From: Convolutriloba macropyga
Taxonomy: Eukaryota
DNA length: 64,000 nt
Reading direction: 5' to 3'
NCBI RefSeq assembly: GCF_964194025.1
Contig: NC_134472.1
Location: 59,892,001 to 59,956,000 of the forward strand
The notes beneath the pieces were generated by a model. The model made no database searches and was not told the origin of the DNA. It saw nothing but the letters and a program-made list of their open reading frames with translations. This document shows, piece by piece, positions 1 to 64,000 of the stretch (within the stretch, counting starts at the first letter, position 1; the number at the start of each line of letters is the position of its first letter). A program made the translations under genes and the position numbers.

Positions 1-3000
1 AATGACAGTCCAAATCTAACCCAAAATTTTTAGTGCTCTATTAAAGGACTTGTGGTCAATCTGTCTATCTTTTTTTTTGTCTTTTCAATTGTATGGAAGG
101 CCACAATCGTCACTTGCGGCTAATTTCCAGCAATCTGTCTGCTATTTTTCGAAATTTTCATCTGTTTAACTTTTCCTTACTTTCAATCATAGAACCTAAA
201 AAAGGATTGATGACAGCTTATGTAGTGGGTTAGGTTCTAAATGTTCTAAACAAAATACGGAAATTAAAAACGCAAAAAGCACAGAAGTTGATAACTTAGA
301 AAATTAAAAATATAAAGATATATGTTATTTTTCGTAAGGTGACTCAAGTTTTTTCTTCCAAGTGTAAGAGCTGATGGGATGCTTCGGCCTAAAATTATTT
401 GAAAATAAAGTTCAGTTTTCCAAATTGGCAACTGGAATTTTCTATCAATTTCCCAAAGTGATGAGTAGAACACAAATATTGAAAATTTTATCTGTTGATC
501 CTTTGAGGTCCTTTCTGTTCCGTTAAGGTCTACCAATTTGCAAACATAACAGCCGTTGGAGCTGTTTTTGACACCTCCATCCCAAAGAGAAAAGAAATAA
601 ACATTGAAATTAAGAAAAAAATTATAAATTCTTTTTGCATGTGGTTAAATTTTTTTGATGTAAATATGTATGTAACAAGAAGGCTCGGTAACGTGCGTTC
701 TCAGTTCTCACATAATGTTCTGGAATCGCTCTTCCACATTTTTGGCCTAAATGTCTACCAAATGAGGAACAGACAGACAACTTTTTTCAAAGATTCAGTT
801 TTGTTCAAAAACAATTGGGGAAAAATAAAAAGAAACCGCTTCAAAAAAATAACTTAGTAAAGGGAACAATGTCACAATCGAGTGCCAACAAAACCTGCTT
901 TTTTCAAGCCTACAAGACAAGACAAAACAAAAAAAAACAAAATCAAATTATAGCAACAATTAATATTTACATCCAAAACTCAATGTCTATTACTTTGGAG
1001 AGAAAAATACTTAATAACAACAAAATAGAGAAAATAGAGTTAAAAAGAATGAAAACTAAAAAAAAAGTTTTTACTCCATCTGAAAAAACATTGGACCAGT
1101 CAATGTTCATAGGCTAAATTGTAAGACATTAAAAAGAAAAAAAATTTTTTTGCTAAAAAATGAGATTAAAGATTTATAAACATTTGTTTATTCGATGATA
1201 GCAATCATTATCGGCTATACAATTTTAAATCCAAAGGAAAGTTTGCCTGTGTGACAAAATTTTCAGTGTTTTTGAGAATGTTTCTGGTTTTTTGAGTGTT
1301 TCGAGAGAAAGTTGTTGTTTAAATTAGTAGGATACAACTATCACTTTCTCTTAGAATGATTTCTTTAAGGAAGTTGTGTAATATTGGCCAAACAAAGCAA
1401 ACTTCTTCAACGTTATACAGATTATTATTATCTAGCAACGCGCCAATTTAAGATTTAGTTGCATTCGCTCGTTTATTGGAAGTCTGTTGTTAAGTGTACA
1501 AACATTGCAAATCCAAAAATAGAGTGCGTTGATTTAAGCTATTGAACAATAACTATAATCTACTGCTCAATGTTTTATTTTTATTTTTTTTACAATAAAC
1601 CATTTTCACCTATAATGTTTCGACGTCAGTGAGGTATTTGAGTACTTGGCAATCTGATAAATTATCCTTAACAATTATTTGTTTGTCTCTTAATATTTTT
1701 TCTATACACTTTTTGCTAAGAAATTTTGCTAATTTTTTAATTGAAGTGTATTTTTATGCAAATTTACACGTATCCTAGTAAGGAAGATCGGATATATCGC
1801 TGATCAGCGAAAGAAAAGGTTGAATATCATAAAATAACAGCGAAAGTTACGTTTATTTAGGAAAATTGCACAAACATATTCTGACAATTCTGTCAAATTT
1901 GCCGTTTCGGTAGTTAAGTTTTTTTAACAAAACACTGTGTTTTTATTAGTATACTAACACAAAACAGGCGATGCTGGTTGCCAAAATGTCGTGATTGTCA
2001 AATTCACGTTAGTTTTTTGTCAGTTTGTTCGGATATTTAGTCAAACTTGATAACTATTACCCTTTTTTTGCCAAATTTTTGCGAAAAACATTGGTAAAAT
2101 GTGACAAGTCTTTTATGGAAAAGGGTGTTTTTGGATAAAACAGGGCAAAATTGGAATATTTTGGGTCAATTTTAACATTTTTTTTCACAATTCTGGGCCA
2201 ATTTGTCAAAAATTTGGGTCAAACCTAGCAATTTGTGGTCCAAACTGTTTCGATTATGGGTTAAATAGCATAAATTGGGGCTGAACTTTACTAAACTCAG
2301 TCAGTTATGGGTTATCTGTAGGTGAATTTTGGTCTAAGAACACAAAATTTTCAAAAAGTGTGGATCAAACTTGAAATATTATGTCATAAATGGATAATTA
2401 TAGGGCCAAAGGGTCTAAAATTGGGTTATTATAGGTAAAATGCGATAAAAATGAAATTTTTAAGGCTAAATACGATGAAATTGACAACCATAGAGAAAAT
2501 TTGGACTTATTTTAGTCAAATCAAGCTAAATGTGGGTCCAAATTTACAAAATAGGGGACCAAATGTGGGACCAGTTCAGTTATAAGGACAAAACTGGGAT
2601 GAATTTATGTGGCACTATTTTAACACCAAAAGTCGCCATAATATTTGAAAATTATAAGAAAAACTTGAAATTTTTATATTTATTCTGGATAATCTCAGAA
2701 AAAAAGAATGTACATTTGGCTGATGTTTGCAAGAATTCCCACTAATCCCTGTAACTTAAGCAAACAGTAGACAAAATCTGGATGGAAAACTTTTAGAACA
2801 CAAACCTGCAAAATTTCAGGAATTCATGGGATAAATTTAGGCTTTATAGTAATTATTGGGACGTTTGGTCAACAATACAACGCTATTCGTAGCTATCAGA
2901 GTGTGGTATTAATTTTTAGAGACACCAATAGGTACACTATACAAGTATTACGTAGGAATAATGTTAAACTAGACTCCTTTGCATGTGGGTCAGTTTGCAG

Positions 3001-4669
3001 TTGCAGAACTAAGGGATTCGAAGATGATAAGATGACTAAATTAGCTGATAAATTAAAATTTAAGAGGTTTAAGACACGCTAAAAAAGTTGAGAACAACAA
3101 TAGAGAGTCAAATTTTTGAATATGAGTGTATGGTTTCGCATATAGGACTAAACGGATAGTAAAGTACGTTATGTTGACAGCATTGAAGATTTGATTAAAT
3201 TGAACACAATTATTTGTTCTTAAAGTAAGAAAAATGCTGTCGGTCGTGTCTTATTGTTTAGGAGGGAGAGAGGAGGTACAAAGACGCTTTTTTGATACAG
3301 AATGAGTTGCTTACACGTGCACTTAAAAAACCGTACCAAAGTTCCAAAAATTGGGTCAGAGAACCAAAGAACCGTTGGGCGAATTTACTAACGAGTAGAC
3401 TGTTTTTTTAGGGAGAACCCGTCTCCAATGTTTGGGCGAAATTGGAAAGTTCAGAGTCTTAGAACATCTTGCACAGGCTTTGGGATAAGGGGTATGTGTA
3501 AACTCTGTTTATAGAACCTGTGTGATAGCGGGGTAAAGAGCCTGCGTTACCTTTGGTTTTTGTATGGAAAACTAGCCACAAAAAAATCAAAAAGTCCACC
3601 AGCTCCTTAATTTTTGGTGCCTAATCGACGCTCTTTTTTCCTCGTCGCACCAGTTTTAAAATACTGATGTGGTGGAGATCTAATTTGCTTGATCTCAATT
3701 GAACCACACTAGTTCAGGCTACCTTCATTATGTATAAGAGTACGTATATTCGCTCACAATGTATTATTCTAATTGCCAAACCTACGTGTGATGTTCTAAG
3801 AATAAATTGAATAAGTAAAAAGAATTTTTATGAACCAGATTGAAATGATAGAGCACGAAATGGGGTATTTGCTAGGTTGAAAATATGCTGAGCAGTCTAA
3901 TCTTAATCAAGTAATTCATTCCATCTTACTTCTGGATGTGGATATTATTCCAAGTTTTTGGTTGTTAGAAATTCGGCACACTAAAAATTGCTGCAAAGCA
4001 TTCCCGCTCAGCGGAGTAGAAGAGTATTTGATCTTAGAACAGAGAGGGATAGAAAAACTGAAGTGCAAAGCAAACGTCTTAAATTGCGCTGGTTGTGTCG
4101 AAGAAATGACTTGCTTCAGTAGCAAGGTCTAGGCTCGTACGTGTTTAAACTTCAGTCAACACGACTACTAATCACGAAGTTTATGACTTGCTCCGAACTA
4201 TTTCGAAGGTCATTCGTGGAGCTGATTAGTTTTCCGCTTTTTGTCATACTTTTGTTTCAGACTTGCTGCTGTGAAGAGCGTACTGGATAGCTTCAATATC
4301 CTTCAGTTACTACGCATAATAATAGCAGCAGCGAATCAACCGCCAAAGCAGAAGCAATATTTTATAAAGAAAAAACCAGCAAATTTGGCTATGAATGATA
4401 CATTCTTTTGCTCCACACAATTTCAACATTGTAACTGGCTTTTATGTTCTAGTCAGTTTGGACTAAGTCTAAAGTGCTCACAAAGTTGACGAGTTATATT
4501 TCTAAAGATTCTGTACTATCGTTAATTGTGGCGGTAATTATCCAATTAGCAATACTACAACTGGCACTGTCCTGGTTGTTTGGAATAGGATTATTGCTTT
4601 TAGACACTAAATGGCAGATTTTTTGAGTGGCGAGAGTCAAAAGAAGTTGAAGTTGTTGTTGTAAAGGGG

Positions 4670-5096
4670 TGTGGTACATCAATCAATTATGTGCTAAACC
4701 TTCACCTGCTATTAACCTTCACCTATCAGATATGATATAATCATGTCTTCTTTACTTCACAGAATGAAACTTTACCTCCTTCTGAAAGGATTTTGTTCAA
4801 TTTTTTCACATCGCCCACTTTCCCCACTTTCACTTAATTTCATTCTCATAACAATAGTCGAATTAAATTGTTCCTCTAACCCTTTAGTTTCGAGTCTAAA
4901 GTAATTGACAAGTGGAAACTCAACAGTTTTCCAATCTAGATTCTAAAAGTGTAATCGCATTAGATTCCCATCTCTAATAAGATAATCATATAATTCAAGC
5001 CTTAACTTCGAATAAGGATTTGTACCGAGAATCCACCTCACTTAATTCAGAAAACTTTAGAAATTCAATTGCTGACCTATCTACCAAGATATCACA
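4670..5096 (+). repeat. 5' LTR of Gypsy-type element
   Basis: TGTGGTACATCAATC...GATATCACA, directly repeated (diverged) at 9075-9483. Followed by PBS TGGCGGAGTCAGC. Confidence 0.88.
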
Positions 5097-6300
5097 TGGC
5101 GGAGTCAGCACCTATAGAATGCGCTCTACTCGGAATTGAACTTTTTTGGGAACAACCCAACTTGGAACCTCCACTACGATGGTAGAGATGAAGAATTATT
5201 CTAAAAGTGGCAATTTTAGCTAACGAACGAATCTCGATAGATATCCTACGCGAGGTACCTCACTAAAAGGTAACACCACCCCCCACTACATCCCGATCTA
5301 TGAGGAAGACGTCCACAAAAGCACTAATCAAAGTCAAGGTGTTAGTAGAATCAGAAGCGAACAATTAAAGAATTTATAGTTCAGCAAATGTCAAAGGACT
5401 GAGGCTACGGGAATTCTATGTGGTCACAGACCTTTTGGTACTCTGTGACAGCAAAGCCGTCGCCCTTACTTGTCTCATCTTAGGCACGGAAGGAAGATTT
5501 TTGGTTAAAAAGGACCTAAGGTTCAGATAGACCAAATAACAACAAAAGGCTTGTGGGACATCCCAACGTCTTTTTAAAACAAAAAAAAATAATTTTGGAC
5601 CGTTGCATTTTTCTGACGAGAAAACAACTCCAAATTGTGACCCTGGCAGCCATGAAGAATTGATTATTCGAGATGCATTTTTTGCAAATATGCTAGATGG
5701 AGAAATCCAACGCAAACTCCTGAAAGAAACACGAAAACTGAAAAATTGCTAGAGCTAACATTCAATGTAGAGATGGCTATACAAAAACACCTTGAAATTT
5801 CCGGAACTCCTGCATACGCAGTATCAATCCCAATCACCAATCCCTCAATTAACAACAATCAAAATCCTGGAACATTCCCAGGACAAATACAGACAACTTT
5901 AAACCATCTCTCTGCCCAAACTTCGGTTACACGTGGTCTGCTTTTCATCGTCAATACTGCCCACCACGAGTCAATAGTGAACACCACGAGGAAAAAACTG
6001 TTTTATATCTAATCATTTTGCAAAGGTTCGCTGTATACGGAAGAACTCTATAAAATCAAAACCCAGAGTAAATAACCTAGAAAATATAACGTCTCAAGCT
6101 GCCACAATTGTGACATCTTCGACAGTACACCAGCAAGTTAACCAAATAGACAATTTGCAAAATAGGCATAATCTTTGCGTATCTAACTAGGACTCTGACT
6201 ACAATGAACTCGAAGACAATTCCGTAGCAGTCTTCACAAACAACAGAATCTAAGACAAGTAGAACCAGTCAATGCGCAAGTACATTTGGGCAACAAGTAC
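5096..6300 (+). pseudogene. gag: gag remnant of Gypsy-type element
   Basis: MAESAPIECALLGIELFWEQPNLEPPLRW* is homologous to the gag start at 53170 (-). RDAFFANMLDGEIQRKLLKET motif; many stops and frameshifts. Confidence 0.75.
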
Positions 6301-8420
6301 CCTTCGACTTTAACATTGAACTCATACCAGGTGGCAAAAGGGGAGAGGTAGATTACATTTTCCGCCAACCAAATCAAAAAGGGAAAGTTACAAACAAATA
6401 TGATGAGGAATTATTGGTTGCAACAGAGACCTGCATTCTTGACACGATTGCAGCAATTTATTTTTATTCAGCACCGCCAATCTCTCAATCACATCACATT
6501 AAAGCAATAAATGCTGCACATTCCACATGTGCCACTAATACTCAGCAAATAAACCATTCCATATTCCTTTTTACCTTAAACTCTAGTACACTTAATTGAT
6601 TCAAACTCGATTTGCAAACATAGTAGAATTCTACTCCTCTAACCCAATAGAAATGAGTAACCCAATGGCATCACTACAAACTCCCTCCACAAATCCAGTA
6701 CGAGTAACATTCCATTCTACTCCCAATTCAGAAGAAGTACAACCCGATCGTTCAATGAAGGACCAACAAGCCCAATTTAGAACTGTCGAAAAAATAGGTT
6801 TTCGAAAACAATTTAACATAACTCTTCACTAAAAGATTCCTAGCAGCACTTATCAATAGGGACGCCGACCTCCAAAATGTTCGAGACTCTATATTACAGA
6901 ACGACAAACAGAGATATAAGGATGTTAATCCTAATATGCACTCATACTGGCGCGATCTCCACGTCTGGTTGGGGTGTGTTTTTGTGGACGAACCAGGAGC
7001 AATTTCCAGTTCAATTCAAGACCCGGTACTGGAAAGACTCCAGCGTACCCACCCCGGGATGTGGCGCATGATCTCGCCCGCAGACTACGCATTTTTGGCC
7101 CTTCATGTCCAATCCTCAGAAAATTGGCAAAGTCCAAACCTTGTACCGATGTAGGTAAGAACCTCAAACCAGTTTTTCCTGCATCAAAGTGGAAACCTCA
7201 CAAAAATTGTTCTGAACAAAATGAAGAAAACCAGATTGATTTTGGCGGACCAATTGCAAATGAAAAACATCCAGGCCTTGCATGTATCGACCTCTTCTTA
7301 AAAAACCCAACAGTAGATTTAATTGATAAAACAAATGAACTCAACGTAGTAAAGTTGTTAGATGAATATATTCACAGCCTTTGGGTTCCACATATTATTC
7401 GTTTAGATCAAGCAATATTTCTAATGATTAGTAGAACGATTGCTTCAAATTATCATAAACGCTTATGTTGTATGAAATTAGCAAGTACAAATAACAGAAT
7501 TACAAAAAAAGAATCAATAAAGTCGATAGTTTAACAATTAAACATATGTAATCATAAGGCAACAAATGTAACACCTTACTAAGCACATTTTGGCAGAAAA
7601 CCGAACACCCACTTTGAAATATAAGTAGGTTTCCAAATTCAACAAATTTGACATAGGAACAATTACTGAATCACTATCTAGACGCTGACACTGTCCCAAT
7701 TGAAGATGATTTGGACAATAACGCATGGAATTCGGGTGAGCGAAGTAATCTCCTGATTGATGAAACAATGAACAAAACCGAAACTGATGATGGTTGACGA
7801 TACAACGGCGACTAAAACAAATCAATGTCACGATTCACCTTTCCCCCGAAACTGACGAGCCCCATTCCTTGACCCAAAAGTCATTAGAACTTCAGCTAGC
7901 CCAGAAGGTGACAACACGGTCGAAGAAGGACTTTCGCGTACTTTGGGACACCCTTGAACCAGGAAGCACAGTTCTTCGTACTTCTCTCACTACGACTGTA
8001 ATCCAAGGGCCTTGAGTTCCGAAAGTTCGTGTTTGCAAAATTGACATTGGCGATATCGGTACCAAAGACGAACGTAATACACCTCTTTGGAAATACGCAC
8101 AGCGTCGACCTCTTCCGTAAGAGAAAACTACCGAAGAGAAAATTGCGCAACATTCCAAGGAATTGAAAAGGAAATATCAAGGGGGTATAAAAAAGTCAGA
8201 CATCGACATAATGACAATCCTTCTGGCGTTTCCTCAACAAATAGTAACTTCTCTAAATCTATGACAGCACGTATGCCGACAAAACAACAACCAGTTAACA
8301 GTCGAGGGAGAGTTACTACAACTCCCAATGCATCTACTGCTACTTCAACCTAAACGCCATCGACATCAACAAGTAAACGAAACAGACGGGCACCAGTCTA
8401 TTATGGCTTCAAACATTCGG
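6301..8420 (+). pseudogene. pol: pol remnant: RNase H C-terminus plus integrase
   Basis: PFDFNIELIPGGKRGEVDYIFR (RNase H end). HPGMW...KPC zinc-finger remnant, QIDFGGP...CID...IRLDQA and LVERL (DDE core), TPY*AHFGRKP. Confidence 0.85.
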
Positions 8421-9074
8421 TTTGCTGCGTAATTGAATCAGAAAAAGAGCATGTACTGAAAATCTTGTGATTGCGACAATTATACAGGAAGAATCTACTC
8501 AACCACCACCAGAAGAGTTGAACTGCAAACTTCCGGTAGGCAGCCCCTACCGACCCACGAATCTGACTTTCAACTTCATCACCACCATAATATGACTCTG
8601 TGAGAAAAAAGTGAGATCAGCATCTGCGGAGAATCAAATTTAATGTCTTTTTGTAACAAACAATTCTTGTAAAACTAAAAACTGATATTCCACAAACATT
8701 TTCAATCTCAAATAATTTATCATTTCTGATGATCCAGTTTATTTCATTTGTCATGTCTTCAATTTGTCAATCTTTCATGACCCCTTTTCAGTTATTTTTT
8801 GCTAAACAATTTAGTCGCTTTGGTTATGTGCTACTTTTATCATATTTCTTTAAATACTACGGGAACTCACTACTAATGCATACTCATTGGTTTCTGTTCT
8901 CCCTTAAAGTTTCCCATGTTTTAGTGTTATTTTCAACAATGCAATACTTAACCAATAATTAAATATGACAACCAGCAAATATTTTTCTTAATATATATCA
9001 TTTAGCTAAATTGTGTAAATAATCTTATTTTTCTCTCAACTCTCTTGCTCTCAATTTTGTCAAGGCGAGGTATA

Positions 9075-9483
9075 TGCGGTACATTAATCAATTATGTACT
9101 AAACCTTATTAACCTTGACCTATCAGATATTATTTATTCATGACTTCCTTTATGGCACTTAAAAAAATAGTTGGAAGGAGTTTGTCCAGTTTGTTCACAT
9201 CGCCCACTTTCATCACTTTCACTTATTTTTTTTCTTATCATAACAATAATCAAATTCAGTTGTTCTTCTAACTCTCTAGTTTTTAGTCCGAAGTAATTGA
9301 AAATTGGAAACAATTTTCCAAGCAAGATTCTCAAAGTGGAATCGCGTCAGATTTCCATCTTTAGTTGGATAACCCGAAAATTCAAGCCTTAAGTTCGAAT
9401 AGGGATTTGTACCACGAATCCACCTCACTTAGTTCAGACAGCATTAGCAAGACAATTGCTATCCTATCTACTGAAATGTCACA
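9075..9483 (+). repeat. 3' LTR of Gypsy-type element
   Basis: TGCGGTACATTAATC...ATGTCACA, preceded by purine-rich AAGGCGAGG (PPT-like). Confidence 0.88.
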
Positions 9484-10339
9484 AGGTTTTTAAAGTGATT
9501 AAATCAATGTTCGAGGGTGACTTTAGTGAAAACAACCCAATTCAATTTGAACTGTAGTTCAATTTGCGATTTTAAACTCTTTTACGAGATTAAATATTGC
9601 CCACTTAGTTTATTGAAGTTAACACAATTTTCATGCGCATGAACTACGCTCGTGTTGTTTTTTAATTACATAAACTTTTATAAGGTACTATCAAATTTAC
9701 GTTTTAAATTCTTCAGCCAAAATGTTGAGGAGATTTCTCGTGATATCTAAAGACAGATAGCAAGTATAATTACAAATCCCGTCCCGTTGGAGAGCAAAAT
9801 TTGCTTAGGGTCAGACGGCTGGTAATTAAGCGGATGGAACATTTTAAAGACAATATCAAGTTCTCGCCCAACGAGAGCCATGACCAACTGATAAAAATGA
9901 GTGGAGTCTTAACACTTTGCGTTAACTCACATTACCCAGCCTCCATGTTAGCTTCAAATATTTTTGTCCCAAAGATTGTCTCTACCCCCTCATTATTTTT
10001 TTTCAATGCTATTTTGAGGAATATATTGAAACCGCAAATGAAAAATCACGATTTATACTCTCGATTGCTCGATTCACGATAGCTTTTTTGCTAAACTTGA
10101 TTGTAAAAAAAATATCCGAACACGTCATTTGTTATTCGTTAGTTATAATTTAACAATCTCAAAATAAATACTACTTGGCGTGCAATCATTTATAACCATC
10201 AAAATATAATGCTGTCTGTACAATAATTGAAGTTCGTGTTTTGATGTGACCGTCTTTTACCGTAGTCAGTTTTAGTCGAAAGCGGACTAGGAATGAAGCA
10301 TCCCGCAGTTGGGGCTTTGACCTTCAGTAATTATCAGAA

Positions 10340-10386
10340 TCAGACTGATGAAGTAACATTCGACGGTCCATCTTCATTGTTGTCAT
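10340..10386 (-). CDS. Gene A exon 7 (terminal coding exon)
   Basis: Acceptor TATTTCAG|, reads (D)DNNEDGPSNVTSSV*. Phase 1 matches exon 6. Confidence 0.72.
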
Positions 10387-10742
10387 CTGAAATATGAGTT
10401 TAAGCCTCAATCAAGTTGAAATATAAAATAAACTACTGATTAAAAATTAATTCAGTCTCTTGTTTGAAAGTTAAGATGAGGAGAATATTGCTGTCGCGAC
10501 AAAAAAAATCTCATGTCTCCTCCTGCAGTTCATCAAATCTTTTTAAATGGAGAAAATGAACTATGAATTAGTTTTGGATAAAGTTTCTGAGAGGATTAGT
10601 TTTACGCTTCTCACAAATCCCGGATGTAAATTCATGGGCGACACGTAAGATGTGTTATAAAATCAATGATATCAGAATTATCTTCCTATCTGAAATTGAG
10701 GGAAATTGTTCGATTACAATAAAATGGGTTTGAACAACTAAC

Positions 10743-11218
10743 CTCTTGTGGTTTGCTGATTGTCTTCAATGTCATTTTCGTCTCTTCCGGTCCTTGTAGT
10801 AGACGAGTCAGGCGGCGTAAGTTCGACTCTGAGTTTGGACCGCTTGTTTTTGCATCGTGAAAATTCCATCATTTCCACTTCATCCTCTGCTGTTCTTTCG
10901 GCAGGTCGAACAGAAGTCATGGCATCGTAGTCAATGTCGCAGTACTGATGTGATGTCGTCCCAGAATCACTCCGATCCAAAACATGATACATCGGCTGAT
11001 CATCGTTAAACCCAGCAATGCTTACAGTCCCAGCTCTATGGGTTATTGGCCTTATTGTCCTCTTGTTCTCGCGGGTTGAATTGTGCGCTGCTCTCTCGTT
11101 GCCTAGGTTCTGGTTCTCAGCAGTGGGGTACGGGATGAAGAGAGGGTGTGGGTAGTGGACCAGTGCGTCAGGATTCGCAACCTGGTGGTCCTGTCTGCGG
11201 ATGTTACGCTTTTTCGAT
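10743..11218 (-). CDS. Gene A exon 6 (cytoplasmic tail)
   Basis: Acceptor CTTTTTAAG|, 476 nt open, GC-richer than flanks. Begins with basic stop-transfer SKKRNIRR and contains PMYHVL...QYCDIDYDAM. Donor G|GTTAGT. Phase 2 to 1. Confidence 0.85.
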
Positions 11219-14200
11219 CTTAAAAAGTTTTCTTATAAAAAATTTGAGATATGTATATTGGAGTGGGGGGGGGGGGGGGGGGGGCAATTTCAAAAAAAGT
11301 TTGTTGCCATTAGGCGATAACCAATTAAAACGCTTAAAGACGGTACCCCAAAATCCACTTGAAGTTATAACTTTATACGACAGTAGTCAAATGTCCCTAA
11401 CAATTGTTCTTACGTCAAAATGATTTTTAGCATAGTGTACTATCAAGTACGTAGTATCCTTTAGTGTGTTAATTGGTTTTTGCCCAACGTACACAACACT
11501 TAGGTTGAAAGTTTTCTCCCAGTGGTCACAAAATTTATTATCGCCTAATCGAGTTTTCGCCTAATATCACATCCCCCAAAATTTTGTTTTTTTAAGCAGT
11601 AAATTTCATCGGCCCTCAATTCAGTCTGGACGAAATCAATAACACAAACTGGCTGTCTGCAATTTTCGAAATGTTTCCTCCAGCTGTGAGATTTCATCAC
11701 TAAATTTGATACAGGATTTCATAAGTACCTAACAGCTTTGAAAATTAGGGATTCGAAAGAGAAAAGTGGCTTAAATACAGATGCCATCTACTAGCAGGAG
11801 TGTGGATACAGTATTATTGTGAATCTAAGAAATTTAACTCCCACGAAAAAAAGCCCGGTGTGTGGTTCTAATGTTAGATTCGGCTGTGATAGTTCGTATG
11901 AAGTTCCACAGACCACTAAAGCATTGTCATGGACCGCGAGTCATGGCGTTCTTTTCCAAAACTATTCAATTATTTTGTATAATTGGGAAAACTATTGTTT
12001 GATTTGGTTAACCGATTCGTATACCTTCCGCTCAATTTTCAAAAACCTCTGGTTCCATTAATTTGTTCCTATTTTTTCATTCAGTAGAAAATTAGAAGAT
12101 AAACATTGTTTTGTCAATCTTTAACTTTAAATCTGTCTCTTTCATTTTTCAGTTTTTTCAGTACTTTTTTTGAAAATGCTCAAATTGTTTTTATCGAAGA
12201 GAAAAAGTTATACTTGTTGAAAAAACCAACGATATGTATTAGAACAAGGAGGCTCAGTAATGCTCCGACGCCACCCATCCACATTTAAAGAGGTAATGAA
12301 TACTGGTGTGAATAACATTACAAGGTTCTACAAACAACAAATTAAAAGAAAACAAAAATAAATAGGGTAAAAACTCAAAATCCAATTACATATATTCCAA
12401 AACATATAATAACAAAGTCGAAATAACATGAAAAAAGAACCAAAAAACAGTTATATTGAACGACAAACAAATTGAACTCATACACAGTGGGACAAGATAA
12501 CCAGTCAACAATCAGAAAATACGGGGCGAAGATCAAAAATCCACCGAGTATTTTAAGCCAAAAACTTTGAAATGTCATAAAAATCATTATTAACGTGACA
12601 ATTCTAAACAGATTCAGTAATAGGTCTTTATAAAATTAGTAGGTGTGTGAGAATAAGTGGTAGAAAAAGACTGCGGAATAACCACAGATTAACAAGAGAA
12701 AAAATTATAATTAACGTACGAAAACACAAAATAATGAAGCTGTTGAAATTATCAGCTATAATGTTAAAATTTTGCATAGTGATTCGATGTTCACTTGTGT
12801 CTCATTTGGAAAACAATGAGACTTGTTTTAAACACGAATATTTTGAAGGACAACATAAAAACAATAAAAAATTGATCAATAGCAAAAAAGGCATGCGGTA
12901 CAAGTTATAAAACATCAATTGCAACCTAAGACCAACAAAAGGATTGAAGTTTAAAGCAAAAAAGTAAATGGGACCTCTCATTGAAGACACCAAGTTTCAA
13001 AATGACAAAAAAAAATGAAAATCAAAACTCAAAAAATTCAAAAAAAATCTGATTTTCTCTAAATCGAAAAAGATCAAAATCATCAAAACCATTTGCTTTC
13101 ATCTTATGGCCTTGAACAAACTCAATAAATCTCTACAGATAAGCAAATGATATCTGTTATTAATTAGAAACTTCGGTAGGACTACATAAAGAAAAACAAT
13201 TAAAGGAAAAACTGGATAAAAAATTGCGAGAGATTGTTCAGAGTTATTAGTGAAAAATGTCAATCTTTGGAAACTTTGGGAAAAAATGAATTGACGCAAT
13301 TCATATCCAATGAGATTTATCACTAATCAGAATAAATCCCCTGATTACAAAAAACAAAGCAAATACACGCAAAAATCGAGTAGTCAAACAAAAACTTCAA
13401 GAAGAGATTCTCGAAGCTTTGAAGCCATAGAAAAAACTATTCGCTGATAAGTTTTAATATTCAGCTCAAACTTTTTTCAACACCAATGGGAACTTTATTT
13501 TTTGTGATAACTTGATAAATTATCAAAAAAGAACCAAAGTTTCGAAAAAAAATCAAAAGTGAAAAACAATTATAAGAACTTATAACGTTAAAAACGTAAA
13601 ACAATTAGAAATAGGAAAAACCGCTGACCAGTTTAGTTGTTCTTTCAACTTTGGGCTTATGGTGCCTTGCAATAGTGCGACCGACCAACAAAATTACAGA
13701 AATGAGTTATTTTCAAAAAAAAAGATTTTCAAAAATCGTGTAAGGTTTATTGAAAAAAAAGATTCAGAGACTTATAAACATTAGGTATGCATTCAAAGCA
13801 ATAGAAAAAATGACGAAATCTGCTTTGAGAAACCAGTGGCATTTTTTCAACGATACTAAGTCTTAGGACTACAAAACTGCCACAAATGCAGTCAAAACAC
13901 AAAAATTCACTAAAAAGTAGGAAAAGGATTTTTTGAAGCCATCAAAACCATGAGCGATGGCTCCTCGGAACAAAACTATTGTCCATTGTGCCTCATCGGA
14001 TAATATATGGGTTTATTTAATAATGGAACCTTGAAGTGTAAAGTGATTTGTCTCTGAATAACATCAGGAAAAACAAAAACATGAAAAAAATGGAAAAATC
14101 AGCTCTCAATATATATTTTGAATCTTTTGGATTGTAAACTTACTAATGAAACCACAACTAGCATTTTTTTGGCTGCTCGTTTTTAAGGAACAGCAAATTA

Positions 14201-14562
14201 TTCCAAATTTTATCCATCAAATTTTTATCTAAAAACCAAATTTTATTCAACTTTTTGATACAAAAAAATCTGAAATTGATTAAAAAGGACGCTAAAATTG
14301 AATAAAATCACGCCCATTGTGAACTTTTCACTAAAACTTTACACCTTGATAACTCTTCGAAAAAAAGAACTTCAAAGAATCTTTATAACTTCAAATTCTA
14401 TGCTGGAAGAGCTTTCTAGTGTTAGCACTCTCGATTCTTTACGATAATTATGTCGATCGGCCAAAATTGACTGAACAAAAAAAAACAATTTGAGTATATT
14501 GTTCCACCTCCACTATGTGTGTCTGAACAAATATACATCATACGTTTTAAAACTACACATAC

Positions 14563-14690
14563 TTGATGCATTTGAGAGCCGCGAATGTGATGCCAGCGAC
14601 GAAGAGAGCCAACAATAGGAGGAAAGTCGCAGTCATCGTGATAGCAGTCCAATTTTTGACAAACCAGTTGGCATTCGTTTCAGTTTGGCC
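14563..14690 (-). CDS. Gene A exon 5 (transmembrane exon)
   Basis: Acceptor CTTTTCAG|, reads GQTETNANWFVKNWTAITMTATFLLLLALFVAGITFAALKCI(K), donor AA|GTATGT. Phase 0 to 2. This frame is not the one listed in the ORF track. Confidence 0.88.
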
Positions 14691-15206
14691 CTGAAAAGAT
14701 AATTCTCTGCCGCCTGTTGTCATCCGCGGCAACAGTGGTGAAAAATTCGAAATTATTTAGAAGTCAGTTAGCCCGATTGAACAAACCAGGCCATAGTCGC
14801 TTTAAAGTTGAACTGCTTAAGACGTGGTTATCTTTAGCTTAGGTAAACTGGCGAATTACTTCTCGTGAACTGGTCCAGAAATTAACCCTTTTAATTCAAT
14901 GGAATCACTCTCGCTACTTTCTCATGTTTTTGCTCCCGGATATTTCCCGTCAGTGATCTGCAGCTCATACAATTAGACAATTTCAAGCAGAATCCATTGT
15001 AACAAGTATTATGTCGAAATAATCGCATCTCGTGCTACAGTGGATTTAACTTGAAATCGGAACCAAAATAAAAAAAGGCACCAGAAAACTTTACAAACAT
15101 TATTAAAAAATTAGAGTCTGCGTTAATTACAGTTAACTTTAAACACGATTTCTCGAAACTATTGTTAGTATGGAAGTATGGTTTGTAAGTATGGATTACA
15201 AAGTAC

Positions 15207-15487
15207 CGATGCATTGTTTGAAGATCCTCCATTGTTGCTTGTCAATATGTTCCCTCGAGATTTATTGCCAAGCACTTGTCCATTCACAGGGACAGTAACA
15301 GGGGACTCAATCACCATCTCCGGTTTATAGGGTACCCTCTTAACTGAAACTAGTTCACACCTCCCCCTCCTTTTGATCTCAGGGGTGTCCAGCAGGTGAA
15401 GATATTGATAGCCCGGGTACTCTATTGGATTCTCTCCTTTCTCTGGTTTCAACGGAATCATCTGCAAACTGATGAACACCGTACCAC
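15207..15487 (-). CDS. Gene A exon 4 (conserved ectodomain segment plus stalk)
   Basis: Acceptor CATTTAG| (alternative in-frame acceptor 12 nt upstream, start 15499). Reads GTVFISLQMIPLKPEKGENPIEYPG...CELVSVKRVP...SSNNAS, donor |GTACTT. Homologous to the gene B exon at 62622-62905. Confidence 0.85.
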
Positions 15488-15554
15488 CTAAATGTGAATC
15501 TAAAATGTGGTTAAAAAAATTAGAACCAAACATATGAACGGTTTCTTACGTATC

Positions 15555-16290
15555 TTCGGGGCACTAATCAGACTATAGAAGATCAAAGTGATATCTTATT
15601 TATGACTATAGCTTTTGTCCCCTTGAAACCTTGTGTTCGCTGTATGTGTGCTCAGAGTTATAGATAAGATCCAAGGGAACTAAGACCAGTTCCAAACCAG
15701 ACCAATGTCAGTATTCGTTTTGTCCCAGATCACTTCCAGATCATTCAGAGGACGTCTGTACACTCCAAACTGCCTCTGATGAGCAACTCTTATGACAAAA
15801 GTCTATGATCATACCATTTTCATAAGATAGAGGTCCATGGTTTTTCCAGACTGTTGTCCAGATATTTGTTTGAGCGCTTCGAACGGCCTCTAGTCAAAAT
15901 TTTCTCAGACCAAGTGTTGTTTAAGAGAATTTAATTAAGTTAAAAAAAGTTGTTTTAACCCGAATTTTGTTTATTCTACTTTTAGAAATAGATAATTTTA
16001 TTGGATCAAAAAGACCGGTGACGAGACCCTAATCAATATGCGTCGGATAATCCACTAATCAGGCCATCCCCAGAAGGAAGTGATCTCTGATCAAGCTATT
16101 TTGCTCTCAAAATTGACCCTGGATGTAACCATGACATCTGATTAGACCATACCAAACAGAAGTAATCTCTGATCAGACCAAATCAAAGCAATGAACAAAT
16201 TCTTGTGCTGTGGAAATAATCTCCAGTGCCTTTAATTTTTATCGGGAAACACATCGTTTGTCCTTGACTTGGGTCTGATCAGAGGGCGTC
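15555..16290. repeat. Decayed repeat with TCTGATCAGA motifs in gene A intron 3
   Basis: Recurrent (C)TCTGATCAGA / CAGATCA motifs; boundaries approximate. Confidence 0.4.
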
Positions 16291-16721
16291 TTTTTAACAA
16301 TAGTGCGTTTCTCATTTTAAGAATGCAAAATGATTTGGAACATAGGTTTGATATCATCAATCATGAAAATAGGCTATCAAAAATTTGATGCACATCAAAG
16401 CTCAAAGCATAGAGTGCTCTGTTTATTAACTGAATAAAACTTATTATGGACTATAAATCAGCATTTGCTTACGTTTACCATGTACCATATGTACCATGTA
16501 CCATTATAGATGTATTATTGTTATATGTATCGAATAATATAGCGGTTTAATTTTTTGTAAAACAAATTGTTGAATCACGCACATGTTTTAGTCTGTTTAG
16601 ACAAAGTATTTTTATTAGACAGTTCTACACAACATTTTTATAAAAATTTGTTCATGGTCGGAGAGAAAACTAATGTAAGTGAGAATGCAATTGTTCAAAA
16701 ACAACAGAAGAATAAACTTAC

Positions 16722-16927
16722 CTGGTGAAATAGAGTTTATTTTCTTTCCAAGAGGCATACACATCAACAGATCTCCCAAAGGGTTCGAGTCGCGAGTAAC
16801 AGGACCTGTGAGGGGGTTACTGAACATGAAAGTGGTTCTAGTTGTGTCCTGAACTCCTGACCTCGCGTCCTCTTTTCGAGCGTGAAACTCAAATCCATGC
16901 AGGTCGTCCATTTTTTCGCCCACTGGC
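16722..16927 (-). CDS. Gene A exon 3
   Basis: Acceptor TGTTTAG|, reads PVGEKMDDLHGFEFH...LLMCMPLGKKINSISP, donor G|GTAAGT. Phase 2 to 1. Confidence 0.85.
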
Positions 16928-17651
16928 CTAAACATTGAGATTTGTGCTATAATGGGAAAGACTGAAATTTACTGTATCTCCATCGTGTTAATGTCATATA
17001 TCAAACACATTTACAGAGGATAACTAGAATTATTTTTATTGTATATCCAGACAATGATTGCATATAAGTGTTCGGAATTTTCGGATACTCGTAACTAAAA
17101 TTCCTTTAAAAAGTTTGGTATAGAAAACTTTACGATACCAAACTTTTCAGAAATTTTGATATATAAGCTTCTGAAGGTTCGAACCAATATCATCCAATGA
17201 GACTGTGGATATTCCCCCCAAATCTGGTTCCGAATCGAGCAACCTGTTTTCGATGTGTTGTCCTCATTTTTTTCCAATTTTTACGGGCTGATGAATTAGA
17301 ATAAATTTGCTGAAAAACTATTTACTGTATTACCTATGATTCAGCCATAGTAACATTGTAAATAATACACAGCGAACTTCGTTAATTTCACTAGACGACG
17401 TATATTTGCAAAATGATGAAGACATCGCCGAGAACTTGTTCAAACTTGCTCACAGCTGCATATTGAAGAACTAAAAGAACCGGATGAATGACACCGATGA
17501 GTTACCTGTCACCAAATAAGAGGGGAAAATATTGCAAAAGCTATTCATTTGTCTCGCCTAAAAAACAGGCGAAACACAGGAGACCTCGAGAAAGGACGAT
17601 GATTGGGAGTGAGAATATAAAAGAAATTGGGATCGAGTCATTGACACTCAC

Positions 17652-17784
17652 GGTGAGGCAATTCCATGAACACAGAGCATGTCCCTCTTCCTGTCAAATG
17701 AGAGGGAGTTGTCGAGGAAGTGGACTCTTGGAGCAGATGCGTCATATTTACTCAGTTCGTCACGACATGCGTCCGATGCAAACT
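17652..17784 (-). CDS. Gene A exon 2
   Basis: Acceptor TGTTTCAG|, reads (K)FASDACRDELSKYDASAPRVHFLDNSLSFDRKRDMLCVHGIAS(P), donor CC|GTGAGT. Phase 1 to 2. Confidence 0.85.
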
Positions 17785-18427
17785 CTGAAACAGTTCTCCT
17801 AACATTTTGAAATTGCTTCCTGAATTTTGAGAATGAGTAAAAATATTCAAATATGCTTTTCATTTTTTATCTTTAATCAATCTTTGTCTTTTATTCAGTC
17901 TCCTGTTTATTATGGCTCCTGTTTTTGTCAAATTATTTGCGATAATTTAAATGACAGAATTATTTACAGCATTAAAAGACTGATGGCTGATTAACACCTC
18001 TCATATCTATGCTTGTGGCAAAATCTAGCATCTAACAAATCTCTTTATTCATTTAATAACAAATTCCGAAAACGTGAAAAAAAAGTGAAAAATATGCAAC
18101 AACAATCAAGGCTCTCTACTAAGAAGTCAGAAAGTAAAAATTTGAAAAATTTATACTTCTGTCTCATTTCTCACACAAAACAAAAGTTGCTTTTTGCTTC
18201 ACACAACTAAATCTTGAAAAAAACTTTGCTAATTGAACCTGTACCCTCCTTTCCTTATGTCTAGAATGGTGTCATCTCAAGCATATGCTACAAAAAAAAA
18301 ATTTTGATTCCAACTTAAATCCAAAAGTTCTTTTTTGTACGTAATCTACTTTCAATTTTATAGTCATTAAGCATAAAAATATTTGTATATCTCTTGTGTA
18401 TGAAAACATAAGGAGATCTTAGCTTAC

Positions 18428-18563
18428 TCGCACAGCATTTTCGTTTGTAGAAACATTCCCCATCCGAGGTCTCAATCTCGTTCATGCATCTCAGGTCCAG
18501 ACCCTTGGCCAATCCAAAGAAAACTACCAGAAACGCAGATATGGAACTGATTCTGATTCTCAT
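18428..18563 (-). CDS. Gene A exon 1 (ATG, signal peptide, Cys-rich start)
   Basis: MRIRISSISAFLVVFFGLAKG|LDLRCMNEIETSDGECFYKRKCCA: basic N-terminus, hydrophobic core, A-K-G cleavage-like site. Donor A|GTAAGC (phase 1). Confidence 0.85.
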
Positions 18564-18875
18564 CGTCGAACGTTGAAACGCACTAAAAACTATGAACAAG
18601 TTTTATTCAAAGCTAACTTGATATCTTCTTAATTTATCTCAAAATGGATTGCTGATATAGAAAAAACTTTTATTGATAATTTTGATCATGTACACATAAT
18701 GTCGACAGTGGCTTGCAACATCAACATGGAATATTCCGTCGACATCGACTAATGCGTGCTCGTAAAAAACCGACTTTTTTGTTATTTAGCAGCAAACAGC
18801 TAATAACACGCCACAGTGACTTAATATGCGCATAAAAACTGCTTACTATTTTACATACCACAGCGGCTACCTTGA

Positions 18876-18883
18876 TGACGTCA
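18876..18883. promoter_or_regulatory. Perfect CRE palindrome TGACGTCA upstream of gene A
   Basis: About 310 bp upstream of the gene A ATG. The same 8-mer occurs elsewhere in the window, so function is unproven. Confidence 0.25.
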
Positions 18884-20219
18884 AATGATGCTAAGAATTC
18901 TGGCCGACTGTGCGTTCAGCCGACAACTAAAATTAGTCGAAAAATTACATAAAATGCTTCCAGTAGATTAAGTCTGGAGTTGTAATTTGCCAAACTAAAA
19001 CATCGAAGTACCCACCACCCCCTCCCCACCATTCTATATTCTAGACCGCTAAGTTTTTCACTTTCTGGCTGTCAGCTTAACGCCCTGTCGGCCAATATGG
19101 AGTCCACGATTATAAAAATATCTTCATTTTTTATTAAAAAATAGATAAGCTAAAACATGATTATGACGTAATGAAAACTACTCACAATGAAAAAAGATTG
19201 ATGAAACAACCGATGAAAATTCAGTTTTGATTGTTTTAGTGTTTTGGAAACCAAATTTGACGATGTCGTGAGGCAACTTACGACCGTTTTGTCCTTACCT
19301 TGAGTACTTGGCAAATAGCTCCCTTCAGGATGTCACAGTTTTCGAGGGAACAGCTTCAATTAGCCTAAATCATGATTTGAGGAGATCTGTTATTATTCTT
19401 CCGACCCACTTTAGCGGGGGGAGGAACTATACTCAACTAGTTCTTTTTCAGTCAGTTTTGCTTTTAGTCAGTTTTCGCCCATGGATATATTCATCGCCCA
19501 GGATTATGAGTGGTATCGTGAAGAATTTTGTCAAGCGTAGAATTTCTAATAAAAAGGATTTTTTTGAAGTTCGCTTTTTCTGAAGAGTTGCGGTGGTTGA
19601 AAGATTTGTGAACTCTAGCCTATCTTCCGTTGTTTTGTTCACATTTTTTGTAATTTTTTGGTTAAATTTTGATCAATTTTAGATAAAATGCGAAAAAATG
19701 GTTAAAAAGAGTCTCACCTTTTATAATTTTACGTTTAAAGATAGAAGAGAGTTGGTGAACCTTTTGAACCAACTGTTCTGGTAAAATTGTCACCCAGGAT
19801 TTTGAAAATTCAGCGTTTATAGTTCTTTCGTTAAAAATGACATCAAAAACTCACGTTTCGCCCAATTTGTCCAGTTTGACCGGTGGTGCAGATCAGATAT
19901 GGAATAACTATGCCTCCGATCCCTAAGAAAAATTTCTGGAAATAATATTTTTGCTACCTTCCGGTAAGCTAAACCGATATCTATAAATAGATGAATAGAT
20001 TTCTTTGATATACTTTTTTGGCTTGCCAAATTTTTTTAAAGAAATGTTTTTAAACAACTTTTTTAAAAGCCGAACAGCGATAGCAAGGCGAGTTTTGGTC
20101 TACTCATTGAGTTTTGCGATGGAAAAGGATTGGGATTGTACTGTACTTTGTGTCCTGTGTATTTTGTGTACTGTACTGTGTCTTTTTTGTATATTTTTTT
20201 TCATTGTTTTTAAATCTCA

Positions 20220-21500
20220 ATTACTAGAAAATTATTCTTCAAATGATGGCTCAATTAAAAAGAGGTCCCTTTATAAACTAATAGGGTCTAGTGGAAAGAC
20301 ATTATTATTTTTCATTAGTAAAGCTCATGGTTTTTATGGCTCCAATAATCTGTATTCGTAAAATCTTAATAAATTCTCGAGACTTTCAAGCATTTGATCT
20401 ACCTTTTGTGTTCTTTTGACTAAGTCTAATTAATCAAGTTTCTTATTTTCTAATTGGGTATCTAGGGAGCTGTTAGAGAAATTATCTAAAGCTTAAAAAA
20501 GTTTTTTTTTGTTAATATAACTCGATTGTATCCAAAATTCATCATTTACTTTTAATGTAATTATTTTTTGGTCAAATTAACCCTTTCGGTAACATTTAAT
20601 ACAAAGTTTGTATTAATGGAGAATCAGTTGGAGCACGACTAGTTTTGTTCTAAATGTGGAATTTCATAGTTCCAAAATTTTTTGATTAATGGGTCGCTAT
20701 ATATGTTTTTTTAATTGAAATACTATAGGTTTTTTTTGTTTTTTATGTTAGTTACAGAACAGAATTGGCCTCCTAAGCCATAAAAAGTTAAATTGTTCAG
20801 AATTTGTCAGTTGGAAACTTACTGTTCTGATGTCATTTTTTTTTTAAAAAAAGATTTTCGAGATTTGCCAATTTTAATTTTATTTTCGTAATCTTTAAGC
20901 GTAGTCTCAATAAACACAGAGGTCACATTCTTTTTCAGCTGAATTTCTTTGTAGTCTTAATTGTTATTTTGATATTTAATTGGTTGTTTTTGGCGTTGAT
21001 ACTACGAGTTTTCATAAATTTTCTATATGATTTTTTTGACATTTTCCAATTTTTTGGTTCTCTTTTGCTGTCTCGTCCCATCAGTATTTTTAACGCACCA
21101 TTTTTTTCGAAAAAATATAAAAAGTGGTTATTCTCAATATTTATACTTTCGTTATACATTCGTTGCGTTTTGGTCTAAAAAATGAGTAGACATTGAGTTT
21201 TGGTCGTACTTAATGCTTATTGTTTTATTTGCTTTTGTTGTTTGTCTTGTCTCTCATTCTTCGTAATAGCAGTTTTCATCGGCTCGGCATTGAGTTATTA
21301 TTTCATTTGTTTATTGTTTAGAGCTTCCAGCGATTTTTTGGGTGGATAGATCAATTTATTTTCAAGAACAAGTGAATTTTGAAAAGTTTTCTTTGTCTTC
21401 CTCTTTTGGTGGAAAATTAAGTCAAAAACTTGGTTGAGCGAGATCAGAATGTTATGTGCGGATCGACTTTAACGAGCCTCCTTGTTTACTTAAAACTTGT
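20220..21500 (-). repeat. Ancient A-rich dispersed repeat family (other fragments on + at ~660-1000 and ~12240-14000)
   Basis: Shared anchors: AACAAG(A/G)AGGCTC.(G/T)TAA at ~674, ~12243 and ~21485(-); CCAAAACTCAATGTCTA at ~973 and ~21190(-); AGCCAT.AAAACCATGAGC at ~13937 and ~20330(-). Confidence 0.6.
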
Positions 21501-21699
21501 GTTAGATACCAGAGTAATGATATATGTAAATATTAATCTGAAATTGTCCTCTTAACACGCAATTTTTAGTTTGGGGGACTCTTTACAAATTGGAACTTTC
21601 TCCAAATGCATGGAGAGATGGCGTGACAGGAGCAAACCTTGAACGAGTTTCAACTTTTGATCAATACAAGACCAGTGAAATAAACGTCTTTAATCACCA

Positions 21700-22385
21700 A
21701 ACCAGTACTGATCACGTCTTATTTCAATTCTTAAGACTTGCTCAAGACTTGTCAAGTCTAAGTCAAGTCTTGCCGAAGACTCGGCAAGTCTTGAGTCAAG
21801 TCTTGATTAATGCGTAGTTACACAAAGTGGAGTTTTAAAAAGATATTATTTATAATTGATGAATTTCGAAATTAGCCAGAAAATTAGTATAAAAATGTTT
21901 AAGATAAATTTGCTAATCTGACCAATCTAATTCAGAAATGAGCATATCAAATGTTCCATATGTTCACTCCGAGACCAGTTATTTTTTCAATTGGCAGAAG
22001 AAAGTGGCCAAGACTCGTATCTTTGGGAGATATCAGAAATTTTTTCATTCCCGTTCAAGTGAACTTTGTGGAGGCGCTCGTATTCTCTTGTGCTTTTTTT
22101 TTCACTTTGAAGATTTTTGGAGTGTTAGTCGTGGCCTTCTTATTTCGTTGTGAAATGAAAGTAAATCAACAAAAAAATGTGCGCAATACTTGACCCAAGA
22201 CTTGTCAAGCCTTGACCAAGATTTGCACAAGACTTGTCAAGCCCTGGTTAAGACTTGCACAAGACTTGTCAAGTCTTGGCCAAGATTTCACTCAAGACTC
22301 GCCAAGATTTACGACTTGATTTAAGACGTGCCAAGTCTAAAAAGTGACATGATCAGAGCTCTGATACAGTACTGATCCGAGACTC
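21700..22385. mobile_element. Degenerate MITE-like element with CAAGACTTG/CAAGTCTTG subterminal repeats
   Basis: Arrays of CAAGACTTGTCAAG at 21730-21805 and 22188-22340, bounded by CAGTACTGATCA / TGATCAG motifs. Confidence 0.55.
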
Positions 22386-23432
22386 TCAGTAAAAGGAACT
22401 AATTGCAACGTATCTCTCCAGTATCTCTCCAGAGCTCTCCAAAGCTGGCCAGGAGTCTTTTCCTTTTAAGAGCTCAAGAAAAATTGAAAATCTGCAAGTC
22501 AAGAAACTCGAGTAACCATTTATATTTCCTTAATGTTAACCAGAAGTTAGAGCAGCAATAAAAATGATTTTGAGTCTAATGAAAAAACATGTAAGATAAT
22601 TTTTAAAAAAACTAATTTAATAAGCGTGTTTTTTACGCATTGCATTAAGTGCATATTTTAGTTTTTCAATCGAAAAGAGCTGCTCTGTCTATATGCGCTC
22701 TGAGAATTGATAACTTTTTTATATTTGATCGTTTCAAAATATGAAAGCTAAACTTTACTGCCTCTCCAGTGGAAAAACTTAAATTTTGCTTCGATAGAAA
22801 TTTTGAATCACTGCAAAATTTGAGATTTTGTCAAATTTATACTTTGTCAGTACGGCTATATACATTAGGTTAAATTCTACCGGGCTGACTGTTTTTGCGC
22901 GCCAAATTTGTGTTCAAGGTGGTTTTTAAAAGAACAAATTTTTGGGCGATAAACAATGGCAAAACATAACAAAAAGCGTAACTTTGAGGATCTATTGGAA
23001 CACTTTTCTTAATTTGTTTGCTTGTTGTCTCTAGGTTTAATTATTCCTACACTATTTTCAATTTGACACCGTGTCAGTGTCAGTTGGAGTTAATTTTTTT
23101 AAACCGAATTGGTGTTAGGCATGAACTTAAATGCTAAAATTTGACCGCGACTACAACTGGTTCACCAAAGGAGTCAATCTCAAGTGCAAAAGTTGGGTAA
23201 ACATTCATTTTAGGACCACAGCAATGTTTTGGTGGAATTTTTCTAAAAAATACTTCCGGGTCACACTCCGATTACTCCCTGTAAATACATTTGTTCAATA
23301 CTTGTTATCGTGATGTACAAATAGCAAACAGTCAAATTGGATTGCAGTCAATTTGAACTGCAAACAGCCAATTTAAAAGTTTCTCTCACTAATTTTTACG
23401 TTTTTACTCCCTTTTACCGACTAAAGAATGTT

Positions 23433-24331
23433 CCCCAGTCTAGACCAGATGGTTATCTTGCAAGATTCTGTCAGAATCTTGCAAAAAAACTGCCTATCTT
23501 GCGAGATCTGGCAGAAAAAGGGTTACCCTGCAAGACCTGGCAGAAAAACGGTTATCTTGCAAGATCTGCCAGAAAAATGGTTATCTTGTGGGAGTCTTGC
23601 AAGTTCGCTCGGGTCGAGTTGTCCTCTTATTGGCTCTCATTCAAGCAACGCATTTCATTTTGACCAGAAATTTAATTAAGAACAAGACGCGTGTTTATTA
23701 AGAAAAAAAATTATTTTAAATGGATTTTAAATCTGGAAAGCTGAAATATCTGAAAAAAAACGAATAAAAATCTGCCTTTGAGAACTGTTAACACAAAATA
23801 AATTACTATTAAAAGCTGTTTTCCTTCAACTTTATCAAGATTTACATAACTACACGTCTAGATTACCTTCTCTGATGAAAAATTATGTGATATTATTCTT
23901 TGTATCTTAAACAGCTTCCTTTAATATAATTCAGCTCCTTACGCTTAAGTTTTCTTTCCAATGCCAAACAAAATGTGATTATTCACGGCGTGCCATTTTT
24001 TAAGCTTCGAAGGACTTTAGAAAAGCTTTCGTGCAAATCTCTTGCTGTCAGAATTACTCGCATTAATCAATTCATCTTGTAGGATCTTGTGCAGAAAAGT
24101 GGACATATTAGAGGATTCTGACAGAGAAATCATTATCTTGTAAGATTCAATTGCTATCTTACAAGATTCTGGCAGAAAAATGGCCATCTTGCAAGATTCA
24201 GGCAGAAAAATGGTTTTCTTGCAAGTTTTTGGCAGAAAAATGGTTATCTTGCAAGTTTCTGGCTGAATGAATGGTTATCTTGCAAGAATCTAACAGAATC
24301 TTGCAAGATAACTATTCGAAATCGACGGGGG
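23433..24331 (+). mobile_element. MITE-like element with subterminal ~21-bp repeats (GGTTATCTTGCAAGATTCTGGCAGAAAAAT-like), copy 1
   Basis: Termini CCCCAGTC...GACGGGG, repeat arrays at both ends. The whole element is the reverse complement of 24445-25369. Confidence 0.8.
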
Positions 24332-24444
24332 TTTCTTAATTGAAAATTTTATTTCAGTTGTGATTATTCAATAAGTAAGTAAATGGTTACTTTATTTGAG
24401 ACGCAGGCTGTCAAATAATACCATTCGAAATACACCTGGCAGTA

Positions 24445-25369
24445 CCCCAGTCGATTTAGAATGCTTATCTTGCGAGATTCTGGCAGATTCCGCCAGAATG
24501 TTGTAAGATTATGCATAATATTGCAAGATTTCTGTCAGAATCTTGCAAGATATCCATTCTTTCTGCCAGAAACCTGCAAGATAACCATTTTTTGGTCTGA
24601 AACTTGCAGTATAACCTTTTTTTACTGCCAGATTCTTGCAAGATAGCAAATTTTCTGCCAGAATCTTACAAGATAATCATTTCTCTGTCAGAATCTTCTA
24701 ATATATCCATTTTTTTGCAAAAGATCCTACAAGCTGAAATGATTATTGCGAGTAATTCATTCTTACAGCAAGATAAATGCGCGAAAATACTTCTGAAGTC
24801 CCTGGAAGCTCAAAAAAATGGCAAGCCGTGAATAATCACATTTTTGGGCAATGGCAAGAGAACTTAAGCGTAAGGAACTGAATTAAATGAAAGGAAGCTG
24901 TTTAAGATGCGAAGAATAATATCAAATTTTTCCATCATGAAATAAAATCTAGACATGCAGTTCTTTAAATCTTGATAAATTCGAAAGAAAATAATTTTTA
25001 ATAGTAATTTATGTTGTGTTAGCAGTTCTCAAAGACATATTTTAAATTTTTTATTCAGATAATTCATATTTCCGGATTAAAAATCTACTCAAATTTTTTT
25101 TTCTTTCAAAACACGCAACTGATTCTTAAGAAAATTTCTGGCCAAAAATTGCGTTGCATGAATGAGAGCCAATTAGAGGACAGCTCGACCGGAACGAACT
25201 TGCAAGAGTATTGCAAGATGACCATTTTTCTGGCAGATCTTGCAACGTAACCATTTTTCTGCAAGGTCTTGCAAGATTTCCCTTTTTCTGCCAGATCTTG
25301 CAAGATAGGCAGTTTGTTTGCAAGATTCTGACAGAATCTTGCAAGATAACCATCTGGTCTAGACTGGAG
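24445..25369 (-). mobile_element. Same MITE family, copy 2, inverted
   Basis: TA|CCCCAGTC...GACTGGAG|TA; flanked by TA on both sides. Confidence 0.8.
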
Positions 25370-25390
25370 TAGACACCTGTCAATAGAGTA

Positions 25391-25877
25391 CCCCGGACCT
25401 TAGTGCCATAGTAATTCAGTGCTGAAACATTGGATTCGGTTTGTATATCGTCGGCCCAGTACTGTATCAGTGTATCCTAAGAGTATCTTACTACTCATGA
25501 TGTACAGGACAAGTCCCATAGATACTTTTTTTCTGCAAATAGTCTGTGCATCCTTTTGATTCCCATAATATTCATAGCAAAATCATGATAAATTGTGAAA
25601 ATTTTGAAAAAGTTTGAAATTTTGGGCGATGCCCTTTTTGAGCATGATAAAGAATTACAATCTTAAAATGTTGCAAGAAACGTATTAAGATTAGCAAAAA
25701 GCCCGCCAAAACCAGTAAACACACGCCAAAAACCAGAAAAAAACACGCCGAGTGCCTGAAAACTGACAAATTCTCAAAGTTTTAGCTCCGACAAAAACAG
25801 ATACAGTTCTGGGCCGACGATATACAAATGGAGTACAATGTTTCGAGACTGATATGCTATGGGACAAAGGTCCGAAA
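25391..25877. mobile_element. MITE with ~75-bp terminal inverted repeats
   Basis: 25394-25468 (CGGACCTTAG...TTTGTATATCGTCGGCCCAGTACTGTATC) is the reverse complement of 25800-25874. Confidence 0.75.
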
Positions 25878-26577
25878 AATTTGGACCTAATGTGTTGTTT
25901 TTGAAGTCGTGCTTTAAATTTATCTGAAGAACAAACGCAAGCATGATTGAGCTTTTAAGGCCCATTAGTAGGCACGGACGTTTGAACTACCCACAAGTAT
26001 AAAAATGCCGTTCCAAAACAGCTTTGTTATCTGGCAAAATTTGTTTTGATTTTGATGTTTTCTTTGTCTGCAGTTTCAGGCCACAGTTTTTATTTTAAAA
26101 AGCTCTATTCATTTTTGAAATTTATGCTTTTATCTTAAAAAAAGTACGGTGACTTATTGATTGACACGAAAGAGATTAATTTTTTGGGATAAATTGTATG
26201 AAATCGGGCATTTACGCGAGTCTTTCCTTCATTATAGCAACCCTCGCCACGAAATTGTAGACCCCTTTTTGCAATTTTACTGTAATTTCGGATTTATCTA
26301 ATACTTTATATACCCAGGAAAGACCCATTTTCGTGTTTGACTTTCTTCGTTTTTTGTGATAAATTCATATACTAATGCTGAAGTGTTTTTCCAGTGTCAA
26401 TTGGGCTTTAAGATTTATTACACTGGCAGTTTATTTGACTGCTATTATCGCAACAGGTGTTGATTAAATCTGAATGACCTATTTGTATCTGGGGGGACCA
26501 GAATAGATTAGCACTTTAAGTGAAAGTTTTTTGTTGCAGCGGTGGGAAAAACTAAGTGGATGGAGAATTTCGGATAT

Positions 26578-26768
26578 CTGTGGGCAAATTCGGACAACTT
26601 TGGGAAATTCGAAAAACTTTGGGCAAATTCGGACAACTTTGGGCAAATTCGAAAAACTTTGGGCAAATTCGGACAACTTTGGGCAAATTCGGACAACTTT
26701 GGGCAATTTCGGACAACTTTGGGCAATTTCGGACAACTTTGGACAATTTCGGACAACTGCGGGCAAAG
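26578..26768. repeat. 20-bp minisatellite (TTTGGGCAAATTCGGACAAC, ~9.5 copies)
   Basis: Directly visible tandem array; explains the six overlapping repetitive ORFs. Confidence 0.95.
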
Positions 26769-26906
26769 TTGATGTTAAATGGACTGAATTCTTAAACTAA
26801 AAACAATAGACTCTTTTACAAATTAAATATCCTATTTCGGGTGTAATTCACTGTATTCTGCTCTTTTGTTACTATACGCACGTGCCCTCTACTTGCCGTA
26901 TTATTT

Positions 26907-27084
26907 AAACACGTGTACAAGCCATTCCATACGTAGTAAACACGTGTCCAACCCATTCCATACGTCGTAAACACGTGTACAAACCATTCCATATGTAGGA
27001 AACACGTGTACAACCAATACCATATGTAGGAAACACGTGTACAACCCATACCATATGTAGGAAACACGTGTACAACCCATGCCA
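26907..27084. repeat. 31-bp minisatellite (AAACACGTGTACAACCCATACCATATGTAGG, ~6 copies)
   Basis: Directly visible tandem array; each unit contains ACACGTGT. Confidence 0.95.
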
Positions 27085-30000
27085 AATATATTGTACCCTG
27101 AAATATATTTTTCACAGGAAAAACTGAGAATGATTTTTTTTACGGCTCAGAGTATTTTAAGGCTGAAAATTTATAATGTTTCAGACTAAATTCAGAGAAA
27201 CCTTTTTTGTTCTGAATTTTACCATGAAAACTCTAAAAAATGACTTGATCATAGTACTGGTCAGAGTAAAAATACAGAAATGAAAAACTATGGTTCAGTA
27301 CTGATTTTGTCTGTGGGTCCAGTGTGGGACTGTCAATTGTCAAATGTACATAGAACTGATTTTTTCTCTCTCACTTTCTCTGGTTGGATGTGTTCTTTGG
27401 AAGTGTGTGGCGATGTCTTTTCCAGGGGCTTTTTCTGGTATTATTTTTATAATTCTCTCCCAACAATTCAAAACGATTATCAACATTCTGGTAAATTGAT
27501 ACATCATCAAGCGTTAAATAAGTTTTAAAAGCTCGATTAAGACAAATTTCTAATTGTAAATAAAAATTTCCTAAGTTTTCAGCAGTAGGGAGTTTGCATA
27601 ATTGCAGTTATTTTACCTAATCGGTAATTTTTTTTTGTCGTTTCTCAAATTGAGAATTCCTAGTTTCCCTTTATCATTTCGTTTATCACTAGCGAAGCCT
27701 TCGGATACCAATTCAGTATTTTCGAAGTTTAGGGTGGAATAATTGTCGAAAGCAGATCACATTTTAGTGAAAATCTCAGATTTAACACTGTCCATAATCT
27801 ATCACAGAAAAATGTCAGTAAATATTAAGCAATCAATTATTAATACCAGGCCACAAACGCTTTGATACCAAATCAGGGTCAATCTGAATAGAGAAATTAT
27901 CGAGCACGCATCAAAAAAACACAGTTTTCTAAGATATTAGAAGGAGGAAAATATTTCTTTGAAAAAAAGGTAAATGGGAAGTCACTTAAACTGAAAGCTG
28001 TGTAATACCTGTTTCTTACAATTTTTAAACTTTAGTTCTCTTGACAACAAAAAAAGATGGAAGCCTAAACTTCAAAAAAATTGTAGGACTATTTTTGTCA
28101 TATCCATCGAATCTCCGACCATCTACGATCATCCATCTGAACATTGTTGAACTAACTATAAAGAAGTGACTAATTTTTTCAAGTTTAAGCAAATCAAAAT
28201 AGTTCTTTAAAAACGTAAAAAAACGGTAATTTTTGAAAAATTTCATGAGATGGGGACCTGATGTAACTCGAATGATTTAAGCTCTGATAAAAATTTGTCA
28301 ATGAGCTGAAGACTATGCTCATATTACACTTGACGACATTTCGATTTTTGATCCTTCACAAAAAATTTACCGAACATGTTAGAAATCTAATCAACCCTGA
28401 TGGTACCATTTTTGTTTATACAAGAATTCTGAAAAGTAGTTGAAAGCAAAACCACTAATTTCCTAGCAATTCAACTGGAAAAAATTTCGATTAACATAAA
28501 GTTTTGGTAAATTATAAAACAAATTTCTACAAAAATTTTTTTCGCAGGATTTGTCAAAAAAGATAACTTTCATTTTGAAGAAAAGATTATATTAATCCCG
28601 GGCCCATTATGGAAGCATTATATCAACAACTAAATAAAAAAGATTTTTATTGCGAACATAATTTTTCGAAAAATGTTGTCTTTGCCCTCATATTATCGCA
28701 GTTGATAAAATTAAATAATTTTTATGAGATTTTAATTTGGAAGGCTAACTGAAAAACAAAATTGGTTTTTTTGAGGTTACTTTTTTTTCTCTTCGATTCA
28801 AGAGCAGACACACCAGAGCAAAAATGGCGGTTGTCGTTTCGAAAAGTCTCAAATAAAAAATTATTTTACTTTTTATAACAGAGAAACGAGTGGGTTGTTT
28901 TCAAAAATTTCAAGAACTCGGCAAAATTAATCTTTTCCAGAAGGTTTCAATAAAATAAATTCTATCAGAACATATAGGTAATATAAAGTACTGTTAAAGA
29001 GTTCTTACTGATTAGCTCAATTCACTAGTTTTGTCGTTATGGATTTTCTTTTACCTGATCACGCTTAATTTATAATCAGTTTGATTCACCGCATTATGCG
29101 TAGAATCTTTGTGAAGTTTTTTTTCTCCTCTCAATTTACTCACTCCAATTGCGCTCTTAAAATTTCGTTACAATTTCGATGAGAACAAATATAGTGTAGC
29201 ATTTTCTTACCTCCTCGACATTGATTAAACAATTTTTTGTTCATCAGCACCCAATAGAAGAATTACTAGCCTGATTTTAGTTACTTTTTTTCCAATGTTT
29301 CATTTGCTGAGGACAATTTGAATTTTAAAGTTTTCAGTTCAACGCGATTTTGCGATAAATAGTATGAATTTTAGATACTTATGACGCTCATTTCGTCTTT
29401 CGGTGCTTAAGAGTTTTCCGAGATTCCCTGAAATCGATTAGTAAAACCACAAGGGGTAACAACAACCTCTTAGATTATTTGATTATTGTGTTGAATATTT
29501 GGGTTATTTTGAACCAAGTGCTGTCCCTGCTAAACGTTATCGAGTCGATTACGATGGGTTGTCTTAAAAGATTCTGGCAGGATACATCATCTTGCTAGAT
29601 TTTCTTTCAAAATCTCTCAAGATCTTAAAAGATAACAATTCGCCCATCAACAATAGGCATTCATCTTGCAAATCATGTTGCAGCTAAATATAATAATATG
29701 ATAAAAAAGAATCACAATGAGAGGAGAACGTTGTTTCCAATCATTTTTTTCTGATGATAAAGATTTACCTGCAATGTTGTATCACTTTTGATTCTTTTGA
29801 GCGAACTAAAAAGTGATCATTTTAAATAGAATATATGTAAATTTGCAAAAAAAAATGCCCAACGGGAAAAAATGTGAACTAATTAAAGTAACAGAACATT
29901 TAGAGTTGAAGAAACGATTAATTTTGGAAAAATCAAGGTATTGCTCAACGAAGCCGACAAAGTTGAACTTTATACATAAATTATACTTATACTTTAAAAA

Positions 30001-31632
30001 ATGAAAGTAGTAGTTGTTGAAAAACGAAAGAAATGCTCAACTAACAAAAAAAACTACTTTTAGTTGATTCAACTTATGTTGTACTTTAATAAAAACTCAG
30101 ATATCTGTTCTAAGCTCTGTTTCAATTTATCACTTAAAAATCATCCAATTTTTCGAGAAATTTTTGCGCTAAATGAAAAAAAATGCCACTAACAGCCAAT
30201 GAGAGCAGAGCGCCACCAGAAAAAAAACATGCAAAAAATATTTGAAAGTATAGCCATTTTTGCAAGCAATTTGTATGGGATAAACATCTAGTTTTGACTA
30301 GCCTTGTCCTCGTACTGCTTATTCGGATTGACATCATTTTTATTTGATTTCACATTCAGCCACAAAACTTACATTCGTCTTTTTTGGGCCGATGTGACCA
30401 AAGCGTGGATAAATGTGACAAAACATCGCCAAAATTTTCCACGATTTATGTCACTCCTTTCCTCGGTCTTTTTTGCATTCAACTAGCCTGCAGCTAGATT
30501 TCTTCATTTTTTTACTAATGATATATGTCATAGTTCAGAAAATTAATTTTTGTAATATCATATCACGAGTATATTCAAACCAGCTATTTGCTCTTGTAAT
30601 CATCAATGAGTAAAATGATGTAAGAATAGGGAGTAAATTAATTTGGGTGATGTAAGATTTGGGGGTAATTTTCTAGGCGGATAAAAATGAAATGATTTTA
30701 GGGGGAAATTAATTTAAATTAATGGGAAATTGAACAACAATGAAGTTAGTGTGATAAATTAAGGAGATATGAGCTGTATTAGGCAGAATTTCTAAAACGT
30801 AAAAAACGGTAATTTTTGAAAAATTTCATGAGATGGGAACCTGATGTAACTCGCATGATTTAAGTTCTGATAAAAATTTGTCAATGAGCTGAAGACTATG
30901 CTCATATTACATTTGACGACATTTCGATTTTTGATTCTCCACAAAAAATTTACCGAACATGTTAGAAATCTAATCAACCCTGATGTTACCATTTTTGTTT
31001 ATACAAGAATTCTGAAAAGTATTTGAAAGCAAAACCGCTAATTTCCTAGCAACTCAACTGGAAAAAATTTTGATTAACATAATGTTTTGGTAAATTATAA
31101 AACAAATTTCTACAAAAATTTGTTTCGCAGGATTTGTCAAAAAAGATAACTTTCATTTTGAAGAAAAGATTATCTTAATCCCAGGCTCATTATGGAAGCA
31201 TTGTATCAACAACTAAATAAAAAAGATTTTTATTGCCAACAAAATTTTTTGAAAAACGTTGTTTTTGCCCTCATATTATGGCAGTTGACAAAATTTTATA
31301 ATTTTAATGAGATTTTAATTTGTAAGGCAATGAAAATTAGACTTTTTGAGATTACATTTTTTTCTTTTTATTTCAAGAGCAGACACACCAGAGCAAAAAT
31401 GGCGGTTGTCGTTTCGAAAAGTCTCAATTAAAAAACTATTTTACTTTTTATTGCAGAGAAACGACTGGGTTGTTTTCAAAAATTTCAAGAACTCGGCAAA
31501 ATAAATGTTTTCCAGAAGGTTTCTATAAAATAAATTCTATCAGAACATATAGGTAATATAAAGTGATGTAAAGAGTTCTGACTGATTAGCTCAATTACCT
31601 AATTTTGTCGTTATGGATTTTCTTTTACCTGA

Positions 31633-31833
31633 TGTTCAAGGGCTAAAGAACTTTTAAGATCTCAACAAAATTGTAACCAAGAATTACAACGTGTCCTAAC
31701 AAATTCACAAGAATTGTAACTTCAAAAGGAGAAGTTTGTTTCCGTTTGGATTCAAAAAGCTTTACATAAGCGAAAAAAGCGTTGAAGCAGAGCTTCATTA
31801 GTAATCGAATATTTTGAAATGAACTTGTATTCA
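31633..31833 (+). repeat. BEL/Pao 5' LTR
   Basis: TGTTCAAGG...GTATTCA, direct repeat of 38782-38983. Confidence 0.95.
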
Positions 31834-31837
31834 TTTC

Positions 31838-31849
31838 TGGTCCGCCGAC
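31838..31849 (+). promoter_or_regulatory. BEL/Pao primer-binding site (probably tRNA-Tyr)
   Basis: TGGTCCGCCGAC, 4 nt after the 5' LTR. BEL/Pao elements commonly have TGGTCC..CGA tRNA-Tyr PBSs. Confidence 0.65.
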
Positions 31850-32491
31850 TAAAATCATGGGATATACCTTAGAATTAGAGTGAGCAAACGCACGCGGGTC
31901 AGGAACAGCTCACATTAGACAGTAGATTTTCTATCGGGGGAGGTACATAAGACTAAGATAGGCTGAGTTGGGGCATCAAAAATAAGCTACACCACTAGAT
32001 AACCATCCCCCCTCAGTTCAATTAAGTTGATTAACTTAAATTTACTGACAGGTTGATTAACCTGGGTCCCGGAACAAGAGTTATCTAGTGGGGGAACAAA
32101 TATATGCCAAGTGTTTTTTTAGTCATTTTTTTTTTGAAAACCAAGGACGGCGAAACCGTCACACTAGGTAGCATTAATCGTCCCCTCTGCGGTTCTTAGA
32201 ATAAGTGTAACGTTTTTTGTGTTTTGCGGTTGTGTTATTGGCCGGGGACAGATAGTGGGGATCTTTTTGTGGTTTTCTTTGTTTACATTTAGCAACAATC
32301 ATCCGCATCAAAGACACCCAAACCAAAGACCGACACAGCAAAAACAAAGACACAGCAAAAACCAACACAGCAAAGACAAAGACACAGTAAAGAACAACAG
32401 AGCAAAGGCAAAGAGACAGCAAAAATAAAGCAACTAATTAATCACCAAAGCCACAGACAAAAGACAAAGCACCAAACAAAAGTCTTCAACA

Positions 32492-35400
32492 ATGACAGAC
32501 AACCTCGAGAGATTGAAAAAGTCAAGAACAGCCCACCGCACCGTTGCAACCAGATTAAACAACGAAGCCAAAACAATTACTGATAGACCTGGACAAAATG
32601 TCAGTGAAGAGGAGCTCAAACGACTGGAACAAAGCTCGACATTGTTGACAAAAAACAGTTGTACCTGTCAGACATGAATCAGAAAGTTCAAAACTTGATC
32701 GATGACACCGACCGACTCGACGAAGAAATCGAAGAATCGGAAGATTTCGACGACAAGATAGGACAACATGTTGACCTAATCAACCACTTTGTCATGTACA
32801 AAAAAACCCCAGCCAGAACTTCAACATCACGATTAGCAACTGGACCACCGTCCATCGCCATCGTGAAGCTGCCGAAGCTGGAATTGCCAAATTTTTGCGG
32901 AGACTACAAGGATTGGACGTCTTTCTTCAATGGAGCAGTGACAAGCAACAGCCAGATAACAGACAGTCAAAAGTTGCAGTATCTGAAAACATCAGTGAAA
33001 GGAGACGCCGCAAAGCTTTTGACCTCTCTCCAAATCACAGAAGCAAACTTCAGTACAGCATGCAACATCCTGAGGAACAGATACGACAACAAATGTCTTA
33101 TTCTACGAGCCCATGTTCATGCAATAGTTTCACAGAAGCCGGTAACAAATGAAAACCCAAAGGCACTTCGAGATCTCATGTAGACAATAGAAGAATACAG
33201 AATAGCGCTCTGCAATCTTGGACGGCCCGTGGACAATCAGGACATCTTTTTCGTGGCCCTGATTGCAGAGAAATTGCCCGCCGAAACGAGAAAATGTTGG
33301 GAACTTTCAACTACAGGAAAAAATCCCCAAAGCTATCTTGATATGAAAAACTTCATGGAAGAAAGAACACGCGCCATTGAAGCAGTCACACAGCAGTCAG
33401 CAACAGCCATCGACAAGAAGCCCACAAGCAGCCCACAACTTCGAAGATTCCATTCACATATAGCCACATCAGCGACTAAAACGTGTGAATGTTGCGACGA
33501 AAACCACAAAATTTATCAATGCCAAAGTTTCAAAGCACTTTCAGTACAGGACCGAGCTCAGTTGATCAAGACAAAAGGACTTTGCTTCAATTGCCTCCGC
33601 CCTGAACATCAAAACGAAAAATACAATTGTTCAACTTGTAAGAAATGCAAACGAAAGCAAAACAGTCTTTTGCATTTGGAAGCCAATAACAAATCGAGGA
33701 CAGCTTCAACAGCGCCAACGATTACAACTAGCAGCACGTCACCACAAGAAGCAAGCAATCAAGCAGCAAAAACAGTCAACAAAAACAAAGAAAAATTTGC
33801 AGCCGCAGCACAGTCGCAGAATGAAGAAGAAGAAGAAGAAGAAGTATTTCTTCCCACCGCAATCGTTTCGGTGGACAACAACGAAAAAACAACTGATATT
33901 AGAGCAATTTTAGAATCAGGATCCCAAAGCAACCTCATCGCGGAAGATGCAGTACAACGCCTTGGATTGAAAAAAGAAAAAGCCGACGGCCAAGTTTTTG
34001 GACTCGGAGCTCAAGAAGTCAACAACAGCTAAGGATCAGTAAACTTGATTCTGAAAACGAAGGACGAAGACTTCATCAACATCAGAGCAACCGTCTTAGG
34101 CAAATTGACCAGCATTCTGCCTTCACATCATGTGAATGTCAGCGGTTGGACAAAACTTCAGAACCTCAGTCTTGCGGACCCAAACTTCAATCAGCCATCC
34201 ACCGTTGACTTGATAATTGGAGCAGGACACTATGAAGAACTGATGATTGGAGACAACAGAATCAAGGAACCTCAAAAGCCAATTACCTACCGCCTATCTT
34301 GTTTTGTTTGGCTCGTGATCGGACGTGAGAGTCAACTTGAAAAGAAGAGTACTCAACTTCAGTTTTTCGTTTGTTCAGAACCAGACAATTTACAGCAATT
34401 CTGGGAAATTGAAGAAATTCCGAAAACAACACAGTGGACATCAGAATAGAAATGCGAAGATCACTTCAAAAGTACCAAACGACGCAACTCAGAGGGAAGA
34501 TTTGTTGTGAAACTCCCTTTCAAAGAAGACTCCAAACCCCTGGGTGACTCGTACCATTAAGCGAAAAGAAGACTACGAAGCCTCATCTTCCGACTGGAGA
34601 AACAACCTGATGTATACAACAGATATAGTCAGTTATTCAGGAATTCATTCAACTTGGACACATGGTAGAAGTTCCCAGAAATAAAATTCATATGCCTTCC
34701 ACAAACTGTTTCTACTTGCCACATCATTGTGTCATCAAGGACGCCAGCAGCACAACTAAAGTCAGAGTCGTATTTGATGCTTCAGCTAGGTCAACCGGTG
34801 GAGTATCTTTAAACGACCGTCTCTTGGTTGAAAATCAACTTCAAAAGGATCTGTTTGGAATTCTGTTTCGTTTTCGGTTCCATCAAGTAGCACTATTTGC
34901 CGACATTGCCAAGATGTACCGACAAGTTCAGCTTGACGATGAAGACAAGGATTTTCACAGGGTTTTGTGGAAAAATCCAAATGACACAGAGGTGAAAAGA
35001 TACAGAATGACAAGGGTGACCTATGGAATAGCATCATCTTCCTACCACTCAATTAGACCTCTCAAAGCCTTAGCAGACAGTTGCACCAACAGCCATCTCC
35101 GCCTTGCAATCAATAACGACATGTATGTGGACGATTTGCTAAAAGGAGCCTCAGATGTTGAGCACGCCGCTCAATTACAGGACGAAATCATCGCAACACT
35201 GAAAACAGCTTGTTTTGATAAACGAAAATGGACATCAAGTCTTTCGTCACTTGCTGAGCGATTGCCTTCCAGTTTTTGCGAAACTTCAGACGAAATGATA
35301 ATCAACAGCAACGACTACGCAGTTAAAACCCTTGGAATAAATTAGAGCCCTGTTCCAGATCATTTCACGTTCACAGTTTGCCTGGACAAGAATTTTTCTA

Positions 35401-38400
35401 CTACAAAGAGGAAAATATTGTCGGAAGTCACAAAGTTGTTTGACCCACTCGGATGGTTGTCACCAACAACAATTCAGTTGAAATCCTTCTTGCAAATATT
35501 TTGGATGGACATGTTGACCTGGGACAAAACCCTATTGTTAAATATCCTAGAACAATACGGAAGATTTGAACTTCAGCTCAAAGAACTGGAGAAGATCAAA
35601 CTTGAACGACGAGTTTTTGCAGCACCTTTTTCGTCATCTTTGGAGCTTCATGTGTTTTGTGACGCCTCAACCACAGCCTATGCCGCAGTTAACGACGTGC
35701 GAGAGCAAATGGACGACCGGGTGCACACACAACTGCTGACAGCCAAAACATGCGTTGCCCCAATCAAAACTTTATGTGTCCCACGTTTAGAACTCTGTGC
35801 AGCAGTTCTTGGAGGACAATTGTCTCAAGCAGTGAAAGAAGCTATCAATGACAGCCATTTTCCCAACCCCAAAGACCGATTCACAAGTGACCCTCGCTTG
35901 GATTAAAGACATCTCCAGGAAATGGAAGACTTTCGTTGTTAACCGAGTTGCCTAGAATCAGAGGAGCATCATTCCTTCAGAAAATTGGAAGTTTGTTCCA
36001 ACAGAAGACAATCCAGCTGATTGCGCACCACGAGGAACTTCAGCCGACAAACTTTTTAATCACCAACTTTGGTGGAAAGGACCCGATTGGTTGGGTCAAG
36101 ACGAGCAGTTTTGGCCTTCATTGGATGTTACACCTGTCTGTAACGCCTCAACTGACGCTTTAGTCGAAGTAAACTCATCAGCCTAACTATCTCTAGTAGT
36201 GCAGCATCAGAAGCAAGACAACAGATTATTAAATCTTATCAGCAGACAGTCTTCAATGTATCGACTTGTAAGAGTGTTCGCTGACGTCAAACTATCCACT
36301 CAACGACTACAATCAAGAATAAAGAGAAGGTCAAGCAGCAATCACAGTCAGTCGCTACCTGAAATTGATCTTTCAAATACGTATCAAAAACCAACACCAA
36401 AAGCGTTTTCCAACAAAGAGCCGCACAGAAATCTTTAACCAAAGTCTACTGACAACGACCAAGATGATCAGCGTCTACAACACACGATGAAACCTCGAGA
36501 CCAGTCTTTAAACAATTTCCCAGAAAAATTGTTCGTAAACAGCAGAAAAACCCATGCGAAGATTCGGGTCTCTCCAGCAACAATCAAGACGCATCTCATC
36601 TGCATATTATCTGCTATCGAAACGATTCCCAACAACCACAGCCCCTTCTTCAGAGCAGCCATAAAGACCAATCCCTACAGTCAAACATTCATCACCGCAG
36701 TCAAAAAGCAGAAGATTTGTGCCCGCAGCCCCCTCTTCCTGTCGATCACACAAAGGAAGAGCAATCAAAACAATGGTTGATAAGACTTCAACAAACAACC
36801 ACTGAAATCCAGTCAATGCCGACAGAATTGGTTCCACCATCCAGCAATCTCCTTTCAACACCAGACGATAATCATGAATTGTGCAGCTTTCTTAATCCAA
36901 ATGAACAGCATCTGCACTTCAAAAAACAACGTCTTGATGAAAGGCAACAAATACATTAGATATCAATGGAGGACAAATCACAGAACGAATCTGTTCATGA
37001 GCTACAGACGGATTTATCAGCAAGTCTTTCATTGCCGCCAACAAGCCTTATATCAACAGTTAAGAAGAAGAAGCAACACATCACAGCAAAAAGACAAATT
37101 GGTGTTTGTCATCAATTTTCCCCATCAAATATCCGCTCAGCGAGAATAGCCCTTTACAGCATCATGCAACAGCTCTTTCTGCCAGAATTCAGGTTTATAA
37201 AAGGATCAACAACACCAGAAAACTCAACTTCAAACCTACCAGTTGAGTCATCCAGCAAGCGTATCAAGAAAAACAGTCATCTACTCAGCCTCTCCCCATT
37301 CTTCGGCAAAGACGACGACGTCATCCGCGTTGGTGGTCGTCTTGCAAATTCCCCGTTTAGCGTGGACAAAAAGATCCCCATAATAATTCCAAAAACATCT
37401 CCACTAGCCGAGTTACTCATCCGAGAAAGTCATTTGAGAAACCTTCACAGTGGACTCCAGATGACCTTTTTTGCCCTCCGACAAACAGTTTGGATTACTG
37501 GAGGAATTGCCAGTGTTCAGAGAGTCATTCACAAATGCAAGCCCTGCATACGATTTGACGCCCGCATACGCCAGCCATTAATGGGAGATCTGCCAGCAGA
37601 ACGAATAGTTGAATCTTTTGCCTTCCAATTCACTGAGATGGACTATTGCGAACCGTTTTACACCAAAGATTCTTCACAGAAACTGCAAAAATCATACGCA
37701 GCTATATTCATCTGTTTCACCACAAAGGCGATACACTTAGAGCCAGTGGAAAATCTAAACAAAGAAGATTGCCCCGATGCCCTCAAGTGATTCACCGAAA
37801 GACGCGGTACTCCGCAAGCAATTTATAGTGAAAATTCGACAACGTTAATTGGAGCCCGAGGAGAACTCGAATTCAGACGACTTCTTCAAGATGAAGAGTT
37901 CAAGGAGCTCATTAACAATTTTGCGGGCCAAAACCACATCGATTGGTTTACAATACCACCCAGGACGCCACATTTTAGAGGAATGTGGGAAGCAGCTGTT
38001 AAATCTATGAAGCGCCATCTTTACAGAACGGTTGGATTGACTAAGATATCAACTAGTGCTTTCATAAATCTCCTGACACAAATTGAGGTTATCCTCAATT
38101 CTCGTCCTCTAACAGCACCATCAACCGACATCAATGATCCTCTAGCTTTAAACCCTGGACATTTTGTCATCGAAAGAACACCTCACAGCTATACCCGAGC
38201 CATCTTCACCAAAGAACAACGCCTTGTCGCGACATTGGAGGAATATAGACAAAATAATTCGTCAGTTCTGGAAGAAATGGAGTGTCGAATACTTATCTTC
38301 ATTGCAGCAGCGGAACAAATGGAGGACAGAAAACGTACAACCAGCAGCGGACGATATTGTGATCATCAAAGAAGATAACACTACCCCAATGTGTTGGCCG

Positions 38401-38547
38401 CTTGATCGTATAATACAGACATTCGACGGTAATGACAACATTGTTCGTGTTGTTCAAGTGAAAACACAAACTGGAGTTTACATCAGAACAGTCAGTCGCC
38501 TCATACCCCTTCATCGAGAAGAATCAAAAGATCGTGGAGCAGAATAA
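32492..38547 (+). pseudogene. BEL/Pao gag-pol polyprotein (gag, Zn knuckles, protease, RT, RNase H, integrase) with stops and frameshifts
   Basis: KLPKLELPNFCGD (BEL gag), CECCDENH..C and CFNCL..EH knuckles, ILESGSQ protease, YLPHHCV/VVFDAS/MYVDDL RT, LHVFCDAS RNase H, IRVGGRL/GDLP/MWEAAVKSMK/WKKWSVEYL integrase. Confidence 0.95.
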
Positions 38548-38781
38548 AGGATCAAACTTTGAGAGACACGCGAAGATTTTCAATTGTTTTGATCACACCT
38601 TCGACAATATCTACAGAATCAGTTTTGTATGAAATTGATAACATTTCTGACAATTTTCACAAAAACCAAGTTGTCAGTTTCAACAAAATCATCTTCTTTG
38701 TATCCTCAACTGTACTCGCAAGATAATAATAAAGGAAGCCCACAGATGTCACAATTGAACGAGTTCAAGGAGGCCGGGAAA

Positions 38782-38983
38782 TGTTCAAGGTCAAAAGAAC
38801 TTTCAAGGTCTCAACAAAATTTTAATCAAGAATTACCACGTGCCCTAACAAAGTCACAAGAATTGTAACTTTCAAAACAACAAGTTTGTTTCAATTTGGA
38901 TTCAAAAAGCTATACATAAGCGAAAAAAGCGTTGAATCAGAGCTTCGTTGGTAATCGAATATATTCAAATGAACTTGTTTTCA
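38782..38983 (+). repeat. BEL/Pao 3' LTR
   Basis: TGTTCAAGG...GTTTTCA, followed by TSD CCTGA. Confidence 0.95.
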
Positions 38984-41290
38984 CCTGATCACGCTTAATT
39001 TATAATCATTCTCATTCACCGCATTATGCGTAAGATCTTCATGAAGTTTTTTTCTCCTCTCATTTTACTCACTCCTATTGCGCTCTTAATATTTCGTTAC
39101 ACTTTCGATGAGAACAAATATAGTTTATCATTTTTTAATATTCTCGACATTGTTTAAACATTTTTTTGTTGTTCAGCACCCAATAGAAGAATTACTATCT
39201 AGATTTAGGTTACATTTTTTTCAAATGTTTCATTTGCTCAGGACAGTTTGAAATTTGTCGTGAAAGTTTTCAGTGCAACGCGATTTTGCGATAAATAGTA
39301 TGAATTTTAGATACTTATGACGCTCATTTCGTCTTTCGGTGCTTAACAGTTTTCCGAGATTCCCTGAAATCGATTAGTAAAACCACAAGGGGTAACAACA
39401 ACCTCTTAGATTATTTGATTATTGTGTTAAATATTTGGGTTATTTTGACCCAAGTGTTGTCCCTGCTAAACGTTATCGAGTCGATTACGATGGGTTGTCT
39501 TAAAAGATTCTGGCAGGATACATCATCTTGCTAGATTTTCTTTCAAAATCTCTCAAGATCTTAAAAGATAACAATTCGCCCATCAACAATAGGCATTCAT
39601 CTTGCAAATCATGTTGCAGCTAAATATAATAATATGATCAAAAAGAATCACAATGAGAGGAGAACGTTGTTTCCAATCGTTTTTTACTGATGGTAAAGAT
39701 TTACCTGCAATGTTGTATCACTTTTGATTTTTTTGAGCGAACTAGAAGTAATCATTTTAAATAGAATATATGTAAATTTGCAAAAAAAATGCCAAACGGG
39801 AAAAAATATGAACTAATTATAGTAACAGAACATTTAGAGTTAAAGAAACGATAAATTTCGGAAAAATCAAGGTATTACTCAACAAACAGCCAATGACAGC
39901 CAATGAGAGCAGAGCTCCACCAGAAAAAAACATGCAAAAATATTTGAAAGTATAGTCATTTTTGCAAGCAATTTGTAATGGAATAAACATCTAGTATTGA
40001 CTAGCCTTGTCCTCCTACTGCTTCTTCGGTTTGACATCATTTTTATTTGGTTTCACATTCAGCCACAAAACTTACATTCGGCTTTTTTGGGCCGATTTGA
40101 CCAAAGCGTGCATAAATGAGACAAAACATCGACAAAATTTTCCAATCTTTTATGTCACTCCTTTCTTCGGTCTTTTTTGCATTCAACTAGCCTGCAGCTA
40201 GATTTCTTCATTTTTTTACTAATGATATATGTCATAGTTCAGAAAATTAATTTTTGTAATATCATATCACGAGTATATTCAAACCAGCTATTTGCTCTTG
40301 TAATCATCAATGAGTAAAATGATGTAAGAATAGGGAGTAAATTAATTTGGGTGATGTAAGATTTGGGGGTAATTTTCTAGGCGGATAAAAATGAAATGAT
40401 TTTAGGGGGAAATTAATTTAAATTAATGGGAAATTGAACAACAATGAAGTTAGTGTGATACATTAAGGAGATATGAGCTATATTAGGCGAAAAATATAAT
40501 CAGATGCAAATTGTATGGACTGACGTAGTTTGGTAAGGCATCAGTGGTTTAGAGGTATAACGCACAGTGGTAATGTTATATGAATGTTTGTTGCAGAAGT
40601 TAAGAGGCGAGTCGGCCTTGAATAGTGTGTCATCCATGAGCGGGGACAATCTATATTGATAAGTCTTTGACTCACCCAATGAGTGGGGAGCTCAAAAATT
40701 AATGCATCATCATACTAGCTGTAACTCAGTGGCGGGTGAAATTTGATTGCCCAAACAATTTTTCCAAGAAGGAAACGAGTGTGATTGCATGGGTGATTGA
40801 ATGGGTTGAACTGATAGCAATGATCGTTTATGAACCAAGATTTTCTAATTAGATAGCTCCAATCAAAAAAAATTTGGTTTACAAAAGATTCAAACTCAAT
40901 TTAAAATTCAAGAAAGGGGTGGGGTGGGTAGCACAATTTAAGAGTTCGAATCTAGTGGGGAGATTTCCTCAAAATTTTTACCCATTGCATCTTAGTGGGT
41001 GTACATTATTGGAGACCCCAAAGGCACGCGCTATTTTTTAACCTAATGATTTATAATGTAATGGCACAGTTTCTGCAAGTGGTGATGCAAAACGTACTGA
41101 GGGGGATCCAAATTGATTTACAAATGTCTTTACAGTTTTGAAACTCCATTAAGTAGTCTAAAAGTCTAATGAACAAAGCACATCTGATATTGAAGTTTGT
41201 AAGACAGAACACGATACACTGATTGTGGAAATGGGTTGGCTGAGACAATAATAAAACCAAAACTTGGTTGCGTTTTACCGCAGCACTCCA

Positions 41291-41322
41291 TTAAGCAGTG
41301 GAAGACAGACCATCCGGTGCCT
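41291..41322 (-). CDS. Candidate terminal exon of gene B
   Basis: Strong acceptor TTGTTTGTTTCAG|, phase 1, reads (E)APDGLSSTA*, resembling the short last exon of gene A (EDGPSNVTSSV*). An alternative candidate lies at 44875-44742. Confidence 0.35.
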
Positions 41323-44039
41323 CTGAAACAAACAACGTTCGCAAAAAAATTGTTTTTATCTTTTTTTGTTCCAATTTTGTAAACGATATCCATTCAAAAA
41401 ACAGGAGTGATAGGATTAGCTAACGCTATTAACAGAACGTAAAACTTCATCGAACACATCGCTAACACAGAATGATTCTACTTTTTGCAATCAGATTCAT
41501 TTAACCCCGCATATCTTGACACCATTTAATTTCACCCCTCTATCAGTTCACCCCGCAAATTAGCAGTCGGCATTAGAGGCATGCTTTCCAATAATTAAAC
41601 GGATAATTTAATCTCGTTCAATTGCAATAACTTTATGTCAATTTCCACTGGCCGCTTTATCAATTCACGTCCAATTGATCACAGTACCAATTGTACAGAA
41701 AAAGTATCTTTTATTTCATGGCATCTTTTTAATTGTGAAGAGCTGCTTATTTCTAGAAAAAACGTAAAACATTGCGTTTTGCTTAGTAAATTTGGCGACT
41801 TCTTGAATCACGAAGTCTCATTTTTTAATTAAACTGCAAGATAATTCGGGGCAAAAGAAGTGAAAACCAAGGATTTCCGGTCAATCTGTCAGTTGAATAT
41901 ATGTATTCGTATAGAAGACGAGGAAGTGAATGTAACGGGCGTTGCCTAATACTAGCGAGAAAAACTAATCAAAAATGCGGGGAAAATATTGCGGAAGCGA
42001 GCCAAAAATATGTGCCCTGAGCCTTTCTTACCTTGCCGCATCAACAAGTCCCAATGTCCACATGGTTCTTGTTTATTAATCTCACAGGACTTTTTAGCTT
42101 TTAGAGGTTCGCCATTACTACTCGTTCATTTTGTCGCCTGCTTACCGTCCTCACATTTAGAGGTTGTAATTGACAAAACCTTAACAATCTAATGAATGGA
42201 CGCCTGACAGAAAATGGTTTGGCGTAGATGCATCTTGTTGTCCAGATGGTTGACGAAGAACTTTTTTAATGACAACAAACTCTTACTCTTGAAACATTTT
42301 CCGCTCCTTTATGATTGAAGCCACTGCCGCAAAACAATCACGCTGCCAATCGTCCATTCAACAGCCGTACCGAAGGGAAGTCCGACAAGCCACAATTGTG
42401 ATGACCAGAAAATATACACAGGAGAACATGAATCACGTTTTGACCAGTCTGGTAAAATGAATCGCTGCGACCGTTATCAAAATGAAGGGACAACAAGGAA
42501 AAGCCTCTGGAAGGTAACGAAGTCGTGCTGAAAGACCTAAATCTCTAAAGCATCCGGCCACTGGGAAGAATTAAGGAGACAGCGCCCAGACGAAATTTCG
42601 AAACAATAATTGTTAAGATAAAAACAATCACATCAAGTACGTTCGCGTTTTTTACAGATGTGCATGTGCTTTATTCCCAAAGTTTTTTATTTGTTATCTT
42701 TATTAGAGTAAACAATTGTGGTTACGGTCACTTGTCCTCAATTTTTCTATAAAAGCAAACGTTTCAACTGACAGACCAATCAAAAATCAATGATTTTCCC
42801 GTTGTCATGCAGAGGAGGTCCAAATTGAAAATAAGCTTGCAACTTCGAGATTTTTGGCTTAGTAAGTTAAAATGCAAAAACGTCAAGACAAAACTCTCTT
42901 TTAGCCGGTACCTTGATTTCAGAGAAAAACAACACTTGACAATGTAAATAGAAACCATAAAAAAGAGACGGAAAACAATTTTGTTGCTCTGAAAAATTTT
43001 TTTTATGAAGATCGATATGTTGCAGAAGACATTGCAAGCTCAGAAAATATGGCTTCGTTTTTAAAAAACCTGCAAAAAAGTTACTAAGTAAAACCCTCTT
43101 TTTTGTTTATTCAAGAAATTTGTTACAAGTGACAAACCATTAGAATCGACCTAGAAGGAGTTGGTTACGCTGAGTCTTTTAGGAAAAAGTTTAATTCACG
43201 AAGTATCATTTCGTATAATTGAAAGGTCATCGGCATCACCAATGTTGATAGTATGAATTGTATAAAGGTTTACATGATTAAATAAGTGAAATGATAGAGG
43301 TGTGAAATAACCGAGGTAAATGAAAGGGGTAAACAAATAGTGGGAGTAGGAAAACTAGGAATTCCGTCAGAGCACTACCGTTCAGGTGTTCTGTTTCAGG
43401 GGCGTTGTTTTTTTCCGACACATTTTTCTGAGTTTGTGAACATTAATAATCTTAATCGATTTCTTGCATGCTTTTTTCTCTTGATTGACAGTTTCCATGT
43501 CAAAAAGATCTATTGTAGTTTTTCTTGCGGGTAAAGTCCAAAACTCTCCGGGATATATTAAAAGATGTGTATATTTTCCATTGCAACAATCTTTTACAAT
43601 TCTAGCCAGAAAAAGTTGACATAAAAAAAATTTTCTATCCAAAAAAAAAGTTTCGCAACAAAACTGATCGATTTACATACGAAACACCAAAAACAGGATT
43701 ATATAACGAAAACAATGAAGGAATGAAATTAAAATTGAAAGACACTTTTTCAAATGTTGACGTCATCATGTAAATCTGATAATGCTTTACTCCAGTATGA
43801 ACTAATCAACTTAAACAGAATTATGTTGATTTAAAAACGTTCAATTTTTTGAGATTTTTCGGAGACTAAGTAGAAGAGAAGAAAACTGGTAGAATTTTCT
43901 TGCTGTTTTTCACTTTATCATCTTTTTTCAAACTCGTGCAACGCTATTTTATAAACTTTCATTTTTTAAGGCGTCAAAAATCATTGATCAGAATTTTCGG
44001 ATAATCGAGGTGTCACAGCCATTCAACGCAAAGTCATGT

Positions 44040-44720
44040 AAGATACGCTGTGAATGCGGAAAATTGTGTAAAATAAGCGGTGAATGCGTTGAAATTACAT
44101 AAATCAGACGATGAAAGCGGTGGAAAAAACCTCTATCGCCTGGTAGCGATGAAATTACATAAATTCACCGCTTAACTTAGTGGTGAACTTACATATATTC
44201 ATCGCTTACAAGATAGTATTAAAATTTTGTGACAACAGCAGTGAATGCGGTGAAACTACATAAACTCACCGCTTAACTTAGTGGTGAAATTACAAAAAAT
44301 TCACCGCTGAGAAAACGCCTCGAATTGTCTTTTGTTCAACCAAGTTAAGATACATTTATTAAAAAACGCACGGAAAATTTACCAAAAATAATCATACATC
44401 TTTGGGAAACTTTTTTAATTGGTGAATTGATGTAATTTTTTCACCAGAATAAGCGGTGAACTTACAAAAAATCACCACATTTCACCGCTAAAACTTATAA
44501 TTTCACCGCTAATCTAATAAGAGTTCAATGCGTATGTTTGGGTTGAAATTCAAAACAAATATTCAAGATTTTAGTGAGGAGTGGCGCAGTGTAAGAAAAA
44601 GGGTTTGACATGCAGGAGGTGAGTGGTTAGAATCCGTGCAAGGACAGAAATTTGCAGTAAGCGGTGAAATATGGTGAATTTCTGTAAGGTCACCGCTTAC
44701 TCTATTGGTGAATACACGTA
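44040..44720. repeat. Degenerate GCGGTGAA/TTCACCGC repeat element(s), MITE-like, with a tRNA-like core
   Basis: More than 12 copies of GCGGTGAA or its reverse complement in both orientations; further copies at ~46625-46700. Confidence 0.6.
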
Positions 44721-45310
44721 AAAAAATTTTCTCAGCTTGTTTTACATATTTTTCCGATATTTTTCTCGACCCGGTTTCTTTGAATTTAGAGCTTTTTTGG
44801 ATGAATAAATAGGAAGAGTTTTGAGAGACAACTCTGATGCTCTATGAAAAAGATCATAGTACTGTACACTTACGACTGAAACAGAGAGCAGAATATATGA
44901 CAGATTTGACCAAAAAGAAACGAAAAAATGCAAAGGCATTCCTTCGAAAAACGTTGGTTTGAGATCATGATCAACACAAAATTTCAGATCGGAGTTACTG
45001 ATAGCGACGAAGCAGTAGACGAGAAAATTTTGTTTACTGTCTAGATATATCAACAACGATTAAGAAATTGTTTCTCAAAAACGATGCGCTTGCAACTTGC
45101 ACTTGCAACTTAGAAGATTGTAATTTAAAAAAATCTCATTTATCTAAAAATTGAAGTTCACTAAGATATGAAAACTTTGCATAATACGCCTTCACATCTT
45201 AGTCTGTGAAAATTTTAAAAAATGATGTTTATGATGTGGTGAAAAATTTTTTCTCGTGTGTGTGATTGGATAAGATTTACATTCTAGTTCCTTACTTGTT
45301 ACCCACGTAC

Positions 45311-45765
45311 CTATTCTCACAGCAACGCTTTCTGTTTGTTCACGTTCTGTGCGTTCTAATTCTGTGTCTGTAGATTCAGGATCCTCCTCCTTCGATTGAA
45401 TTTCACTATCTTCGACTACCGATTCTGTCGAGTGTTTATGATCAGTCTCTACTGTATCTCTAAGTCCTTCGTTGTCTACAATTTGAACGCTTTGTTCGCA
45501 TTGTGAGGACGAAATCGCTACTTCATTGGAATCTGAACCAGGAAAAGTAGCCGGATAGTCCGGCCGGAGAGACCCAAGAGAACTGTTATCATAAGTGTAC
45601 ACCTGAAGGCTCAATCCATCAATGTTTTCGAATTCAGCATTCTGGCCTTCGTTGTTTTCAGCTTGATTGCCACTTGCTGGTTGATGTGAAGTAGGTTGAT
45701 GATTGATTGTTTGAAGTTGATACTCCGTTTCTGGCTGTGAGTCAGCCTTCTTGCCCCTTGTGACT
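45311..45765 (-). CDS. Gene B cytoplasmic exon (acidic, S/T/E/Q-rich)
   Basis: Acceptor AATTTCAG|, 455 nt open, reads VTRGKKADSQPETEYQLQ...VYTYDNSS...ESVAVRI, donor G|GTACGT. Phase 2 to 1 and length similar to gene A exon 6; basic residues follow the TM. Confidence 0.75.
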
Positions 45766-46717
45766 CTGAAATTGGCGCCATCTTAATCACGAGCTATCGC
45801 AATAACCAGTTTCAGAACATCTTTTGCGATGCACGCGTTCTGAAGAATCATTTATTCAAAGGACTCTCACAATTTGTGCAAAATTCTTCTCAAAACTCAG
45901 CAAAATTTCGTTAACAAAAACTTCAGATCTTAAGACCACATGCAACCATAAACTGTTTTATTGCCAGGAAATGTGAAAATGTTATAGGCATTATGATGCA
46001 TGAATTCTCAAAGAATTCCAAAACGTCAGATCAAGTTCTGAGATATCATAATAAACGAATCATTTACGAGAATCTTGGCATTCATAGCAAGATCATGTCA
46101 GAAAATTTGCATGGCCTGCATGGAACCATTTATGTTTCTTGCATATGGTTACCAAGACAACTCAACCTGGCTTCAGTCTTTTTAATTTGTATTTTTTAGA
46201 GGAATTTCAACATTAGTTACCGTTATCTGCGGAGCTTGTGATATCAAACTGCTAGTGAACAGCTTATCATCATGATAGACGCCAGAGCTCGGAAATTTTT
46301 GGAAACTATGAAAGTTAAAGAGTGAAATAAATTTGTTTTCTTACAGCTCAAACTTCACCATACTAACCACTAGATTGTGATATTGCCCCATCCAACATGC
46401 GTTCATGGGATCGATCAAATTCGGCCCTGATCAGGCTTTGCCTCATCCACATTTGCGCGTTTATGACTCGTTAAAGATTTTTGGCTGCGTTATTGCCTCG
46501 ACAAAATAGGTTGGTTTTTGATTTAACCAATAAATCTGGCGCGTTTTTTGGCTCCTTCAAGATTACCTAAGATAAGACTTGAGCATGAAAAACTTTTGGG
46601 AAGCTTTTTGAAACACCCGTCGCGATGAATGCGGTGAAATTTCATAAGAGTTGTGGTTTTTATAATTGAATGCAATGAAAAGTATCACCGCTAAACTCGC
46701 CGCAAATCCTCAGACAA

Positions 46718-49292
46718 TGTAGAATTTAGTATTTATGTTGTTAGAAGGCTTCTAGCTGGGGACTGACTAGCTTCCAAAACCCTATCAAAAATCTGAAAGA
46801 TTTTTTTGGTAGTTCCTCTTGTTGTAGGGAGTCTACTGTGTTGTCCCCAAAAAATGTTGCTTTCTCGGCTGCTTGAAAACTTCACTCTGGATAATTGAAC
46901 TAATAATCAAAATAGGTAATACCGTCAATACATAATGTTATAGCCAGAGACAGTTAATTGAGTAAATTCAACAATCGAAAGGAATTTTTCTATCAAAACT
47001 AATTAATGGTCCACACTAAATCAAACCAATTCAGTCACCCTCTCGGCAAGTATCCAAAAATCTCTACTTCCTATCCGAAACTAAAAATAAGTTCTTCTTC
47101 CCAGTAGCTATGTTACTGGCCAGAAATTTATAATCTTCGCAGCCAACAATATTGAACAACTTTGTAGTTTCACTCACTGCAACTGCGAGACTATGTTCCT
47201 TCGAAAAGAATTCACTAAACAACTACAATTTTCTCACTGTGAGAACCAACTGCTCCACTTGAGCTTTCTATCTCTCTCAATTTTCACTGGCGAACCGCTG
47301 TTCTTCAACTTCGTAAGTTTCTCTGTCTCTCTCTCTCTCAGACTCACTCTCTCGCGTCTGATGGTTTTTCTTGTGCTTACGGGTACTGAACCTTGTCAGT
47401 TTTTTATCAGCAAAACGTTGCATGTCGTTCCTTTTAGAACATTTTGACATAACGTATAAGTGCAAAAGTGGGCATAGAAGTGCAGTCACAAGATGCAATT
47501 TATCTAATAAAAAGAATTTGCCCAATTTGACCAGAATTTCGTGAACAACTTGCTTAGATAAGTTGGGGTTCCACAAAATGTGTGCTTCATGTTCAACACT
47601 TCTACAAGTGCATGCATTCTGTGTATAATATTCGTCAGCGTTAATACCAAAAAACTGAACTATAACTAATTAAGGTTCTTCGTGTTTAAATGTGGTTTCT
47701 GGCGGACTTTTTGACGCTGGTAAGAGTGTTGTTTCTTCCATGAAAGTACATAAAAAAATTAGTTATTGCCTCAGTTTTTGATTGTTTTAAAAGCAAAATA
47801 AACAGCTTTGGCGTAGAGGAAAATGCTCGCTCTTTTTCTCAATGCATATGCAGTTCTCCAAAAATTCACCAGTTAAAATTTGAGGTTGATCGGACTTGAG
47901 GAAGTAAGATTTTCAGGATTTTCGGGGGGTCGCAAAATTTTGGACTCTTATATTTTGAGCAAATTAGTCTATAGCTATCAGAATTCCCTTCAAACAATCT
48001 TTATTTTTTTGTGCTTGCTTCAACTATTTCTTAGCATGAGATCTAACAATTAATTTCTCCATTTTATGTACCTCTATTATCACACTTTATTCATAACTCA
48101 TGATTTCTACTAAAAATTCCGGTTAAACACTTTTTGAAGTGCCAATACGTTAATTACTGACAATTTTTCTTGACAATTTTGATTACTTCTACTGTACAGT
48201 TACCACACTATATTAATGTTCCTTCTCCAGCTCCGGTTTTAAGTAGAAAATTTGGTTTTCTCAAAGTTTCCCTGATTACTTCGACCTGACGAACAAAATT
48301 TGAATATAAGAACTCCAACGATAGTGAAATATTACTCTCACTAGTTCTTCTCATAAGGGATTACCGGACTTGGATCCAATAAACCTATTGCAATACAAAA
48401 ATTAAACAATTTTTCAATTCATTCCTTTTCTTTTCATTTCGTCATGCATGTCCGTCCAACCACCTTTCTGATCCATTTAATTGCGTTTTGATACCAAATC
48501 CGTCTTGTTATTCCACAATGAAACGAAAAACCTGCCAAACTGCACTATAAAATATTCATTTTAGGTTATCAAGATTCTTTTTTCCTGCCATTCGCAATTT
48601 AAAAACAATTGGTAAATTTAATTTTTACCATACAGTACGCTTTAATTTTTCATACAATAAAGTTAGTGACCAAAATTTTCTTCTTTTTATTGTTCTTTAC
48701 TTTCCATACTAGGTATTACCATTAGGCGCAAACAAACATTCTTTTTTGGAAAAATGCAATAAATTCGGCCGACAAATCCTTCAAAGCAAATCTTTTGTTT
48801 GTTTCACTTTTTATGCACTAATTTTTCCTAGTTAACATACCCATTATATTTTTCCTGTAAACACTAAACAGTAACTCCGAACTTGTAGCTACTTATAGGA
48901 AATAAATACTCACTTTTTCTTTACCAAAATGGCTTTTAGATAGTGCAATTTTGGGGTTTGGGGAAATCATAAATTTATACCATTGCTTTTCCTAAGCACT
49001 TCCATTTTTTTCTGCTATAATCATACTTTGTTACTTTCCTTCAATAACCTCTGAGATTCGTTCTGACTATTTCTGACAACTTGATCACTCTGCAAAGCTA
49101 GTCTCTCTCTTTTGTTTACTTACCGAACAATTAATCAATTCGCTCCAACTTACGTCCCTGAAGTTAGTTCCATTTGTTTAAACAGCCAAAATGCTCAAGA
49201 TTAGATTCTGAACTCTTCAAACTAATTAACCACCCAATATCGAAGCTTCAATGTTATGTAAGTTCAATGATTTGAAGTATAAATTCCCCGCT
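46718..49292 (-). repeat. 3' LTR (~2.6 kb) of gag-only element
   Basis: Colinear diverged direct repeat of 55754-58384. PPT-like tract at 49293-49302 (-). Confidence 0.82.
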
Positions 49293-52202
49293 AATCCCTC
49301 CTAAATTATTATTTCCCCGAATAAAAAAGTTGATCTAAATGTTCTAGCATACTCTCTCGCACAGAATTGTGTTTGTACTTAATGAACCTACGTAAGTATG
49401 AACCATTGAAATAGAGCTCCAGTAATTGCTGGTTAGATAATGCCCACCGTTTAGTGATTAAACAGTTACTACAATATATTAGCAGGATAATACAATTAGG
49501 ACACTCAGTCAACCAATTGTTTTGAGCAAAACACTGGCTGAAGAAAAGCTCACAATCAAACGAATCCTATAACATCAATCTAACTTTGTCTAGTATTAAC
49601 CTAACTCCGAACTTTGCAAATAAACTGGTCATCTTTTCAATAGTTTTTGTCATTTAGAGCATATGCACTTCATTATTAACAGCAGATTTATTGATTTACC
49701 AGTGAGCTTCTAATTTAATGTATGGCATAATCATAAGCTTCGTCAGCTTAGACATAGTAGCTCTCACCAAAGACAGTTCAACTTTACCACTTTTGTCAAC
49801 TCTTTTTTATTCCTCCTGCGCTTGAAGGGATGTCCGCCTCCAGTCTCATTCTTTGACCTTTTCATTTGTTTGCGCCAAACTCCCCTCGACGGCTTCCACC
49901 AGAATTTCAATTTGTTCCACTTCTCTTTCCGTCATGGTACTCCAGTCTTCCAGACTTCTCTGATCGTCACTCGCCTTCAACAGGCTTGGATGAGACAAAC
50001 ACTACGCCTCCCTCCTATATTGTACTATCTCTTCTTGGCCGGATAAGCTTATCGACAAGTGATTCCGATCAGTGCCTATTGCTTTCTTCAAAAGTTCATA
50101 ACAAAGGACTGATTGCGTTCAGCATCCTGCTTTGAAAAAGAACTCTCGAATTGTACTGCCACTAAAATCTCTTCAAATTCATATGCAAAACCGTTTTCTC
50201 CGTTATTCGGCATTTTCAGCTCCAGATCACTTGCCTTTGAAGGCATCAACGACTTATCGTCACCAAATTTTTTCTCGTGAACGTGCAAGCCTTCACAATC
50301 TTATTCCTTAGTTCAAATTTTTTGGGAAAAGTCTTCGCCTGTAGTGGAAATTTGATTTGCCCCACGATCAGTGGCTGCTCAATCGCGCTGTTTGCCATTT
50401 TTTCACTGTGACAATTTCCATTCCTTTCAGCCTAGGAGCAGCTCACTTTCGTCACTAGTGTTTTCGCAGTTGTCTGGTCAAACCTGACAAATAATTGATT
50501 CAACAGCCAAAGATATTTCTGCAACGAAGCTTTGATTCTCCACCATTTTGGAAGTTGCAGGAGTTAGCTGACGAGAAGTTCCAAATACAGTTTCATCTTC
50601 CTATATAGTATCGCCAACACCTCTAACAATTGCGACAATGTTTGAGTCCCCTTTTTCATTTTTCTCTGTTTCATCAACTGCGTTTTCTTTCCAATTCTAA
50701 AAAAAATTTTCAAAAATTGACAAAAAAAAATTCATCTGATTTTGCCGTTGTAATCGATTTTTCCTCTTTGCACTCTGTTTCAACCTCATTAATGTCTATT
50801 CTTGAAGCCATGTTTTCACAACTGTTAATTGCCTCCCCAATTGCAGTTAGGAAAAGTACAAAACTCTCGTGTAAGATGTCACTGTTATCTCCAGAAGAAC
50901 TCGGCTCAAATTAAGATGATCAGTGTGCTGCGACCGAGTACTGATTATACCTTGGCTTGAACTATCAGCATTTAAAGTTCCACTGAAAATATTTTCTGCT
51001 CTTGTGGCTAAATCACATCTCTGAGCAAAATTGAAAAGCAGCATAGGCGTTTATCCAACATCTATCTATTTGCTATAATACGGCATGCATGGACCGGAAG
51101 CGATGTATTCATATGTTATCAACCCATTAAAGCGATGTTTCCCAACTTTCATTTTGTTTTTGGTAGTAGGTTCGAAAGAATCAGAGTTAATGTGCCGCTC
51201 ACGAATGTTTGAAAGGAAAACATCGTCGTCCATGCATTCGAACTTGTTTTCATTGTCGCTATCGAAGAAGCTGTCATCATCGCTGAAATTGTTGTTACTA
51301 AAAATTGCTATATCCTCCAACTCACTGTTACCAATTTCCTCAAGTGCTTCGCTTCTCAGTTCTCCAATTGTCATATATTCTTACCAATTTCCAACAGTGC
51401 AATGCATCGATCCATAATTTCTTCGAACTGTTGTTCTTCAGATTTGGGCTTTGCGTAATCTGCTTTTCCATTTCTCCGTCATAATCAAAACTTCGACTGC
51501 CATCAATAACGTCAACAGTCTCCGCACCAGACAAACTGTCATTCCTTATTTGAATTGCTTCTTTGCCTCCCATCTCTGAACTTCGGCTTCTCTTCAAGCG
51601 CTGCTTTTACCCCAAAACCACCAGCTTCTATTGCAGAACAACGTTTAGTCAAAGAAACATCGTCGAAAGTCGTTCTATTGTCTTTTCTAATTTTCTGGTC
51701 TCTTCTTTGCTCGCTAACTCTTTTCTGCCAACAACGTCACTTTGGAACACTGATCCGTCAGATTGACTCTGTAAAACCGCTTCCTCAATTTCCTCCATCT
51801 CTATCAAGTACCTCTCAAATGCGCATCCTCATACATCTTTGGACAGTTAGACAGTCTCAAGTCAAAGAAGTACGAAGGTTACTGAAGAGTCCAAGCACGA
51901 TATTTTTGATCGGGTTTCCAATATTTATGTGGCAAGTAATTTAAAGCACCAAGAGCCCAATCACACAACTTCACTGGTAAATATCTCTTGACTTCTTCTT
52001 CCGTCTACATGAACATTTCACAAACATCCAAGTAATACTCACGCCAGTTCTCCCAAACTTCCTACCCAGGCAAAAGAAATTGTTTTTAATAATCCAAATT
52101 CTGCCATCGTTCTCAAAAATGCTTCACTCTACTCTGAATGCTCTTCTGTGGCTTCAATTTCTGCTGCAAATCTTCTCAGCTCTTATTTTTTCTCTGTCTG
52201 AG

Positions 52203-53593
52203 TGTGATATCTCCAATTGTAGAGACACTCTCTTGCGCCGCAATTCCACCTCAAGTTTTCATACTGGATTCGAGGTGTGAATCCAAGCTTTGGTTAATTC
52301 GTGTGATTACCTCTTTTAGATTTACTTAGCAATCGTGGCGCGATTGCACATGAAATTATTGAGTACGGAATTCCTTGTCCAATCCACTTAGATTGAGATG
52401 AAATTTTTGACTACGAAATTACTTGTCCGATCCACTTAGAAGATTGAGAACAACTGAATTCGATAATAAGATTCAAGAGAATGAATAAATAGTCAAAAGT
52501 GGGGGATGTGAACAACCTAAAATATTGACTTTTGAGTCGGCGGTAAATTACTTGTAGGTGAACTATGACTTATAGCCTGACAAGGGCAAACATAAAATAA
52601 TTTAGTACAAATTAATAAAGATGGACTTAATATGGTACCACCGTACCACATATCCTTGGCTCGAGCAAAATTTTAAACTGTAACAGTGTAAAATTTATGA
52701 TAATAATAACATATGTACTGGTTATTATAAATAATAAGAGATGTGAGCAACAACAGATAAGTGACGAAAGAACAGTGGAAAGGAGGTTCAAATGCAGGAG
52801 AAAACTAAATCAATGCAAATTTTCAACATTTACGGTAAAATATATGCATGCAATATAAATTAAGGCACAATCGCGATGCAAATCCCGCAAAATTAATAAC
52901 GTAGAAGATATGGTTACATGAGCATTGATCTCGTTCACTTTGAGTAGTGCTATTTTCGGCATCATCCTCGTAACTAGGTTCTGGGGGTAGAAAGACCTTG
53001 TCCGGAGGATTTTCAAGGAGAATGTCAATTGAAATGCCTTCTTTAGCCATGATAGCCAATTTTAGCATGATCTGCCATCTATCCCATCGTAGTGGAGGAT
53101 CAAGTGTTGACTTTTCCCAAAAGGGCTCGATCCCAAGAAGTGCACGTTCTTTGGTTGCTGACTGCGCCATGTGATATCCCCAACTGTAGAGACACTCTCT
53201 TGCGCCGCAATTCCACCTCAAGTTTGTATACTGGATTCGAGGTGTGAATCCAAGCTTTGGTTAATTCGTGTGATTACCTCTTTTAGATTTACTTAGCAAT
53301 CGTGGCGCGATTGCACATGAAATTATTGAGTACGGAATTCCTTGTCGAATCCACTTAGATTTTTTACGGTAGGAAAACAGAGAAGATTGAGAACAACTGA
53401 ATTCGATAATAAGATTCAAGAGAATGAATAAATAGTCAAAAGTGCGGGATGTGAACAATCTGAAATATTGACTTTTGAGTCGGCGGTAATTTACTTGTAG
53501 GTGAACTATGACTTATAGCCTGACAAGGGCAAACATAAATTAATTTAGTACAAATGAATAAACATGGACTTAATATGGTACAACCGTACCACA
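52203..53593 (-). mobile_element. TRIM-like miniature LTR element (Gypsy-derived), nested
   Basis: LTRs 53593-53170 and 52650-52203 (TGTGGTAC..ATCACA), PBS TGGCGCAGTCAGC, 519-bp interior with gag 5' end. Perfect TSD CTGAG (52198-52202, 53594-53598); empty site at ~55445. Confidence 0.93.
52823..53170 (-). pseudogene. gag: Truncated gag mini-ORF of the TRIM-like element
   Basis: MAQSATKERALLGIEPFWEKSTLDPPLRWDRWQIMLKLAIMAKEGISIDILL...SERD: ~80 uninterrupted gag-like codons, then unrelated sequence. Confidence 0.75.
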
Positions 53594-53880
53594 CTGAGCA
53601 ATCTCCACAATCTATCTGCTTCAGTTAGAATTCTCGTCCCGAGAAAAAAGACTGACTGTCTTCCAAAATAAACCTTTCCCGGTAATATCTGTCTCTGTTG
53701 GTCAAATTCTCTCATTATCCTTCGTTCCACAACACTTGTAATCTCGCTCCGACTATCGTAACGTGTTCCTTGACTTGCTCTGCGTCAAAAGTTGCCGGCT
53801 TTAAACACTTGTTTCAAGTTACCCGGAACTCTCTTTACACTCGTATTCAAATTTTCTGATTAACTCCCTTTTTAGCAAGA

Positions 53881-53900
53881 GAGCCCACCCCGGAGCGCCA
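53881..53900 (-). promoter_or_regulatory. tRNA-Asn-like primer-binding site (duplicate; other copy at 55733-55752)
   Basis: Plus strand GAGCCCACCCCGGAGCGCCA matches the shape of a eukaryotic tRNA-Asn 3' end (..GAGCCCACCC.....CG + CCA), 1 nt from an LTR terminus. Confidence 0.7.
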
Positions 53901-54989
53901 CTGTAGAATTGTTTACTGTTAGATGGCTTCTAGCTGAGGAGTGACCAGCGACCAAAACCCTATCAAGCTTCTGAAAGATTTATTTGGTAGTTCCTCTTGA
54001 TGTAGCGAGTGTACTGTGTTGTCCCCAAAAAAATGTTGCTCTCTTGGCTGCTTGCAAACTTCACTCATGATAATTGAATTTATAATCAAAATAAGTAATA
54101 CCCGTATTAAGTAATGTTACAGTCAGAGACAGTTAATTGATTAAATTCAACAATCGAAAGGAATTTTCCTTTCAAAACTAATTAATGGTCCACACTAAAT
54201 CAAACCAATTCAATCAGCAATCAAAGTCGCACTGAAGATATTTTCTGCTGTTGCGGCTAAATCACATCTCTGAGCAAAATTGAAAAGCGGCATAGGTGTT
54301 TCTTCAACATCTATCTGTTTGCAAAAATACGGCATGCATGGACCGGACGCGATGTATTCGTATGTTATCAACCCATTAAAGCAATGTTTCCCAACTTTCA
54401 TTTTGTTTTTGGTAGTAGGTTCGAAAGAATCAGAGTTAATGTGCCGCTCACGAATGTTTGAAAGGAAAACATCGTCGTCCATGCATTCGAACTTGTTTTC
54501 ATTGTCGCTATCGAAGAAGCTGTCATCATCGCTGAAATTGTTGTTACTAAAAATTGCTATATCCTCCAACTCACTGTTACCAATTTCCTCAAGTGCTTCG
54601 CTTCTCAGTTCTCCAATTGTCATATATTCTTACCAATTTCCAACAGTGCAATGCATCGATCCATAATTTCTTCGAACTGTTGTTCTTCAGATTTGGGCTT
54701 TGCGTAATCTGCTTTTCCATTTCTCCGTCATAATCAAAACTTCGACTGCCATCAATAACGTCAACAGTCTCCGCACCAGACAAACTGTCATTCCTTATTT
54801 GAATTGCTTCTTTGCCTCCCATCTCTGAACTTCGGCTTCTCTTCAAGCGCTGCTTTTACCCCAAAACCAACAGCTTCTTTTGCAGAACAACGTTTAGTCA
54901 ACGAAACATTGTCGAAAGTCGTTCTATTGTTTTTTTCTAATTTTCTGGTCTCTTCTTTGCTCGCTAACTCTTTTCTGCAAACAACGTCA

Positions 54990-55360
54990 CTTTAAAACAC
55001 TGGTCCGTCAGGTTGACGCTGTAAAACCGCTTCCTCAATTTCCTCCTTCTCTATCAAGTATCTCTCAAAGGCATCCTCAAACAACTTTGGATAGTTAGAC
55101 AGTCTCAAGTCAAAGAAGTACGAAGCTTCTTGAAGAGTGCAAGCACGATACTTTTGATCGCGTTTCCAACTTTCATGTGGCAAGTAATTTAAAGCACCAA
55201 GAGCCGAACCACACAACTTCACTGGTAAATATCTCTTGACTTCTTCTTCAGTCTACATGAACATTTCACAAACATCCAAGTAATACTCACGTCAGTCCTC
55301 CCAAACTTCCTACCCAGTCAAAAGAAATTGTTTTTAATAATCCAAATTCTGCCATTCTTC
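54990..55360 (-). pseudogene. Gag capsid-like remnant (second copy at ~51740-52110)
   Basis: Across frameshifts reads ISFD..GS.WED*REYYLDVCEMFM*TEEEVKRYLPVKLCGSALGALNYLP, fitting the F.G...W...F......W.EEE....L...L.G.A retrotransposon gag pattern, just downstream of the PBS. Confidence 0.6.
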
Positions 55361-55753
55361 TCCAATATGCTTCACTCTACTCTGAATGCTCTTCTGTGGC
55401 TTCAATTTCTGCTGCAAATCTCTCAGCTCTTATTTTTTCTCCGTCTGAGCAATCTCCACAATCTATCTGGTTCAGCTAGAATTCTCGTCCCGAAAAAAAA
55501 GACTGACTGTCTTCGAAAAAAACCCTTTCCCGGTAATATCTGTCTCTGTTGGTCAAATTCTCTCATTATCCTTCGTTTCACAACACTTGTAATCTTGTTC
55601 TGACTATCGATAACGTGTTCATCGAATTGCTCTGCGTCAAAAGTTGTCGGCTTTAAACACTTGTTTCAAGTCTCCCAGAACTCTCTTCACACTCGTATAA
55701 GAATTTTCTGATTAACTCCCTTTTTAGCAAAACAGCCCATCCAGGAGCGCCAC

Positions 55754-58384
55754 TGTAGAATTGTTTACTGTTGAGACTGCTTCTAGCTGAGGACTGACCA
55801 GCGACCAAAACCCTACCAAAATTCTGAAAGATGTATTTGGCAGTTCCTCTTGATGTAGGGAGTGTACTGTGTTGTCCCCAAAAATTGTTGCTCTCTCGGC
55901 TGCTTGCACACTTCACTCTTGATAATTGAATTTATAATTAAAATCAGTAAAACCCGTAACAAGTAATGTCATAGTCAGAGACAGTTAATTGATAAAATTC
56001 AACAATCGAAAGGAATTTTCCTATCAAAACTAATTAATGGTCCACACTAAAATAAACCAATTCAATCACTCTCTCCGCAAGTATCCACAAATCCGTCACT
56101 CTACGTCCTACTCCAAACAAAAAAAAGTTCTGCTTCCTTGTTAATGGCCAGAAACTTATAATCTTTGTAAGCAACAATTTTGAATAACTTTGCAGTTTCA
56201 CTCACTGCAACTGCGAAACTTTGTTCACTCACTAAACAACTACAATTTCTCACTCTGAGAACCAACTGCTCCATTTGAGTTTTCTATCTCTCAATTTTTA
56301 CTGACAAACCGCTTGTCTTCCATTTCGTAAGTCTATCTCTCAGACTAAATCTCTCGCGTCTGATGGTTTTTCTTGTGCTAAGGGTTTTTCTAAGGGTAAT
56401 CAACCTTATCAGTTTTTATCAGCAGCACTTTAAGTGTCCTTCCTTTTAAAACATTTTGACCTAACGTATAAGGGCGGAAGTGGGCCTAGAAGTGCAGTCA
56501 CAAGATGCAATTTATCTAATGTAACTATTTGCTCAATTTGACCGGAATTTCGTGGACAACTTGCTTAGATAAGTTCGGCTCCCACAAAATTTGTGTTTCA
56601 TGTTCAACACTTGTGCTCATGCATTCTGTTTTTGTCCTTTCCCTGTTACTGATATTTCCCTTCCCTGATTTAGCCTTTGAATACTTTTTCTCTCCTTTTG
56701 GTGCAAAATTTTTTGAAAATTGAGAATTTTCTGCCTTTTTCTTTGCAGAATATTCGTCAGCTTTAATACCATAAAACTGAACTATAACTAATTAAGGTTC
56801 TTCGTGTTTGAATGTGGTTTCTGGTGGATTTTTTGTATCTGGTAAGGGTGTTGCTTCTTCCATGAAAGAACATTAAAAAAAATTAGTTATCGCCTCCTTT
56901 TTTGTTTGTTTTAAAAGCAAAATAAACAGCTTTGGCATAGAAGAAAATGCTCGCTCTTTTTCTCAATGCATATGCAGTTCTCCAAAAAATCACCAGTTAA
57001 AATTTGAGGTTGATCGGACTTGAGGAAGTAAACTTTTCAGGACTTGTGGGGGGTACGCAAATTTATGGACGCTTACATTTTCAGCAAATTACTCTATAGC
57101 TATCAAAATTCCCTTCAAACAACCTTTATTTTATTCTGCTTGCTTCAGCTGTGTCTTAGCATGAGATCTAACACATAATTTATCCATTCTATAAACTTCT
57201 ATTATCAAACTTTATTCATAACTCATCATTTCTACTAAAAAATCCGGTTTAATATTTTTTGAAGTTCCAATACTTTAATTATTGCTTTTTCTTGACATTT
57301 TTGGTTACTTCTACTGTTTTGTTTGCAAACTATATTAATGTTGCTTTTGCTTAGCTCCGGTTTCAAGTGGACACTCTGGTATTCCCAATCTTTTCCTATA
57401 GACCTGACTGACTTTCCGATAAATTAGACCTGACTGACAAATTTTGAATCTAAAAACCCCAACAGTTTGAGTTAATTCCCAACATCCATACCAAACTTCT
57501 CCTGCAAATACAAAAACACTACTGAAATAATACTCTCATTAGTTCTCCTCATAAGGGATTACCGGGATTGGATCCAAAAAAACCTATTGCAATACTAAAA
57601 GTAAACAATTTTTCAGTTCATTTTTTTCTTTTTGCATTTTGATACGAAACCCGTCTGGATATTCTACTATGAAACGAAAAACCTGCGAAATAACAATTGG
57701 TAAATTTAATTTTTACAATACAGTACGCTTTACTTTTTCATACAATAAAGTTAGTGACAAAAACGTTTTTCTGTTTTTCTCTGTTTTCTACTTTCCTTGC
57801 TAGGTATAATCATTATGGGCAAGCGAACATCCTTTTGCTTGGCAAAATGCAATAAATTTGACCGACAAATCCTTCAAAGCATATCTTTTGTTTGTTTCCT
57901 TTTTTATGCACTAATTTTTTCAATTAACATACCAATTATATCCCTCCTGAAAACACTAAACAGTAACCCCAAACTTGTAGCTACTTATAGGAAATAAATA
58001 CTCACTTTTATTATACCAAAATGGCTTTTAGATGGTGCAGTTTTAGGGTTTGGGGGAATTCATAATTATATATCATTGCTTTTCCCAAGCACTTCCATTC
58101 CTTTTTTCTGCTGTAATCATACTTTGTTCCTTTCGTTTAATGACCTCTGAGTTTCATTCTGACTACTTCTGACAACTTGATCACTTTGCAAAGCTAGTCT
58201 CTCGTTTGTTTACTTAACAAAAAATTAATCAATTGGTTCCATCTTACATCGCTCAAGTTCGTTCCTTTTATTTACATGGTCAATATGCTCAAGATTAGCT
58301 CCTAAATTCTGCAAACTAATTAGCCATCCAAAATTGAAGCTTCAGTGTTATGTAAGTTCAACGATTTGAACTATAAATTCCGCA
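55754..58384 (-). repeat. 5' LTR (~2.6 kb) of gag-only element
   Basis: Colinear diverged direct repeat of 46718-49292, abutting the PBS at 55733-55752. Confidence 0.82.
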
Positions 58385-58679
58385 GAAAACTTACACTTCT
58401 CGAGAATCTTATAACTACTTAAAAGAATCTGGAAAAATGTGTTCTTTATTAAACGTCTAGACACCGCATACAGTCTTGGATCAAAATTCTTCATGAAAAG
58501 ATTGAGTTCGAATGAAATGGTCTATGAAAAGAGTTTGTGTTAACTCAGGTGAGCCTCGATCGTGTTTAGAAAACATTATAAAATATTTTCCGACACTACA
58601 TCAGCTATTTTATCAGTTGTTTTGCTTGACACGTAAAAAAAACCGTGGTCGACTTTAGTAGGCTATGAAAAAGTTGTCT

Positions 58680-58960
58680 CTATTCATGATCAGACCTTGG
58701 CTCGTTCACATTTATTCATGATCGAACTTTGGCTTCCTTTATGATCTGACTTTGGCACGTTCAAAATCGGCCATGATCAGACTTGCCTGCAGTTCAAATT
58801 TGTTCATGATCAGATTTTGTCTTTTTATGAGCAGACTTTGGCTCGATTAAAGCTGACCCTGATCAGATTTTGGCTCGATTTATGATAATTTGGATCATTC
58901 AAAGTTGGCCACGGTCAGACGTTACGTCCTACAGATTTGGCCATGAGCAGAATTTAAGCA
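58680..58960 (+). repeat. Degenerate tandem repeat (CATGATCAGACTTTGGC motif)
   Basis: About 8 recurrences of ATGATCAGA(C/T)TT(T)G; related motif at ~46400-46445. Confidence 0.65.
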
Positions 58961-59582
58961 GACTCAGAATATTGTCCTCGACCGTGTAGTTTTCAACCCG
59001 CCGCTACCCCAGTGCGTTTTCGATGGTCTGATCATAAGTGATTTTGAACGCGGATCTCGACCTGGGATTGTCTTTGCCAATTGAGGTTATTAGAGTCATA
59101 TCGAAAAACCGTAAAAATCAATCATTGAACTGACTCTAAATAAACGCTTCTTATAAGCAAACAACTAACTCATATTTGTAACCATTTTAATCAACGAACT
59201 GAAAAAGTTCCGTATATTCGTCCGTACAGTATATTTGAGTTGCGGGTGAATAATGCTATAATAGCATTTTTCTATACTAAAAAGTTTTCGAACGGATCAA
59301 CGACGATCAACGAACGGATCAACGAATTGTTTTTACTTTTTAAAACAAACATCAGCACTTTTCTACGTTTTCTGCATGCCGAGGCTTTCTTACGATCTAA
59401 AATCAAAATTAGCGAACTCTTCCTATGGATAACTTAACAGACGAAGTTTTATTACCTTTGAAACCGAACATCTAAAAAACTTCCGAAACATTTTCTGTAA
59501 CTTTGTTCGGTCATCTGGATTAGGGTGGTAAAGGATTTTATAATGTGTACGAACGAATAAGATATAAAGTATGTTGTCTAAC

Positions 59583-59698
59583 CTGGATTTTATAAAGAGA
59601 ATTATTATCACGAGACATATGGTGACAACAGCAGTCAAGAAAACGGAAGTAAGCAGTTCAAAAGTCGTCCACATGTTCCCTGTGTCCAAATCATCCGG
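59583..59698 (-). CDS. Gene B transmembrane exon
   Basis: Acceptor ATTTTTTAG|, reads PDDLDTGNMWTTFELLTSVFLTAVVTICLVIIILFIKS(R), donor AG|GTTAGA. Phase 0 to 2 as in gene A exon 5. Confidence 0.82.
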
Positions 59699-62621
59699 CT
59701 AAAAAATATGATCATTCCGACTTGGCACTTTTCTCCATTTTTTGAAAAAATTAATATGACAAGCTTTTAACTTTTATGCAGCGGAAAAGTTCCACACACG
59801 GAAAAGTTCCCAGTTTTGGCAAGTTTTAATTTGTCTTTCTTAAGCAATTTTGATCACAATAGAACAAAAAAAACTTTCAATGTATAAAAAAAGTCCTTCA
59901 CCAGTACAAACACTTCTGTCTCGTTCTAAAAGTCATTCTTAATTGCTTTCTCACTCTGCAGATCTAAAACATTGTACGTTGTACGGGTAAATTTACTCAA
60001 AGTCTATCTGACTGCGTACAAGAACCATCTTAAACTTTAAATCCTAGTCTCAGCAAACTTGAGTCAAAATGGCCATCATTTCTCAAATTTCCCAAAAGAA
60101 AAACAATTTGAATGTCCATGCAAAATTTTGCAAATTATGCCTTTTTTGACGTCATAAATTGTAAACATTTGTTAGTTGAACATTAGTTGAGGGTATCAAG
60201 GTTATGCGACGGTAGGGCCCAGGAATCTTATGTGCGTGCAAAATATTTCAATCAAAATTATACTGATTAGGTATGGTATAATATCAAGATATAATTGAGG
60301 CGATCAGAAGCACTTGTTTTCTTGTAAGTCACTGATTTCTTTTTGTCTTGAAACTGGTCGACTATTCGCGGATTATTATTGAAACTGTGTGAACTTGTAG
60401 CCAAAACAAACGGATGTATTTTGCTGTTTGACTTCTGACATTCGAATAAAAATAGGCTAAAAGAGGGCAAAGACAGAGGTCTTGATAACTCTACAGAACA
60501 AGGACATACCCGTTTCAGATTCATCCATATCATCTGACCAGACGGAATACCACATTGCTGTCGTGCAACTGTCCTATGACTATCATGAGACAACAAATAT
60601 GTACGAGCAAAACTATAGTGACTAAGTGTTCTCCTATACGAATCAAGTGGCAAAACGATGCGAATCAGAACCCAAAAATAACCTAGAATACCTTTTTTTA
60701 GTTTTTAGAAACGTAAGTAAAAGTAACCGCAAAAATTTGAACGCAAGAAGAAAAAGCACACTACGGTGGCATTGGTTAAAATTGACATGAGTTACATGGT
60801 AAAGTTTTTGTGAATTAGGTGGTACAATTTTGACATGAATTACGATGGTAGGTTAATTTAAAGTAAACAAACAGTGTTTGGAGGGCCGAAAAATTTAATT
60901 GTCGAAGAATGAACAACAGAATTAAATTTGTAAAAAAAAAATCGAATGCTGTACAGATATACCCCATAGGTAATGCCATAATGCCATAATGGTAAAAAGC
61001 GTTTCTAGAGTAATAAATAGCGTGGATAATGAGATGTCGAAATGGAAATACGTACTTAGTTACAGTCATCACTATCTAATATAGCGCATAATTGTTTGTA
61101 TTACTAATGTGAGGAAATAAACTAAGCATTAGCTCTTACTGCTCGAGCTATATCGCTAAGCATTTAGCCGCCGCGCTCAGCTGAGCTTGTTGTTGTTGGT
61201 GGCTATTCCTCTGTTGCTGGGCTTGAATCGCCAGCCAGTGGATTGAATCCTCGCAGAGTTGGAAAAAGTGCTTCTAGTACAAATTCACTGCTTTTGATGG
61301 TGATGGTTTATACTTTTTGCCAGCTGGCATAGTATGGTTGGTTGATTCACTATGTCAACATAGTAGAGTTTTGTATTGTATGTAGCACTGCTACAACGTG
61401 ACAAACGATCCAACAAATTGCAGACCACGCCTGCTCCCTCCAAACGTTTTTTGAAAGTTTTTCGAAGACAATATACATGCAGGACAACTAATAAAAAAAT
61501 CAACTCATACAAAATCTGCGAAAAAGAAGGTTTCGTTTATTTCACTGAATGCAGTCCAAATTAATAACAACAACTTCACTACAGTTGTAATGATTGCTTG
61601 TTTTAACCACATTTGACCTTGAAAAGTATGATGCACTACTAAATAAAGAGAAAAGTCGCGGATTTTATTATTTTTTCTTCAAAATGTCGTCGTCTTCTTA
61701 TGTGGTAAGTCTTGCGAAACAAATTTTAATGAAGATGCATCAAAACTCAATCAACGCGCCAACACATTCCAAAGTAACAATGCTAAAAATGTCTTTGTTT
61801 CAAGTAAATGATCTGAATTTTAAAGTATGCAAAATAATTTATTGCTTTGAGTATGGTTATCCTATCAAGACATTGTAGACTTGATAATTGTACAATAAGT
61901 TTTGAAGTCTTAATAGAAAATATAGTGAACATTTTTTAATACCATTTGGATTGAAAGCGGAAAGAGACTCATTTCAATTTACGCAAAATTGTCAATCACA
62001 TTTTCCCAAATACACTGACGGAAAGAGCAATGCGAATTACGCAGAGTTAATATTGACAACGAATTCCACTTATTAGTCAGAAGTCAAACAAGTAAACAGT
62101 TTTTCCATTATATTGTCCGCGATAGCAAATGCTGATACAATTAGAGAGGGACTGTCTGGCAAAAAACCAATTACTGTATTGAATAAATCTCCAGCGATCA
62201 GTAGTTTACAATATCCAGCCGAACTCATTATCCGACTTAATCGTGACCTTAACTAACGACCATCATAATTCAAAATTCATATCATCCGCCGATATTAAAC
62301 TATATATTTGTTTCCTTCTATACTTCATATACAAGCTTCCTTTAAATTCATTTCGACAACTAATAATTTAATCATAAAATAGCCTTCGATAGGTGGAATA
62401 AAATCCGGCTGTATAATTTTGGTCCGTAAAAATATCAAAGAAGGGGAAATTTTTTCAAAGAGATGTTAGCGAAATCAAATACAATGACAAAAGCTTTATG
62501 CGGAAAAGTCTCCGAAATTTCTGCAAATTGCCAAAAATCGTTTTGTCTGGTAAAATGCAATCACTGGTATTTCAATGTCTCCTTTTTCATTTTCATGGTA
62601 TAAAGTCGAAAAACCTCTCAC

Positions 62622-62905
62622 TTTAAATGAGGAAGTGGGCTGCTCTGCCTGTGGAAACACCTCATCCACACTGTTCCCAACATCATCAATATCAACAGGT
62701 TCGATGTACTGCTCAACCACATCATCATAATTCTGAGTTTCTTCACAAGTGTGCGGCTTTCTTTTGATGGAAACTAATTTGCAGCCACTTTTCTCGATCT
62801 CAATTGTGTCTAGATCGCACAGCATAGGTGATCCGGGGTACCTCACTGCGGGGAAACCATCGTGTGGTCTAAGTGGGATCAACTCAAGAACTGATATGAA
62901 CGCCT
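62622..62905 (-). CDS. Gene B exon homologous to gene A exon 4 (upstream exons presumably outside the window)
   Basis: Acceptor ATGTTTCAG|, reads AFISVLELIPLRPHDGFPAVRYPGSPMLCDLDTIEIEKSGCKLVSIKRKP...TSSFK, donor |GTGAGA. 284 nt, phase 1 to 0 as in gene A. About 25/52 identities with gene A. Confidence 0.88.
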
Positions 62906-63864
62906 CTGAAACATGAAATAATCGTAACAAAAAATAACAAGTCAGGAAACTTCCTTGAGAATATAGGCCAGGCCACAAATCTTGGTAAGACAACTTCTGA
63001 CAGGCCGGTATTTACGGGAAATTCCAAAAATGGTCACTTGTATTAGGCATGGTCATTCTTATTTCTTGGTTTATAAAGGTCAAAAGCAGTCACTTTGAAT
63101 TAATAAAATGTCAAAAAAGGATAACCGAGTCAAAAATGATCATTTCTCGTTTTTTGTGAAATTTTTAATTGAAATAACTTCTGTCAACGGCAAATGCTAT
63201 TCAATCAAAACGACTTCCCTGTCGTGTGAGCACATAAGTGAGGACAATTTTGCAACTGAAGAATAGTGTCTGAAATGTTTGCATAGTAACTTATAAGCGC
63301 TGAATATGCCGAATGAAATGTCTTGTTAGTTCTTTTCAATGCCACGCTTCCATAATAATTCAGCATATCATATGACACAATACATAATTTTATCCTTAGC
63401 CAAAAGAAAAAGTTTATTAAACAAAATCCTGCAAAATAATTTTCTGACAATAGTTTGAAGGATTCAGTTTTCATCTTGTAAATACGCAAGGCATATTATT
63501 GCATATGATTTGCAAACAAGAGCTTATACACAATTAGAATATCCACTTTGACGAAAGAGCTACAAAAAAGCAGTAAAAAATCAAACATTTAATCGCAATG
63601 ATGATAGACAATGCTTACGTATATAAGTCAAAGCCATGCAGTTTATTTATAACCAAATTTTATGCGAATTCAGAGTTAATTTTCCTGAGAACTTCTGTTG
63701 ATGGATTTAAGTGATCAGAAAAAACGTTTTAAAAATTGTCTGCTTAATTTTGCGCGCTCTATGATTATTAGTAATGAATAATATGAAATTTATTCTAGTT
63801 GAGAAGACCGACCAAAAACGACGCAAGAAATATTTGTATATTCGGTTTTCTACGTAAGAAATGG

Positions 63865-64000
63865 TCAACATGTTCGGTTTGTTCGGTATGATCGGTTTCA
63901 AATGTAAGATATTCTCGATATGTTCGGTCTAGAACTTAAGAAAGCTTCGGTATGTTCCGCTCGGAGTGTAAGAAAGATTCGGCATGTTCGGTTCAGCCAG
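63865..64000 (+). repeat. Degenerate ATGTTCGG(T) repeat array, runs off the window
   Basis: Multiple TGTTCGG units. Confidence 0.55.

Follow-up and report, generated by a model that had tools for sequence, protein, structure and literature searches.

A cluster of predicted single-pass surface proteins with a shared ectodomain and divergent tails in the acoel Convolutriloba macropyga

Paired activating and inhibitory receptors have near-identical ectodomains, with an ITIM or ITSM tail in one partner and a short tail plus a charged transmembrane (TM) residue in the other. Alr-type loci encode Ig-like extracellular domains, and their ectodomains are hypervariable and under diversifying selection. 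A double-FN3 ectodomain (D1 and D2) is a feature of the IL-17 receptor family (PMC11087794). The usual immune signalling pathways of animals are reportedly missing from acoels, which nevertheless acquire and retain algal symbionts (PMC12849515; bioRxiv 10.64898/2026.03.06.710013). A surface family that is confined to acoels and maintained by selection is a concrete candidate for the sensing of partners or pathogens. RNA-seq contrasts suited to testing such a role already exist for C. macropyga (BioProject PRJNA1332086), with aposymbiotic juveniles, symbiotic adults and Vibrio-challenged adults.

The window analysed here is a stretch of 64,000 nucleotides from the acoel Convolutriloba macropyga, in which an earlier note had described two diverged paralogues, genes A and B, with a common ectodomain and different tails. 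Our analysis bears this description out and places both genes in a family of receptor-like proteins with a single membrane pass, which is undescribed, clustered and restricted to one lineage. Gene A (LOC142340139), annotated on the minus strand as an “uncharacterized protein” in RefSeq, has seven coding exons, all inside the window, and the translation of its full CDS matches RefSeq P0002 exactly:

18428..18563, minus strand: exon 1, with the ATG at 18563, the putative signal peptide and the ectodomain’s first four cysteines; its 3′ end has the donor GTAAGC in phase 1
17652..17784, minus strand: exon 2, 133 nt, ectodomain, with the conserved D.CR.EL and NSL.FDR...LC motifs
16722..16927, minus strand: exon 3, 206 nt, encoding the ectodomain’s central beta strands
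15207..15487, minus strand: exon 4, the motif exon, 281 nt, phase 1 to 0, final ectodomain strands and start of the stalk
14563..14690, minus strand: exon 5, 128 nt, phase 0 to 2, end of the N-glycosylated stalk, juxtamembrane Trp and TM helix
10743..11218, minus strand: exon 6, 476 nt, phase 2 to 1, low-complexity cytoplasmic tail with YHVL-x11-YCDI and YDAM
10340..10386, minus strand: exon 7, the 15 final codons, C-terminus TSSV, stop ending at 10340

Isoform X1 uses an alternative exon 4 acceptor at 15499, 12 nt upstream. A direct join of exon 1 to the motif exon is also in frame, but RefSeq and the homologues show two exons between them. Gene B (LOC142339507), likewise an “uncharacterized protein” on the minus strand in RefSeq, starts beyond the window end, and the translation of its exons within the window matches RefSeq P0001:

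62622..62905, minus strand: motif exon, 284 nt, phase 1 to 0; the upstream exons lie outside the window
59583..59698, minus strand: transmembrane exon, 116 nt, phase 0 to 2
45296..45765, minus strand: tail exon, 470 nt by RefSeq, phase 2 to 1, donor GTAAGG
41291..41322, minus strand: last coding exon, C-terminus ...GLSSTA, stop ending at 41291

The intron between the transmembrane and tail exons of gene B spans 13.8 kb and is filled with repeats. We found no signal-peptide exon in the sequenced DNA upstream of gene B exon 2; a 200-N assembly gap sits ~290 bp upstream of that exon, where exon 1 would be expected. The exon joins in both genes are predicted from the RefSeq models, from splice consensus and from conservation between species.

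The two motif peptides were found on the minus strand where the earlier note had put them, at 15330–15479 (A) and 62754–62903 (B), and BLASTP of the motif exons gave 27 identical residues out of 55 (E 2e-13), in keeping with the roughly 25 of 52 counted previously. This pair was the sole A/B similarity in an all-against-all comparison of the window’s stop-to-stop ORFs. The AG/GT sites and the exon phases proposed as common to both genes (1 to 0, 0 to 2 and 2 to 1) were reproduced, as were the exon size pairs of 281/284 and 128/116 nt, but the third gene B exon, given as 455 nt, is 470 nt by RefSeq, which brings it closer to the 476 nt of gene A and leaves its phase of 2 to 1 unchanged. The tails proved unalignable, as claimed, with a best E of 0.2. 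Homology reaches wider than the three exons originally compared and takes in two upstream ectodomain exons; the shared part is a ~195-aa, ten-cysteine ectodomain, predicted to form a beta sandwich and spread over four exons, in which A and B are 49% identical in the motif block and 33% identical over exon 3 and the motif exon. The Tyr-rich acidic stretch behind the motif of gene B precedes the TM segment, and it is therefore extracellular stalk and not a signalling tail.

More than two copies of the family exist, and they are clustered. Four annotated C. macropyga members lie within ~190 kb of OZ077303.1, and a fifth family locus, gene E, was found besides them:

59.807–59.828 Mb, minus strand: gene C
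59.902–59.911 Mb, minus strand: gene A
59.933–59.965 Mb, minus strand: gene B
59.975–59.995 Mb, plus strand: gene D, head-to-head with gene B

A profile of the motif exon, searched against 1.84 billion representative proteins, returned 12 matches, 11 of them acoel or acoel-like; the single bacterial match was to a repeat protein and is spurious. Family sequences in this exhaustive search came from C. macropyga, Symsagittifera roscoffensis and one Tara transcript. Word-indexed protein searches with the gene A ectodomain or the family alignment added almost no new members, and the same kind of search with the gene B ectodomain found gene D. No match to the family was obtained in sequence searches of Pfam and the PDB, and no paper in the literature names the LOC or XP identifiers. 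In current databases the family is so far confined to light-harvesting acoels of the Convolutriloba/Symsagittifera group, a restriction that may be due in part to sparse sampling of other xenacoelomorph proteomes. Exon order and the ten cysteine columns are conserved across the family, and the ectodomain is kept between the two genera. In the family tree the clades are species-specific. The family probably expanded through local duplication, separately in each species, and ectodomain identity between cluster neighbours is only 33–58%. The family is undescribed and, on present evidence, is one among many lineage-specific orphan receptor families.

The predicted proteins show type I single-pass topology, with a single TM window above a KD value of 2.3 and basic residues behind it. 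A hydrophobic N-terminus, the putative signal peptide, is present in A, C, D and both Symsagittifera members, and a conserved Trp precedes the TM helix throughout the family. Between the ectodomain and the membrane lies a glycosylated or acidic stalk of 40–60 aa, disordered in the models (pLDDT below 50), and the cytoplasmic tails are low-complexity stretches of 140–220 aa. A regex scan of eight protein models from six genes, isoforms included, found neither an ITIM or ITSM nor, in any TM core, a charged residue; an ITAM-like YxxL-x11-YxxI occurs in gene A only. A (TSSV) and Symsagittifera P0019 (ESLV) end in PDZ-type C-termini, which B, C and D lack. These tail motifs are short, unconserved between paralogues, different even between splice isoforms, and possibly due to chance.

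AlphaFold models of two members that are 40% identical gave the same strand order, with pTM values of 0.72 and 0.75 and pLDDT mostly 80–95 in the globular part, from shallow alignments of 9–12 rows. In these models a cysteine-rich N-terminal extension of ~40 aa packs on an FN3-type core. Three structure searches placed D1 of IL-17RB, RA and RC at the top for both models with Z 6.0–8.2 overall and 7.3–8.2 at first rank, although by the search tool’s own account Z ~8 is in a range often reached by models that have no clear match; these alignments take in the N-terminal extension, whereas generic sandwiches scored at most 6.4 and aligned from residue ~44. Foldseek against the PDB, AFDB clusters, Swiss-Prot models and the ESM Atlas returned nothing significant, only generic beta sandwiches with TM scores up to 0.39; mouse IL-17RB had the highest TM score among the Swiss-Prot models, and an IL-17RD-like cluster was among the AFDB matches. 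The family had no match to Ig domains in Pfam, and its modelled ectodomain fold is FN3/IL-17R-D1-like and not Ig-like. The models contain no second FN3 domain (D2), the single folded domain of ~195 aa being followed directly by the stalk, and sequence searches at E up to 10 matched neither SEFIR nor TIR in any member. Since they lack a second FN3 domain and a SEFIR domain, these proteins are not IL-17 receptors by definition. Language-model features matched the ectodomain to cytokine receptors (score ~0.8) and the gene A tail to the adaptor families SCIMP, LIME1 and PAG (score up to 0.74), all within the chance range.

Purifying selection acts on the ectodomain (dN/dS 0.04–0.21), while the tails are diverging fast. 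dN/dS was 0.21 between D and E and 0.17 between D and its diverged haplotype; in the motif exon the two D haplotypes differ by 11 synonymous and 2 non-synonymous changes (dN/dS 0.04), and across its 3′ half the haplotype is 7–11% diverged. Between haplotypes the D tail is 86% identical, compared with ~98% in the motif exon. Gene A variants in four genomic DNA runs, in which read depth stays even across introns and no splice joints occur, were mostly synonymous (8 against 5 non-synonymous). This check for hypervariability covered one specimen and two samples.

We consider it reasonably probable that A and B are members of a small acoel-only family of type I single-pass glycoproteins with a conserved IL-17R-D1-like ectodomain and divergent, motif-bearing tails. 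Each protein would have five parts: a signal peptide, a disulfide-bonded ectodomain, a stalk, a TM helix and a cytoplasmic tail. The ectodomain would bind a conserved, probably proteinaceous, partner, and a signal or anchoring would be relayed through short linear tail motifs (Tyr motifs and PDZ-type C-termini). Because these motifs vary among paralogues and isoforms, a single recognition module would feed different outputs inside the cell.

The earlier note had suggested a fast-diverging allorecognition cluster or one of paired immune receptors. Clustered, lineage-specific, single-pass genes whose tails differ and carry Tyr motifs would suit such a cluster, as would the ITAM-like pair in gene A and the diverged gene D haplotype, and acoels without canonical immune signalling would leave room for novel receptors (PMC12849515). 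The selection tests largely refute this reading, which we regard as highly improbable: a conserved ectodomain with drifting tails is the opposite of Alr-type loci, and because the outer part is conserved and not fast-changing, the genes are unlike self/non-self recognition genes. The family also comprises only 4–5 loci, its domain is not Ig-like and persists between genera, and the A and B ectodomains are too dissimilar for paired receptors (33–49% identical). Every member lacks ITIM and ITSM motifs and charged TM residues, and gene A alone has the ITAM-like pair.

Descent from IL-17 receptors is unlikely; on this proposal the D1 ligand-binding domain alone was kept while D2 and SEFIR were lost, leaving a protein that would act on IL-17/Trunk-type cystine-knot ligands as a decoy or as a co-receptor. 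All three structurally solved IL-17R paralogues rank top for both members, each modelled independently, and align by D1 together with the N-terminal extension; the Swiss-Prot and AFDB matches point the same way, and the ectodomains and SEFIR domains of IL-17Rs are reported to decay often past sequence detection (PMC11087794). Z values of 6–8 and TM scores up to 0.38 are modest, however, and sequence searches with a cut-off as lenient as E 10 gave no signal to the Pfam models of IL-17R or to its PDB chains; a lone domain without D2 or a detected SEFIR, with tails that resemble disordered adaptor-type tails, also argues against it. We found no paper on IL-17 signalling in acoels. It is quite unlikely that these surface proteins have a purely adhesive or structural role and do not signal, serving for example homophilic cell–cell contacts or anchoring to PDZ scaffolds. 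One small, stalked ectodomain, tails without a catalytic or death-fold domain and the two PDZ-type C-termini would agree with this, and IL-17R D1 domains themselves make receptor–receptor tip contacts (PMC9477748), but the present data fit a receptor role equally, and B, C and D do not have PDZ-type ends.

What ties the acoel-only family to symbiosis or immunity is solely the biology of the host, the recognition-locus signatures that were tested being absent. A broader scenario, very unlikely in our estimation, is that an IL-17-receptor-like ancestor gave rise to clade-specific, single-domain, SEFIR-less receptors that combine a conserved ligand-binding module with interchangeable motif-based tails for sensing microbes or algal symbionts in photosymbiotic acoels lacking canonical immune signalling.

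Like Hydractinia Alr genes and paired receptors of the KIR/LILR/SIRP type, the family is a lineage-specific cluster of single-pass proteins in which neighbouring genes have different tails; unlike them, it is not Ig-like, has few copies, keeps its ectodomain under purifying selection and has no dichotomy of ITIM and charged TM residues. With IL-17RA, RB and RC it shares type I single-pass topology and, going by the models, may share a membrane-distal FN3-type sandwich whose N-terminal extension carries a short helix and disulfides, but D2, SEFIR and detectable sequence similarity are missing and the cytoplasmic part is low-complexity and unconserved. The adaptors SCIMP, LIME1 and PAG have similarly long, acidic, Ser/Thr-rich tails with scattered YxxL/I/V/M motifs; they have no sequence homology to the family and are nearly devoid of an ectodomain, whereas the acoel proteins carry a conserved one of 195 aa.

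The two peptides quoted for genes A and B in the earlier note are both encoded by the minus strand (15330-15479 and 62754-62903, respectively), and BLASTP of the two exons that carry them upheld their kinship (27/55 identities, E 2e-13). The window is AT-rich animal DNA (36% G+C, zero N runs). When all its stop-to-stop ORFs were compared with one another, this pair was the sole similarity linking the two regions, and the remaining matches were DNA-level repeats. Both genes are on chromosome OZ077303.1, of which the window is positions 59,892,001-59,956,000, and both are annotated by RefSeq as "uncharacterized protein": gene A corresponds to LOC142340139 of Convolutriloba macropyga, with isoforms of 468 and 472 aa, and gene B to LOC142339507 (379 aa). 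The exon boundaries, phases and sizes proposed earlier were reproduced with canonical AG/GT sites, except for the size of the third B exon, which RefSeq extends by 15 nt to a stronger donor, GTAAGG, giving 470 nt and leaving phase 2 to 1 unchanged. The seven coding exons of gene A translate exactly to its protein, P0002, and in isoform X1 the exon 4 acceptor is shifted 12 nt upstream.

Coding exons of gene A (together an exact translation to P0002)
18563-18428, minus strand, exon 1
17784-17652, minus strand, exon 2
16927-16722, minus strand, exon 3
15487-15207, minus strand, exon 4 (the motif exon)
14690-14563, minus strand, exon 5
11218-10743, minus strand, exon 6
10386-10340, minus strand, exon 7

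Gene B spans 41291 to about 73418 in window coordinates, which places its first exons beyond the window end. Its RefSeq start is an internal Met within the exon-2 equivalent, upstream of which the open frame persists and a phase-1 acceptor is present. A 200-N assembly gap separates B from gene D (9409-9608 of L003; about window 73811-74010, outside the window). It lies ~290 bp upstream of B exon 2, the place of exon 1 in the relatives (first introns of 450-640 bp). This gap probably hides the signal-peptide exon and accounts for the truncation of the RefSeq model of B; the absent signal peptide is most simply an artefact of assembly and annotation.

Within gene A intron 5, summed contig depth over four genomic runs reached about 50,000 to 570,000 at 14340-14539, with about 2-100 in the flanks and numerous loose ends at 14449-14486; this segment belongs to an extremely abundant repeat or satellite. 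An inverted-repeat (foldback-like) structure occupies 23300-25500. The 13.8-kb intron of B holds large direct repeats, up to 100% identical when translated (46700-49300 versus 55800-58400, and 51000-52300 versus 54200-55600). Between A and B lies a BEL/Pao-type LTR retrotransposon. Two near-identical copies of a ~1.2-kb sequence in direct orientation, at about 29.37-30.61 and 39.30-40.31 kb, appear to be its LTRs; 28.29-28.95 and 30.87-31.55 kb form an additional direct repeat.

BEL/Pao-type element
29300-40500, plus strand, whole element, approximate boundaries
32600-38550, plus strand, gag-like (DUF1759), RT, Pao and integrase ORFs, interrupted by stops and frameshifts

The motif exon is only part of a larger homologous ectodomain spanning exons 1-4. 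Searching 1.84 billion representative proteins with a motif-exon profile built from A and B gave 12 matches, two of them the database models of A and B themselves. Bar a single spurious match to a bacterial repeat protein, all were acoel or acoel-like, namely three C. macropyga RefSeq genes, two Symsagittifera roscoffensis genes (LOC134856112 and LOC134844667), ORF fragments of ENA assembly ERZ25071359 and one Tara Oceans transcript. Contigs of ERZ25071359 match gene D at 99.985% and gene C at 100%, so this assembly and the reference genome derive from the same specimen. The copies are thus not limited to the pair considered earlier. Gene C (LOC142340137) is on the same strand, ~74 kb past the window start; gene D (LOC142340140), a complete member of 480 aa, stands head-to-head with B, its ATG ~9.5 kb from B exon 2; and a fifth locus, E, known from a contig (105x coverage), carries exons 1-4, its protein 89% identical to D and its introns no longer alignable. 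The exon phases seen to be common to A and B are conserved family-wide, as is exon order. A maximum-likelihood tree grouped (A,C), (B,(D,E)) and the two S. roscoffensis members, and duplication therefore proceeded separately within each species. With taxon sampling thin beyond two acoel genera, a family of type I surface proteins restricted to acoels is the best-supported reading. The literature holds no paper naming these genes; RNA-seq that fits the question exists for the species (PRJNA1332086).

In the last exon of gene D (29382-29930 of its sequence, L008), the final ~55 RefSeq residues form an odd hydrophobic string, within which the other D haplotype has an in-frame stop, so the annotated 3' end may extend into non-coding sequence. 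One intron of S. roscoffensis LOC134844667 contains nine tandem units of ~1.34 kb (18898-29677 of L005), each with a 70-73% identical copy of a 30-aa segment, residues 256-285 of the family protein P0019, encoded just ahead of the TM exon region; this exon-bearing repeat is possibly a source of alternative exons.

Against the idea of fast-diverging recognition receptors, ectodomain dN/dS was 0.04-0.21. Between D and E it was 0.21 for exons 1, 3 and 4 and 0.16 for the motif exon. A D-like contig, L004, aligns with D across 16.5 kb; here dN/dS was 0.17 for ectodomain plus TM and 0.04 for the motif exon (11 synonymous, 2 non-synonymous changes), while the tail proteins were merely 86% identical. 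Gene A coding variants in four genomic runs comprised 8 synonymous and 5 non-synonymous changes, the polymorphism data coming nearly all from one specimen. The three tests agree in pointing to an ectodomain under purifying selection and less constrained tails. Since the D versions are covered 33x and 21x and the gene C haplotypes 49x and 60x, L004 is most simply the other haplotype of D. The D versions (L004 versus L008 9978-26145) show 1-3% substitution differences in the 5' half and are 7-11% apart from the motif exon onward, chiefly in introns, with coding sequence conserved; gene C haplotypes diverge by 1.6%. The more diverged part may go back to an old haplotype, to conversion from an unsampled copy or to a very recent duplicate. 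Heterozygous sites of gene A are unevenly spread: 13 variants and an indel fall in 650 bp around exons 6-7 (10445-11088), and the motif exon has 5 (15350-15453), with none in 3.1 kb of intron (11300-14400) and, between 11300 and 15146, variants only at the repeat near 14411-14452. In an animal that propagates asexually, tracts of conversion or lost heterozygosity may account for this pattern.

The tails (140-225 aa, acidic, Ser/Thr-rich) are mutually unalignable, as the earlier note had it. Gene A alone has an ITAM-like pair, YHVL-x11-YCDI. The Tyr-rich acidic stretch that follows the motif in B and D is N-terminal to the TM helix and therefore extracellular. C-termini are TSSV (A), ESLV (Symsagittifera P0019), SSTA (B) and TRMS (C), and three annotated isoforms of C have tails of 141, 62 and 15 aa. 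Neither the paired-receptor nor the allorecognition reading survived: no examined member has an ITIM, an ITSM or a charged TM-core residue, which counts against the former, and purifying selection on the ectodomain is among the testable points that went against the latter.

The ectodomain (~195 aa) has ten conserved Cys columns, two of which, possibly one disulfide, gene A alone lacks. It had zero Pfam matches at E up to 10 and zero PDB sequence matches. AlphaFold models of A and C (40% identical), built on shallow alignments, were confident in the globular part (pTM 0.72 and 0.75) and share their element order, a short helix and small strands within a Cys-rich N-terminal stretch of ~40 aa, followed by a beta sandwich, with a disordered stalk. 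Foldseek returned generic sandwiches only; a second, independent structure aligner gave a consistent IL-17 receptor result.

Structure alignments of the ectodomain models (Z scores)
Model A, all PDB clusters: IL-17RB 8.2; second chain of the IL-25-IL-17RB-IL-17RA complex, probably IL-17RA, 6.6; generic sandwiches <=6.4
Model C, all PDB clusters: IL-17RB 7.5; second ternary-complex chain 6.7; IL-17RC 6.5; generic sandwiches <=6.1; three IL-17 receptor chains on top
Model C, Foldseek-listed structures realigned: IL-17RB 8.0, 8.0, 7.4 and 6.3; IL-17RA 7.3; IL-17RC 6.0; generic <=5.9; six IL-17R entries on top

The IL-17R alignments start at model residues 10-22 and therefore cover the N-terminal extension; generic-sandwich alignments start near residue 44. 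Because Z~8 is borderline by the aligner's own calibration, we call the predicted fold reproducibly like the membrane-distal domain (D1) of IL-17 receptors, with homology not proven. With the structure and evolution of the family established, we infer that it acts by partner binding and by signalling through the tails: the conserved D1-like module would bind a conserved partner, and the variable tails would give motif-based coupling. True descent from IL-17 receptors, for which the fold would speak, seems unlikely. The other defining parts of those receptors are a second FN3 domain and SEFIR (PMC11087794), and the family lacks both: the models show one folded domain, and Pfam searches at E up to 10 gave no SEFIR match.

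Follow-up and report, generated by a model that had tools for sequence, protein, structure and literature searches.

In animal evolution, the place of acoels is both key and debated. In the stretch of DNA analyzed here (the window, 64,000 nt of the acoel Convolutriloba macropyga, contig NC_134472.1, positions 59,892,001 to 59,956,000 of the forward strand), the minus strand between window positions 18563 and 10340 raises the question of whether a series of exons forms a real gene and, if it does, what kind of membrane protein this gene encodes.

The splice was rebuilt from the minus-strand sequence between 18563 and 10340 and gave seven exons with GT..AG at all borders and all joined in phase. 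The product has 468 aa when the exon 4 acceptor at 15487 is used and 472 aa with the acceptor at 15499, 12 nt upstream. The model of the initial annotation, seven exons spliced in phase to 468 aa, was rebuilt identically, and it equals letter for letter P0001 (XP_075246726.1, isoform X2 of the RefSeq gene LOC142340139 of C. macropyga). The 472-aa product is P0007 (XP_075246725.1, isoform X1 of LOC142340139), and the CDS span given by NCBI for this gene (8224 nt) is equal to 10340-18563. The gene is thus already catalogued, RefSeq listing LOC142340139 with both isoforms as uncharacterized, and its novelty as an undiscovered gene falls away. The description of the gene as invisible to the open-reading-frame track is loosely true, with the exception of exon 6, which is an open frame of 164 codons. 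A literature search for the LOC142340139 locus id found no mention.

Exon 1 (18428..18563, minus strand, as are all exons given here; start codon 18563-18561) carries the predicted signal peptide and a first Cys-rich stretch (C26, C37, C43 and C44). An AG stands 21 nt before the ATG and would be a candidate site for a spliced leader. Its sequence is the same as the N-terminal start of P0001 and P0007, and a homologous piece, DLACLKNQIESSKAVCFFENGCC, was found in the locus L001. Exon 2 (17652..17784) is entered in phase 1 and left in phase 2 and contains a FASDxCRxEL ... LCxxG block, and exon 3 (16722..16927), phase 2 in and phase 1 out, contains a beta-rich core with the LLMCM motif. The best-conserved block (MIPLKP ... 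YPG ... GRCELVSVKRVP) lies in exon 4 (15207..15499) together with an N/G/S-rich stalk; of the two acceptors of this exon, 15487 (468 aa) was seen in RNA and 15499 (472 aa) is that of RefSeq X1. Exon 5 (14563..14690), which has RNA joints at both ends, encodes the NWT sequon and the transmembrane (TM) helix. The cytoplasmic tail is encoded by exon 6 (10743..11218), in which a basic stop-transfer stretch is accompanied by a Pro-rich segment (HYPHPLFIPYP), YHVL-x11-YCDI and YDAM. The coding part of exon 7 (10340..10386) ends with ...DDNNEDGPSNVTSSV and the stop codon 10342-10340, and the 3' UTR extends below 10340. Eight variants were found in exon 6 in DNA runs, five synonymous and three non-synonymous.

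The RNA evidence consists of contigs of one poly(A) RNA run (X5) from whole animals, and expression is known from that library only; X5 agrees with the poly(A) RNA-seq of whole animals that PMC13650328 describes. Contigs of X5 contained the joints 10386>10743 (exons 6-7), 11218>14563 (exons 5-6) and 14689/90>15206/7 (exons 4-5), exactly as the initial annotation had predicted them, and a contig end left exon 4 at 15487-15489 (the X2 acceptor) and continued with exon 3 letters from 16724. For junctions 1-2 and 2-3, the basis is the RefSeq model together with the exon borders conserved in relatives. The depth in X5 was about 100-300 over the exons versus 0-2 in the introns, and 177 in 10200-10399 (the side of exon 7 and the 3' UTR), where contig depth is, by the warning of the tool, a poor measure of expression. 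None of the splice joints was present in the DNA runs X1, X3 and X6. Retroelements are abundant in the window, which would suit a locus that is no functional host gene, whether a splice model arising by chance, a pseudogene or an envelope-like gene derived from a transposon. The exact junctions in spliced poly(A) RNA bring this explanation close to refutation, and the intact frame, the intron positions conserved in other assemblies, the absence of retroelement domains from the protein and the absence of any further gene called within 10 kb of LOC142340139 also argue against it. LOC142340139 is a real, spliced and polyadenylated gene of this acoel.

Protein features were called by hydropathy and motif counts, and the database entries P0001 and P0007 were used as queries in the full-length analyses. 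The hydrophobic N-terminus covers residues 1-19, and the ectodomain holds eight Cys (26, 37, 43, 44, 52, 83, 146 and 202) and the sequons NKS233, NAS250 and NWT265. A single TM (residues ~266-292) is followed by KSKKRNIRR (positive-inside) and a polar cytoplasmic tail of 173 aa. By sequence, the product has all features expected of its class (signal peptide, one TM, positive-inside flank and sequons on the outside), and its topology is solidly predicted as that of a type I single-pass membrane glycoprotein. The signal peptide, the eight ectodomain Cys with the three sequons and the single TM with a long tail had been noticed before and were all recovered; the claim of no catalytic domain agrees with the Pfam search on the full protein, which gave no enzyme domain.

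Neither the single exons nor the full protein (E up to 1) matched Pfam, except for a sub-threshold Ctr match at the TM helix. NCBIfam gave no match to the protein, and a PDB sequence search with the family profile returned 0 matches at E up to 10. When the full protein, the region of the ectodomain and the family profile of exon 4 were used as queries in word-indexed searches, nothing was recovered beyond the protein itself and known fragments, and no full-length homolog. An exhaustive phmmer search, performed with exon 4 alone as the query, found four fragments of the family and a bacterial protein with Ig repeats (P0006); the latter was treated as spurious, its match falling in the stalk/repeat region. 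As the searches of Pfam, NCBIfam and PDB sequences gave no match and no full-length homolog was found, the statement of the initial annotation that the family was not recognised stands. Its term lineage-specific fits the presence of relatives in a few unannotated assemblies, within the limits set by the database content and by an exhaustive search with exon 4 only.

The only relatives found were a paralog, which lies inside the window at a distance of 44 kb, and fragments at the level of exons, which came from two ENA assemblies and a marine catalogue. The paralog and the fragments have in common exons 1-4, the intron phases, the cysteines and a downstream TM exon. L001 and L003-L005 had exons 1-4 in colinear order (34-49% identity), with equal intron phases and conserved Cys; exon 2 homologs in L001, L003, L004 and L005 had 38-48% identity and an equal donor phase, exon 3 homologs had 34-37% identity and equal borders, and WT(T/A)-TM exons were located downstream in L003, L004, L005 and the paralog. 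The exon-4-like exon of the paralog (62622..62905, minus strand) showed 50% identity to residues 167-219 with equal intron phases, and retains both of the two family Cys that LOC142340139 has lost as a pair. The TM exon of the paralog (59583..59698, minus strand) reads …NMWTTFELLTSVFLTAVVTICLVIIILFIKS, and its upstream exons fall past the window end. Acidic ORFs that recur at 51.1 kb and at 54.2 kb were considered as tail exons of the paralog and rejected, as they lie inside a repeat complex with flanking direct repeats of 86-87%. No conserved tail exons were detected by tblastx of the relatives' loci against the paralog region, and a BLASTP comparison of the tail with the putative L003 and L005 tail exons, which have no RNA support, gave no significant similarity. 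LOC142340139 belongs to a small, fast-evolving family that preserves the ectodomain/TM architecture and the positions of its introns while the tails diverge. The family is new and of a familiar kind; orphan membrane proteins of this sort are common.

For the ectodomain fold, AF2 on the single sequence was unusable (pLDDT 39), and AF2 with a shallow fragment alignment gave an all-beta core (pLDDT 54.9, pTM 0.51). All fold searches with this weak model (pLDDT 55) returned Ig/FN3-type sandwiches, a fold of two sheets with seven to nine strands, with Foldseek E of at least 0.007, TM below 0.5 and VIA Z of at most 7.1, where a best Z of 7-8 is, according to the tool, typical of unmatched models. 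The nearest language-model features were all of class I/II cytokine receptors (0.78-0.80, a range also reached by shuffled proteins), and VIA gave Z of 5.5-6.3 for IL-23R, IL-31R, IL-12Rβ, OSMR and LIFR, with GH2 and Brr2 sandwiches equal or better. By this model, the ectodomain may be a generic Ig/FN3-like beta-sandwich, with matches at background level. These features, the recurrence of cytokine receptor domains and IL-17RB D1 in the structure matches (Z 5.5-7.0) and the Pro-rich stretch directly inside the membrane would suit a protein that truly belongs, in highly diverged form, to the FN3-based cytokine-receptor or IL-17-receptor lineages. However, we regard such an origin as improbable: the scores are within the range of shuffled proteins and are reached or exceeded by the GH2 and Brr2 sandwiches, the model holds one sandwich and not two, WSXWS is absent from the sequence, fn3, IL6Ra-bind and SEFIR are absent in Pfam even at E of 1, and the PDB profile search was empty.

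The motifs of the cytoplasmic tail were chosen post hoc, after inspection of the sequence. The ITAM pattern YxxL/I-x(6-12)-YxxL/I is satisfied by YHVLDRSDSGTTSHQYCDI, and such a pattern occurred in 0.44% of 20,000 tail shuffles. The protein end ...T-S-S-V is a putative class I PDZ-type C-terminus (S/T-x-Φ-COOH; 2.3% by chance in shuffles), and the junction that creates it, 10386>10743, is present in RNA. Among the relatives, the putative tails did not conserve the tail motifs, the ITAM-like one included. YxxΦ motifs double as sorting signals.

Considering these results, the product is most likely a receptor or adhesion molecule of the cell surface, non-catalytic and with a type I layout (probability about 0.6). 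A cleaved signal peptide and a Cys-rich cap would be followed by one disulfide-braced Ig/FN3-like sandwich of ~150 residues, and then by a glycosylated N/G/S-rich stalk, one TM helix and a disordered tail of ~173 aa without an enzyme domain. The beta-sandwich would bind a partner outside the cell, and the tail may act via short motifs, namely the tandem YxxL/I pair, YxxM, the membrane-proximal Pro-rich stretch and the -S-S-V PDZ-type end. Location at the surface, binding of a ligand and the signalling through adaptors that the initial annotation proposed are, like the fold class, inferred. The topology would fit equally a membrane glycoprotein for sorting, endocytosis or structure and not for signalling, in which YHVL, YCDI and YDAM would be adaptor-protein sorting signals and the ectodomain would have a role in adhesion, the glycocalyx or granules. 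A tail unconserved among relatives is expected where only loose motifs matter, and the X5 contig depth is fairly high in whole-animal RNA, though depth measures expression poorly. We hold this second explanation to be possible and rather doubtful; against it, shuffled tails seldom combine the spacing of the YxxL/I pair with a PDZ-type end. No result of the analysis separates the two roles. Very improbable is a special form of the receptor reading, an acoel-specific recognition receptor system in which a private beta-sandwich would be coupled to an ITAM-like/PDZ tail for the recognition of microbes or algal symbionts or for phagocytosis. Nothing in this analysis supports a link of LOC142340139 to immunity or symbiosis.

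Acoels have been reported to be without the conserved, canonical pathways of immune signalling, and many of the genes with which they respond to pathogens are uncharacterised or restricted to acoels (PMC12849515); nothing on LOC142340139 was found in the supplements of that study. For acoel immunity, a clustered family of receptor-like surface proteins with verified expression makes a reasonable candidate, and LOC142340139 is one among very many unnamed single-pass membrane proteins of a newly annotated genome.

Compared with known systems, the predicted protein resembles class I cytokine receptors (IL-7Rα, IL-31R, the common β chain and fly Domeless) in its type I single-pass layout, a putative sandwich with paired cysteines, the lack of a kinase domain and a tail in which tyrosine motifs accompany a Pro-rich stretch close to the membrane; these receptors are also nearest by language-model features and present in the structure matches, at chance-level scores. 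It differs from them in having one predicted sandwich without WSXWS and only two Trp (NANWFVKNWT), and in matching neither fn3 nor IL6Ra-bind in Pfam and showing no similarity at the level of sequence. With IL-17 receptors it may share a first domain that is FN3-like, rich in Cys and extended at the N-terminus, as in IL-17RB D1, where VIA gave Z 7.0 across 112 residues including the N-terminal cap, with 4% identity and below the level that the tool takes as meaningful; unlike these receptors, its tail has no SEFIR (Pfam, full-length protein). The acidic residues followed by YHVL-x11-YCDI match the loose ITAM consensus of non-catalytic receptors (Draper/MEGF10-type and FcRγ/DAP12-type), whereas the ectodomain is unrelated to theirs and the motif is not shared by the putative tails of the relatives. 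Taxon-restricted single-pass membrane families of invertebrates are a description and not a family, and predict no function. LOC142340139 is like them in its small clustered family, an ectodomain conserved within the lineage only, fast-evolving tails, no Pfam domain and the annotation 'uncharacterized protein'.

The studied gene lies on the minus strand (18563 to 10340) of AT-rich animal DNA (GC 30-43%). It has seven coding blocks, which join in phase at canonical GT..AG sites: exon 1 (18563-18428), exon 2 (17784-17652), exon 3 (16927-16722), exon 4 (15487-15207, alternative acceptor 15499), exon 5 (14690-14563), exon 6 (11218-10743) and exon 7 (10386-10340). The two exon-4 acceptors are in frame and 12 nt apart, giving products of 468 aa and 472 aa (without or with DSHL). 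With exon 4 as query, exhaustive phmmer searching recovered a 468-aa protein (P0001) of 100% identity. This is XP_075246726.1, 'uncharacterized protein LOC142340139 isoform X2 [Convolutriloba macropyga]', and its database sequence is the same as our own splice of the genomic exons. Isoform X1 (P0007, XP_075246725.1, 472 aa) was in the same cluster. The NCBI CDS of LOC142340139 spans 8224 nt on chromosome OZ077303.1, the exact length of 10340-18563, and no other called gene lies within 10 kb on either side in the NCBI annotation. Since both the RefSeq protein and the CDS span match, the seven-exon, in-phase, 468-aa model of the initial annotation was correct down to each residue, and RefSeq already lists the gene, though as an unnamed model. 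A polypyrimidine-AG (gtttttag/TGCG; 18564-18590, minus strand) precedes the start codon by 21 nt and is a possible acceptor for trans-splicing.

Six sequencing runs of one study contain the studied DNA. In five of them the contigs total 0.64-1.14 Gb and include introns; the poly(A) RNA run X5 is from a different sample and has 80 Mb of contigs. Three samples are found among the runs, in agreement with the species' genome note (PMC13650328), where three specimens went into HiFi, Hi-C and poly(A) RNA-seq of the whole organism. X5 contains 96% of exon-6 words and was compared with three DNA-type runs (X1, X3 and X6) across 10200-16199, where its depth was about 100-310 in exon-containing bins versus 0-2 in introns. 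Among these four runs, the joints 10386>10743 (356 nt skipped, CT..AC), 11218>14563 (3344 nt skipped, CT..AC) and 14689>15206 (with the cut at +1, 14690>15207) were present in X5 alone, and exons 6, 5 and 4 were all on one 384-nt X5 contig. Another X5 contig fits to 15489 and then reads GGTGAAATAGAGTTT..., the plus strand from 16724; once two shared letters are discounted, the contig crosses from exon 4 (15487) to exon 3 (16722) as spliced in the 468-aa isoform. Acceptor 15487 is the one used in the RNA contig, while the 15499 form is known from RefSeq only. Junctions 3-4, 4-5, 5-6 and 6-7 are seen in RNA contigs; junctions 1-2 and 2-3 are predicted from the RefSeq model and conservation in relatives. 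The gene, its splicing and its expression are established.

Several repeats were observed in and around the gene. In intron 5, contig words summed to a depth of about 30,000-300,000 in DNA runs over a stretch of ~45 nt at 14454-14499 (…GACTGAACAAAAAAAAACAATTTGAGTATAT…), versus 2-60 around it, and the stretch was found in the RNA run too. Contigs break there and continue in many different ways, and its 26-mer is single copy within the window; it resembles one end of a short repeat present in very many copies. The same intron has ~20 G in a row at 11264-11285, and the contigs of all runs seem to be cut at 11253-11299. In DNA runs the 11400-11599 bin had some 5-10 times the depth of its neighbours, and is therefore a moderately repeated element. 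Farther away, a decayed LTR-type retroelement (32300-38700, plus strand) gave aspartyl protease, reverse transcriptase and integrase zinc-finger matches, with open frames split over several frames. A repeat complex at 48000-57800 is bounded in an LTR-like arrangement by direct repeats (48000-48700 and 57125-57790, 86-87% identity, about 9.1 kb apart) and contains 3.25-kb, 1.85-kb and 0.95-kb duplications (91-97% identity), which include two minus-strand copies of an acidic ORF (51069-51380 and 54213-54629) with no Pfam match.

In the feature scan, every descriptive point made earlier about the protein held. Residues 1-19 are hydrophobic, with cleavage placed near residue 21 in the initial annotation; the ectodomain has eight Cys (26, 37, 43, 44, 52, 83, 146, 202), and an N/G/S-rich stalk carries the sequons NKS233, NAS250 and NWT265. 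One strong hydrophobic segment at about 266-292 is followed by KSKKRNIRR, and the membrane topology is established. The tail (173 aa) is polar, with a net charge of -6, five tyrosines and the C-terminal end -T-S-S-V. Reading away from the membrane, it contains a Pro-rich HYPHPLFIPYP, YHVL-x11-YCDI fitting a loose ITAM pattern, YDAM, and SSV as a class I PDZ-type end. In 20,000 tail shuffles the ITAM-like pattern arose in 0.44%, the PDZ-type end in 2.3% and YxxM in 11%, figures that are only indicative because the motifs were chosen after the sequence was seen. Eight within-species differences from the window were found in exon 6 among DNA-run variant contigs, five synonymous and three non-synonymous (D379E, H355Y, A339T), a ratio mildly suggestive of constraint on the tail.

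Relatives were found both within the window and elsewhere. Using tblastn, a second exon-4-like exon, 50% identical, was located on the same strand at 62905-62622, with a matching TM exon at 59698-59583 and the same intron phases; these belong to a paralog with its 5' exons past the end of the window. Four further matches of the exhaustive exon-4 search were short fragments from ORF calls: two ENA assemblies supplied P0002, P0003 and P0004, and P0005 came from a marine eukaryote catalogue. Of the contigs that carry these fragments, L001, L003, L004 and L005 have colinear homologs of exon 2 (38-48% identity), exon 3 (34-37%) and exon 4 (43-49%), and exon 1 was found in L001 alone; their donor and acceptor phases match those of the studied gene, and a downstream exon encodes WT(T/A)-TM. 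FASDxCRxEL, LCxxG, LLMCM, MIPL(K/R)P, YPG and GCxLxS(V/I)xRxP are conserved in the family alignments (A1, A2). Two further Cys (LC.LD and PHxC), present in all relatives, are both missing from the studied protein, the pattern that would be expected of a lost disulfide pair. No relative of comparable length was found using the full protein, ectodomain or exon-4 profile. In L003 and L004/L005 the TM exons are followed by putative tail exons; these lack RNA support, are polar and tyrosine-bearing, and have no significant similarity to the studied tail. There is good support for placing the gene in a small, clustered family restricted to its lineage, with the ectodomain conserved and the tails diverging freely. 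In L002, one of two near-identical ENA contigs carrying P0003, a retroelement with integrase-bearing ORFs (1000-6900) takes the place of exons 2 and 3 seen in L003, and this copy is probably disrupted.

The family had gone unrecognised in the initial annotation, and the searches agree: Pfam (individual exons and full protein) and NCBIfam gave no match, and the family profile matched no PDB sequence at E up to 10. AF2 gave an unusable model of the ectodomain by itself (pLDDT 39); with the 15-row exon-fragment alignment A2 (pLDDT 54.9, pTM 0.51) it predicted an all-beta core at about ectodomain residues 43-190, preceded by a poorly modelled Cys-rich N-terminal cap and followed by a disordered stalk. 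Foldseek against PDB gave nothing at E 0.001 or better, its top rows being CsgC, FN3 domains, cytokine receptor domains and C2/arrestin sandwiches; AFDB clusters and Swiss-Prot gave E 0.007 or worse with TM < 0.3 by query, and ESM Atlas by shape gave TM 0.36-0.41 (IL-7Rα, GH2 sandwich, common β chain). The best VIA-align scores were Z 7.1 (GH2 Ig-like domain), 7.0 (IL-17RB D1) and 6.7 (Brr2 Sec63 FN3-like), on a scale where unmatched models typically get to 7-8; many cytokine receptor FN3 domains scored 5.5-6.3, and Z 8 was reached by no chain in either the wide search or the second look. The model is fairly read as a two-sheet sandwich of Ig/FN3 type and unassigned family.

The RNA joints together with the conserved introns exclude a spurious or transposon-derived gene. 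True cytokine-receptor membership could be considered, since language-model features place the ectodomain nearest to vertebrate class I/II cytokine receptors (0.78-0.80), but a third of shuffled proteins score as high, and the defining features fail: the protein has a single domain, no WSXWS and no profile match. IL-17-receptor membership fails likewise, with no SEFIR and no profile match. As to function, the initial annotation proposed a surface receptor or adhesion molecule signalling through adaptors. The topology is established and the single-pass architecture fits; for the function itself we infer, as the most economical reading of the architecture, that the protein would serve at the surface as a receptor or adhesion molecule without catalytic activity, acting via short tail motifs. 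A role in sorting, or a structural one, is also compatible with these facts.

In a 2026 study, conserved immune signalling pathways are reported missing in acoels, and half of the few Vibrio-responsive genes in C. macropyga are reported to be uncharacterised or acoel-specific (PMC12849515). LOC142340139 is named neither in the text of that study's supplements nor in the literature found, so a tie to immunity or symbiosis is only a possibility. The gene is for now of modest interest. It represents, as was correctly spotted from the sequence, a family not described before, though its kind of protein is well known.
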